NCBI GenBank assembly: GCA_963514005.1
Contig: OY740804.1
Span: 28,086,001 to 28,150,000 of the forward strand
Source: Raja brachyura
Lineage: Eukaryota
DNA length: 64,000 bases
Direction: 5' to 3'
Shown: positions 1-64,000 of the stretch, piece after piece
Position numbering within the stretch: the first letter of the stretch is position 1
How the letters are laid out: each line of letters begins with the position of its first letter
Position numbers and translations under genes: made by a program
The notes under the pieces: model-generated
The model's database searches: none
What the model was told of the DNA's origin: nothing
What the model saw: the letters and a program-made list of their open reading frames with translations, nothing else

Positions 1-147
1 CGAAGATATCGTAAGTGGAAAACGCATTTAATGCCATTTTATCACGTGGCCTGAAGTGACATGAGGCTCGCTGCTGTTACCCAGCGTTTGCACCATCGTA
101 AAGTCGAGGTATCGTAAGTCGAAGCATCGTAAATCGAGGAGCATCTG
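1..147. mobile_element. Right part of a Tigger/pogo-type MITE (MER47-like), cut by window start
   Basis: Repeated ATCGTAAGTCGA sub-terminal units, terminus ...gaggagcatctg followed by TA (148-149). Confidence 0.7.
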
Positions 148-1279
148 TACAGCACTTTTAGTGGTGAGCCAGAACGTTAATACTAAAATTAAGCTTCTGC
201 TTCTGCCGGGTGTTGATGATTTAAAGATGAATACTTCGCTGCTGCAAGTAAACAGGTTGACTGGTCATCAGTGACGAAATCCAGGAAGTAGGAAGACTAT
301 CTAGAGTTTGGAATTCGCTTCAAAGTGGAATGAAATCGGGAAGTGAACAAAGATAGAAAACTGGATTGACCAATTACATTTTTGTCTGGCAGAAGCTGTT
401 TGGCTTAACTTTTCAGCAAAAAGCAGGTTGCTCAAAGTGGATTTAGGGCTGTAAGACATTGCAAAGGAATATGGTGGCCAAGATGTTGAATGGTAGCAGT
501 TAAGTTGCATTAATCGGGCCGACTACCACAGACCAATGTGTGTTTTATTTCAAGTGTATTTTCTTTAGTGCTCGGACCAAGGTTTTTCCCAAATGTCCAA
601 CAACAGCGGGCATAGCGATAACGGTGAGAGTGGGGAAATGTAATGGAGATGTTGGGGGAAAATTTGTGAACGGAGGTGCGCACTTACTAGACCCAATTAT
701 ATATTGGCATTTACACGCTTTGTTTTTTGTTGTCCCATAGTTTATGTGTAAAGGCAACTGAGATTCACATGTGGCATTGGTTGGGATAGGGTTTCATCAT
801 TAAACACTAAGCTTGTAGACAGTTTATTACTGAATATGGAGTTAGTTATTATCCTTTGGCATTACTGTGCATAAGCAGTTTGATTAATTGATTGATTGTT
901 ACGTTATTGTCACATCTACTTTGTACAGTGAAATGCTTTGTTTTGCAAACAATACCCAAGTATGCAAAGAGTAAAGGGTGCTGACAAAGTAACAAAAGTA
1001 TTTAATATAGTCCCTCTTCCTGTCTCCCACTTCTTCCCCCCCCCACCACCCCCAGCCTCTCTTGGTTCTCAGTGACCCCACCCCCCATGTCCGCTCCAGC
1101 AAGGCTGCGCAGCGCTCACTGGCGGCTGCATCCAGTGCTGGCGCAGCGCTTGCCGGGAGTTTAGATACTACTTTGGCATTGGGCCTGGTTTTCATGGATG
1201 AGCGCACATCCTGGTGCTGTCGCACAAGTACTTTGTGTTTTAACTGTCATATAGGCGAGCATGAACTGTGCAAAGTTTG

Positions 1280-1578
1280 GTTTAGTTTACAGATACAGCG
1301 CGAAAACTGACCCTTCGGACCACCGAGTCCGCACCCACCAACGATCCCTGCACATTAACACTATCCTACACACACCAGGGACAATTTTACATTTATACCA
1401 AGCCAATTAACCTATTAACCTGTATGTCTTTGGAGAGTGGGAGGAAACCGAATACCTCGGAGAAAACCCACGCAGATCACCAGGAGAACGTACAGATTTT
1501 GTACAGACAGCACCCGTAGTCAGGATGAGCCTAGGTCTCTGGTGCTGTAAGGTAGCAACTCTACCGCTGCACCACCCT
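1280..1578 (-). mobile_element. tRNA-derived SINE copy
   Basis: Reverse complement of the 53248-53560 family. Confidence 0.8.
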
Positions 1579-3096
1579 AGTGTGTTGGCGATGGGTAATA
1601 TGAGGAAAAGTTAACTTGATGGGTTAGTGCATAATTTAACGTGAGATTTACTGGGCTATTTCTCGATGCCATGCCGCATAAATCGGAGCATTGTCAGACA
1701 CGTTCCACGAGCACCCTGAAGACCTGTTCCTCTCTGAGTGGCTCACGTAGTGAGGGTGCAATGCATCCGCTGGTCGCAGCAATGCAAACACTCGACACAT
1801 TTATATCTCACACTGCCTCGGCAAGGCCAGCAGCATAATTAAGGACGAGTCGCACCCAGGCCACTCCTTCCTCTCCTCTCCCATCGGGCAAAAAAGTATA
1901 GAATTGTGAAAATGCACACCTCCAGATTCAGGGACAGTTTCTTCACAGCTGTTATCAGGCAACTGAATCATCTTACCACAACCAGAGAGCAGTGCTGAAC
2001 TACTATCTACCTCCTTGGTGACCCTCGGACTATCCTTGATCGGACTTTGCTGCCTTTATCTTGCACTAAACGTTATTCCCTTATCATGTATCTGTACACT
2101 GTGAGTGGCTCGATTGTCATCATATATTGTCTCTCCGCTGACTGGTTAGCACACAACAAGAGCTTTTCACTGTACCTCGGTGCACATGACAATAAACTAA
2201 ACTGTAAACATTCGGCAATCCATTAGCACATCAGCTGGGTTGAAGATCTGGAAGGAAATTTCTAACCATGCAATGGCAGATAGATCTGGATATCCCATTA
2301 AGGTTGAATTTTCATGGGAATAGTATCAAACTGTGCACAAAACGTGGCACCAAATGATCACATTTTTAGGCAAGTGAGTTTTGTAAGATGGAACATATCT
2401 GTCAATTGTACAAATTAAAATTCCAGCTGCGTAACATATATTTATATAAAGCAACGAATGACTCCATTACATTCAGCTATGTTCACGCAAAGGAACAAAA
2501 GATGAGGGAGAGAGATAGAGGCTTTATTGTATATAACAGATGCCTGAAGATTTCCACAAAAAGTAGCATGTTGAGATATCTGATAATATACATCTTGTGT
2601 TCCTCAATAGTAGCACAATTATGAAATTTAATTTATTTGGAGGATGCATCACAGTAGCTTAAATGAATACAACAGGAAAGCCTTTTCCCATTTGCAAGAT
2701 AGAATCCTGCTCCAAACTATTTAATTTATAAAAATGATACATTTGTAAATATGGCTACTCTAAATATAAACTGGTATTATCTAGCTCTATTACTGTATCA
2801 GTGGTTCATTTACCATGTGTTAGTTTACAATATATACTTAGAAAGCAGTGCAAATGCTGTAAGAATATTATTTAGTAATAGAAATTTTCTTTTAAAGGCA
2901 TTCAGAATCATCTGTTAGAGGATAATAGTGATGGCATGTACATATCTAGTGCTTCGCTGGGCTAATATATGACTAGATTTTGGTTTCCAGTCATGTATAA
3001 CCTCAGGGAAACATGCATGGTGCAGAGTTGTAGATGTGAGTGTGTACTGGAACCTGCCTACTACCTAGCAAAATACCTACTGAAGGCCGATTGCTA

Positions 3097-3423
3097 TTTA
3101 GTTTAGTTTCAAGTTTAGTTTAGGGATACAACACAGAAGCAGACCCTTCGGCCCACCAAGTCCGTGCCGACCAGCGATCCTAATACACAGAACTATACTA
3201 CACATTAGGGTCAATTCACAATTTGTTTTTACCAAAGCCAAATTAACCTACAAACCTGAACGTCTTTGGAGAATGGGAGGAAACCGGAGCACTCGAAGAA
3301 AGCCCACACAGTCTCAGCGAGAACATACGAGCTCTGTACAGACAGCACCCGCAGTAAGGATCAAACCCGTGTCTCTGGCACTGTAAGGCACCAACTCTAC
3401 TGCTGCACCACCGTGCCGCCCCA
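3097..3423 (-). mobile_element. tRNA-derived SINE copy
   Basis: Same family; ends accgtgccgccc. Confidence 0.82.
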
Positions 3424-3887
3424 GGGGTGCTGTTCTTTATTTACAAGCTCAAGTAATATTATTAATTAAGGTTGGGCAGTACATAGCCCATATTTCAGAA
3501 AATATATATTTTGCGGATTCAAAACTGGGCTTGGCTGTGGCCAATTTGTGTGTGTGGGGGGGGGGGGGGTTGAAGCATTAGTAATGACAGACAGATATAC
3601 ATGTCTAGTAATACATAGCAGGATGATTACATTCACATCTGCAAAAGAAGGAAAGTTGCAAACCCCAGCGATATGGGTGTAGAGAGGCGATTGTCAGTAT
3701 AAACAACACCCACTAACTTTATTCTGTAGTGACTTCAAGTCTCTTGTTCCCATTTGAAAGTGTTTGGACAGCAGGCTTAATTCAGAATTGAAATGAAGGC
3801 ACTTACTGTAATCATTCCAGTGAGATGCAGTAAACAGATATTTCAATCCAAAGGAAGTGGCTGGAACCTTTTGGGTTGAATTACATT

Positions 3888-5058
3888 CAAGTCAAGTCAA
3901 GTCAAGTTTATTCGTCACATACACATACGGGATGTGCAGTGAAATGATAAGTGGCCGTGCCTGCGGACTTTGTGCAAAAAACAAACAAACAAACAACCAA
4001 CAAACTACAAACAGAATCACATGTTGTTTTTCATATTAAATATTGTGGGCGGTATTGTGGTACAGTAAGTTAGTAGAGTTAGTCCCTGGTGAGATAGGAG
4101 TTTACAGACCGAATGGCCTCTGGGAAGAAACTCCTTCTCATCCTCTCCGTTCTCACAGCGCGGCAACGGAGGCGTTTGCCTGACCATAAGAGCTGGAACA
4201 GTCCGTTGCAGGGGTAGAAACATAGAAACATAGAAATTAGGTGCAGGAGTAGGCCATTCGGCCCTTCGAGCCTGCACCGCCATTCAATATGATCATGGCT
4301 GATCATCCAACTCAGTATTCCGTACCTGCCTTCTCTCCATACCCTCTGATCCCCTTAGCCACAAGGGCCACATCTAACTCCCTCTTAAATATAGCCAATG
4401 AACTGGCCTCAACTACCCTCTGTGGCAGAGAGTTCCAGAGACCCACCACTCTCTGTGTGAAAAAATTCCTTCTCATCTCGGTCCTAAAGGATTTCCCCCT
4501 TATCCTTAAGGGTGGAAGGGGTCTCCCATTATCTTATTGGCTCTGGAGTTGCACCTCGTGATGTATAGTTCCTGCAGAGGGGCGAGAGAAGTTCCCATAG
4601 TGCGTTCGGCCGAACGCACTACTCTCTGCAGAGCCTTCTTGTCCTGGGCAGAGCAATTCCTAAACTAGATTGTAATGTTTCCGGACAAGATGCTTTCCAC
4701 AGCCGCAGAGTAGAAGCACTGGAGGATCCTCGGAGACACTCTGAATTTTCTCAATTGCCTGAGGTGGTAAAGGCGCTGCCTTGCCTTACTCACGAGTGCT
4801 GCAGTGTGCGATGTCCATGTCATATCCTCAGAGATGTGGACTCCCAGGTATTTAAAACAGTTCACTCTATCCACAGCATCCCCATTTATCCTCAATGGTG
4901 TGTACGTCCTCGGATGATGTGCCCTCCTAAAGTCCACGATCAGCTCCTTCGTTTTTTTTATGTTCACGAGGAGGCTGTTGTCCTGACACCAGAGTGCCAG
5001 ATCAGCTACCTCCTCCCGGTAGGCCTTCTCATCGTTGTCTGAGATCAGGCCCACCACC
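3888..5058 (-). mobile_element. Rex1/Babar- or L2-like LINE 3' fragment with a nested CR1 piece
   Basis: ORF 4665..5069 (VVGLISDNDE.AYREEV..L..WCQDN.L.VN..KTKELIVDFRR, FKYLGVHI) is a C-terminal RT region; (TCAAG)n tail at 3888-3907. Confidence 0.85.
4218..4510 (-). mobile_element. CR1 LINE 3' end nested in the Rex1/L2-like LINE
   Basis: gaaacata tandem tail and CR1 3' UTR; near-identical to 8947-9240. Confidence 0.8.
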
Positions 5059-6149
5059 GAGAGTGACAATGTTTTTCTATCCCAAAATTGGAGTCAAATA
5101 TACAAACAGCATACACTAAGTCGTGTACCTCCAGAAAATAACGTGCTAGAATTTATTTTAATATGTCCTTCAATTTGCACATGGAAATTCTTTCCCATTC
5201 AAAGAGAAAGGAGGGGAGCAATCACCAGCAAACAACATGATAATTCTCATAACCATGTTTGTGGCTTCCACCTTCTAGCTATTTATTGCAAGTAATTGAA
5301 GAGTATCTGTGCACCATGGGCGGCTCAATTGTAATCAATCATGTATAGTCTTTCTGCTGACTGGTTAGCAGGCAATAAAAAGCTTTTCGCTGTACCTCGG
5401 TGAATGTGACAATAAACTAAACTAAACTAAAAAACGGAACCACTCAGAGAGTGTTGTCGTTCAGAATTCACTGCTTGGAGGGCTGGTGGTAACAGAATTG
5501 GTCAGTGCCTGCAGAAGGGAATTGGATAGTCACTTGAGAAAGACGATGGAACTAAACAGTGGAAGAGTGCAGTGAAATGGGATGAATAAGATCACACTGC
5601 CAGGAGCTGACATGGACTCAATGGGCAGAATGGCCTCCTTTTCTGCTGTAACGATTCAATGATTCTACGATTATTTGGGAAGAAAGACAGGAACGTTTTT
5701 CTTGAAAATCATGTTTTCCTTTTAGTCATAAACAGTGAGTGATACAAGATTATTTAGGATTAGGCAACATTTGCGTCATCCCTACACTGGTTTATCTCTC
5801 TCAGGAAAAGCAGTGTCTGCTCAGTGTCTCTGGTTGACCAAAAATATGCCCTGGCTTGGATTTCATTGCAGTTGCCCAAGTTTGTCTGCCTTGACCCTAA
5901 AGTATGTTCCAGGATCGAGTTTGTTCTTCAACATCACTGTCTGACAATGTTGTTGCTTTTCGTTCTTCAATAGTTGAAGTAAAATGGTGTCGCTACTTGC
6001 TTGCTCTGCTCAACCCTGGTTAGCCCTGCTTAAAAAAGTCTTCATCAAAATTATTCATGTTTTAAAACATTCTCTTTTACTTACTGGATTGATGTGACCC
6101 TTACACCATGACTCCGCAGATATTTCTCCCCAAATTATTAGCATCCTAA

Positions 6150-6428
6150 TGCCCCTGTCCCATTTAGGAAACCTTAATAGAAACCTCTGGAGACTTTGCG
6201 CCCCACTAAAGGTTTCCGTGCGGTTTTCGGAGGTTTTTGTCAGTCTCCCTAATGGTCAAAAGTGGTTTCCGCTTCTTCTCTGTTCCAGTGAAGATGCGGA
6301 AACCACTTTCGACCATTAGGGAGACTGACAAAAACCTCCGAGAACCTCCGAAAACCGCACGGAAACTTTGGGTGGGGCGCAAAGTCTCCAGAGGTTTCCG
6401 TTTAGGTTTCCTAAGCGGGACAGGGGCA
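6150..6428. mobile_element. Palindromic MITE, PIF/Harbinger-like (copy 1)
   Basis: TIR tgcccctgtccca.ttaggaaacc / ggtttcctaag.gggacaggggca; long internal inverted arms; flanks TAA / TCA. Confidence 0.8.
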
Positions 6429-8211
6429 TCACAGTGGATTCGGTGAGCCAAAGGGCCTGTTTCTGTGCTGTATTCCTAAAGTCCAAAGTCTCCTAAAGCC
6501 CCTTGCCGTTTCCGACGGAGGGGGGGGGGGGTTGCTTGATCTAAAACGTTAATTCTCTTTCTCTTTCCACGGATTCTGCCGGAACTTATGAGTCCACATA
6601 ATTTGCCGCCCTCCCTCTTCCCCACATACCCACCTTCATCCCCCCTTCCCTCTCCCACTTTCCCCTGTGACCCACATGGACTGACACCTGTTTCTCCTCT
6701 CCCCCCACCCTTCCCACCTACATTCCTTCTTCTAGCTTCACAATTACAACTCTTCAATCCTTTTGTCTCACACTTTTTGTTTTCTCATCGCTGCCCTTTT
6801 TTCCAACCATTTCCCTATCAAAAACCCCTCCTCACCTGCATCAAACTACTACCTGCCAGGATTTGTCCTGCCTTCCTCCCCACCCCCCCACTCCCCCCCC
6901 CCCCCTTTCCCCTTACAATCAGTCTGAAGAAGGTTGTCGACCTGGAACGTCACCTATCCATGTTCTCCTGGGATGCTGCCTGACCTGCTGAGTTACTTGA
7001 GTACGTGTGCATTCAGCTGAGTGTTTCCAGCTGGTTTACACTTCTTCCGGCCTCATAAATTGTAGTACTGTAGACAATTTAAGTCTAGCTCAAATTTGCA
7101 GTGAGTTACAATTCAGAGAGTAAGTGTTATTACTCAGCAAAGATTGGAACCTACTTAATGTGTGGATTGTGAAGAATGGGCAGTCTGAGAAAGGAGGGAA
7201 AAAAGCTGTGGTTATGCTGTTTAGATTTAAAGATAAAGAATTGAAACAGACTCTTCAGCCCACCGTGCATGCCGAACATCAAACTCCCGTTCACACTAGT
7301 TGCATGTTACCCCACTTTCTTATCCATTGCGTACACGCTCAGGGTTACAAAAGCCATTTAACCTGCAAACCAGTATGTCTTTGGGAAGTCATGGAGAACC
7401 GGAGTACCCGGAGAAAGTCCAGGCAGTCACAAGGAGATTGGGTATATTCCAGGTGCTCAGGCTTCCTCTCACATTCCAAAGACGTGCAGGTTTGTAGGTG
7501 AATTGGCTTCTGTACATTGTCCCTAGTGTGTAGGATAGAACTAATGAACGGGTGACCATGGTTGGCATGGGCTTGATGGGCTGAAAGGATTGTTTCCACG
7601 CTGTATCTCTTAACTACTGTACAAACTCCAAATGCACCGGTCTCGATCCAAAACGTCACCCATTCCTGTCCAGAGATGCTGCCTGTCCCGTTGAGTTACT
7701 CCAGCATTTTGTGTCTATCTTTAGTTTAAACCAGCATCTGCAGTTCCTTCCTACACAATATGATGAAGCCATGAGGTTTCTATCTACCAATATGAAGCAC
7801 TGCCTGTCTGTCCTAATAAAATTAAAAATGGACCGGGGATACAATTGCTCCATCCATTCAATGCCTGACTGAATGTTCCCAATGCTGTTTAATATCACCC
7901 TACTCCATGTCAGAATGCTGTGACACAGAGGTCATCGCCAATCTGTTCCAATCTATCCACCGAGACCTCTCTGAAGCCCCAGCTGACTGCACGATTTCAC
8001 GCAACCTCCTCTCGTCTCATTTGTGAACATGTGTGCAAACAAGGCACATCTTATTTACGATCTGTCCGCAGAAAGCTTTCAGTTCATAATGTGACTTCTG
8101 TGTTCTGTTCCACCTTCCAAATGTCATCATCAAGTCAAGAGAGAATTGCACTCCAGGTCATGTTTGAGAGGCGGGGTGGGCTGATCTGGGTTTGGAGATT
8201 CATTGGATCAA

Positions 8212-8515
8212 TGGGCAGCACGGTGGTGCTGCGGTAGAGTTGCTACTTTACTGCACCAGAGCCCCTTGTTCGATCCTGTCTACAGGTTCTATCTGTATGG
8301 AATTTGTACGTTCTCCCCGTAATCGCATGGGTTTTCAGCGGGTGTTCCGATTACCCCCGCACTACAAAGACGTACAGGTTTGTAGGTTAATTGACTTTTT
8401 ACTATAGAACTAGTAACACAAATTGTAAATTGTCCCGAGTGTGTAGGATAGTGCTTGTGTACGAGGATCGCTGGGTTCTACGGACACTTGATGTTTACTA
8501 AACAAAACTTAACTA
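8212..8515 (+). mobile_element. tRNA-derived SINE copy
   Basis: gggcagcacggtggtgc head, gttcgatcc B box. Confidence 0.8.
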
Positions 8516-8946
8516 ATGCTAAAGGGAAGAGGAAACCGGGGCAAATTGTGTACAGCCATATAGCTTGTGTGCACATCAGGTTTCTTTAAACCATACAGAT
8601 TCATTGCATAAATCAATGAGTATATCATAGTTCTTATTTACTGCATCCCCAACATTTTTGGAAACATGTCTTTACACAAACCATTTTCTTCATAAGCTTT
8701 TATTTACAATGATGATTATAATATTATTTGTTCTATTCTGAAATGTGGCCCAGCAATTGAGTTGCTGCCTAACAGCACCAGAGACCCGAGTTTGATCCTG
8801 ATTACAGGTGCTGTCTGAACAGTGGTTTGATGTTCTGTCTGTGACCGCTTGGGTTTTCTCCAAGTGCTCCAGTTTCCTTTTACATTCCAAAGACATGCAG
8901 GCTTGTAGGTTAATTGGCTTCTGTAAGTTGTCCCTAATCTGTAGTA

Positions 8947-9349
8947 TAGAAGCATAGAAAATAGGTGCAGGAGTAGGCCATTCGGCCCTTCGAGCCTGCA
9001 CCGTCATTCAATATGATCATGGCTGATCATCCAACTCAGTATCCTGTACCTGCCTTCTCTCCATACCCCCTGATCCCTTTAGCCACAAGGGCCACATCAA
9101 ACTCCCTCTTAAATATAGCCAATGAACTGGCCTCAACTACCCTCTGTGGCAGAGAATTCCACTGATTCACCACTCTCTGTGTGAAAAATGATTTTCTCAT
9201 CTCGGTCCTAAAAGACCTCCCCCTTATCCTTCAACTGTGACCCATTGTTCTGGACTTCCCCAACATCGGGAACAATCTTCCTGCATCTAGCCTGTCCAAC
9301 TCCTTAAGAATTGTGTAAGTCTCTATAAGATCCCGCCTCAATCTTCTAG
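8947..9349 (-). mobile_element. CR1 3' fragment inserted in a SINE
   Basis: CR1 3' UTR and end of ORF2; SINE head at about 8755-8945 and SINE tail at about 9350-9440. Confidence 0.8.
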
Positions 9350-9717
9350 TATAGAACTAGTGTAAGGGTGATCGTTGATTGGCACAAACTCAGTGGGCCG
9401 AAGGGTCTCTTTCTACACTGTATCTCTAAACTAGACTAAACAATACATTCCTCTTCAGAAATAACACAGTGATGATCTGTTCTCTGAAGCTGTGTTTCAA
9501 ATGTTCCACTAGAGTTTGGCTTGAAAAATTGACATCTGATAAAACTAATAATGTCTTTAAATATTATGAAGCATGCTGCTGAGTCTTCAATACTGTTAAT
9601 CTGTGTTTAATGAAGTATAATAAAGTTAAGTAGTATTTGTGAGTCTTGGAAACTTTTCTAGTATTCCTTATTGTAACTTACTGAGTAAACTCACCAGTAA
9701 ATTCTTCTGGCATAATA

Positions 9718-10480
9718 TCATACATAGATACATAGAAAATAAGTGCAGGATTGGGTCATTCGCTCTTCGAGCCAGCACTGCCATTCAATGTGATCATGGC
9801 TGATCATCCACAATCTGGACCCTGTTCCTGCCTTCTCCCCATATCCCTTGATTCCTCTAGCCCTTAGAGCTCTATCTAACTCTCTATTGAATGCATCTAG
9901 TGAATCGGCCTCCACTGTCTTCTGAGGCAGAGAATTCCACAAATTCACAACTCTCTGTGTAAAAATGTTTTTCCTCATCTCAATTCTAAATGGCCTACCC
10001 CTTATTCTTAAACTGTGGCCCCTGGTTCTGGACTCCCCCAACATCAGGAACATGTTTCCTGTGTCTAGCGTGTCCAATCCCTTAATAATTTTCGATGTTT
10101 CTATCAGGTCCTCTCTCATCCTTCTAATTTCCAGTGAATACAAACCCATTCATTCCATTCTTTTCATCATATGACAGTCCTGTCATCCCAGGAATTAACC
10201 TCGTGAACCTACGCTGTACTCACTCAATAGTAAGAATATCCTTCCTCAAATTAGGAGCCCAAAACTGCACACAATACTCCAGGTGTGGTCTCATCAAGGG
10301 CCCTGTACAGCTGCAGGAGGACCTCTTTGCTCCTATACTCAAATCCTCTTGTTATGAAGGTCAATATGCCATTAGCTTTCCTCACTGCCTGCTGTACCTG
10401 CATGTTTACTTTCAGTGACTGATTTACAAGGACACCCAGGTCTCGTTGCACTTCCCCTTTTCCTAATCTGACACCATCAA
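9718..10480 (-). mobile_element. CR1 LINE 3' fragment
   Basis: ORFs 9718..10149 and 10251..10451 (GLYSLE.RR.R.DLIE, TRGHSL, FTQRVVNLWNSLP, QRDLGV). Confidence 0.9.
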
Positions 10481-11134
10481 ATGTAACAGGTTATTTCATA
10501 CTTATGGAAAATGTTAACAGACCCGAGTCAAAGCATTGCAAATGTTAATTAGAGTCATAGAGTCACACAGCTTGGAAACAGGCCCTTTGGCCCAACTTGC
10601 CCACACCAACCAACATGTCCCATCTAGACTAGCCCCACCTGCCTGCATTTGGCCCATATCCCACCAAACCTGTCCTATCCATGTACCTGTCTAACTGTTT
10701 CTACAAAAGTTGCAATAGTCCCTGCCTCACTACTTCCTCTGGCAGCTCATTCCATACTCACAGGGTACTGTATTTCAGTTGGCATTTGAACTTGTTAGTT
10801 CTTTAACAAAACACAAAATGCTGGGTTAAATCATCAGGTCAGGCAGCAATCTTCAGACTGAATGTCATTGGCGAGGGGGGAAGCTGAAAAAGAGGTGTGT
10901 GTGGAGGAGAGGGGGGGTGGGGGGTGGAGGGGTTGGTGGTGGAACAGAGTCTGGCAAGTGATAGGTGAATACAGGTGATCGATGGGTGGACAAAGGGTAC
11001 AGAGGAAAATAACACAAAAGTGTGATAAAAAGAGGGACAAAAAGGTACTCCGCAAGGAGAGAAGATAAGTGAAATGTAAAGCAAGAGAGAGGGATATAGG
11101 TGGAAAGGGATGGGAGGGAGTTGTTGATTCTTTA

Positions 11135-11367
11135 GATCGACACAATATACTGGAGTAACTCAGCGGGTCAGGCAGCATCTCTGAAGAAAAGGAATAGGTG
11201 ACATTTCGGGTCGAGACCCTCCTTCAGATTTAAGCAGTCTGAAGAAGGGTCTTGATGCAAAATATCACCTATTCCTTTTCTCCACACATGCTGCCTGAAT
11301 GGCTGAGTTATGCCAGCATTTTGTGTCTATCTTTGGTGTGAACCAGCATCTGCAGTTCCTCCCTACA
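11135..11367. repeat. Inverted pair of Penelope pseudo-LTR fragments (hairpin)
   Basis: gacacaa..ctggagtaactcagcgggtcaggcagcatc...cttcaga followed by its reverse complement. Confidence 0.82.
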
Positions 11368-11473
11368 CGGTTAATTCTTTTGGTTCTTTTTCATCATATT
11401 CCTCTATAATTGCCAGTGTTTGGATATTTTCCGGAGAACAGTTGTTCACCAGCTCTGTGTGATTTCATTGCAG

Positions 11474-11768
11474 CTGCGGACTGACGCGGAGAAGCGGTCT
11501 ATGGTTGAGAGCGGACTGACTTGGTGCGGCAGCTCTGAAGGCAAAGGGCAGAAGAAGTCGGAGAGCGGCTACGATGCCAGCAACCTCAAGATGGATCAAA
11601 ACACAAAGTGGAGACGGATTCGGAGCGAGTCAGCTGACGAGACCACGAAAGGAGAACTCAAGAAACTGCAGCCTGCCGTGCAAACAAGTTCACTAAAGAA
11701 GACTGCGGCACCTGTGGGAGTGACTTCCCCAATGACGTGTTCGGGAGCAGGCTCTCTGAAACCAGCCG
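11474..11768 (+). CDS. NAV1: NAV1 internal coding exon (LRTDAEKRS...SLKPAG)
   Basis: Peptide LRTDAEKRSMVESGLTW...KWRR...GELKK...VGVTSPMT resembles recalled vertebrate NAV1 (LRTDSEKRSLAESGLSW...VAVTSPIT). Acceptor ttgcag| at 11473, donor G|gtgagt at 11769; phase 1 end matches the next exon. Confidence 0.9.
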
Positions 11769-11827
11769 GTGAGTGTCAACAAAGCTGAGGGCCGCTTCAT
11801 CAACGCGGCTTTTACACAAAGGCCTTC

Positions 11828-12108
11828 TAGTTTAGTTTGGTTTAGAGATACAGTGCGGAAACAGGCCCTTTGGCTCACAGAGTCCACGCCGACCATAGAT
11901 CACCCTGTACACTAACACTACCATACACACAAGGGACAAGCTACAATTCGAGCCAAAGCCAACTAACCTGCAAACCTGCACGTCTTTGGAGTTTGGGAGG
12001 AAACCGGAGCACCCGGAGAAAACCCACGTGGTTGCAGGGAGAATGTACCAACTCCGTACAGACAGCAGCCGTGGTCAGGATTGGATCCGGGTCTCTGGTG
12101 CTGAAAGG
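11828..12108 (-). mobile_element. tRNA-derived SINE copy, about 60 bp downstream of a NAV1 exon
   Basis: Same family. Confidence 0.8.
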
Positions 12109-12849
12109 CGTTTGAGCAGATGTGTCAGACTAGTTAGACAAAAGATCAAATAGTTTTCTGGTGAATTTCCCCTTGTATTTCCAATTTCCCGTTCATTGTG
12201 ACCTTTAAAATGACATGGCTCCATGATGAAAATATTTCACTCTAATCCCTGTTTATTCCCAAAGGAGCTGTATGTGACCAGCTTTGCTTACTTATTGCGC
12301 TCTCATTTTTCTCCAAGGAAGTCTGCTACTTCGCAAAGAAACGTGTGCAGCCCAGGAACTGAATTTCACCCATTTTTAGCATGTCAATTAGGGGTTATGT
12401 TTTGCCAACTGAAGTATCAGGAAAATAAAGACACAAAGTGCTGAAGTAACTAATGAGTCAGGCAGCATTCCTGGGGAACATGGACAGGTGACGTTTTGGG
12501 TCGGGTCGCTTTGTCAGACTGACGCAACCTGCTCAGATGATCGATCCATGTTATGCAGGGATGCTGACTGACCCGCTGAGTTACTGCAGCACTTTGTGTC
12601 TTTCCTTGGGAAACCAGCATTTGCAGTGTTTCCACATCATCAAAAGAACATAGTGAACATATTTTCTCCTGTTTGACAGCATTGAATCATGGCCTGCTCA
12701 TCTACAGAGGGGAACTCACACTACATTATTTCCCAGTTGATGGGGGGCAGGTTAGCGCTGCTAGAGAATTCTCTCGGGCACATTGGAGGAAGTCGCGGGA
12801 AGTGGAAAAGGAGAAGGTCCATTGGTTATGGAGAGGTCACGCTGATTCC

Positions 12850-13645
12850 TTCTGCAACTCCTTGGTTCACTCATCCCTTCCCACCTAAATCAATGTCTCC
12901 CCGGGGACTTTCCCCGTCTTCAGGAGATGCAGCACCTGTCCTTATACCTCCTCCCTTGACTCCATCCAGGGACCCCGACAGTCCTTCCAGGTGAAACAGA
13001 AGTTCACAAGCACCTCCTCTAACCTCTGTTGCTACATCTGACATTCCCAGTGTGGGCTCCTGTACATCGGCGGGACCAAGCATAGACCAGGCGACCATTT
13101 TACTGAACACTTATGCTCGGTCCAGAAAGGCCTACTGGAGCTCGCAATTGCCATCCACATTAACTCTCCATCCCCTTCCCACACTGACTGCTCTGTCCTG
13201 GGCCTCCTCCATTGCCAGAGTGAGGCCACATGCAAATTGGAGGAACAGCACCTCGTATTTAGTATGGGTGGCTTACAACCCAATAGTAATGGACATTGAA
13301 TTCTCTAATATTAGGTAAAGTCCACAATCACATCACCCCGCCTCTCCCCACCCCCTTGCTCCCCCTTCCTCCACTGAAATTCAGTTAACCAGTTCCACGG
13401 TTCGCAATGATGTATCCCTCGTGGGATCACGCTGTTCCTAGCCAACAATCAGCCTATCGGGGAACCTAACTACCTGCCTGAGGTAGGCCTTACTGGCCTT
13501 GATTTGTCCTAGTCTTTTCTTGTTTCCAGTTCATTCACCACCCTCCACTCCCGCAATCAGTTTGAAGAAGGGTCCCGACCTAAAATGTCACCTATTCATT
13601 CCCTTCAGAGATGCTGCCTGATACGCTGAGTTACTTCAGCATTTA
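12850..13645 (+). mobile_element. Penelope-like element 3' fragment: decayed GIY-YIG endonuclease and pseudo-LTR
   Basis: From about 12990: VKQKFTSTSSNL.CYI*.SQCGLLYIGGTK.R.GD.F.EH, then RKLEEQHL..., MDIEFSN; followed by the ctgaagaagggt...cctgacccgctgagttac-type repeat; an inverted partial copy lies at 12425-12630. Confidence 0.85.
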
Positions 13646-13952
13646 GGGAGGCACAGTGACGCAGCGGTAGAGCTGCTTCCTTACAGCGCCAGAGACCCGT
13701 GTTCAATTCTGACTACGGGTGCTGTATTTACGGAGTTCATACGTTCTCCCTGTGACCTGTGTGGGTTTTCTCATGGTGCTTCAGTTTCCTCCCACACTCC
13801 AAAGACGTACAAGTTTGTAGGTTAATTGGCTTCAGTAAAAAAAAATTATAATTTGTCCCGACTGTAGGAAAGTGATGGTATGATCGTTGGTCGGCACGGA
13901 CTCGGTGGGCCGAAGGGCCTGTTTGCGTGCTGTATTTCTTAAGTCTAAAGTT
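13646..13952 (+). mobile_element. tRNA-derived SINE copy
   Basis: Same family; interrupts the Penelope pseudo-LTR. Confidence 0.82.
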
Positions 13953-14519
13953 ATCATTTTGTGTCTATATCACTGGATCCCTAATGGCTCTCATGCCCCC
14001 GCCCCGTTCTTACTGTAAAACAGCCAGACAATGCACCAAGCTGTAAAAGGGCCACTTTCACTAACTATGTGAACTACAGGACCATTTTTTTCACCATCTG
14101 CTCTGAGCTCCACACTGCAGCGATGCTGCAGTCGTTCTCAGTGCTGCGTGTGTACAAATGGGGAGCAGATGAATATCAATGTAGGGAGTCAGTCAATGCT
14201 AACTCAGTGCCCCAGCCAGGAACCTTCAAATCACATACTGTTCCTGACCTGTCCATGACTTACTGGCTGCATGAAGTCAGAAACATGCAGGTCAAAGCCC
14301 ATTTGCTTCAGATCCAAAGTCAGGAACTTACTCTGCTTTTGTTGAAGATGTTTCCACTGGTGTGAAACAGAATGAGTACTTGATGTCAGTGCTAGGATAT
14401 ACTGTCAAGAACTGAGGTAGGCACAAAATGCTGGAGTGACTCAGTGGGACAGGCAGCATTCAGACCCCTGAAGAAGGGTCTCGACCCAAAACGTCAACCA
14501 TTCCTTCTCTCCAGAGATG

Positions 14520-14835
14520 CATATAAGATTGTTAAGGGTTTAGACACAGTTTAAGAATAAGGAGTAAGCCATTTAGAACGGAGACGAGGAAACACTTTTT
14601 CTCACAGAGTTGTGAGTCTGTGGAATTCTCTGCCTCAGAGGGCGGTGGAGGCAGGTTCTCTAGATGCTTTCAAGAGAGAGCTAGATAGGGCTCTAAAAAT
14701 AGCAGAGTCAGGGGATATGGGGAGAAGACAGGAACGGGGTACTGATTGGGGATGATCAGCCATGATCACATTGAATGGCGATGCTGGCTCGCAGGGCCGA
14801 ATGGCCTACTTCTGCACCTATTGTCTATTGTGTAT
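14520..14835 (+). mobile_element. CR1 3' fragment nested in a Penelope-derived repeat
   Basis: CR1 3' end with ctattgt tail splits ...ccagagatgc|...|tgtcccgctgagttactcc. Confidence 0.8.
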
Positions 14836-15676
14836 TGTCTGTCCCGCTGAGTTACTCCAGCATTTTGTGTCTATCTTTGGTGTGTACCCAGCATCTGCAG
14901 TTCCTTCCTATGCAAAAACTAAAGTGTCTGGTTCAATTTCATGAAGGAAAAAACATTAATCAGAAGCAAACACTTTAAAACATGGGCAAAATGAATGAAT
15001 GAAAGAATAAGTTTATTGGCCAAGTATTCACATACAAGGAATTTGCCTTGGTGCTCCGCCCGCAAGTGACAACATGACATACAGTGACAATTAGGAATGG
15101 TACATAAAACATTAAACAGAATGATGTTAATATATAGTTTGAAGTGTAAAGCACATGGGCTCTAAAGATCTAATTTCCATACTTGGAGCTGTGGTTTGCA
15201 GGCATTGCTGGGACCAATGCAAGTGCCCATGACTACACCTTTGACCCGGAGGAGGTGGGGGGAGTCGAAGGAGAAGTTGTTAATGGTGAGGACCAAGAAG
15301 GGTTCCGACCCAAAACATCACCTATTCCTTTTCTCCAGTGATGCTGCCTGACAAGCTGTGTTACTCCAGCATTTAGTGTCTAATTTCCTGACATGCGTAT
15401 TTTAGGTTTTAAATGCTGTCTGGTGTGGATGTCTGTTTCACATTTGTACATTTGCAACAATTTTCTTGATTCGTTGAATGACGATATCTGAATTATCAAG
15501 TCTAGTTTAACTCGTGCGCATGATTTCAAACTGATAGCTGTTCACAAAATCATAAAATGTTTGTGATAATTTTGTGAGTCAATTGAATGACTCAATCAAT
15601 GAGGTGCCTCATGAAGTGTTTCTAGTGTTCATCTCCTCCCTCTATAACTCCCAGCCAAGCCAACTCCTGGGATAGG

Positions 15677-16044
15677 CAGGGGCGGAAATCCTGGAGGGTA
15701 CAGAGGGGAGACCCCCCCCCACCCCCATGCCTTGAGAGGTGGGGGACGAACCCCCCCCCCATGTTTTGTCATCCGGACTTTATCAGCCACTTTCTAAGGG
15801 CTGAATCGGCCCATTCGCGGGGCCTTTCAGCACCCATCGTGGCTTAAAATCAAACTGCTTCATCGAGGCGATCACGGCTCCTGATGTTGAAGCCCCCGCC
15901 GGCCGATGAAAGACCCCGTGAACAGGCCGATTTAAGCCCACGGCCGAAGCCTCGCGTGTGTGCGCATATGTGTGTGTATATGCATGCGCACAGCCGCCAA
16001 GAAATTGTGTCCCCCGCATGTTTTGCCAGCGATTTCCGTGCCTG
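15677..16044. mobile_element. hAT-type MITE
   Basis: TIR caggggcggaaatc / gatttccgtgcctg; 8-bp flanks gggatagg (15669-15676) and gggatagt (16045-16052), 7/8 identical. Confidence 0.8.
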
Positions 16045-16717
16045 GGGATAGTTATGTTCTCGCCAAATAAAAGCAAATGCGATGGTGCGCATCAGTGCTA
16101 TGTTTCCTCCTTTCACACATCTTGTATTGTTCCATCCCATCATATATAGCTCTCCACGTTGTTTCTCTTGAGATCACACTTCCCTGAACCAACAACGGAC
16201 CTGTGTAGGAAGGAACTGCAGACGCTGGTTTCAACTGAAGATAGACACAAAAAAGCTGTAGTAACTCAGCGGGACAGGCAGCATCTCTGGAAACAAGGAA
16301 TGGGGATGTTTCGGGTATAGACTTCTCTCCAGAGATGCTGCCTGTCCCACTGAGTTACACCAGCTTTTTGTGTCGACCAACAATGGACCTACCAGGCAAC
16401 ACTCTGCCTGAGGTAATGTGTGGCTGGCTCTTTTTGGTCCTGGTCTTTTCTCGTCTCCAGTTCTTCACCTGCCCCACCCCCTCACCCCCCACAACCTGCC
16501 ACTCCCAACCCAATATATCACCCATCCTTTCTTGCCAGAGAAGCTGCCTGACTTGTTGAGCTACTCTAGCACTTTGGTACAAGGCAGCATCTGCAGTTCT
16601 TTGTTTCTCCATTTGCAGTTCCATTTGTCTCAGTTCTTTATGTCATGTCATTACTGCTGATAGCTTTCTTGGAAACAATAAATGTAATGGATTTGCAGTG
16701 GGAATGTGACGTACTTC

Positions 16718-16782
16718 ACTATTTCATTTCGGAGTCACGTGAGTGACTTCGTGAAGAGCCCGCCGGCGCGCATGCTTGACAT
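16718..16782 (+). repeat. DIRS left inverted terminal repeat
   Basis: ...ttcgtgaagagcccgccggcgcgcatgcttgacat is the reverse complement (one mismatch in this part) of atgtcgagcatgcgcgccggcgggctcttcacgaa at 21776; the outer part is more diverged. Confidence 0.92.
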
Positions 16783-16916
16783 ATCGTCGTATCGCGTTGC
16801 TGCGACGGCTGGCGGTGGAGCGCGCTCCTCGCCAGCCCTTCGTAAGGGAGCCGCTAAGGTAAGTATTCTACCTTACGTTGGTGGTTCTTGTTGTGTTTTG
16901 TTTTCACAGCAAGGAC

Positions 16917-18499
16917 ATGGATGGGAGCGGTAAAGGCCGGAGAACGTCTGGACGAGGTCGCCGGTCTACAGTCCCGGAGCCAGTGATATCGGCGGTACCT
17001 GCAGCGCAGGCCGGGACAGGGGCGGAAATGTCGGTGAGCCCTGTGTTTACAGGTCCGGATCCGCCAGCACACCACAGCTCGGAGGAGTTCGACGAGGAGG
17101 AGTGTGGTGTGCCGCCAGAGCAGGAGGATCCTGCCATGGCAGTCAGGTCGTCAGCAGGCTTGCTGGCGGCCTCGAGCAGAAGGGTGCGTGCGGCTGCACG
17201 GCCCTTTTCACCCAGCCCTCCGCGGAGGGGAAGGGCAGGAGTCCGGAAGTCTAACCCTGTTGGGGCTAAGGCTTTACCTGCCGCCGAGGAGCGGTCAGGT
17301 TCCAGGGCGGAACCCGGGGCGGCTGTGAGGTCCAGTCGACGCCCCCCAACTCTCGACGCCGGGACGGGTCGGTTGGGTCGGGTCTCGTCGCGGTCGCCGA
17401 GCCCCCCATGGATGGGTGGGCGAGACCATGCGTGGGCGAGGTCCACGACGTGGGCTGCCGGCAAGCCTGCGCGGGCATCGGGTATCCAGGCTGCGGCTGG
17501 TGCCGACATCACGCCGCAAGTGTCCTTAGTGGCAGCGGCGTCCGCTCCCGCTAAACGGATGCGGTTGAATACGCCCGCGCAGGAATCGCGCAGTTTCGCT
17601 TCGGCGGCTGCTAGCGACAACTACCGGCACCGGGTGGGCCTCGATGAGGTGCGGGCCGATGATAGGGGCCCCGGCCATTTTTCAGAGCCGGAGGACTCCG
17701 ACCACCTGAGTGTTCAGGGTGAAGGGCGTATTGACCGGATGGAGCGGCTGCTGGAGCTCCTGCTTCATGGTCAACAGCAGCAAGCGTCCAGCAGCGACAG
17801 GTACAGGGCAACTCGAAATTGGCAGCCACAGTGGACTTCCTCAACAACCATCAGCTCCAGGAGGAGGTTCTCATTCAGGCCATGAGCCGTCACAAGGCTC
17901 CATCCAACTGCAACTCCCTCAACGTGCGTGTGGTCAATACGCCGATATGGGGCAACATCAGTGCGGCTATCCGTCAACAGGAGCTGAAAATTCAGCGGAT
18001 CCTGAAGCTCCTCACGGCCGGTATTACCGCCTTTGTGCGGTCGGTTGATGGGGATGACTTAAGTTTGGACCAGGAGGATGCTCTGGCTCTATTGTGCGCA
18101 ACTCAACATGAAATCAATGGGTTCCGCAAAAGCAGCATCCGCCCGGCGCTCAACCCTAAGTTTGCAGGGCCGCTGCCGCCGCCCCGTCAGCTCTTTGGCG
18201 AGGATCTCTCTAAGAGGGTCAAAGAGCTTGACGAACAAGCCAAAACGGTGGGACTCATGCGCCCTCGCGGTGCCCCCACGCCGTCGGGCTCGAAAGCGCC
18301 GCTTGTTCGACCACGAGGGTCTGCCAGCACCTCTACGAGGACCTACCCTCCAGCTCCACCCCGTTACCAACCGCCCCAGCACCAGGGGGCTTTGTTAGGA
18401 CAAGGTCGGCAGAAACCCTGGTGGAAGATGAGGACGCCGCGCCCTCAGGCCAACCCAGCACCTCCACGTCCACCCACATGTGTCAGGGACCGCCGGTAA
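16917..18499 (+). pseudogene. DIRS ORF1 (gag-like), frameshifted near 17800-17820
   Basis: ATG at 16917 in ORF 16878..17885 (low-complexity, R/S/A/P-rich), continuing in another frame in 17819..18499 (PSNCNSL.V..VN..IW...IRQQELKIQRI), a gag-like core as seen in DIRS elements. Confidence 0.75.
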
Positions 18500-20425
18500 C
18501 CACGGAGGTGAGGCGGTCTGGTTCTCTCTTTTCTCTTTGTCTAACCTCACATGTTGGTGGGCGCCTTCGGTTCTTTTTGGGTGCATGGGGTGATATTACT
18601 GGTGATGAGTATGTGTTACGAAATGTTCAGGGTCATAGCATTGAGTTTCTTAATGGGGACATTCCTGCATCCCAGCACAGGCCTGGTCGAACATTTAAAT
18701 TGTCTGCTGCAGAACAGGCAGCAGGCTATAAGGAAATTTTGAGGCTAGAACAGAAGGGAGTGAAAGAGAAAACGGTTCATGAGCCCGTGGAATTTGTTTC
18801 CAATATATTCACTCGACCAAAGAAGGATGGAGGCTGTCGAGTCATCATTGACCTGACTAGTTTAAATACTTTTGTAACATATACTCATTTCAAAATGGGC
18901 ACTTTTGAAACAGCCAAATCATTGATTTCACATGGTTGCTTTATGGCATGCATTGATTTACAAGATGCGTACTATACTGTATCCATTCAAAAATATTATA
19001 GGAGGTTTCTGAAATTTATCTGGATGGGTCAACTCTGGCAATATAGGGTTTTGCCCAATGGGCTTACCACAGCCCCTCGATTATTCACTAAATTGGTGAA
19101 GCCAATTATGGCCTATTTACGACAATGACATCATATAGTAATGGCCTATTTAGATGATATCTTAATTGTGGGCCACACCCTGGAATTGGCTCAACAGGGT
19201 GTTGCAGCTGCAGTCAATTTATTTCAGCAGCTGGGGTTCATTGTCCATCCAGCCAAATCAAAGTTCTGCCCCTCCCAGGTAATTCATTATCTGGGGTTTA
19301 CGGTGGACTCGCATGAGGGTCACCATACCACCTAATAAGGTTGAGGAGGTCACCCAGGTGTGTCAAGGTTTAATCACCGCTGGTATACCATCGATTCGTC
19401 ATACAGGTACAGTAATTGGCAAACTTGTAGCTTTGTTTCCGGCAGCCCGATATGGGCCTTTGCATTATCAGAATTTGCAAAGGGCCAAGATCGCTGCGTT
19501 AAGACAGCACGCTGGTCATTATGATCGACCAATGCAGCTGCCGCCTGAAGCGACGGATGAGTTACGATGGTGGGTGCGCCACATTAGTAACTCGTTTAAG
19601 CCTATTATTGAGGCTAATCCGGTGGTATACTTGCAAACTGATGCGAGCTCTTATGGCTGGGGAGCTACGGATCATTCCTCTAGTTGCGGAGGCAGATGGG
19701 ATACCCTTGAGGCTACTATGATGTTGTCACACGGGATCAACTATTTGGAGCTACTTGCAGCATTCCATGGACTTCGTGCTTATTGTTCCAAGTATTTTGG
19801 GGCACATGTCCGTCTCCAAATAGACAACACCACAGCGGTGGCATATTTAAACCATATGGGCGGTACCAGGTCAGTTTCGTGTGATAAATTGGCTAACTCA
19901 ATTTGGCTCTGGTGTGTTCAGAGAGACATTTGGATTTCAGCTACCTATTTGCCAGGTGAGATTAACACTGTGGCGGACACCAGGTCACGCAAGTTCAATG
20001 ACAATATTGAATGGATGTTGCATCCTGAAATTTTTGCCAAAATCACAGCCAAATTTGGGAAACCGGATATTTACCTTTTTGCGTCCCGGTTGAACCATCA
20101 GGTACCAACCTACGTTTCGTGGGAACCAGATCCTGGGGCTATGGCGCTAGATGCATTCTCGCTGGACTGGGGGAATTGGTTTTTCTATGCATTCCCCCCG
20201 TTTTGCCTCATCAGTCGGGTATTACGAAAGATTCAGATGGATGCAGCTAAGGGCATCCTTATTATACCCGACTGGCCTACACAGCCGTGGTATCCGGTGG
20301 TCTTTGACATGCTCAGTGAGCCTTGGGTCCTTTTGAAGGGTTGCCCAGAATTAGTTACTTACCCTGTCTCAGGGGAGCCACATCCCTGCCATGGCTATTT
20401 GCATTTGTTGGCTTGCAGGTTTTGA
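18421..20425 (+). pseudogene. DIRS ORF2: reverse transcriptase, RNase H and adenine-methyltransferase-like domain; premature stop and frameshift
   Basis: VGGRL, PKKDGGCRVIIDL, IDLQDAY, LPNGLTTAPRLFTK, YLDD (19147); in-frame TGA at 19126-19128; frameshift near 19310; RNase H TDAS..GWG, INYLELLA, DNTTAVAY, N.VAD..SR; MT-like xLFASRLN and YAFPPF. Confidence 0.95.
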
Positions 20426-21405
20426 ACAGGCCGTTAGCCCAATACGGCCTCTCAACTCGGACCATGGATACCATTGCGGCGTCGTGTCGAGAGTCAACAA
20501 GGCGAAGATACCGCTCACATATCAAGAAGTGGGAAGCCTTCTGCAGCCGCTCTCGCATCACGTACGATGCCGTGACTATAACCGACGTCCTGGAATTCCT
20601 CGCGGGGTTGCACCATGATGAACACTTAAGTTACAGTGCCATCAACAGCGCCAGGAGCGCGCTGTCATTCTACCTCAAGATTGAGGTGGGATCCAACAGG
20701 CTAGTGTCCAGGCTCATGCGGGGTATATTCAATATGAATCCGCCTACACCACGCTACAATATCACCTGGGATGTCAGGGTCGTTTTAACCCTGCTCAGGA
20801 CGTGGTCCCCCATGGAAGGGCTCCAGCTGGACAAACTCACCATGAAGCTGGTGATGTTGCTAGCGCTGACTTCAGCACAGAGGGTACAGACACTCCATAA
20901 ACCACGTGTCGACAGCATGATGTCTACCCCTACCGAAGTAGTCTTCTTCGTTGATGAGCTACTAAAGCAGCATAGACCTGGGTGCACAGGGCTGCAGCTG
21001 AAGTTCTCGGCATACCCCGCAGATGCTAGGCTGTGTTTAGCCTCCCATATCCGTCACTACGTCAAGGTGACGGCAGGCATCAGAGGAATGGAGAGATACC
21101 TGCTTGTCACTCATAAAAGACCTCATCATTGAGTGACAGTCCAGACGATATCCAGGTGGCTCCGGGTCGTCTTGGGTAAGTCAGGTATCGACACTAATGT
21201 GTTCACGTCTCATTCCACCAGGGCTGCATCGACGTCGGCGGCGGCGAGGGTCATGGAGGTGCCCATGGACCATATTCTCGCCACAGCAGGATGGGCTAAT
21301 GAAGCTGTGTTTCAGCGATTTTATAACAAGCCTGTTGCTGCTCCTCTACAGTTCGCGGAAGCCGTGCTGAATGCAGGTCAAGAACGTGGAGATGTCCCCG
21401 CATGA
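20323..21405 (+). pseudogene. DIRS ORF3: tyrosine recombinase with in-frame stop
   Basis: SAINSARSALS, LALTSAQR (catalytic Arg), HSTRAAS (H-x-x-R), GW, FQRFY (catalytic Tyr); TGA at 21130-21132 splits ORFs 20323..21132 and 21133..21405 in one frame. Confidence 0.95.
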
Positions 21406-21547
21406 GGGTTTTTTGATTTGTTATTAATAAATATGCTCTTGTTTTGCAGTATGAACTATTGAGCAAGTTTGTTCCTCCCATCCATCCCTGGTAGTGGTGT
21501 GTCAGCATGGACGTGGTCCAGGGCGTGTAATCACAGAAGCTTTGAAG

Positions 21548-21660
21548 TCTTCACGAAGTCACTCACGTGACTCCGAAATGAAATAGTAAGATTGAACGAG
21601 AACTTACCAGTTCGAAGGTTGATCGTTATTTCATGAGGAGTCGCGGTGAGGGATTTCGTG
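21548..21660. repeat. DIRS internal complementary region (ICR)
   Basis: 21548-21587 is the exact reverse complement of 16718-16757 (40/40); 21582-21660 is the exact reverse complement of 21805-21883 (79/79); the halves overlap in AATAGT. Confidence 0.96.
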
Positions 21661-21775
21661 CCCTCCACGCCCAACCCTCAATCGCCTTCACCTGGTAATT
21701 TGAGTCCCTTTCATCTTACTATGCAAAGTCATTTCTGTTATTGGTTTCTGTGATTCCACACCGCTACTTTGAAGA

Positions 21776-21883
21776 ATGTCGAGCATGCGCGCCGGCGGGC
21801 TCTTCACGAAATCCCTCACCGCGACTCCTCATGAAATAACGATCAACCTTCGAACTGGTAAGTTCTCGTTCAATCTTACTATT
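21776..21883 (+). repeat. DIRS right inverted terminal repeat plus right extension
   Basis: 21776-~21839 is inverted relative to the left ITR; ~21840-21883 is an extension matched only by the ICR. Confidence 0.92.
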
Positions 21884-22756
21884 CCCTCTGTGTTGTGCCA
21901 AGTCATGACCTCACTACCCTTTGGTGCACGGTTGTCAAAGATAATGAGGAGTCCATGAATGCACAATGACAAACCCGAAATGTGTCCACTTTACAAGATG
22001 ATTGTTCATATATTGAAAGATAAATTTAGAAACGTGGAATAATGATTAATTTTGTCATGTCTGCATTATAAATATGAATTTAGAGGATGCATTCAGCGTA
22101 TATGATAGGATAGGTGTAGAGGCATATTGGCAGGTGGGACTAGTGTAGATGGGGCATGTTGGTCGGTGTGGGAAAGTTGGGCTAAAGGGCCTGTTTCCAT
22201 GCTGTATGACTCCATGACTGTAACTTGATTTTCACAGTTATTGATCTCATTTGTATGGGATCAATGTCCTGTATTAACCATAGGTATTGATTATCACCAT
22301 ATAACTTGCACATGACACAGTAACATAGCACTGAATTAGCAATTTAAGATAATATTTTGAATTGTTAAATCAACTTGGATCCACCAGGGCTGAAATAAAA
22401 TATTATCCCACAATTGATCGTTATACCAAACATAGTTTGCTTAGGTTTTCAAATGTAAACATGAAGTCACAAATTAATATTCCCTTTCGGAAGCTTATCT
22501 TGAAGATGGTGAAGGTCAAAGATGAGGCTGGAGCACCGTATGGACTTCAAGTACAGTTCCCTGCAGGGATATTTATTCTGTTCATTCATCTACTGTACAT
22601 AACAAGTGAATACAGAGAATCTTATGAAAATGTAGTTAATATTTATATATTCATATGGTTTGATTTGTTTTTGCCAGAAAATTAATATCAAGGGCAGATT
22701 TCACAACCCACTCCCCCTGCCCCCTACAACAGAAATATACCAAATTCATCTTCTAA

Positions 22757-23086
22757 AAGCCCTGTCCCACAGTACGAGTTCATTCCAAGAGCTCTCCCGA
22801 GTTTAAAAAAAAATCAAACTCGTGGTAAGCACGGAGAATGAACGTAGCGGGTACGTCGGAGCTCGGGTCGTCTCTTAGCCGCTCGTGACGCTAACGGCAG
22901 GTACTCGGGAAGACTCGCTGACGGCAGGTAAGCACGGGAAGACTCGTGAAGATTTTTCAACATGTTGAAAAATGTTCACGAGAGCCGCGAATACCAACGA
23001 GTGGCCATTACCGTAAATCTCCGAGTTTGAATCAGGGCAAACTCGGGAGAACTCTTGGAATTAACTAGTACCGTGGGACAGGGCTT
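22757..23086. mobile_element. PIF/Harbinger-like MITE, second family
   Basis: TIR aagccctgtcccac / gtgggacagggctt, TAA on both sides (22754-22756, 23087-23089), CpG-rich interior. Confidence 0.85.
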
Positions 23087-23137
23087 TAAGTAATTGCTTT
23101 TGCCCGTCCACATAGAGCTAAGGAACATATTCACATA

Positions 23138-23464
23138 CAGTGGCTTGCAAAAATGTTCATACCCCTTGAACGTTTCCACATTTTGTCACGTTACAACCAC
23201 AAACGTAAATGTATTTTATTGGGATTTTATGTGATAGACCAACACAAAGTGGTGCATAATTGTGAAGTGGAAGGAAATTGATACATGGTTTCATTTGTAA
23301 ATAAATTTGAAAACTATGTATCATTTTCCTTCCACTTCACAATTATGCACCACTTTGTGTTGGTCTATCACATAAAATCCCAATAAAATACATTTACGTT
23401 TGTGGTTGTAACGTGACAAAATGTGGAAAAGTTCAAGGGGTATGAAAACTTTTGCAAGCCACTG
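23138..23464. mobile_element. Tc1-type internally deleted transposon (fold-back)
   Basis: TA|CAGTGGCTTGCAAAA...TTTTGCAAGCCACTG|TA; arms of about 150 bp are near-perfect inverted repeats around a short spacer. Confidence 0.92.
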
Positions 23465-23961
23465 TACATCTTAGTTTAGATAGCAATGTTATTTAACACC
23501 AAAGCACTGTCACTCATAGTTTAATGACTTCGCAGCATCAGCCAAATAGGAAATTATGTTGAAGATGTTTGAAAAGTTGAAAGTGTTAGCAGAAAAAAAT
23601 AAAGGATTAAGATTCCTATTGTAAAAACGCTGAATCAACAACTTCCATTATTTTGCATCTTCATTGAGGTGCTTCGAATAGAATTGATGCCTTGGCGCTA
23701 AAGGAGATCTTAAAGCAGACGACCAAGCTCTTGGTTGACGACTAGTTTCTAAATAGTGTCCTAAAGGAGGAAAGAGGGCAAGAGATAAAAACAAAGTGTG
23801 AAGACACAGCAGCAGTGATGGAACAGTTAAGTTCTAGATGTGCAAGAGTTCCAAAATAGTGGATATATACAGTTATAAATCTGGATTAGATTGCAGAGAC
23901 TTTCTAATGAAGGCTCAGTGGTTATGTGTTTTCAATCTTGAAGCACTGGATGATGGGTGAA

Positions 23962-24972
23962 TTTAGTTTAATTTAGTTTCGAGTTACAGCATGGATATAG
24001 GCACCTACGGCCCACTGGGTCTGCGTCAACCAGCGATCCCCGCACACAAACACCATCCTATGCACCAGGAACAATTTACAATTTTTACCAGAGCCGATTA
24101 ACCTACAAACGTGCACATGTTTGCAGTGTGGTTGGAAACTGGAACACCCGGAGAAAACCCACGCAGTCACAGGGAGAACGGACAAACTCCATACCGACGG
24201 TACCCTTGGTCAGGATCGAACCCGGTTCTCTGGCGCTGTAAGGCAGCAACTCTACCCCTGCTCCACCGTGTCACTATTCAGACACATGCACCAGACTTCT
24301 GGATGATGTCAAGTTTGTAAAGATTAGTTTAGTTTACTTTAGAGAAACAGCATGAAAACAGGCCCTTCAACCCACCGGGTCAGCGCCAACCAGTGATCCC
24401 CGCATATTAATACTATCCTACACCCACTAGGGACAATTTTTACATTTACCGGGCCAATTAACCTACAAACCTGTAGGTATGTGGAGTGAGATCAGTTCAG
24501 GGTACACTGGAATGATCATATGCAGAGGAATTTTGAGGATTGTAGAAGCAGGTGGATGAAGCAAGGATACAGTAGAGTCGAAGGAGATGGAGGTGGCAAG
24601 TGAGGCTTGAAAATCAACTCCATGTCACACAAGGCACTAAGGTTGTATTAAATGGTTTGGTTCGAGTTTAGTTTAGAGATACAGCACGGAAACAGGCCCT
24701 TCGGCCTGCCGTGTCCATGCCGACCAGCGATCCCCGCACACATTACACTATCCTACACACACTAGGTACAATTTACATTTATACCAAGCCAATTAACCTA
24801 CAAACCTGTACGTCTTTGGGGTGTGGGAGGAAACCGAAGATCTCGGAGAAAACCCACGCAGGTCACGGGGGAAAACGTACAAACTCCGTACAGACAGTAC
24901 CCATAGTCAGGAACGAACCCGGGTCTCTGGCGCTGCAGGTGCTGTAAGGCAGCAGCTCCACCGTGCTGCCCA
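23962..24972 (-). mobile_element. Cluster of three same-strand SINE copies (about 23962-24270, 24325-24475, 24660-24972)
   Basis: Each has the tttag tail and aattaacctacaaac core. Confidence 0.8.
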
Positions 24973-25139
24973 GACTATTGCCAAGGAAGAGGGATAGTGT
25001 TGATGGCATGGAGAAGATCTGATAACAGGATTTAAGGCTATGATTTTGGTCACCTCGATATTTAATTTTTACTTTCCAGCTTGACAGTTTGGAGACCATG
25101 GAGAGTGCATCTCCATTGTGAAATACTGTGAATAGTGAT

Positions 25140-25497
25140 AGGCTCGGATAGAGTGGATGTGCAGAGGATGTTTCCGCTAGTGGGAGAGTCTAGGACTATA
25201 AAGTCATAGCTTCAGAATTAAAGGACATTCTTTTTGGAAGGAGATGAGGGAGAATTTATTTAGTCAGAGGGCGGTGAATCTGTGGAATTCTTTGCCACAA
25301 AAGGCTGTGGAGACCAAGTCAGTGGATATTTTTAAGGCAGAGATAGATAGTTTCTCGATTAGTACAGGTGTCAGAGGTTATGGGGAGAAGGCAGGAGAAT
25401 GGGGTTCGGAGGGAAAGATAGATCAGCCACGATTGAATGGCGGAGTAGACTTGATGGGCCAAATGGCTCAATTCTACTCCTATCCCTTATGATCTGA
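25140..25497 (+). mobile_element. CR1 3' fragment
   Basis: FSQRAVNLWNSLPQKAVE motif and CR1 3' UTR. Confidence 0.8.
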
Positions 25498-27319
25498 CCA
25501 TTACTCATTCCCTGGTGCTCGGTGAAACCACGGTTACAGTACAGTCTTCAATTTTTACCGTGATTGCACCAGGAGGGGGGTTCTGAGAGAGAAGGCGAGG
25601 AATAGTTCTGAATTTGGTGAACGATTAATCAGATTTGCACTTCTGCTAATCATGAACTTTCTGTCACCTCTGCAGCAAAGATTATGTGTGTAAATGGCAG
25701 TGATGTACGCAGAGAAACATACTTATTAATTGCGCCCTTAGTCTTTGTAAAGTGGAAAAATAGCTAAATCCCACATTTAATCTAACTAAAGTGCACCAGA
25801 TTTATTATCTGTCTATCTGGTATTCAATCAGATGTCTGTGTCAGATTAAAGAATCACAGCTCAACCAACACCTATTTCACCGAAGATAAACACAAAATGC
25901 TGGAGTAACTCAGCGGGCAAGGCAGCATCTGTGGAGAAAAGGAATACATGACATTTTGGGTCGAGACCTTTCTTCAGACTGAGAGTCAGGGGAGAGGGAA
26001 ACTGGAGGCATGAAAACAATGGCCCATTGTTGGCTGTGGAAGAGGCGATAGCAAAGTGATACGATCGGTGAAAATAGCAAAACATCTATTTCACATTTGC
26101 TCTTTATTCTCATTTTGATATTTTACCATTCTCTTTCTTATGAAAAATCAATTGTCTGTCTAAAATTCAAATTTAATTTGTAGTGGATCTTTCTCCAATA
26201 TTAAAAAGTGATTTAAAAAAATGATATCAAGGATATATGATGGTTTGCTTTTGCTGACATTTGGAGGCCAAAGTAAAATTATTGTGCGTCTAGATTTGAC
26301 CTTTGCTTGTCATTGAGAATGCATTGACCTCTTTGTGGCCGTGCATTAACTTTAATGCCTGGTGCAATTCAAATGGAAAAACTCAGTGGATTTGCCATCA
26401 CAGTCAATTTCTATCTGCTGTGTCGATTCAATTTAATGTCATTTGTTTGATTTTTTTAGCCTTGATGAATGTGATTGGTCTCACGGTAAATCACAAATCA
26501 ATTCCATGGAGGAGAATTCTGTTATTCTCTCTCGCTATTAAAACCTGCAAACGAGCCGGGCAGAATATTTAAAAAGTGTGTTAATTGCATGAAGCAGGAG
26601 CATCCTATCGCAGTGTTGATGCTGGCGTCTCCTTAGAATGAACACTGAACAAAGCGGCAGATATTCAGGTTCTATAAATAGCTCTTTATCCTGCACATCT
26701 AAGTCTGAAGCAATAGGCCGAATCAGAGCAAAGACAATGCACAGACAAGTTGGGCCAAGGAGCCTGTTTCTGTGCTGTACAACTCCCTGACTACGATTCA
26801 CCAACACTCCCCACCAGGGCTCGCACCTAATTCCCCAAATCCCACCACCCCTACCCCGCCTTCACATTCCACCTACATTCTTACATCCTTTCCTCTGGCT
26901 TCACAATTTGCAAATCTTCAATCCTTTTGTCTCACACTTTTTATCACCTCTGGCCTTTGTCCAACTTAAGGGATGTTATTTCCTTTATCTTGTATCTGTA
27001 CACTGGACGACTTGATTGTATTCATGTATAGTCTTGCTGCTGACTGGTTAGCATGCAGCAAAAAGCTTTTCACTGTAGCTCGGAACATTGACAATAAACC
27101 CAACTGAACTATCTGCCCATCAAACAATCCCCCCTTGCCCGTGTTCACCTATTACCTGCCACGCTTTGTCCTGCCTCTCCTGTTTTTTTAGCTTTCTTTG
27201 CTCCCCACCTGCTCCTCTTTCAATCAGTCTGAAGAAGGGTCCCAAACGGAAATATCACTTGTCCATGTTCTCTGGGGATGCTACCTGACCCATTGGGTTG
27301 CTCCAGCACTTTGTGTCTT

Positions 27320-27626
27320 TTTAGACTTTTGACTTTACTGTAAACTTTAGAGATAAAGTGTAGAAACAGGCCCTTTGGCCCACAAAGTCTGTGCCGACCA
27401 GCGATCACCCCGGACAATAACACCATCCTTCACAAGGGACAATTTACAATTTTTACCAGAGCCAATTAACCTGTAGATCTTTTAAGTGTGGGATGGAAAC
27501 CGGAGCACCCGGAGGAAACCAACGTTTTTACCCAGAAAATGTACAAACTCCATACATACAGCACCCTTAGTCAGGTTTGAACTGGGTCTCCGGAGCTGTA
27601 AGGCAGCAACTCTACCGCTGCACCAT
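27320..27626 (-). mobile_element. tRNA-derived SINE copy
   Basis: Same family. Confidence 0.78.
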
Positions 27627-28299
27627 CTGACTAAAACCATTTTCATTAAATAAAATAATCTGTATTTAAATCTATATATAGTGCTGCCAACATATTCTGT
27701 TTCTAATTTTGTAAATGCATGAACAGCATTGCAACTGTTAATTTATATTTGCATTGTTCAGAGAAGATTGTATGCATATGAAACGTGTAGGAAGGAACTG
27801 CAAATGCTGGTTTACACCGAAGAAAGACACAAGATGCTGCAGTAATTCAGACTTCTTCAGTGTATCTAAAGAAGGGTCTCGACCCAAAACGTCACCCATT
27901 CCTTCTATCCAGAGGTGCTGCCTATCCCACTGAGTTTCTCCAGCATTTTGTGTGTAACATTGACTGCAGGATAAGTGTAACTGGCTGTGTTCAGCTCAAG
28001 CATCTGAAGTTCCCATCACCACCAACACCTTGTCCAGAAATGGAGGTACAATGATTGTCTCCAATGACAAGGTTTGCATGTGGCAGGACGTTCAGTAGCT
28101 TGGTATCGGCATTGGTTTAATATTGTCACCAGCCAAATCATAGCATACATGAGCAGGTAGACAGAAATTGTTTCGGGTTGCCTATTTCCTTCGCTCCCTA
28201 GATGCTGCCTCACCCGCTGAGTTTCTCCAGCATTTATGTCTACCTTCGATTTTCCAGCATCTGCAGTTCCTTCTTAACCATACATGAGCACAATCAGAT

Positions 28300-29300
28300 C
28301 ATATATGAGTACAACCGGTCCTGCAAAAACAGGAACAAAATGGAGTGCAGAATCTAGTGTTACAGCTGCTGAGAACGTGCAGATAGCCACGGTGCAAGGG
28401 CAGCAACAAGGTAGATTGGGAGATTGGGAATACACCCTTACCTTGGGCATAGAGGGAGGGTAGACAGTGAGAAACTTTTTACTGGAGTGGAAATGTTCAA
28501 CACTAGAGGGCCGAAGGGCTTGTTCCTGCCCATGTCCTTATGTGAGGGCCATTCAATAGTCTGATAGCCGCAGGGAAGAAGCTGTTCCTGAATTTGATGG
28601 TAGATGCCAAAGATCCTGTAGCGGAGCTATAGGATCTTTTGTAGATGCTTTCCAGCTTTTGTATCTTTTGCTCAACAGGAGACGAGAGGCAAGGAATATC
28701 TATTGTGTGAGTGGTCCTTAATTATGTTGGCGACTTGCTCGAGGCAGCGTGAAGTGTAGATGGAGTCAATGGGAGGGAGGCTGCTTTATGCAGTTCTCTG
28801 TAATCTGCTGCAGTCTTGTGTAAATCAAATTGTGATTAGGATGCATTTTACAGTGCACCTGTAGACGTTGGTAAGACTTATTCATGAAATTTCCTTTGTC
28901 TTTTGAGGAAGTAGAGGCATTGTTGTGCTTTCTTTGCCACAGCGTCAATGTGGTTAGACCTGGACAAATTGTTGGTGATGTTTACACCAAGGAACTTGAA
29001 ACTCTCCAACATTTTCATTCTGCACCATCAATGCAGACAAGGGCGTGTACTCCACGCTGCTTCCTGAAGTTGACGACTAGCTCTTCATTTTGCTGGCATT
29101 GAGGGAGAGGTGGTTGTCTTGACTCTTGTCTAAGCTCTCTATCGCCTTCTTGTATTGCGTTTCGACATTGTTCGAGATCTAGCCCACTATGTTGGTGTCA
29201 TCTGGAAACTGATAAATGGAGTAAGAGCAGAATTTAGTCACACAGTCGTGAGTGTACAGGAAGTGTGGTAACGGGTTGAGAATCCTTACTGAGGAAGCCC
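28300..29300 (-). mobile_element. Decayed Rex1/L2-like LINE fragment
   Basis: gaagaagctgttcctga, aggaacttgaaactctcca and ggtgtcatctg (ADDT on minus) landmarks shared with 3888-5058. Confidence 0.65.
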
Positions 29301-29329
29301 TGTCCCGGGATGACTATCTGAAAGCTTTG

Positions 29330-29570
29330 ACATTCAGAAGTAAAGCTGAGGCTTTATAAAGTGCTGGTCCGACTGTATTTGGAGTATCGTGAGTAGTTGT
29401 GGGTCCCATATCTGAGGAAGGATATGCTGCCGTTGGAGAGGGTCCAGAGGAGGTTTACAGGGATGATCCCAGGAATGAGTGGGTTGTCATATGATGAGTG
29501 TTTGAATGTACTGGACCTGTACTCGCTGGAGTTTAGACGGAAGATGGGGCACTTTATTGAAACTTACCTC
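29330..29570 (+). mobile_element. CR1 ORF2 fragment
   Basis: W.PYLRKD...LERVQRRFT.MIPG motif. Confidence 0.75.
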
Positions 29571-30687
29571 AGAGTGAAAATAGTGAATGAACCGATAGAC
29601 ATAGTATTTCCAACCCATGATATCCTTTATTTTAAAGTCCCGGATTTGCTGCTATTTATAAAGCTTACCACTGATGGCTTTGTTCAGAATCACCGACAGT
29701 AGCCAGTGTTAAGTTGGAGATATTCACAACACACAGCTCGGGGAGAGAGTGGGGTGGGTAAGGTTTGGGGGATATGAGAGGTAATTTAAAAGACATTTGA
29801 ATAGGATAGGTTCTGAGGGATACTAACCAAACACTGGCAGGTGGGACTAATGTAGATGGGGCATCATTGTGGGCGTGGGGAGGTTGGGCTGAAAAAGCCG
29901 GTTTCCCTGCGGTATGGCTGTCTCTCCATCTCTTCTAACCTGGAGGGAGGGCAGGGATCTGCTCTGTGCCCTCTCTCAAACCTTGACCTCTCCACAGCCG
30001 AGAGGCATTCGTAGTGCAGGGGCCACCAAGAACCACGGCATGGCTGGGGGAGGGGGGAGAGAGTGAAGGAACAGGGATCATCTGGACCATATTAAATACA
30101 TTTGTAACTTTGTCACCAGCCTACACGCGACGATTCTTTGTATGCTTTGTGTATTGTATGCAAAACAAAGAATGTCACCGTGCCAAGCTCATGTGACAAT
30201 GAATATCGATCGATCTATCAATCAATCAATTTTGACCCATATTTCCACTTGCCCCGAGAAGAATGAGACAAGCATAAGATTGGAAAGCCGGCCATTGTTC
30301 CATTTATGTTTAAATCTCAGATCAGAGCAACAGCTGCAATCTGATCCTCAAACAGCTGATTAAAGGGTTGACGAACACACATTGTTTTAACCTCAATGGG
30401 AGCAGGAGAACTGGGAGGAATGAAATCCATGAAGTCATTAGGAACCAGAACATATGGTTCCAAGTAAGGATGAAATCATCTGCACACTGCACTTCATAAA
30501 CTAATAAACAAAGACACATTTTTTTTTTCCAAGTTTGAAAAACATACGACAGCAAACCTCCTGTTGCCCTCACATGTCATGGTTGAAATGTGTGGAATCA
30601 AAATTTCAATTTTTAGGAGATTGGTGGGTAGGAAATAGTTCCCAACTATGTGCTGAACATGTACGATGCACAGCTGTCACTATTTAT

Positions 30688-31460
30688 AGTCATAAAGTCA
30701 TGTAGTGTGGAAACAGGCCCTTCGGCCCAACTTACCCACACCGACCAACATGTCCCATCTACACTAGTCCAACCTGCCTGTGTTTGGCCCATATCCCTCC
30801 AGACCTGCCTATCCAGGTACATGTCAAATAGTTTCTTAAATGTTGCAATAGTTCCTGCTTCCACAACCTCTTCTGGCAGCTCATGCCATACATTCACCAC
30901 CCTTTGTGTGAAACATTTACCCCTCAGGTTCTTATTAAATCTTTCCCCCTTCACGTTAAACCTGTCCTCTGGTCCTCGATTCACCTGCTCTGGACAAGAG
31001 ACTCTGTGCATCTAGCCGATCTATTCCTCTCATGATCTTATACACCTCCATAAGTTCACCCCTCATCCTCCTGCGCTCCAGGGATCCTGCTCAACTTCTC
31101 CCTATAGCTCAGACCCCCGAGTCCTTGCCACATCCTCGTAAATCTTCTCTGTACCTTTTCCAACTTGGCAATATCTTTCCTGTAACAAGATGCCCAGAAT
31201 TGAACAGGATACTCTAAATTCAGCCTCACCAATGCCTTATAGAACTGCAACATCACCTCACAACTTCTATTCACAATACTCTGACTGGAGAAGGCCAATA
31301 TGCCAAAAGCCTTATTTGACCACCCAATCTACCTGTGATGACACTTTCAAGGAGTGTACCTGCACTCCTAGATCCCTCTGCTCTACAACACTCCCCAAAG
31401 CCCTACCATTCACTGTGTCGGTCCTGCCCATGTTAGACTTTCCAAAATGCACCTCACTTA
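30688..31460 (-). mobile_element. CR1 LINE 3' fragment
   Basis: ORFs 30646..31011, 31056..31298, 31312..31524 with FTQRVVNVW.ELP, LEKVQRRFTRM, EQRDLGV. Confidence 0.88.
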
Positions 31461-32747
31461 TACTTCTATCAGTTGTATTGATCTCAGTGGAGCTGTCTTT
31501 GTAGACGTGGAGTACAACATACAAATCCTGCCATATCGATGGAATATTTTTTCAATCAGTGATAACCGGGTGCTCCGGTTTGTTGACCCTACATGCATGC
31601 AAGTCCTGGATTTATAAGGCAGAGAATTAATTATTACTCTATGATATTTTGGATTCAATTTTGCAAAATATGGGATTCACTCTATGTATTTTTCAAAGGA
31701 ACGGTGAATGGTTTAATCGGGGAATATGTGTGATGTCCCGAAAGTATACTTGGAGTCAGCATTCGAGTCGAGAGTGCTTTACTGTCATTTGTCCCTAGAC
31801 AGAACAATTAAATTCTGACTTGCAGCAACATAACCGATATGTACATATAATGTAAGAAGGAACTGCTGATGCTGGTTTAAACTAAAGATATACACAAAAT
31901 GTTGGAGTAACTCTGCGGGACGGGCAGCATCTCTGGAGAGAAGGAATGGGTGATGTTTCGGGTTGAGTCCCTTCTTCAGACCAAACATAGTACTGGACAT
32001 GGAGAATAGAGACAGACGCAAAGTGCTGGAGCAACATAGTGGATCAGACAGAATCTCTGGAGAAAAAGGATGGGCTGGGATGTCAAAGGGTGGCTCTCTC
32101 CATTACCACAACCAGTGCCAGCTCGTTGGGTAACCGGCAAAAGTGGGGGTGCGGTGTGAAGCAACGGCAGCTTCACTCCCCTGTAACCTAAATCCGCTAA
32201 ATAGAAATCTGTTATTATAAGAATTTACTGTATATAACTTGGATGAGAATGTCAGAGGCTATAGATGCTGGAACCTGGCTCTGCTGACCCACTGAGTTCC
32301 GTAAGCAGTTTGTTATTTTTGCATTGGCTGAGAATGTCTGCAGTCTGTTAAGTCAGTGAGATGAAGCCGCAAGGACTGATGGAGTTGCAGTAATGAGGAT
32401 AGTTTCCTCGGGATACAGATGCACATGGGTCAGCTGGGAAGTTGGGTGGAGTGTTGGCAGATGAAATTTAATCCAGGAGAGTGTTGAGGTAATCCATTTT
32501 TGGTCGTCTAATACTGGCAGGATATAGAGTTAAAGGCAGGAACCAGAGATTATAGATGGACGGATCTAGGGATGCAAGTTCATAACCTCCTGAGAATGGC
32601 AATATAGGTGGATTAGGAGTCAAAGCAAGAGTGTTTTATTGTCATGTGTCCCAGACAGAACAATGATATTCTTACTTGCAGTAGCACAATGGAATATGTA
32701 AACATAGTATTCTGTAAACAATATAATAAACAAGAAAAATTAGTTAA

Positions 32748-32928
32748 NNNNNNNNNNNNNNNNNNNNNNNNNNNNNNNNNNNNNNNNNNNNNNNNNNNNN
32801 NNNNNNNNNNNNNNNNNNNNNNNNNNNNNNNNNNNNNNNNNNNNNNNNNNNNNNNNNNNNNNNNNNNNNNNNNNNNNNNNNNNNNNNNNNNNNNNNNNNN
32901 NNNNNNNNNNNNNNNNNNNNNNNNNNNN
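32748..32928. other. Assembly gap (181 N)
   Basis: Run of N, flanked on both sides by a LINE-like repeat (about 32620-33180). Confidence 1.
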
Positions 32929-34126
32929 AAAAAGACAAAGCCAATGCCCCCAAGTCTATGTAGTTCAGATCTTAAATGGAGGTTGTAGTGATGATTAGCC
33001 TGATGTCGGGAAGAAGCTGCTGCTGAACCTGGACGTTAGAATTTTCAGGCTCCTATATCTTCTCACCGGTGGCAGGAGTGAAATGTGCGTGTGATCAGGG
33101 TGGTGTGGCTGCCTTTTTGATGCAGCGACTCCTGTAAAAACCCCTTCGATGGTGGGGAGGTCAGAACCCGTGGTGGACAGGAGGGCAGAGGGTCGGGATT
33201 TTTTGCGAGGGTGGTGGGAATATGGAACAAGCTACCGGAGAAGTGGTAAAGGCTGGTACAATCCCAGTTTATATAAAATGTATTTACAGGTACATGGATA
33301 GGAAATAAATAGAGGGATATAGGCCAAATGTGGGAAAATGGGAGTAGCGTATATAGGCATCTTGGTTGACATGGGTGAGTTGGGCCACAGAGCCTGTTTC
33401 TGTGCTGTATGCCTCCATGAATCTTTGATTCTATTGACTGTCAGCCAGATTATTTTTCTGAAAAACATTACTTAAATACGCTGCTGCAGCATGCCTCTTG
33501 AACTGTGTGCACTTGATTTATGTCATATTTCACTCAAAATTTCAGGCCTGCTTTGTTTGCTGAATTTTCTTTTTACAAATTTGTTCACTGTTGCAAACAG
33601 TGCCTTTCGCCATTCCACGATCATGCCAGAACTAACAGCCCTCATTTATCAGGTGAACCCAGTCAGTGAATGTCAAAAGGTTATTCGGCCAAAGAGGATT
33701 TAAAATCACATCTAATCTGGTGTTAATCTGATTTGCAGCAGGGGGGGCTTTGGAAATCAATGAGTGGTTAGGGGACAGAGTGATTTTCTCTTTGCCAGCA
33801 CAACATTGCGGATCATTACTGCTGCCTTGTTAAAATCAGACGTGACATTTTAGGTCAGGATCAAATCTGGTGCTGTAGATTTGGATTGCTGTACCGTATA
33901 GTACTATTTAGAGTCACACGGAGGCCCTTCGGCACAACTTGTTCAGGCCAACCAGAATACCCTGAGGGAGCCACCGTCATATTTTTGTCAAAGATGAGTT
34001 TCACTCCCTATGAGAGGGCGGCACAGTGGTGCAGCGGGTGCGTTGCTGCCTTACAGCGCCCGGGTTCAATCCCGACTACGGGTGCTGTCTGTAAGGAGTT
34101 TGTATGTTCTCCCTATGATTCTCCCT

Positions 34127-34484
34127 AAGATTGTTATGGGCTTGGACACGCTAGAGGCAGGAAACATGTTCCTGATGTTGGGGGAATCCAGAACCAGGGG
34201 CCACAGTTTAAGAATAAGGGGTAAGCCATTTAGAACGGAGACGATGAAACACCTTTTTCTCACAGGGAGTTGTGAGTCTGTGGAATTCTCTGCCTCAGAG
34301 GGCGGTGGAGGCAGGTTCTCTGGATGCTTTCAAGAGAGTTAGATAGGGCTCTTAAAGATAGCGCTGGGGTTATGGGGAGAAGGCAGGAACGGGGTACTGA
34401 TTGGGGACGATCAGCCATGATCACATTGAATGGCAGTGCTGGCTCGAAGGGCTGAATGGCCTACTCCTGCACCTATTGTCTATT
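34127..34484 (+). mobile_element. CR1 3' fragment inserted in a SINE (34016-34665)
   Basis: GESRTRGHSLRIRG motif and ctattgtctatt tail; the SINE resumes at gaccgtgtggttttct. Confidence 0.85.
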
Positions 34485-35043
34485 GACCGTGTGGTTTTCT
34501 ACGTGTGCTCCGGTTTCCTACCACACTCCAAAGACGTACAGGTTTGTAGGTTAATTGGTTTCTGTAAGTTGTCCCAAGTATGTAGGGTAGTGTTAGTGCA
34601 AGGGGTGATTGCTGGTCGACGTAGGCTGATTCCATGCTCTATCTCCAAAGTAGAAAAAAGTCTAAAGACATAAATACATGCTGATAACACTTCTTTATAA
34701 ACTAATTATATTTTCACAAAAAACAAAGAAAATCATAATTCTGTATATAGATCTAATTCTAATTGGTCTGAGTTTATTATCGGTGTCTGTGGCTATTGAT
34801 GTTTGACTAAATCACAGTGCAAAATGCAGGGCACCTGCTACTACTTGCTCACATGGTGAACTGAACTTGCTGCGAGAGGGGTCCCGGACTGCATTGAACA
34901 GAATCGTTCGAAGCTTGAAGCAAAATAATTTGTTTGTGTGTGGTGTGTTGTGTTGCACTTCAAAAGTAAGTAACACACATCAGATTTTCTCGTCTCAGGT
35001 ATAGTTGGGCAAAAAGAACTATAAACTGATAAAAATTAAATGA

Positions 35044-35192
35044 TAGACAAAAAATGCTGGAGAAGCTCAGCGGGTGAGGCAGCATCTATGGAGCGAAGGA
35101 AATAGGCAATGTTTTGGCCCGAAATGTTGCCTATTTCTTTCGCTCCATAGATGCTGCCTCACCCGCTGAGTTTCTCCAGCATTTTAGTCTAC
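35044..35192. repeat. About 150-bp near-perfect palindrome (Penelope-derived fold-back)
   Basis: atgctggagaa.ctcagcgggtgaggcagcatctatggagcgaa.gaaataggcaa is mirrored immediately downstream; partial copy at about 28165-28275. Confidence 0.85.
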
Positions 35193-35289
35193 CTTCGATT
35201 TTCCAGCCTCTGCAGTTCCTTCATAAAAATTAAACGATATCAATTGATGGAACATTCCAAAGGAGAGTGTTTTGGAATGTTGATGTCCT

Positions 35290-35790
35290 CCTCTCCTCCC
35301 CCTGGCAGAGCTGGTTCTCACTCTTAACAACTTCTCCACCTACTCCTCTCACTTCCTCTAAATCAAAGGTGTGGCCATGGACACTTGCATGGGCCCCAGC
35401 GATGCCTGCCTCTCTGTAGAATACGTCGAACAATCCCTGTTCCACACGTGCACTGGCCCCATCCCCGAACTCTACCTCTGTTACATTGACGACTGCATCG
35501 GGGCTGCCTCCTGCGCCCACGCATAACTCATGGACTTCATTAACCACCACCAATTTCCATCCTGCACACAAATTCACTTGGACCATGCCTGACACCTCCC
35601 TTCCCTTTCTTGATCTCACTGTATACATCACAGGTGATGAGTGCCAACTGACATCTATTATAAAGTTACTGACTCCCACAACTATCTCTCATTCTCCTCT
35701 CCCCTAACTCTCAGTCAGAAGAAGGGTCTCGAACCGAAACGTCACCTATTATTTTTCTCTGGAGATGCAGCTTGACCCGCTGAGTTGCAA
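35290..35790 (+). mobile_element. Penelope-like RT fragment joined to a pseudo-LTR piece
   Basis: LAELVLTLNNF, KGVAM..CMGP, YIDDC, NFHP..KFTW, LPFLDL are PLE RT motifs, with frameshifts. Confidence 0.85.
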
Positions 35791-36199
35791 TACCACTGTT
35801 CAGTTTGTGGATCCTGCTTGTAAAATTAATTTGCAACGTAGTAAAAATTATTTTGAAGATGGTTTTTCACCTCGAATCATGTGGTGAAATCTCACATGTG
35901 TGATTGCTGATTGCAGCTGCCTCTGGCGTTTGCAGTTGCTGCATTATTGCTGTGGTAACTGCTGGGATGTGAATCCATTCCTTAAGAACATTCTCCGTGG
36001 CAGCTGCAGTCCAGCATTATAAAGGCTGCTGCGGGGAAGAGAGCAGGCAAATAGACGGGGAGGAGAACACAAGGCACTCTGTGTGTGCCCGGGCTCACTT
36101 GGCAAGGCAACTGCAGGTTGGAGCGGGAGCGGGAGTGGCAGCTTTGAGCAGCAGGCCCAGTGATTCGTTAGAGCATCCAAGTTGGTTAATTGAGTAACC

Positions 36200-36650
36200 A
36201 AGACTCAAGGGCCTGAGCTATAGCTAGAGGGAGAAGTTGTGCAGGCTGGGACTTTATTCCTTGGAGTGCAGGAGGATGAGGGGTGTTCTGAAAGAGGTGT
36301 ATAAGATCATGAGAGGAATAGACAGGGTAAATGCACAGAGTCTCTTACCCAGAGTCAGGGGAAACAAGAAAGAGAGGACATACGTGTAAGGTGAGGGTGG
36401 GGGTAAGATTTAATAGGGATCTAAGTGGCAACAGTTTTACACAAGGGTGGTGGGCGGATGGAATGTGCCTAGCAAGGTAGTTGATGCAGGTACTATCACA
36501 ATGTTTAAGAAATATTTGGATAAGTAGATGGATAGGACAGGTTTAGAGGGATATGGGCCAAACAGAGGCAGATGGGACTAGTGTAGATAGGGCATGTTGG
36601 TCAGCGTGGGCAAGTTATGGGTGAACGGCCTGTTTCCATGCTGTATGACT
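36200..36650 (+). mobile_element. CR1 3' fragment
   Basis: Same family as 30688-31460, opposite strand. Confidence 0.75.
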
Positions 36651-37566
36651 GACTGTTTCTCTCTCTCTATAACTCTACAATGGTCTGACCCAATGGGCTT
36701 CCCTACTGCAAGTGGCCCCAAGACCGAGAGAGCAGAGCATCAAGCACTGAGGTGCCTACCCTGGAGATGCAACACTCATGATCAGTGATGCTTGTGGAGA
36801 AAGGATGAATGAGCATTAACTAGTTAATGATTCTGGTGCTAGCTTTGAATAAAATGCCAATGTCCCCACTTAATTCACTTCACTTTGCCAATGTTTCTTT
36901 CCCACTCTTCGTTTAACCTTGAGCTTTAAACACGGGGCACAGGCCACATCTTGGGCTGCTAATTTCTGTCAGTAAATGCATTAATATATCGTGACAACAG
37001 GTCGACACGTACATAATGACAGTCATGTGAATCTTGCCCCGAAATATCCAGACCAATTTCCCAATGGTCCCTAGTTGAGCCAGAAATGAATTATGGGAGC
37101 AAAGAGATTGCTCAAGTCCAATTTGCAGCAACCGTAGTTCTGAAGAATTCAAGGGATTTCTCATGCATCTATACAATTAGCTTACAAACAGTGGAGTCTT
37201 TGAGCTGAATCACTGGTGATATTATTAGTATTACTTCTGCAAAATCCCAAAGTTGCTGGCAATTTCAAATTTTAATGGCAGTGCACCCTCATTATTCCAA
37301 CATCACTACCATAGCCAAATCCAAACATTGCAGTATAAACCAACTTAATCTCGGGGTTAAGAACTAAAAGTTATGAGTCACCCTGACACAATCTATTTGA
37401 AGAAGATAGAAGTCTGATGAAGGATCTCAATCCAAAACCACTCATTCCTTCTCTTCAGAGATGCTGCCAGTCGGGCTGAGTTACTCCAACATTTTGTCTA
37501 TCTTTGGTGTGAACCAACATCTGCAGTTCCTTCCTACACAACCTATCTTATTACTATATTGTCAGT

Positions 37567-37594
37567 CTGAAGAAGGGTCTCGACCCGAAATGTC
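37567..37594 (+). ncRNA. Minimal hammerhead-ribozyme motif in a Penelope-derived repeat
   Basis: CTGAAGA-A-GGGTC-TC-GACCC-GAAA-T-GTC: both conserved boxes, a closed stem II and a GUC triplet; activity not shown. Confidence 0.6.
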
Positions 37595-38074
37595 GCCTAT
37601 TCCTTCTCTCCATAGATGCTGCCTCACCCGCTGAGTTTCTCCAACATTTTTTGTCTACCTTATAACTTTGATTGGTAATTGCATCAATTGGATAGACAAA
37701 GGGATATACAGGTAATGGAAGGATATGGATTATATGTAGACACTAAAGAGTAGGACTTGGCATCATGTTCGGCACAGCCATCGTGGGTAGAAGGGCCTGT
37801 TCCTGTGCTGCACTGTTCTATGTTTAATCGGGGATCAGGTGACTGCCAGATGGACTGGCTGTGGATAGGCCCAAAACATGCCACATTGCTACTGACTGAA
37901 GTTGATGCCAACCAATATGTGTCAGTGGAGAATACGTGTTTGGTGCAATGTTACTTCAAAATCAGTGCATTGATGTCCCCACTTTGGCGATAAAGGAAAG
38001 GAAATATGTATTTTGAGATCAGAAACTATTAATAAAGTAAGGTAGGATTGATGGTTTAGTAAATAACATAAGAG

Positions 38075-38496
38075 TCTTTAGACTTTAGACATTAAAGATA
38101 CAGCGTGGAAACAGGTCCTTTGGCCCACCGAGTCTGCGCCGACCACCAATCACCTCCTGCACTAGCAAAATGCTATACAGCACTATCGTACACTCTGGGG
38201 ACAATTTGCAGAAGCCAAATAACCTACAAACCTGTATGTCTTTGGGGTGTGGCAGGAGACCGAAGCACCCGGAGCATACCCACGTGGTCACAGGGAGAAT
38301 AGTCATAGAGTGATACAGTGTGGAAACGGGCCCTTTGGCCCAGCTTGCCCACACCGGACAACATGTCCCAGCTACACTAGTCAATGTACAAAGAGAATGT
38401 ACAAACTTCGTACAGACAGCACCCGTAATCAGGATTGAACCCTGGTCTCAGGCGCTGTAAGGCAGCAACTCTGTTGCTGCGCCACTGTGCCGCCCC
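38075..38496 (-). mobile_element. SINE copy with a short CR1-tail insert (about 38320-38385)
   Basis: cacagggagaat|agtcatagag...actagtcaatgtacaa|agagaatgtacaaac. Confidence 0.75.
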
Positions 38497-39049
38497 AGAC
38501 CCTTTCAGTCTGTTCCGTCATTGAATGGCCACTGATAGTTAGCCCTCTCCCTGACAAAATAATGAGATGAACCCTTGTTCCCCATCTCAATCCTTTTTTA
38601 CCCTAGAAAACACCATTAGCCCATACTCCACTCTCTACACTGCCCTGGTGCCTGAACCTATTATCTCCCTATTTAACCCTATCAATCTCCCTATTTCAGA
38701 TTCAGATTCAATTTTAATTGTCTATTTATCTTTACGTGCTCTGCATTAATGGCCTTCCAGTTCACAAGACATTCTAGGCCCCAAAATTCTCAGTGGTGAA
38801 TATAGATCTTACATAGAACAATACAGCAGACGAATAGGCCCTTCAGCCTCAAACATCAGAGCCAGCAGCATGTTCCAGTCACCCAACACCCTCTTCATAA
38901 AAATACTTGCTCCTTTAAACTTTGCCCCTCCCACCTTAAAGCTATGTCTTCAATTATTTGATTTTTCTATCCTGGGAAAAAGGGTTCTGACTGTCGAAAC
39001 TATCTATGCCTCTCGTAATTCTATCTACTTCTATCAGGTCTCCTTGTCA

Positions 39050-39720
39050 CTGTAAGTAAGCATGCAGGTACAGCAGGCAGTGAACAAAACAAATGGCATG
39101 TTGTCCTTCATAACTATAGGAGCAAAGAGGTCTTTCTGCAGTTGTACAGAGCCCTAGTGAGACCACACCTGGAGTATTGTGTGCAGTTTTGGTCTCCAAA
39201 TTTGAGGAAGAACATTCTTGCTATTGAGGAAGTGCAGCATAGGTTTACAAGGTTAATTCCCGGGATGGTGGGACTGTCATATGTTGATAGAATGGAGTGG
39301 CTGGGCTTGTATACACTGGAGTTTAGGATGAGAGGGGATCTTATTGAAACATATAAGATTATTAAGGGTTTGGACACGCTATGGGCAAGAAACATGTTCC
39401 CGATGTTGGGGGATCCAGAACCAGGGGCCACAGTTTAAGAATAAGGGGTAAGCCATTTAGAATGTAGATGAGGAAATACTTTTTCACACAGAGAGTTGTG
39501 AATCTGTGGAATTATCTGCCTCAGAGGGCAGTGGAGGCCGGTTTTGTGGATACTTTCAAGAGATCTAAATAGGGCTCTTAAAAATAGCGGAGTCAGGGGA
39601 TATGGGGAGAAGGCAGGAATGGGGTACTGATTGTGGATGATCAGCCATGATCACATTGAATGGTAGGTGCTGGCTCGAAAGGCCGAGTGGCCTACTCCTG
39701 CACCTATTGTCTATTGTCTA
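39050..39720 (+). mobile_element. CR1 3' fragment nested in an older minus-strand CR1 (about 38810-39900)
   Basis: ORF 39142..39438 [18 protein letters not shown]; the host element continues at acctccagtgttccag. Confidence 0.87.
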
Positions 39721-40388
39721 ACCTCCAGTGTTCCAGAAAAAACAATCCAAGTCTGTCCTTGTAGCTAATACCCCTTAAGGCATCATTCTGGTAAATCTCC
39801 TCTGCCCTTTTTGCAAAGCCTCCACATACTTCCTGTAACAGGGAAACCAGAACTGCATACAATACTCCAAATGCAGCCTAACCAAAGTCCTATAGAGCTG
39901 AAGATCAACACAAAGTGCTGGAGTAACTCTGCGAGTCAGGCAGCGTCACTGCAGAAAAAGGATGGATGACATTTCGGGTCGGGAGCTTTCTTCAGACCGA
40001 AAGTAGAGGGAGGGAAATGGATGTAAAGACCAGAACAAAGCTGGGCTCAGAACAGAAGAGGAAGGAAGGGTTGAGCCCATTATGGCCCATTGTTGGCTGG
40101 GGAAGAGGTGATAATGAAGTGATAAAGCTAGCTCTTTGATTAAATCTATTGTTGACCCAATGTGCACAACTGATTCTCGGTGGTGATGACTTTCCCAGCA
40201 TACAGTTGTTCCCTCGCTTCCAGATGAGACGGTGACTCCAGCATTTTGTATCTATCCTCCACGGATACTGCCTGACCTGTCGAATTACTCCAGCATTTTG
40301 TGTATTTCTGTTGAAGTTTTATCTGCAGACTCCATTTTGCCTCAATGACCCTACCATTAATTCCTTGTTATTCTTTTTACCCGTTCAG

Positions 40389-41085
40389 GTAAAATTGATT
40401 CTAAAGCCCAAGACAAAGGAAAAATGGCTCTCAAAGGAACGACCTTGCAAAGATCTTCATCTGATGCCAGTCGGGAAAGAGTTGGAGAGGCACGGAAACC
40501 TCCGTCAGGTATTTCCAGGCCTTCCACTGGAAGTTCTTTCGGCTACAAGAAACCCACGACGGGCACCGCGACTGTCATGACAGCTGGCGGGAGCTCCACG
40601 GGGAAAGCTCCGAAATCCACGGGCATCCCTGTTAAACCGACAAACTCCAGAAAAACCAGCCTGGATGTGTCCCAGAACCACGATGGCTTCATGTCGTCAG
40701 GTGCAAGGACAGCCGTGCAGTACCGCAGCCTGCCCCGTCCGGCCAAGTCCAGTTCGGTCAGCGTCACTGGCAGGGCGGGTATGAACAGGCCGGTCAGCAG
40801 CAATATTGACCCCAGCCTCATCAGCAGCAAGCACGGGGGGATCCCAGTGTCCCGCCTGAAGGAACCCTCGAAAATTGGTTTGGGGAGAACAAGCTCCGGG
40901 CCAGTGAATCAAACGGACCGAGAAAAAGAGAAAGCCAAGGCAAAGGCTGTGGCTTCGGATACTGAATGTACAAGTGCAGCAGGTTCTGCAAAGATGGCTG
41001 CCGTCTCCGACAGTCAGAATAAATTGCAAGGAATGCGACAGCAAAGCTGCAAGTTCTCAGAGATGTCATCTCCAACTACACAGAG
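40389..41085 (+). CDS. NAV1: NAV1 internal coding exon (GKIDSKAQDKGK...SPTTQR)
   Basis: Motifs LQRSSSDA, KPPSGI, SFGYKKP, RKTSLDVS, QYRSLPRPAKSSS, VNQTDREKEKAKAKAVA are characteristic of NAV1. Acceptor ttcag| at 40388 (G+GT=Gly across the junction), donor AG|gtacgt at 41086. Confidence 0.95.
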
Positions 41086-41139
41086 GTACGTTGTATGGAC
41101 GTTAAATGCTCACATTTCAAATAGATTTCAATCATGTGT

Positions 41140-41437
41140 TTAGTTTCGTTCAGAGATACAGCGCGGAAACAATGAGTCCACACCGACCATCACTCCTCAC
41201 ACACTAATGCGACACACTCTAGGGACAATTCACATTTATACCAAGCCAAATAACCTACAAACCTGTACGTCTTTGGAGTGTGGGAGGGAAACCGAAGATC
41301 TCAGAGAAAACCCACGCACGTCACGGGAAGAACGTACAAGCTCCGTACAGACAGCACCCTTCGGGATCAAACCCGCATCTCTGGCGCTGCGAGCGCTGTA
41401 AGGCAGCAACACCACTGCTGCGCCACCGTGTCGCCCA
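41140..41437 (-). mobile_element. tRNA-derived SINE copy
   Basis: Same family. Confidence 0.8.
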
Positions 41438-41629
41438 TTTTAATAACTTGCATTTTTTTAAAATCACATAATTTGATCGATTGAAAGATGCCTTCGGGCC
41501 CACTGACCCCACACCGTCCCGTTCACAATAGTTCTGTGTTATTCCACTTTCTCATCCACTCCCTACACCCAAGAGACAATGTACAGTGACCATTTAACCT
41601 ACAGACCCACACTTCTTCGCAATATCATG

Positions 41630-41990
41630 TTCATAAGTTCTAAAAGCAGCCTATCAAGTTGACTCCGCCATTCGATCTATCTTTTTGTCCGATCTATCTT
41701 TTTGCCTCAACACCATTTTCCTGCCTTCCCCCCCATATCTCCTGACGCCCTTACTGATCAAGGGTCTGTCAATCTCCGCATTTAAAATATTCAATTGGCT
41801 TAGCCTCCATAGCCGTCTGTGGCAATGAACTCCACAGATTCACTGCACTCTGAATAAAGAAATTCCTCCTCATCTCCTTTCTAAAGATACGTCCTTTTAT
41901 TCTGAGGCTACGGCCTCTGGTCCTAGACTCTCCCACCGGTGAGAATATCCTCACCACATTCACTCTATCCAGGCCTTTCATTACTCGGTA
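41630..41990 (-). mobile_element. CR1 3' fragment
   Basis: GESRTRG.SLRIKG, NLWSSLPQ in ORF 41769..42194. Confidence 0.8.
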
Positions 41991-42771
41991 AGTTGTGAGG
42001 GAAACCGGAGCAACCAGAGGAAGCCAGTGACGGGGAGAACGTGCAAACTCCACACAGTCAGTACCCGAGGTCAGGATCAAACCCAGGTCTCTGGTGCTGT
42101 GAGGCAGCAGCTTTACAAGCTGCACCACTGTACTGCCATTGTTGTTGTTATTATTATAGTTTATTGTAAGAGTAAAATAATGTAAAGCTCTCATATATCA
42201 TATACTGTTTTGTGCTTTAATAATGGAATTTAATTTCTAATGTAATCAAGGACAGAATAATGCTGGTCTTTTTTATAATGGTTTCTCTCTTTATCATTCT
42301 GCGTTTTCTTATTTCTGCACATTGCTATAGTTAAGTTAATTGATAGCTATTCAAATTTTGCAAAGGATTTAGTTTTAAGCTTGTACATTGTGGAATTTAA
42401 TTTCCAATTTGATTGAGGCTAAACATGATTGATTCTGGCCTTTTGTTTTAATGGTGCCTGCTTTTATCATTGGAGACACCTGCAATGTTCCTCGCTTCCA
42501 TATGGCTAATTGGTATTTCTTCATGATCACTGGCAGTGGGCCACGTCACACCAGTTGACAGACAGTGCTTAGTTGGAAATGCTTTGCAGCACTTTCTGAT
42601 CAAATTGCCCACTGAAGCAGCCCCAGGTAAAAACCTGTCACCAGAACGGTGGCTGCACTAATTTAAATTGAAAGGAATAGATGCAACGGTACACAGTGTT
42701 ACACGACCGCTGGTGACGTGATATTGGAACATCACTGAAGATATTAAATGGGTCTCGGTCACCATCCTTTA

Positions 42772-43038
42772 TGCCCCTGTCCCACTTAGGAAACCTCTGG
42801 AGACTTTGCGCCCCACCCAAGGTTTCCCTGCGGTTCCCGGAGGTTTTTGTCCTCCGGCAGCCACCTTCAACTAGCATCGCAACCGGCTTCGACTAAAAAA
42901 TTACCGATTTTTAAAACGGAAACCACTTTCGACCATTAGGGAGACTGACGAAAACCTCCGGGAACCGCACGGAAACCTTGGGTGGGGCGCAAAGCCTCCC
43001 ACGGTCTTCGTTCAGTTTTCCTAAGTGGAACAGGGGCA
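42772..43038. mobile_element. Same palindromic MITE family (copy 2)
   Basis: Same TIRs and internal ggagactttgcgccccacccaagg arms. Confidence 0.8.
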
Positions 43039-45515
43039 TAGGAATCCTTGCAGGAATGTTTAGTTTAGTTTTGAGATATAGCATGGAAACAGGCCCTTGG
43101 GCCCCACCAAGTTCACGACAACCCGCACTCACCTGTTCATACTAGTTCTATCTTATCAAACTTTCTTGCCCACTCCCTACACATTAGGGGCAATTTATAG
43201 AAGTCAATTAGCCTGCAAACTTGCACATATTTTGGATGCGGGAGGAAACGACAGGGAGAACGTGCAAATTCCACACACGCAGCAGCCGAGGTTAGGATCG
43301 AACCCAGGTCTCTGGTGCTGTGAGGCAGCAGCTCCAACAGCTGCGACGCCCTAATGTATTGGAGCCGACATGAATGCAAGAGCAAATCAATTGCAATCAA
43401 TTAACTTTGTACAGTCTGAAGAAGGATTCTGACCCAAAACATCACCTATCCATGTTTTCCAGAGATGCTAGACACAAAATGCTGGAGTAACTCAGCGGGA
43501 CAGGCAGCATCTCTGGAGAGAAAGAATGGATGACGTTTCGGGTCGAGACCCTGCTTCAGACTGAATTTTCCAGAGATGCTGCCTGCCCCACTAAGATGCT
43601 CCAATATTTTGTGTAATTTTGTTTTTATTTTGTGTAATTTTGTGTAATTAGGCCATTCAGTCCATCAAGTCTACTCCCCCATTCAATTGTGGCTGATCTA
43701 TCTTTCCCTCTTAACCCCATTCTCTTGCCTCCTCCCCATTGCACTCAACACCCGTACTTATCAGAAAAATAGGTCAATGCCATCAATGTCACATTGCAGT
43801 CTGAAGAAGGATCCCGACCTGAAACATTGTCTGACCTTTGCCTCCCACAGCTGCTGTCCAACCCACTGAGTTTCTCCAGCAGTTTGTTTTTGGCTCAGGA
43901 TTCCAGCATCTGCAGTCTATTAAGAGAAATTATCAACTAAATTCAGGTCCTTTGGCCTTGAGTTGGGCCTGTAATGAAGCCTGACACAGAATGGTCCTAG
44001 CAATCATAAACCATTTATTTTAAGTAGTCATTACTCCTGTCATCATTCCAGCTGAACTAACATGCTCTTTAGGGAACAGATGCCCATGAGCTGAGGAAAA
44101 ATGTTTGCAGAAATGAACATTAAGCATACTTTCAGCCATTTGCATGCATTATTGCCTTTTCACCATCAATCAACTAGGTTTTTGTATCATTTCTTTATTT
44201 CACATTGGTGTGGGAACGGCGATCAATTTGTTTGGCTAAGAACAAATAAATAAATAATGTGCAAGGCAAAAAATGTTCAGAATTGCTTTTTAAAAAAAAA
44301 AAACAGATTTATGCTGTGCATATCCTTGCAGACTAAACACAGTCACTGGCTTTTTCACGTTTCACCATCATCGAGGCTCTGTCAAAATCAGCATGATTTG
44401 TTATGTTTCCCATTATAGGAGGATGGCGTGCTGTGACAGTAGATCAGACTGTTGTCATTCAAAATGCATGGTTTGTTCTGAATAGAACCATTGCTACGAG
44501 TTTCTATTAAATGGCATCTATGAACTGCCTCAGTTCCCAACAGATGTTCAATTGAACACAAAATTTATAAAACCATTCAATATTATTTATACAGTGCTTC
44601 TGAGGTTTGTTTAAAACTGGCTACCGTAGGAAATTGAGACTACTTAACGTGGTTTAATCTATTTATATTACTCTTGACAGACCAGCATACTAAAAGGCAA
44701 AAAAAAATTGCGAGCAACATTAATTCTAATGTTAAATGTATAACCCTTATTAATTCAGTGGTTGAAATTGTTTATGTTTCATTGTTCCTTTGTCTCCTTC
44801 TTTCCCGGAAGGCATTCACCCCTCACTGTTATCTTTCAGTCATAGTTTGGATACTTCTACAGTGAGTGGCAGAAGCCATAGAGTATCACAGCTGTTTTTA
44901 CTCAACATGCTATTGCAGTATGTGCCCCAGGAACCCTGTTGAATTAACTCTTAATAACCCAGTGATCTGTGCCCAACTCTAACCTGCCAACTCATTGGAG
45001 CAATCTCAGTTACTCTTGGTGTTTAGTTCAGTTTAGGGACACAGGGTGAAAACAGGCCCTTCGGCCCACCGAGTCCATGTCGACCATCGATCGCCCGTAC
45101 ACTAGTTCTACGTTATCCCACTTTCACACCCTACACACTAGGGGCAATTTACAGAGGCCAAATAAGCTACAAACCTGCACACCTTTGGAATATGGGAGGA
45201 AACTGGAGCACCCAGAGCAAACCCACGTGGTCCACAGGGAGAATGTGCAAACTCCACACAGACACCACCCGTAATCAGGATCGAATCCGGATCTCTGGTA
45301 CTATGAGACTTTCTGACATCGGAAATTATGATGGATAGCTTGTAACATTTTCCAGATTATGTTTTCCTTTAACTTTTATCTGCAGCCAAATTGAATTATA
45401 AAGTCTATTATCAATCTCACTGGGACAGATTTTTAGTTTAAGTTTAGTTTCGTTCAAAGATACAGTGCGGAAACAGGCCCTTCGGTCCACTGAGTCCACA
45501 CCCACCAGCGACCCA

Positions 45516-47010
45516 TATAACATATAACCATATAACAATTACAGCATGGAAACAGACCCTCTTGGCCCTTCCAGTCCGTGCCGAACATTTATTTTCCCCT
45601 AGTCCCATCTACCTGCACTCAGACCATACCCCTCCATTCCCTTCCCGTCCATATACCTATCCACTTTACTTTTAAATGTTAAGATCGATCCTGCCTCCAC
45701 CACTTCTGCTGGAAGCTCATTCCACACAGCCACCACTCACTGAGTAAAGAAGTTCCCCCTCATGTTACCCCTAAACGTCTGCCCCTTAATTCTCATGTCA
45801 TGCCCTCTTGTTTGAATCTTCCCTACCCTCAATGGGAAAAGCTTATCCATGTCAACTCTGTCTATCCCTTTCATCATTTTAAAGACCTCAATCAAGTCCC
45901 CCCTTAATCTTCTGCGCTCCAAAGAATAAAGACCTAACTTGTTCAACCTTTCTCTGTAACTTAGTTGCTGGAACCCAGGCAACATTCTAGTAAATCTCCT
46001 CTGTACTCTCTCTATTTTGTTGACATCCTTACTATAAATAGGCGACCAAAATTGTACACCATACTCCAGAATTGGTCTCACCAATGCCTTGTACAATTTT
46101 AACATTACTTACCTACTCCTATACTCAATGCTCTGATTTATAAAGGCCAGTACACCAAAAGTTTTCTTTACCACCCTATCTACATGTGATTCCACCTTCA
46201 GGGAACTATGCACAGTTATTCCTAGATCCCTCTGTTCCACAGCATTCCTCAATTCCCTACCATTTACCATGTACGTCCTATTTTGATTTGTCCTGCCAAG
46301 ATGTAGCACCTCACACTTATCAGCATTAAACTCCATCTGCCATCTTTCAGCCCACTCGTCCAAATGGCCAAATCTCTCTGTAGACTTTGAAAATCTACTT
46401 CATTATCCGCAACACCACCTATCTTAGTCTCATCTGCATGCTTACTTATCCAATTTTCCACCCCATCATCCATATCATTGATGTACATGACAAACAACAG
46501 TGGACCCAACACAGATCCCTGAGACACCCCACTGGTCACTGGTTTCCAACCCGACAAACAGCCATCCACCATTACTCTCTGGTATCTCCCATTCAGCCAC
46601 TGTTGAATCCATCTTGCTACTCCGCCATTAACACCCAAAGGTCGAACCTTCTTAACCAACCTTCCATGGGGAACCTTGTCAAAGGCCTTACTGAAATCCA
46701 TATAGACAATATCCACTGCTTTGCCCTCATCAATTTCCCTAGTAACCTCTTCAAGAAATTCAAAAAGGTTTATCAAACATGACCTTCCAGGCACAAATCC
46801 TTGTTGACTGTTCCTGATCAGACCCTGTTTATCCAAATGCTTATATATATTATCTCTAAGTATCCTTTCCATTAATTTGCCCACCACTGAAGTCAAATTA
46901 ACAGGTCTATAGTTGCTAGGTTTATTGTTTGAACCCTTTTTAAACAATGGAACACCATGTGCAGTATGCCAATCCTCCGGCACTATTCCCGTTTCTAATG
47001 ACATTAGAGA
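45516..47010 (-). mobile_element. 5'-truncated CR1 LINE (RT region, about 1.5 kb) inserted in a SINE
   Basis: ORFs 46264..47019, 46109..46363, 45737..46105: NYRPVNLTSVVGK, YMDFSKAFDKVPH, QGSVLGPLLF, LYKALVRP.LEY; catataac tandem tail; SINE halves on both sides. Confidence 0.93.
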
Positions 47011-47669
47011 CCCCCACACATTAACGCTACCCTACGCGCACTAGGGACAATTTTACATTAATAGCAAGCCAATTAATCTACAAACCTGTACGTCTTTGGC
47101 GTGTGGGAGGAAACCGAATATCTCGGAGAAAACCAACGCAGGTCACGGGGAGAATGTACAAACTTCGTACAGACAGGACTCATAGTCAAGATAGAATCCA
47201 GGACTCTGGCGCCGAAAGGCAGTAGCTCTTCCACTGTGCCACCGTGTCGCTCTCTACCGCCACGCCACCGTGCTGCCCTAAGATCTTCATCGACGGGAAA
47301 TCCCATTATTTAAGGAGATGCTATATCGGTTGTGGATAGGAAAGATAGCTGCCAGTTTGTCTGAGACCTTGAAGTTGTAAATATTTTACCAAACACAATG
47401 TCCAATGTATCACAAGCAATCTGACCTCACTCCATGTTCCCCCCATCACCACAGTGTGGAGATTGCACAGAGTCATGAGGATAGGATCGATGAGAGGAAA
47501 CTTGAAGAACTGATAATTGCGGGCAGGAGACTGGTGGAGTACCACGGTTCAAATTGCTTAGGCGTACAAGACGAGGTGTGAGGAGGAGATTACCAGGGAT
47601 GGGAGTTAGATGCAAAATGCTGGAGTAACTCAGCGCGACAGGCAGCATCTCTGGAGAGAAGGAATCGGT

Positions 47670-47697
47670 GACGTTTCGGGTGGAGACCCTTCTTCAG
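47670..47697 (-). ncRNA. Minimal hammerhead-ribozyme motif in a Penelope-derived repeat
   Basis: Minus strand reads CTGAAGA-A-GGGT-CTCC-ACCC-GAAA-C-GTC. Confidence 0.6.
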
Positions 47698-49046
47698 GCC
47701 AGGGATGTGAGCTTGGGTAGGAATGGTTGTGTGGAGCAGGAAATAAATCAGGAAGGGCTAAAGAAATGTTTGGGGAGGGCGTTGGAGAGAAGATCTGATG
47801 GAAGATCGAGTTATCAGGGAGATGGTTAATGGATAGGTGGGCTGGGGAGATTTGGAGGCCCTACAGGGAGGTAGGTTATAGAGATTCATAGGGTCATACC
47901 CCTTGGAAACAGGCCCTTTGAACCAACTTGCCCAAGCTGACCTACACTCGTCCCACCTGCCTGCATTTGGCCCATATCCTATCGTAAGTTAAAGATCAAT
48001 ATGACTATAATATAAATAATCAGTTTCTCCACACCAACCCTGACTGGAAGAGACCGTTGAATAGGGATTCCAGTAAACATTATCTTCATTATCTGACTCC
48101 ATCAATCTTCCTATGTAGCAGATACATGGCAAAAATAAAATGCTTGCAATATGAATTGTACATCGTTCAACATCACTACATGGGTCTGTAGCTTCTGTGC
48201 ATATGCTCATTATTTGCATGGAACATTGGAATCAACGTTATGAAAATTTGTAGCATGCTGACATAGAATATGATTACATTTAGTTGAAGTTCTATTGCAT
48301 AGCATTCAAAATGTTGTATTATGCAGTAGAATCCACAGGCCATTATTTCCCCTGAAATGTGATTGAAATGTCCTTCACAAGGTGCACATTTGGTACTAAT
48401 ATAACGTGTTGCTTAGTTGGTCTTGGGGTTGGATACATATGTATGAAAAGGACAAGAACCTCTGTTTCCATCTAGCAACAAAAAGATTCTTCATGGATAT
48501 AGATGCTATGCAGAGGTGATTTAATATATGATTATTTAATACATGGCTTGGATACAATTTGGTCTAATGCCATACTGGCCTGAGACCAGCAACTGGAAAT
48601 AGTTAGGCATCTGTCATGAGGTTCACAGCTTTTATACCTTTGTCTCTATGTTGATATGTTCTCCAACTGTGTTATACCAAAGCAATGCAATTGTAATGTG
48701 TGGGAAGGAGCTTCAGATGCTGGTTTCAACTGAAGATAGGCACAAAAAGCTGGAGTAACTCAACAGTCCAGACAGCATCTCTGGAGAAAAGGAATAGGTG
48801 ACATTTTGGGTCTCAAGAAGGGTCTTGACCTGAATAATAATCAATTCTAATCAAGAATTTTCTGTCAATCTGCGCCTTAGATATACTCAATGACATGGCC
48901 TCCACAGTCATCTGTGGCACTGAAAATATGCTCTATTGATTAAAATGGTGTGTTTAATTCTACATTTGCTCAGAGTAGATTGTGGCTTTTCCCAAATATT
49001 GCCTTGCCAACATTGTTGATTGAACATCTTTTCTTTTCCACTCTAG

Positions 49047-49481
49047 GGTGATAAGCTCAAAAGGAATCAGCAAGCCACCTACAATGGCCAACATTGACAA
49101 AATCAACTCCAACAGCCTAGATTCATCCACCTCAGGACATTCTTTGATCAGCAGCAGTATTGCCAATGAAACATTAACCAAACTCCCCGATGTTCAGACA
49201 AGTACAATCAGCTTAACTCCATGTCTAACTCCAAGCCCTGCCCCTGTCCTTAATGTGAATTCCAGTAGCTTTAATCAAGGTCTTGGACTAGGTAGCAATT
49301 TCATAAACAACAAGGAAACCCTTATGTACCCTAAGCTAAGTAGCCTGCACACCAGCATGGAATCTTTGGATCTCCCGTTGAGTGTTCCATGTTCATTTCC
49401 ACCTAACCGTACGCTTTCAAGGGAAGAAGACCACAGCACGCTCACATGGACTGGAGGGTCTAGATTCTCACAGATGGAGAG
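49047..49481 (+). CDS. NAV1: NAV1 internal coding exon (VISSKGISKPP...FSQME)
   Basis: Motifs ANIDKINSNSLD, TPSPAPVLNVNS, MYPKLSSLH.SMESL, LTW. Polypyrimidine tract plus ctctag| at 49046, donor AG|gtaagt at 49482; phases 2/2 fit both neighbours. Confidence 0.93.
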
Positions 49482-50639
49482 GTAAGTGACTCATTTAATA
49501 CTTGTTTCTTTCATGTTAAGGAATTGGAAATAGAAAGAGCGCAAGATTGTAGATGAATGATATTAAAGAAGTGCAGGTGCTGGTTTATACCAAAGATAGA
49601 TTCAAAGTGCTGGAGTAACTCAACGGGTTAGGCGGCATCTTTGGAGAAAAAGGATGGGTGACGTTTTGGGTGAAGAATGCTCCCGACCCGAAATGTCACT
49701 CATCTTTTATTTCCAGAGATGCTGCCTGACCCGCTGAGTAAGTCCAGCACTTTGCAATATTACATTTAAGTGAATTCCTTTTTAAAAGATGTCAAGATTT
49801 TGCTCATGCAATCATATTGCTGCTAAGAAATAATGAATTACTGTACGATGTGATAAAATGATGTTGAGTCATTATATTAGAACGTTCAGTTTGTGGAGCA
49901 ATAAGATTAAAAGTGTTAATCTCTTGTGGTTTCTTTAGCTCTCAGTAGATGCATTTGAGAAGTTGAATTGGTGGTTTAGTTAAACATGTGCATTTGGTGA
50001 TAGTTCCCAACCTTTGAATTTGCATCAAAATGTCACTAATTATGCTGTTTTTCACAAATGAAATGGTAACCCATTTAATTCACAGATGTTAATTCTCGGT
50101 TTCAATGGCTATATTCGTGATGTCTTTTGCTCTCAATGAATGCAATTGCTAAATCAGCTTGAGACAATAGCATTTGAGTTCAGTGGGATTCATTGAGCTG
50201 CTCCCATTTGCTGCTTACAAGCTGATAAAGCTTCAGAGTAATTTATATTTTTGCCATCCAAACACCGTCACTTCATTACAATGCTTTAACCTGCCCGTGG
50301 TGCCTTTGTGGCACAGTAACATCGTTTACAGAACTAGGAATCAATTAAATGGGTGGGAGGAAAACAGCTGAATCTATGACGAGATATTGCATGCAGCATC
50401 CATACTACAACTGCACATATATTTACAGCACATTAACAAAGAGATATTGTATATTCTTCAAATAGAATGCAATCATTGGATTTGTGTCAAAGGTTTGCCA
50501 GGAGGTATTTTAAGTAAAATCAAACTGCATTTTCAAGAGGAAAATTTGATTGACTTTGGGGATGAAAGGTTGAGAGTAATATTAGGAACAGCAACATCTC
50601 TTGTTCCTAAAATACAATGTCACTAATTGGAAGTGATTA

Positions 50640-51350
50640 TAGAGCCATACAATCACGGTATCAGGCCCTTCAACCTGTCGTGCCCATGCCGAACGAGATG
50701 CCCCATCTAAGCTAGTCTGCCGCTTAGAGTCATAGATTCATGCAGCAGGGAAACAGGCCCTTCGGCCCACCTTGCCCATGTCGACCCACATGCCCCATCT
50801 ACACTAGTCCTGCCTGCATTTGGCACATGTGCCTCTAAACCCATCCTGTCCATGTACCTGTTTACATGGTTTTGAAACGTGGTGATAATACCTACCCCAA
50901 CTACCTTCTCTGGCAGCTCATTCCATACACCTATCACACTTTGTGTAGAAAGAGGCCTCTCAGGTTACCATTAAATCTTTCCCTCCTCACATTAAACCCA
51001 TGTCCTCTGGTTCTGGATTACCCTAGTCTGGGTAATACTCTGTGAATTTACCCCATCTATTCATCTCATGATCTGGTACACCTCTATAAGATCCTTGTGT
51101 GCTCCAAGGAATAAAGTCCTAGCCTGCTCAACCTCTCCCTGTAGCTCAGGCAGTTGAATTATAAGTTTGACATGTTTGCTCCATGTCCCTCCAAACCTTT
51201 CTTATCCACGTCTCTGTCCAAGCATCTTTTAAATATTGTTATTGTACCTACCTCCACTACTTCCTCTAGCAGTTAGTTCCATACGCCCACCTCTCTTTAT
51301 GTGAAAATTGGTGCCACTCAGGTTACTATTAAATCTCACTGTAACCTTAT
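50640..51350 (-). mobile_element. Cluster of CR1 3' fragments
   Basis: WNELPEKVV motif; repeated CR1 3' UTR pieces. Confidence 0.75.
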
Positions 51351-51449
51351 ACCCACTGGTTCTTGAGTCTCTTTGGTGAACTAGAATTAAAAATATGATG
51401 GGTTGGAATTATTAAAAAGCTATTTACCAACTTCATTCTATTCTTGCCA

Positions 51450-51738
51450 TTAGTTTTGAGATACAGCGTGGAAACAGGCCCTTCAGCCCATCGAGTCCGC
51501 ACCAACCAGCGATCCCAGCACATTAACACTATCATACACACGCTACGGACAATTTACATTCATACCAAGCCGATTAACCTACAAACCTGTACATCTTTGG
51601 AGGGTAGTAGGAAACCAAAGAACTCGGAGAAAACCCACGCAGTCATGGGGAGAACGTACAAACTCCATAGTCTGGATCGAACCCGGGTCTCTAGGCACAG
51701 TAAGGCAGCAACTCTATCGCTGCACCACCTTGCCGCCC
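51450..51738 (-). mobile_element. tRNA-derived SINE copy
   Basis: Same family. Confidence 0.8.
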
Positions 51739-52237
51739 TTTTGTCTTGATGTTGACTTATTTCTTTGACATAAAATTTCGCATAGCATTTACCAAGCAGC
51801 GAATGAGAATTAACACCTAATCATAGATGTACATTTAACTGTAAACAACGTTTGTAGAAGTAGTTTTAAGCACTTATGAGACAATAATTTAAATGTTTAT
51901 TGCAGCCAGAAGCTCTTAATACAAAATAAAGTGCTTGCTTTCTTTCTGCACAGATAACTTGTCATATTTCAGGCAGGTATATACATTGTGGATGTGACAC
52001 TACTGCTGCACAGATCTCACACACTGTTAAGATCACCTCCCCTCCATCACTCATGCATCAATGTTCTCTTCTTAATCAGCACTCAAGTACAACATTCTTC
52101 TCCTCATGCACAGAACACGGCTCCAAATCTTACACCTGTGTTTCAAGGTTGCACAACCACCATCTCTGTAAGCAGGTTAAGCACATCACCAGGACATCCG
52201 CACTACATTTGCCAGCACATCCACCACATTCATCATT

Positions 52238-52725
52238 TCTCCCCCCCCCCCCCCCCTCCTCCGTTCCCATTCCTCTTCCCTCCTCTCTCCCTGCCATTCT
52301 CCCTTCCTCCCTGGCCCTCTCCCCTCTTCGCACCTCCCCCCATCCCCCTTCCGCCCCCTCATCCCCCACCTCCACCCTCCCCCTTGGCCCCTCCCCTATT
52401 CCCCCATTGCCCTTCCCCTGCTCCCCATTCCCTCTCTCCCATTCCCCCCCTCCCCCTCCTCTCCCCCCCTTTGCCCCTCCTCTATTCCCCCTGCTCCCCC
52501 AATTACCCCTTCTCACCATCACCCCCTTTATTCACCCCTTTAGCTTCCCCTCTCCCCTTCGCCCCTCCCTTCTCACCTTTACCCTTCTCTCCTATATTCT
52601 CCCCTTTATTATCCTAACCTTTTCCCCCTTTCTGCCTCCCCTCTCCCCCTTTGCCCCATTCCCCCTTCCTCCTTCCTCCTTCCAGCACCTTGTCCCGCTC
52701 CACATCCCCACTGTTCAGCCTCCCC
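52238..52725. repeat. C/T-rich low-complexity polypyrimidine tract
   Basis: About 480 bp of C-runs separated mostly by T; source of the spurious Pro-rich and Gly-rich ORFs. Confidence 0.95.
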
Positions 52726-53247
52726 CACGTGCTACACTCTGTGGGAAAAGCCATCAATGGAAGCTGCCAACGCAAGAGGCTTGAAATCCAAGCAAAATAA
52801 CTTCCATCAGCTGGTGCACCGCTCCCTAGGGACTAGCACCAGGAAGCTCCACACATACCACCTGTAGAACAAGCACAGCAGACAAGTGACATTAATCAGC
52901 AGTGAATCTGCAAGTAGTTGACTTAAGAGAGTGGTTGGAGGGAATAAATCGCTACAGATCATATGATCAGCAAAGTGACTTAATAAAAGGACACTAGCTG
53001 GAACACTTAATGTCTAACATCACAGTCTGTCTATTTAAGAACTTCCTGCAGGTATCAGCCTCCAAGTGATAACACCTTTGGCAGTGTTGCAGAACCGATG
53101 AGTCACGCTGAAATCATGCACCTGTGTACTGCATTGGTTGCTGCATAGAAACCAACTGAAGGCAGGTTGTATCCCCGCAACAGCACAGTGAAGCTCAGTT
53201 TTAAGGCCATTGGTCTTTATGATCCACTTTTTGCAGTAAAACCTTGA

Positions 53248-53560
53248 AGGGCGGCACGCTGGGGCAGCAGTAGAGTTGCTGCCTTACAGCGCCAGAGACC
53301 CGGGTTCGATCCTGACTCTGGTTGCTGTCTGCACAGAGTTTGTACATTCTCCCCTTGACCCGTGTGTGTTTTCTCTGGGAACTCCGGTTTCCTCCCACAC
53401 TCCAAAGTCGTACAGGTTTGTAGGCTAAATGGCTTGGTTAAATTGTAAATTGTCCCCAGTGTGTGTAGGATAGTGTTAGTGTACGGGGATCACTGGTCTG
53501 CGTGGACTGGGTGAGCCAAAGGGCCTGTTTCCATGCTGTACCCCTAAACTAAACTAAACT
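53248..53560 (+). mobile_element. tRNA-derived SINE (HE1/V-SINE-like), representative full copy
   Basis: gggcggcac head with A-box-like and B-box (gggttcgatcc) motifs, central ctccggtttcctcccacactccaaag domain, taaac tandem tail. More than 20 related copies in the window. Confidence 0.88.
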
Positions 53561-53699
53561 GCAGGGGTGTGAACCCAGGGATACTCCTTTGGTTGTCTGC
53601 AGATATTCTGGAAGATTTCAAGCCGCTTGATCGACCCAGTGCATTTCAGCATTCAGATGTTGACTTTACTTGATGGAAAGATCTCCATTCACCAAAATG

Positions 53700-54243
53700 G
53701 CAACTGGAGCATGCTTTAGGATTTGGTGGGCGGCCATGAAGAAAGTTCCAACGGGTCGCCGCAAAGACCAGGCGAGCCACCACGAACACGCCGGGTAGCA
53801 GGCCTTTCTCTCCGCCATGATGAAGGACCCGGAGGGTCGTCGTCGGAAGCTCGGAAGCCGCTCAGCTTGACCCCTGAAGACCAGAGAGTCGCGGAGGAGG
53901 ATGCCGCTTTCAACGAAGGACGCAAGGAGTGGGCTGGTGGGAGAGGGAGCGGGGAATTGCCTCCGTCGCGTTCAAGGTCGCTCCAACAGGTGCCCCGGGG
54001 ACACAGACCCGGTCGGGCAAGAGAGGGATGTCGGCTTGTAAGTCAAACCGCTCGAGGGTGACGAGGAAGCCCTGCAGCAGTCTGGAGCTTACCTGCATCG
54101 GAAGCCACTCCAGTACATCGAGCACATGGAACAGACTTTAGAATTTTGTAAATGCTGCCAAAATATGGCGACTTGTGTGAATGTGTGATCTACGCAAAAT
54201 AAATCCCACTGTGCAGTGCACAATTAACAATAAACATCATCAT
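53700..54243 (+). mobile_element. GC-rich non-autonomous retroposon-like element with a LINE-type 3' tail
   Basis: CpG-rich body ending cactgtgc...acaataaa(cat)n; similar tails at about 30090-30230 (+) and 880-970 (-). Confidence 0.5.
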
Positions 54244-54596
54244 GGGGTAACTAGTCAATATGATCTCCTATTCTGATTCCAATGCAGTGCCTCTTGCATG
54301 TGGAACTCAGTGGTTGTTTTGTGCATTCTGTAGTAACAGGGGATTTGGTCATATTGAGGGATAACCTTACTGATCTGTGTGCAAAGACCTAGCATCCATT
54401 CACTTTATTTCACTGTACCTTGTTATACATGATAATAAAGAAACCATCAAATAAAGAAACCATGGAATAATTACACTTGAAACTGAAGTTGTTGGTAAAT
54501 TATCTAGATAGCAAAAGAAGGTCGCATCCATACACGCAAAATACTCTCATTTTGCAGATCAACATTGTTGGTCATGGTTTTATTTCTAGTTCATTG

Positions 54597-55626
54597 TAGG
54601 TATGTTACAAAACTTACCTTGAGCAGCGCTGCAGTTCTGCCGCTCCCCGTGTGCGTGCCTTTGGCACCTTTCAGAGGGGGGGCGGGCTTAAAGTGCCGTT
54701 TTTCCACAGGCAGGGAAAATCGATCAATGTCGGGCGATTTCGTTGCGGAAGAAAAATCGCTCCGACATTTCATGAATGAAGGTATTTTTAAATTACTCTA
54801 AATTATTTATTAACTAGAGTAATTTAAAAATCACCTTCAAAAGCCGTGAGCGCTGACAACCGGAAGGATTTTGCGTAGGGGAGAAAAAAAGGTAGTTTAT
54901 TTTTATATTAAAAGTTGGTTTTTCGGGAGGCTTTAATAACATTTTCATGTTGCGAAATGGGGTCCAAAAAAATGTATGAACCAACAGTATTTTTCCTCCC
55001 GACTTCACTGCTAACCGCAACGTTCCAATCCACCGCATTCCACTAAAACCCACTCGCTAGTTGATTTAAATGGCCATTAATTTACAGGAATCAAACACTA
55101 AATTCCTTTCATTTGGCCCAGAACTTCATGAAAATAAGATTAAAAAATTATGTTATATTGTGGATTATTGTGTGAATGTTATTTGAACATTTAGGCAATT
55201 TAAAAAAAGTTTATCTTTTCTTAAGAAATGGATTGATGTTTAGATCTACTCATTGAATTTTGTAATTAGCTACAATTAGATAACTAACTAATTATATGCT
55301 TTAATTTCAGGTCATCCAAGTAAGATTGTTTCATATTTGTTTCAGAATGCTTCAATCTATAATAACTGAAAATTTCATTGAGTTCTCTTAATTTTTAAGA
55401 AAGTTATGGGCTTTTAACTGTTCCAGATCACAGCTTTTGAGTTCAGTCAATTGAAAGGCAATGGTGAACAAGATGCTAATTTCAGAGTATGAAAATGGCC
55501 ATAACTTTCTTAATACTGAAGATATGAAAGTGAATCGGGTGTCAAATTAAACTTCTTTTTATGCTTTATCTGATGGGATAAATTGCAGACTTGATTTTTT
55601 AATTTCAAAATTATGTAACATTGCTA
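54597..55626. mobile_element. Non-autonomous DNA transposon, about 1.03 kb, TAG...CTA ends, 7-bp target duplication
   Basis: Ends TAGGTATGTTACAAAACTT and (reverse complement) TAGCAATGTTACATAATTT (15/19); TTCATTG at 54590-54596 and 55627-55633. Confidence 0.72.
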
Positions 55627-56557
55627 TTCATTGTCAACCAGAAATGCACTTTCAGCCAGCAACTCCCAGGGCATGGATAGAATCCAAATTAACCAAAGGA
55701 GCATTAGACAATATGTAAAGGACAAACCTCTTGAATAGTATTGTAAAACCCCAAGGTAACATAATGAATGAGTACTTTTCTCTTCAAAGTTAGAAGATTT
55801 TGAAATGTGCAATCTTTATACTTCACACATGAAAGAGAACATAAGCATGCTTGCTCCTTTTTTGTTCCCTTTCTCAAATTACTAACTACGTGACTGATTG
55901 ATAGAGATATTTATGCACTTTCTCCCCGACAATGTAGAATGTGCAGAGCCAGGAAGAGAGAATAGGCGTATGATCAAAGCTTGCTTAAAGTGTTTGGTTC
56001 TGAAGTAGCACAACGCTAGAGTTGCTGCCTCACAGCACCAGAGACACAGGTTCAACCCTGACCTCGCATGTTAGCTGTACGGAATTTGTACGTTCTCCCT
56101 GCGATCGCTGGTCAGCGCGGACTCGGTTGGCCAAAGGACTTGTTTCTACGGTGTATGTCAAAATTCTGAAATCTAAAGTCTAAATCCAAGGAGAAAATCT
56201 CAGAAAGCAAGGGAGTCGTTCTTGGTAACGTACTAAAAATGCACAATACTTTGTAGCAACTATTTTGTGCCTCAATTGCAAAAGTCTTCCACGAACCTGC
56301 CATTTCCTTTAGGATTAATTTATAAGTTGAAGTGCTTTGGAGGAGACTTATACGTAAATGATGTGTTTTCTTTAGTTGCGTGCTAACCAATCAGCGGAAA
56401 GACAATACATGATTACAATTGAGCCATCAACGGTGTATGTAGGGAACAACATGCAGAACGTTTAGTGCAGGTTAAAGTTAGTAAAGTTCAATCAAAGATA
56501 GTCTGAGGATCTCCAATGAGGTAGATAGTAGTTCTGGACTGCTCTAGTAGTTGGTAA

Positions 56558-56946
56558 TACCCCTGTCCCACTTAGGAAACCTGAACGGAAACCTCTGTAG
56601 ATTTTGCGCCCCACCCAAGGTTTCTTTGCGGTTCCCGGAGGTTTTTGTCAGTCTCCCTAATGGTCGAAATTGGTTTCCGTTTCTTCTATGTTCCGGCGAT
56701 TATTTAAAAAAATTCGAAACCGGCCGCGACTAAAAATATGATGCTGTTTTAAAAATCGGTAATTTTTTAGTCGAAGCTGGTTGCGATGCTAGTTGAAGGT
56801 GGTTGCCGGAGGTTGCAGGTAGTGGAAGGTTTTAGTCGCGGCCAGTTTTTAATTTTTTGAAACCTCCGGGAACCGCACAAAAACCTTGGGTGGGGTGCAA
56901 AGTCTCCAGAGGTTTCCGTTCAGGTTTCCTAAGTGGAACAGGGGCA
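56558..56946. mobile_element. Same palindromic MITE family (copy 3), TAA target duplication
   Basis: TAA at 56555-56557 and 56947-56949; interrupts a LINE 3'-UTR repeat whose uninterrupted form (tggtaagatg in reverse complement) is seen near 1965-1980. Confidence 0.85.
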
Positions 56947-58092
56947 TAAGATGGTTCAGTTGCAATAGTATTGCATTTTGGTTGAAGTAGATCAAATTAA
57001 CTCAATGGAACAGTAAAATGTCGATGTTTGATATGATGCCGGATGAAATGACATTATCTTTGATTGCTACTGGCATCCATTCACTGAGTGCAACATAACA
57101 CACACTAGTTGTTTTGTTTTTATTCTTCACAGAAACCACCAACTGCTGATATCATTCAGATTGGAATGAATTCTGAATATATATTTGTTGCCAATCCCAT
57201 GCAAGCTCAAATTTGTTGAGCAATACATTCTTTTGTGAAACAAGTTTTATATGAAAACGCCATGGACCTGGTCCCATGTGCAGGAAGGAACTGCAGATGC
57301 TGGTTTACACAGAAGACAAAACACAAGGTGCTGGAGTAAATCAGCAGGTCTGGCAGCATTTCTGGAGAAAAGGAATGGGTGACCTTTCGGAAGAAGGGTC
57401 TCGACCCAAAACGTCACCCATTCCTTCTCTCCAGAAATGCTGCCTGTCCTGCTGAGTTACTCCAGCATTTTGTGTCGAATTGGGTCCAATGGTTCACCTA
57501 CTGCATTGAAATCAGACTATTTTAAAAGGAAATGAATACCTTAACTGCAAAAGAATTCAAATAACATAGGCTTAATTTAATGTATGAGAAATGTATAACA
57601 TTTATTCAGAAAATGTCAATTATGAATTACAGGTGCTCCAATTTTCTGACTTTAGATTGGTGTAGATTGGGTCTTTGTTGTTTCTTAATGAGAACTCTCT
57701 CAATGAAAAATAAGTTTTCCAGCAAGAAAGAGAAAAGAAATGTAAAGTTATTCGGATCTGGATATCAACCTGATCAAACGGTTGGCTCGTGCGCAAGGCT
57801 GAGGGAAGTGTAAATATCTAAACCTACAGCTCAGGATGATAATTGAACCAAGGTACCAAAGGAGCACGCAATGGTACCAATGATCCAAAGGCTGAAGCAT
57901 TTTTGCCGTGAGTGTAAGATGAAGCCAAATCTCATCGTCTGTTTTAATCTCCCCCCTCCATCAAAATTTAATCCATCTGTTTTGCTGTTTTTTTTTCTCT
58001 TTCTTTTGAATAGTTGGTTATTAATTCATTGTCTGTGTTGTACAGTGTTGTTGTGTACGATGTTGTATCAGTGTTGCCTGTTTATTTTGTAG

Positions 58093-58134
58093 TGCAAAAC
58101 GTGACAGAAATACTCTGCCGAAAAAGGGACTAAG
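58093..58134 (+). CDS. NAV1: NAV1 42-nt coding exon (S-AKRDRNTLPKKGL-R)
   Basis: ttttgtag|T GCA AAA CGT GAC AGA AAT ACT CTG CCG AAA AAG GGA CTA AG|gtaaac; DRNTLPKKGLR is the conserved navigator-family motif expected after the previous exon; phase 2/2. Not in the ORF track. Confidence 0.92.
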
Positions 58135-58509
58135 GTAAACTACCTTTTGCTGTAGCTTGATTCATCTTTTGCTGCTAAGTACTAAATCCCAGAGTGTCTT
58201 TGTAGATATAGTTGTAAAGTACAAAGCTCCAACGTAAAGGAACTAAATTGAATCCCTCCCCTCCCCTGAACTATTTTGGTGGATCTGTCCATTACTTCAC
58301 TTGCCATAGCTCCATCCCCATGGATCAATGAACACAAAATATGGCCAAATGGACAAAATAAATGACAGATGCAACGATATTTTGAGGCGTAGAGGTACTA
58401 TGCTATACAGCGTGGAAATACGTCCTTTGGCACATTAGCTCTGCACTGACCATCGCGCACCCATTTACACTAAGTAGAAACCCCAGTTTATTCCCCCAGT
58501 ATTCACGTT

Positions 58510-59085
58510 CATTTGTTCATAAGTCATAGGAGCAGAATCAGGCCATTCAGCCTATCAAATCTATTCAATCATGGCAAGTCTGTCTTTCCATATCGACTCC
58601 ATTCTCCGGTCTTCTCATAATCTCTGACATCCATTCTAATCAAGAAACATTTACCTCCTCTTCACCCCCCCCCCCTCCCAGATTCCACCACTCATCTACA
58701 CACAAGGGACAATTGGCAGTGGGCATCTTTCCTGCCACGTTATATGTCTTTGGGATCATAAGAAATTCGAGCAGAATTAGACCATTTGGCCCTTCATGTC
58801 TACTCTGCCATTCAATCATGGCTGATCTATCTTTCCCTCCTAACCCCATTCTCCTGCCTTCTATAGCTTCTGACACCCTTACTAATTACAAATCTATCTA
58901 TCCCTGCATTAAATATATCCACTAACTGCCTCCACAGCCTCCTGTGGCAAAGAATTCCACAGATTCACCACCCTGTGACTAAAGAAATTCTTCCCCCATC
59001 TCCTTCCTAAAAGAACGTCCTTTACTTCTGAGGCTATGACCTCTCTCAGTAGTGGAAACACCCTCTCCACATCCACTCTAACCAA
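58510..59085 (-). mobile_element. CR1 3' fragments interleaved with SINE pieces
   Basis: FFSHRVVNLWNSLPQEAVEA in ORF 58909..59229. Confidence 0.72.
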
Positions 59086-60056
59086 GGATATAGGCGGTAG
59101 AAAAGCCATGTGGCCACAGGGAGAATGTGTAGGTTTAGGTTTATTATAATCACGTTCACCAAGGTTGAGTGAAAATATTTCTTTTGCATACTGTCCATAC
59201 AGATCAGATAATATCATACATAAATACAATCAAGTCAAACTGAAGTTCAATGGATTGAGCAAAGTGGAAGATACAGAGTGCAGAATATAGTTCTCAGCAT
59301 TGTAGCGCATCAGTTCCATAGACAAAGTCCAATGTCCGCAATGGGGTAGAGGTGAATTGGATAGTACCCTGGTTTATGGAAATACAGTTTAGTAGCCTAA
59401 TAACAGAGAGGACGTTTGCAATGTGTAAACTTTTAACATGCTGTAAATCCCTTCAATGGTAGGGAGGTCATTACCTATGATGGACACCTGTCTTGAAAAT
59501 GCTCTTGAACTGAATGTTCAGGATCCTCAGCTGTAGAAAAGACCATGTTCACCCTCTGAGTGAAGCTGTTTGATCCTGACCATTTGGGGCTTCCTGCACC
59601 ATTCTCCACAGAGCCCAGTGGTGATGCAGTGACTCATTATAGGGAAGGGGTCCCAGAAGCAGTTTGCAGCAGGCACCTCTGCTCTAAGCCAAGTCTGGCT
59701 GGCATCGAAACAGCAATCCCTTTCATTTGAAAGAAGTGCTCAACTTATTTCAAACTAGCCGTTAATAATTCAATTCAATTAATTGGTGTTACCTTCAATT
59801 TCTGATTAACTCGTGAATCTATTTAAATAGTTTTTTTTTTAATGTCTTTGACAGCCAGAGACATTTATAATATTTTCAAGCTCTTTGGCAACTGGTGTTG
59901 GATCAGAACATTTTTGATCTTTAGACTGCGTGAAGCACTTTGGTCCCTTGGAGCCTGCTGCATCTTAGTTTAGTTTATAGGCTACAGCGAAAAGCTTTTT
60001 TGCTTTGTGCTATCCAGTCATCGGAAAGACTATACGTGATTACAATCGATCATTAA

Positions 60057-60355
60057 GGGCGGCACAGTGGAACAGCAGTAGAGTTGCTGCCTTATGCTTC
60101 CAGAGATGCCTCCATCCTGAACACGGGTGCTGTCTGTACAGTACATTTGTACGTTCTCCCTGTGACCCCGTGGGTTTTCTCCGGGTGCTCCGGTTTTCTC
60201 CCACACTTTAAAGACGTGTAGGATTTATAGGTTAATTGGCTTCGGTAAAATTGTAAATTGTCCCTAGTATGTAGGATAGTGCTAGTGTACGGGGTGATCA
60301 CTGGTCAGCACGGACTCGGTGGGTCAAAGTGCCTCTTTCTGTACTGTGTCTCGAA
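60057..60355 (+). mobile_element. tRNA-derived SINE copy
   Basis: Same family; sits inside a LINE 3'-UTR repeat. Confidence 0.8.
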
Positions 60356-61239
60356 AGTGTACGGTCAAAAGCCATCCGCAGGGTACAGATACAGGACAAA
60401 GGGAATAACGTTCAGTGCAAGACAATATCCAGTAAAGTCCGATTAAAGATAGTCTGAGGGTCTCCAATGAGGAAGGTGGTACATCAGGACCCCTGTTTAG
60501 TTGGTGATAGGATCCCACAGGCATGGTGGGTCAACAATTCTGGCCATCCTCTTCCAGAGAATGTAAGTGCAAACTGGGACTACAGGCAGGAGTCTAATCC
60601 AGGATATCTATTCCAATCATGTCCTCAGCTGTGGTAATCGATCGAGCACTAAATCAGGCCCCATCTATGGAGAGAGAAACAAATCACACTGTAAACCATT
60701 GATTATACTCAAAGTGAAGGCTCCCATGTAAATAGTGATCTGTCAGTGAATTAATGATGGGATGACCGATATCCTTGCTTTTGTCTCCCAACAGGAAATT
60801 TGGCGAGAAAATTAGAGAAAAAAATCCTTAAAATGAAAACAATGAATTTAAAGAGTTATATTAATCCCACACGCATAGGAAGAGAAATCTCTCATTATAT
60901 GCTCTTAGCTGGTTATAATTAACTCAGAACTGGAGCGAGCTTTCAGGCTTCCAGTCATAAAATATAACTAGGAAATTTATGTGAAACCATTAATAATAAT
61001 GCTGTGTGTTGCAATGTTTGCTTTCCATTATGTGTTTATGACCACCTCATAAACAAACTATGTTTACTTTTGTGTGGCACAGATGCATTATGTGGCGTTA
61101 GTTATTTCCCCATGAGACCTTCTCAGAATGTACTGGGATTTACTCGTTCACCGAATCAGTGCAGACAGTTAAAATGACTGCAATACCCCAAAAACGTACT
61201 CAGAAATAATACCCCCCATATTATCCAGTCGTTTACCCA

Positions 61240-61715
61240 GAGAAGGGGAATCGAGAACCAGAAAACTTAGGTTTAAGGTGAGGGGGGTAAGATGGTGTTG
61301 AGCTGGAAAAGGCGCAGAGAAGCTTTATGAGGATATTGCCAGGACTCAAGGGGGTGAGCTTGAGCAAGCTAGGACTTTATTACTTGGAACACAGGAGGAT
61401 GAGAGGTGATCTTATGGGGGTCGACAAAATCATGAGGAATAGATTGAGTAAATGCACATAGTCACTTGTCCAGAGTAGGGGAATTGAGAACCAGAGGACA
61501 TAGGTTTAAGTTGAGGGACAAGATTTAATAGGAACCTGAGTGGCAACTTTTTTACATAAAGGATGGGTGGGTATATGGAACGGGCTGCTGGAGAAGATAG
61601 TTGAGGCAGGTACAATGTTTAAGACACATCTAGACAGGTGCATGGATAGGATAGGTTTAGGAGAGGGATAGGAGAGGGATATGGGTTAAACACAGGCAGG
61701 TGAAACTAGTGTAGG
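61240..61715 (+). mobile_element. CR1 3' fragment
   Basis: gagaaccagaggacataggtttaag and aggaacctgag.ggcaactttttt landmarks. Confidence 0.72.
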
Positions 61716-64000
61716 GAGATCAGCAGAAAGTTGGTGGAGAAATGGGGAGTATTCTGAGAAACAGGACATTAGGAAGGTGTGGAAGTGTGGAGACTTATTG
61801 TGGCTGGGGTCTAATTTGAGAAAGGCAGTAAGAGAATCACAATATGGGGGAAGATAAAACTGCAAAATAGATCCAGCTGCAAAGTAGATCAATTCATTGG
61901 ACTTCCTGGCTTTAGTTCCGCTGGAGAAAGGCTATTCATGCATTCATAGGATACGTTCCCCTCTGTTTAAACCCAGCTACAGCAAGCAGGGACTGTGGTG
62001 GTTATGAACTGTGTACGCATGGTTTAAGATCGTGCAACTGCTGCAAGTCATGCATTACTTGCGAGTTGAGGCGATGGTGCATGCGCTTTGTCCTGCCTTT
62101 GCAGTCTTCCTCGGGCGGGTCTTTTTGCATGTGGAGAGACGGGATCGCATTTCTGAATGCACAAGCTGCATGCACAAAGTGACTAATCGCATTTAGCTGG
62201 ACGTCGATAAAATTTTCACATGCATAGTACAAACTTATACGTTCTGCTGTGTGAGTGTGGAATTTTAGACCGATGTATTTTGAATCTGACATGAGTGATT
62301 ATTTTAAATTACATACCATTAGATTTGTCTCAGGAGACTGTTGCAAAGATTTATTACCAGTTTGATGTGCATCTGCAATGGAACCAAGAACAGTTTGGAT
62401 ATTTATAAATGAAGCTTTTAATGTCAGTTTAAGAAGCTCATGACCATTGAGATTTCCAGGAGGAGTTCAGATAACTCAGCATGTCTGTGCTGACTGTTTT
62501 ATAGTCAGATCAACTGAGTTCTGAACCAAAGCTTTTCCTCCCCCATGGCCTTGTATCTTCTTTATTTTTCTTTTAAAGGTGAAAATTTCCAAACATCAGT
62601 TATTCCCAAGAGCAACTTAATCTCCGCTCTAATAACGAGAAATCAATAAGCTTCTCCTAATCTACATCCTCGAAATTAAAAAAAAATTAACTGGATAATC
62701 CCACATGACTTTACGCAGTCAATGGAAATGGTCTCTCCCTATTCATAAAACTTCATAATTCAAAGCATTTCGATTTAAGTTAGGATCTCAATCGCACTCC
62801 AAATAGTTGTAATATCTCAAGCGCTCCTTCCTTTTTTTATGACTGGTGTACGTGGGTTGCCATGTGGTTTCTGCAACTTTGATATCATTGGTTGAAGAAA
62901 GTGTGAAAAACTCCGTGTCTTTGAGATTGAGAAAAAATGGTTTTTGCTTTTTATTTCCTTCCACCCTATTTTTATAACGCACAATTCCTTTTTTCCCCTC
63001 ACGTTGTCAACCTGTACTTACAATTTTATAGAATGATACCAAATGTTCTGTCATTTCACAGAACCTTCACATTGAATTATGTTGCTACTTCTCATTTTTC
63101 CTCTCGAATGGCAATTTTTAAAAAAGTGTCCACCTTATTTTCATGTTCATAAGTTAAAGGAGCAGAATTAGGCCATCCTTCCCTCTCAACCCTGTTATCC
63201 TGCCCTCTCCCCATAGCCAATGACACCCTTACACATGAAGAATCTGTCAAACTCCATCTTTTAAAAAATCCGTTGACCTGGCCTCCATGGCCTTCTGTGT
63301 CAATGAATTCTGACTATGAAAGAATGAACAGTTGAGCAAGCCCATTATAAAATTACCTTAAATTCACATTTGGAAGATGTGATCCATGTCAGTTTTTGTA
63401 ACCTTATTTAAATAACATAAATGATGCTGGAAGAAAAATCTGTGACCGAACACCCTATGCAAATTAAGTCAGGTCTTCAAATCTCTCAAAGCCACTAATG
63501 GGTGTAATGTTGTGCATGTAGCTTATTGTTGAAGCACTTGAACTGTGACGGCTTGAAGCTACAAACCAGGAATGAGCATGGTGCTAATATACATTTCACA
63601 CATTTCTTGGTCTACATTTCACTGTTACAGGTTGAAACTTTGTGGTTTAATGTTCCCTGGTCCAGCAACTCCTATAGTCCAGCATGTTTTGATCCTGTAG
63701 TGCAGATCTGTACTGCCAACTAATTGCAACAAAAATCTAAACTATCTATCTGTACGAATCTGTGGATAATCAACGCTGGTCGAACTGCTGCTTCATAGTA
63801 CCGGAGATGTGGGTTTGATCCTGATGTTGTATGCTATCTCCCTTTGCACGTGGGTTTACTCCGGGTGCTGTGGTTTCCTCCCACAAGGATTTGCGTGTTT
63901 GTAAGTTGATTTGCCTCTGCAAATTGCCCCTAGTGTGTCAGGGGTTGATGCAAAGGGGGGATAACAGATCTAGTGTGAACGGGAGATCGATGGTCGGCAT

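What the first reader, a model, noticed from the sequence alone, without database searches (positions are those of the whole stretch)
6920..57480. Many Penelope-derived short repeats carry a minimal hammerhead ribozyme consensus
Seen: roughly 15 copies of consensus CTGAAGA-A-GGGTC-TC-GACCC-GAAA-C-GTC-ACC, e.g. + strand near 6924, 11239, 13562, 14468, 27228, 35716, 37567, 43416, 43801 and - strand near 11200, 25950, 31952, 39968, 43531, 47670. Two follow PLE coding remnants (GIY-YIG near 13000, RT near 35400). Established: CUGANGA and GAAA boxes with an NUH site define hammerheads; PLEs carry minimal type I hammerheads whose palindromic ACGU stem III is thought to work as a dimer; an extra A after A9 occurs in natural hammerheads. 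Inference: a highly amplified ribozyme-bearing non-autonomous family inside NAV1 introns; sense copies with intact cores (37567) could cleave pre-mRNA. Stem I is only 2-3 bp and many copies have decayed (GAAA to AAAA), so activity is uncertain.
Basis: partly seen in the sequence, partly recalled or inferred. Interest (0 to 1): 0.7.

Follow-up and report, generated by a model that had tools for sequence, protein, structure and literature searches.

The report
Fossil Penelope transposon tails with hammerheads
The introns of this cartilaginous-fish NAV1 gene hold about forty short, mutated leftovers of a Penelope-like retrotransposon whose shared sequence matches the minimal hammerhead ribozyme already known from such elements, and the individual copies are predicted to be inactive, so this is mostly ordinary transposon debris.

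Summary
The motif is real: 41 copies (25 +, 16 -), none in a reversed control. They are the 3' ends (pseudo-LTR plus optional tail) of a Neptune-type Penelope-like element (PLE), lying in NAV1 introns of a cartilaginous fish. Three copies adjoin RT or GIY-YIG remnants, 9 of 21 units have target-site duplications, and 11 units are head-to-head. The consensus fits the published PLE minimal hammerhead, with a weak 2-bp helix I. The copies look dead. None of 20 full-core copies passes a strict checklist, and only 37567 passes a lenient one. The general base G12 is A in 15 of 29 copies (a CpG site). Private mutations in the core are not depleted (11 vs 13.9 expected), there is no covariation, and there is no strand bias. 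Cleavage of NAV1 pre-mRNA is therefore unlikely. One feature is unexplained: 16 of the 24 copies that reach the core stop within -6..+3 of it. This suggests a fixed template end or RT stop at the ribozyme's 5' edge, which would make these SINE-like by-products. Verdict: new member of a known kind, low interest.

The parts
6737..6997 (+). PLE 3' UTR remnant plus pLTR, core at 6924 (A13 mutated)
7639..7756 (+). 5'-truncated pLTR with long tail, starts in helix II
10802..10890 (-). long copy with helix II and cleavage site deleted
11134..11368 (.). head-to-head pair (cores 11227 -, 11239 +), 11-bp TSD, folds as one long hairpin
12423..12627 (.). head-to-head pair (core 12517 -)
12862..13644 (+). 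broken PLE linker (CX2-5CxxC type) plus GIY-YIG endonuclease, about 240-nt 3' UTR, pLTR with core at 13562
14415..14520 (.). head-to-head pair (core 14468 +, G12A)
14836..14910 (+). tail-only fragment
15198..15382 (.). inverted PLE RT fragment (15198-15296, -) joined head-to-head to a pLTR copy (+); 10-bp TSD
16203..16374 (.). head-to-head pair, 15-bp TSD
16377..16602 (+). long copy, CUGANGA box lost
25879..26061 (-). long copy, core 25977 (G12A)
27107..27318 (+). long copy, core 27229 (both boxes kept, helix II broken)
27785..27962 (.). head-to-head pair (core 27866 +)
28156..28276 (.). + copy with a very short inverted arm, 12-14-bp TSD
31851..31981 (-). solo copy, core 31979 (both boxes kept, helix III mismatch)
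32010..32074 (-). fragment starting at +29
32284..32344 (+). weak fragment (E 3e-4)
35040..35225 (.). head-to-head pair of a second subfamily; near-perfect hairpin of about 70 bp; TSD of 12 bp or more
35293..35786 (+). broken PLE RT joined by an internal deletion to the pLTR, core 35716 (U4A)
37411..37539 (+). upstream copy of the only sense tandem; GAAA and cleavage triplet lost
37562..37661 (+). best-preserved sense copy, core 37567: boxes and helix II intact, C15.2U, 2-bp helix I
39901..40124 (-). long copy, core 39995 (helix II broken)
40252..40328 (+). tail fragment
43412..43625 (.). three abutting copies (+ 43416, - 43559, + 43566)
43797..43916 (+). solo copy, core 43801, 8-bp TSD overlapping both ends
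47604..47697 (-). solo copy closest to consensus (1 mismatch), inside a LINE remnant, 13-bp TSD; no helix I because it starts at the core
48698..48835 (.). head-to-head pair, 10-bp TSD
49565..49760 (.). head-to-head pair (core 49670 +)
57278..57476 (.). head-to-head pair (core 57388 +), 9-bp TSD
11417..11768 (+). host NAV1 coding exon (splice sites read from sequence; start inferred)
40389..41085 (+). host NAV1 coding exon, 85% identical to horn shark NAV1-like
49047..49481 (+). host NAV1 coding exon
58093..58134 (+). host NAV1 short coding exon (tblastn E 0.008, AG/GT flanks)

Best explanation
These are 41 decayed, 5'-truncated 3' ends of a Penelope-like retrotransposon (likely of the Neptune clade) lying in NAV1 introns; their consensus matches the minimal hammerhead of such elements, and the copies are predicted to be inactive fossils. 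Shown: the copies, the attached RT and GIY-YIG remnants, target-site duplications, two classes of 3' end, head-to-head pairs, and decay concentrated at CpG sites. Inferred, step 1: the PLE protein cut the target and began reverse transcription inside the RNA at one of two sites about 95 and 125-130 nt downstream of the ribozyme core. Step 2: it often did so from both cut ends, which gives head-to-head pairs. Step 3: it copied uncleaved RNA and usually stopped early. Step 4: in the source elements the motif was likely a weak, dimer- or protein-dependent ribozyme kept by selection. Step 5: after insertion the copies drifted, and methyl-CpG deamination turned G12 into A in half of them.
For: Full-length 813-827-aa ORFs with DKG motif, RT, CX2-5CxxC linker and C-terminal GIY-YIG match all the coding remnants. 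One stingray ORF matches all three at E 7e-39, 1e-34 and 1e-9. TSDs of 9 bp or more (1 mismatch allowed) flank 9 of 21 units vs 3.7% of random pairs. 3' ends: 17 at +88..+103, 18 at +116..+129, 6 elsewhere. The long tail is on one arm in 8 of 11 head-to-head units. Pair arms share subfamily letters, 73% vs 60%, p=0.005. PMC11167929 (main text read): the Anolis PLE extends both strands from two internal start sites, uses uncleaved RNA, and its hammerhead needs the protein. 0 of 20 copies are strictly intact. G12A in 15 of 29. Private core changes 11 vs 13.9 expected, p=0.27. No covariation above shuffles. Strand ratio 25:16, p=0.21.
Against: Plain random truncation does not explain why 16 of 24 copies stop at -6..+3. 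The G12 CpG decays lopsidedly (G>A 15, C>T 4), more than other CpG G's (21 of 92, p=0.005). The one-arm tail pattern is not statistically significant (p 0.11-0.14). Two unit boundaries in the TSD test were set after seeing the repeat. The folding energies lack a positive control. No cleavage was assayed, and 37567 passes a lenient checklist. The clade name rests on the linker motif, not on a tree.
Confidence: 0.85

Rival explanations
1. The short copies come from a template whose 5' end lies at the edge of the hammerhead. That template is either the start of the PLE transcript or transcripts of solo pLTRs, so the 100-135-bp unit behaves as a SINE-like non-autonomous module mobilised by Neptune protein. 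This is compatible with the best explanation and refines it.
For: 16 of 24 copies that reach +3 stop within -6..+3, against 8.4% per 10 nt expected from the downstream truncation rate (p about 2e-12). The 8 long copies share upstream sequence (p 0.017 or less) and the 16 short ones do not (p 0.044 or more). Solo copies with TSDs (47697, 43801, 37567) show the end was made at insertion. TCAGTCT at -5..+1 fits the initiator consensus YYANWYY (recalled). PMC3846280 reports Inr-like motifs and trans-mobilisation by pLTRs in rotifer PLEs.
Against: The window was chosen after seeing the data. 10 of the 16 sit in head-to-head units, where the near-palindrome TCAG-T-CTGA and helix II offer microhomology. 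Ends scatter over 10 nt. In D. virilis the start site lies about 120 nt upstream and the intron acceptor sits at this place (PMC2377424, PMC4209133); here a pyrimidine tract plus CAG also precedes the core. No RNA data.
Confidence: 0.3
2. Some sense copies are active ribozymes that cut NAV1 pre-mRNA as cis or trans dimers.
For: 37567 keeps both boxes, helix II, GUC and a G-U-containing helix III. Three sense copies keep both boxes. PLE minimal hammerheads show low dimer cleavage in vitro (PMC4209133).
Against: A symmetric dimer needs a second good sense copy, and the only tandem partner (37414) lacks GAAA and the triplet. Helix II of 37567 has predicted probability 0.01 or less in context. Sense arms of pairs are locked in long hairpins (z -13 and -19). 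Sense copies are not depleted. Even consensus-type motifs cleave poorly or only with PLE protein (PMC4209133, PMC11167929).
Confidence: 0.05
3. The excess of G12A reflects selection for, or amplification from, ribozyme-dead versions.
For: G>A at G12 in 15 of 29 vs 21 of 92 at other CpG G's. G12A slows cleavage 500-fold to about a million-fold (PMC2553840 passages). Ribozyme-dead PLE RNA still inserts in vitro (PMC11167929).
Against: No sense/antisense difference (10 of 18 vs 5 of 11). Total decay of this CpG (18 of 29) is close to that of the helix III CpG (16 of 29). The change recurs in different subfamilies and differs between arms of the same pair, as independent mutation would give.
Confidence: 0.08
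4. The repeats are a non-LTR retrozyme family: tandem units processed to circular RNA.
For: Retrozymes are proposed to derive from PLE pLTRs and were found in the one chondrichthyan sampled (10.64898/2026.07.22.740005). There is one direct tandem at 37411-37661.
Against: No tandem array of the unit. Copies are solo or inverted, with PLE tails and TSDs, and are not bounded by cleavage sites: only 2 of 41 start within 2 nt of the site. The motif is minimal, not canonical.
Confidence: 0.03
5. The resemblance to a hammerhead is accidental.
For: No Rfam hammerhead hit, no covariation, and helix I is only 2 bp.
Against: Every element of the published PLE consensus is present in order, in the expected place in the 3' pLTR about 240 nt after the endonuclease. 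Core columns do not vary between subfamilies.
Confidence: 0.03

Closest known systems
[quoted passage not shown]
   Same: CUGANGA plus one extra nucleotide, G10.1-C11.1, GAAA, loop-less palindromic helix III, NUH; position in the pLTR; mostly single copies, some as opposite-strand pairs; high copy-to-copy variation.
   Different: Helix I is only U-A plus G-C (3 bp in one subfamily). The six 2-bp examples among the 56 rows of their Fig. S3 are all G-C pairs (counted by eye). No cartilaginous fish is among those rows.
Neptune-clade EN+ Penelope-like elements (as defined in PMC8557442)
   Same: [quoted passage not shown]
   Different: No full-length copy in the window. The 5'-end hotspot at the ribozyme edge was not found described in the passages read.
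PAc, Poseidon element of Anolis (PMC11167929)
   Same: Two 3' termini about one tail apart downstream of the hammerhead; extension from both strands; copies made from uncleaved RNA.
   Different: Different clade; mechanism shown in vitro there, only inferred here.
Non-LTR retrozymes (PMC7229834; 10.64898/2026.07.22.740005)
   Same: Short non-coding, hammerhead-bearing, PLE-related repeats.
   Different: Retrozymes are head-to-tail tandems with active, mostly canonical ribozymes; these are solo or inverted decayed copies.
Ultraconserved intronic hammerheads of amniotes (HH9/HH10; recalled, cited in PMC7229834)
   Same: Intronic location in a vertebrate gene.
   Different: Those are few, canonical and conserved; these are multicopy, minimal and drifting, with no Rfam match.

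Membership tests
EN+ Penelope-like element (Neptune type) | PLE-type RT and C-terminal GIY-YIG of one ORF | tested here: met
   Remnants attached to 3 copies match single RT+GIY-YIG ORFs. The remnants alone give no Pfam hit.
EN+ Penelope-like element (Neptune type) | CX2-5CxxC linker before the endonuclease | tested here: met
   12889-13038 aligns to that linker in P0136, P0252, P0253 and P0272; the first Cys has decayed in the window copy.
EN+ Penelope-like element (Neptune type) | RT phylogeny within Neptune rather than Nematis | not tested
   No labelled reference set. Vertebrates carried Neptune and Poseidon only in 10.64898/2026.07.22.740005 (passage).
EN+ Penelope-like element (Neptune type) | 5' truncation with inverted partner copies | tested here: met
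   11 head-to-head units plus one inverted RT fragment.
EN+ Penelope-like element (Neptune type) | Optional 30-40-bp tail, often at one end | tested here: met
   Bimodal 3' ends, 17 and 18 of 41; tail on one arm in 8 of 11 units, not significant.
EN+ Penelope-like element (Neptune type) | Target-site duplications of about 8-15 bp | tested here: met
   9 of 21 units vs 3.7% null.
PLE minimal hammerhead (family consensus) | CUGANGA(H), helix II with G10.1-C11.1, GAAA, palindromic helix III, NUH | tested here: met
   Consensus of alignment A1 against the published consensus.
PLE minimal hammerhead (family consensus) | Helix I of 3-5 bp (2 bp in a few) | tested here: inconclusive
   2 bp; the third pair forms in 4 of 20 copies.
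PLE minimal hammerhead (family consensus) | Covariation of helices | tested here: not met
   All five measures at or below shuffles; the copies are close relatives decaying at CpG, so power is low.
PLE minimal hammerhead (family consensus) | Self-cleavage as a dimer or with PLE protein | not testable with these tools
   Needs a bench assay.
Active hammerhead (individual genomic copies) | All core nucleotides and all three helices intact | tested here: not met
   0 of 20 strict, 1 of 20 lenient; 6 of 20 keep both boxes.
Active hammerhead (individual genomic copies) | Core more conserved than flanks after insertion | tested here: not met
   11 private changes vs 13.9 expected; G12A in 15 of 29.
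Non-LTR retrozyme | Head-to-tail tandem units, each with a complete hammerhead | tested here: not met
Non-LTR retrozyme | Circular RNA intermediates | not testable with these tools
   No RNA data.
SINE-like non-autonomous PLE derivative | Common 5' boundary | tested here: inconclusive
   16 of 24 end at -6..+3, but 8 run upstream and 17 others start downstream.
SINE-like non-autonomous PLE derivative | Own promoter and independent transcription | not testable with these tools
   Only an initiator-like match (recalled consensus).

The most novel reading that the evidence does not exclude
In cartilaginous-fish Neptune elements the RNA template begins at the 5' edge of the hammerhead. Internal priming at the tail sites of that leading pLTR then yields fixed 100-135-bp 'strong-stop' copies, so the ribozyme-plus-tail module spreads like a SINE at about 0.6 copies per kb here. 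This would explain why PLE hammerheads are mostly found as solo motifs and would locate the promoter and RT start sites from genome sequence alone.
Probability: 0.25. Interest if true: 0.5.

Novelty: new member of a known kind. Interest (0 to 1): 0.22.

Why it matters
Minimal hammerheads in PLE terminal repeats, present as thousands of solo copies in vertebrate genomes, have been described since 2014, so the main observation extends a known pattern to a cartilaginous fish. Searches pairing Penelope with ribozyme and Leucoraja or cartilaginous found no paper in the held library; the paper of Lunse et al. could not be read. The window is a tidy genomic illustration of the in vitro PLE mechanism: two internal RT starts, extension from both ends, uncleaved template. 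If the 5'-end hotspot holds genome-wide, it gives a direct handle on where PLE transcripts start or where RT stops, which is still unresolved. Any effect on NAV1 is more likely through long intronic hairpins or cryptic splice acceptors than through cleavage (inference).

Tried and rejected
Rfam found no hammerhead at E up to 1 over the window or E up to 10 around 37567; its miRNA-like hits are inverted repeats. Pfam gave no hit on the 4 PLE remnant peptides, and the PDB gave none for the endonuclease piece, so identity came from homologues. Cleaved RNA as template was rejected: 2 of 41 copies start within 2 nt of the site, and one of these is an internally deleted longer copy. A spliced template was not supported: copies starting at -1 share no upstream exon. 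Deaminase editing of cDNA was rejected: non-CpG G>A 30 of 472 vs C>T 61 of 748. The apparent compensatory changes in helix III (2 cells) are double CpG decay. The crude comparison of core vs non-core (4.6% vs 13.3%, p=4e-5) was set aside because subfamily-variable columns drive it; without those 18 columns p=0.13. Nearest-neighbour folding puts the active consensus dimer 16-24 kcal/mol above the free ensemble, but with no calibrated positive control it was used only qualitatively. ARAGORN found no tRNA.


Full report
Observation. All 15 sites cited carry the motif. A profile built from the copies finds 41 hits and none in the reversed window. They are 25 on + and 16 on - (p=0.21), on average 86% identical to a 138-nt consensus, and cover 5.9% of the window without touching an exon. 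Rfam lists no hammerhead family here.

Host. The ORF at 40361-41140 is 85% identical to horn shark NAV1-like and 76% to elephant shark NAV1. tblastn and splice signals give four + strand exons near 11417-11768, 40389-41085, 49047-49481 and 58093-58134. The best hit of the endonuclease remnant is a little skate protein (63%). The host is thus a cartilaginous fish, and + copies are sense to the pre-mRNA.

What the repeat is. The remnants alone give no Pfam hit. One stingray ORF matches all three. Full-length 813-827-aa ORFs with RT, DKG, CX2-5CxxC and C-terminal GIY-YIG match them too (two of the three ORFs hit all three remnants). By the definitions in PMC8557442 (passages) this linker marks Neptune or Nematis; I call it Neptune without a tree. 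The 3' ends are bimodal: 17 at +88..+103, 18 at +116..+129 from C3, and 6 elsewhere, which matches the optional 30-40-bp PLE tail. Eleven units are head-to-head. The long tail is on one arm in 8, both in 1, neither in 2 (not significant), and arms share subfamily letters more than random copies do (110 of 151, null 60%, p=0.005; 10 pairs). TSDs of 9 bp or more flank 9 of 21 units against 3.7% of 1000 random pairs; two boundaries were set after one search showed the repeat. These are standard PLE insertion features (PMC3846280, parts 1-2 of 5 read).

The ribozyme motif. The consensus reads as helix I 5' strand, CUGAAGA, an extra A, a 4-bp helix II closed by G10.1-C11.1, GAAA, palindromic ACGU without loop, C17, and helix I 3' strand. 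This fits the published consensus for metazoan PLE hammerheads (PMC4209133: main text parts 1-2 of 4 and supplement parts 1-2 of 3 read). That paper found no cleavage by a monomer, low cleavage by dimers, and thousands of mostly single copies in coelacanth and Xenopus. Here helix I is only U-A plus G-C; a third pair forms in 4 of 20 copies. For the Anolis element, the hammerhead cleaved only with the PLE protein, was dispensable for insertion in vitro, and left no cleavage-site ends in RNA-seq; RT started internally at two sites and extended both strands (PMC11167929, main-text section read; a term search of its supplements found nothing and figures were not seen).

Are the copies active? Of 20 copies aligned over the whole motif, 6 keep both boxes, 0 pass a strict checklist and 1 (37567) passes a lenient one. 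G12 is the G of a CpG and is A in 15 of 29 copies; G12A slows hammerheads 500-fold to about a million-fold (PMC2553840 passages). The helix III CpG is decayed in 16 of 29, and SINE CpGs in the window in 36 of 90. Non-CpG core positions look conserved at first (11 of 237 vs 269 of 2019, p=4e-5), but this comes from 18 subfamily-variable columns outside the core; without them p=0.13. Base-matched private changes are 11 against 13.9 expected. No core column varies by subfamily (0 of 10 vs 18 of 59, p=0.053). The best reading is selection in the source elements and drift in the copies. There is no covariation and no strand difference in G12A (10 of 18 vs 5 of 11). For 37567, the only tandem partner lacks GAAA and the triplet, helix II is predicted unfolded in context, and the tandem folds no better than shuffles. 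Sense arms of pairs are buried in long hairpins. The energy model penalises even the consensus dimer by 16-24 kcal/mol and had no positive control, so it is only qualitative. Cleavage of NAV1 pre-mRNA is unlikely but untested.

An unexplained feature. By hand classification, 17 of 41 copies start at +4..+64, 16 start at -6..+3, and 8 run upstream into a shared pyrimidine-rich 3' UTR. An anchored alignment test agrees with this split, with 31979 borderline. At the downstream truncation rate, 16 of 24 stopping in 10 nt has p about 2e-12; the window was chosen post hoc and 10 of the 16 belong to head-to-head units. Only 2 of 41 start within 2 nt of the cleavage site, so the template was uncleaved. 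There are three candidate causes. The first is a transcript start at the initiator-like TCAGTCT (consensus recalled), which with internal priming would give fixed-length SINE-like copies. The second is microhomology at the near-palindrome TCAG-T-CTGA and at helix II. The third is an RT stop near an intron acceptor, since D. virilis has its intron end at this place and its start site about 120 nt upstream (PMC4209133; PMC2377424 passages). I favour the first at about 0.25-0.3. The lopsided decay of the G12 CpG (G>A 15, C>T 4) is also unexplained.

Comparison and novelty. It works like, and on the tested features belongs to, the EN+ PLE class with a minimal hammerhead in the pLTR. It is not a non-LTR retrozyme: there are no tandem arrays (definitions from PMC7229834 passages, and bioRxiv 10.64898/2026.07.22.740005, parts 1-2 of 5 and passages; its supplements were closed and may list chondrichthyan families). 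No cartilaginous fish is among the 56 rows of Fig. S3 of PMC4209133. Searches returned 0 papers, one search returned 4 seen as listings only, and one search listed 9. Lunse et al. (PMC5785218) was not held and is known to me only through PMC6765202 (passages); it may already include shark or skate examples. Verdict: new member of a known kind, interest 0.22; the strong-stop reading has probability 0.25 and interest 0.5 if true.

Noticed in passing
window 16860-21400 (+): Nearly complete DIRS-like tyrosine-recombinase retrotransposon in a NAV1 intron: RT (PF00078), weak Dam-methylase match, and phage-integrase N-terminal domain in overlapping frames, with a few stops. The DIRS label is recalled from this domain set.
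   Followed up: partly
window 23136-23466: 156-bp arms, 97% complementary, 19-nt spacer: a MITE-like palindrome unrelated to the PLE repeat.
   Followed up: no
window, e.g. 1275-1477, 11830-12127, 24327-24959, 45021-45327, 51443-51720: A second abundant repeat family (D2/D3/D8), probably an elasmobranch SINE such as HE1 (name recalled, untested); used only as a CpG-decay comparator.
   Followed up: partly
window 45740-47031 (-), 9721-10149 (-), 39019-39435 (+), 4668-5093 (-): Many LINE ORF2 fragments (RVT_1 hit at 46267-47031); PLE copy 47604-47697 sits in the upstream part of this LINE remnant.
   Followed up: partly
window 35040-35225 and 11134-11368: Head-to-head PLE pairs give long intronic RNA hairpins (-129 and -127 kcal/mol, z -19 and -13), possible substrates for editing or small-RNA processing.
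   Followed up: partly
window 11227/11239, 35122/35111, 48812/48807, 49669/49670, 57390/57388: In all 5 pairs where both arms cover G12, one arm has G and the other A (read); about 3% by chance, post hoc.
   Followed up: no
window 39995 (-), 49670 (+): Two copies share a change at helix II position 10.3 that breaks the pair, hinting at a source lineage with a damaged ribozyme (n=2).
   Followed up: no
window 6900-6923, 13540-13561, 27205-27228, 35690-35715 (+): Sense copies with a pyrimidine tract followed by CAG just before the core; possible cryptic splice acceptors in NAV1 introns.
   Followed up: no
protein P0125: A partial 'Proteus mirabilis' protein on a 474-bp contig is 73% identical to the PLE RT remnant; likely fish DNA contaminating that record.
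   Followed up: no
window 32748-32928: Assembly gap of 181 N.
   Followed up: no
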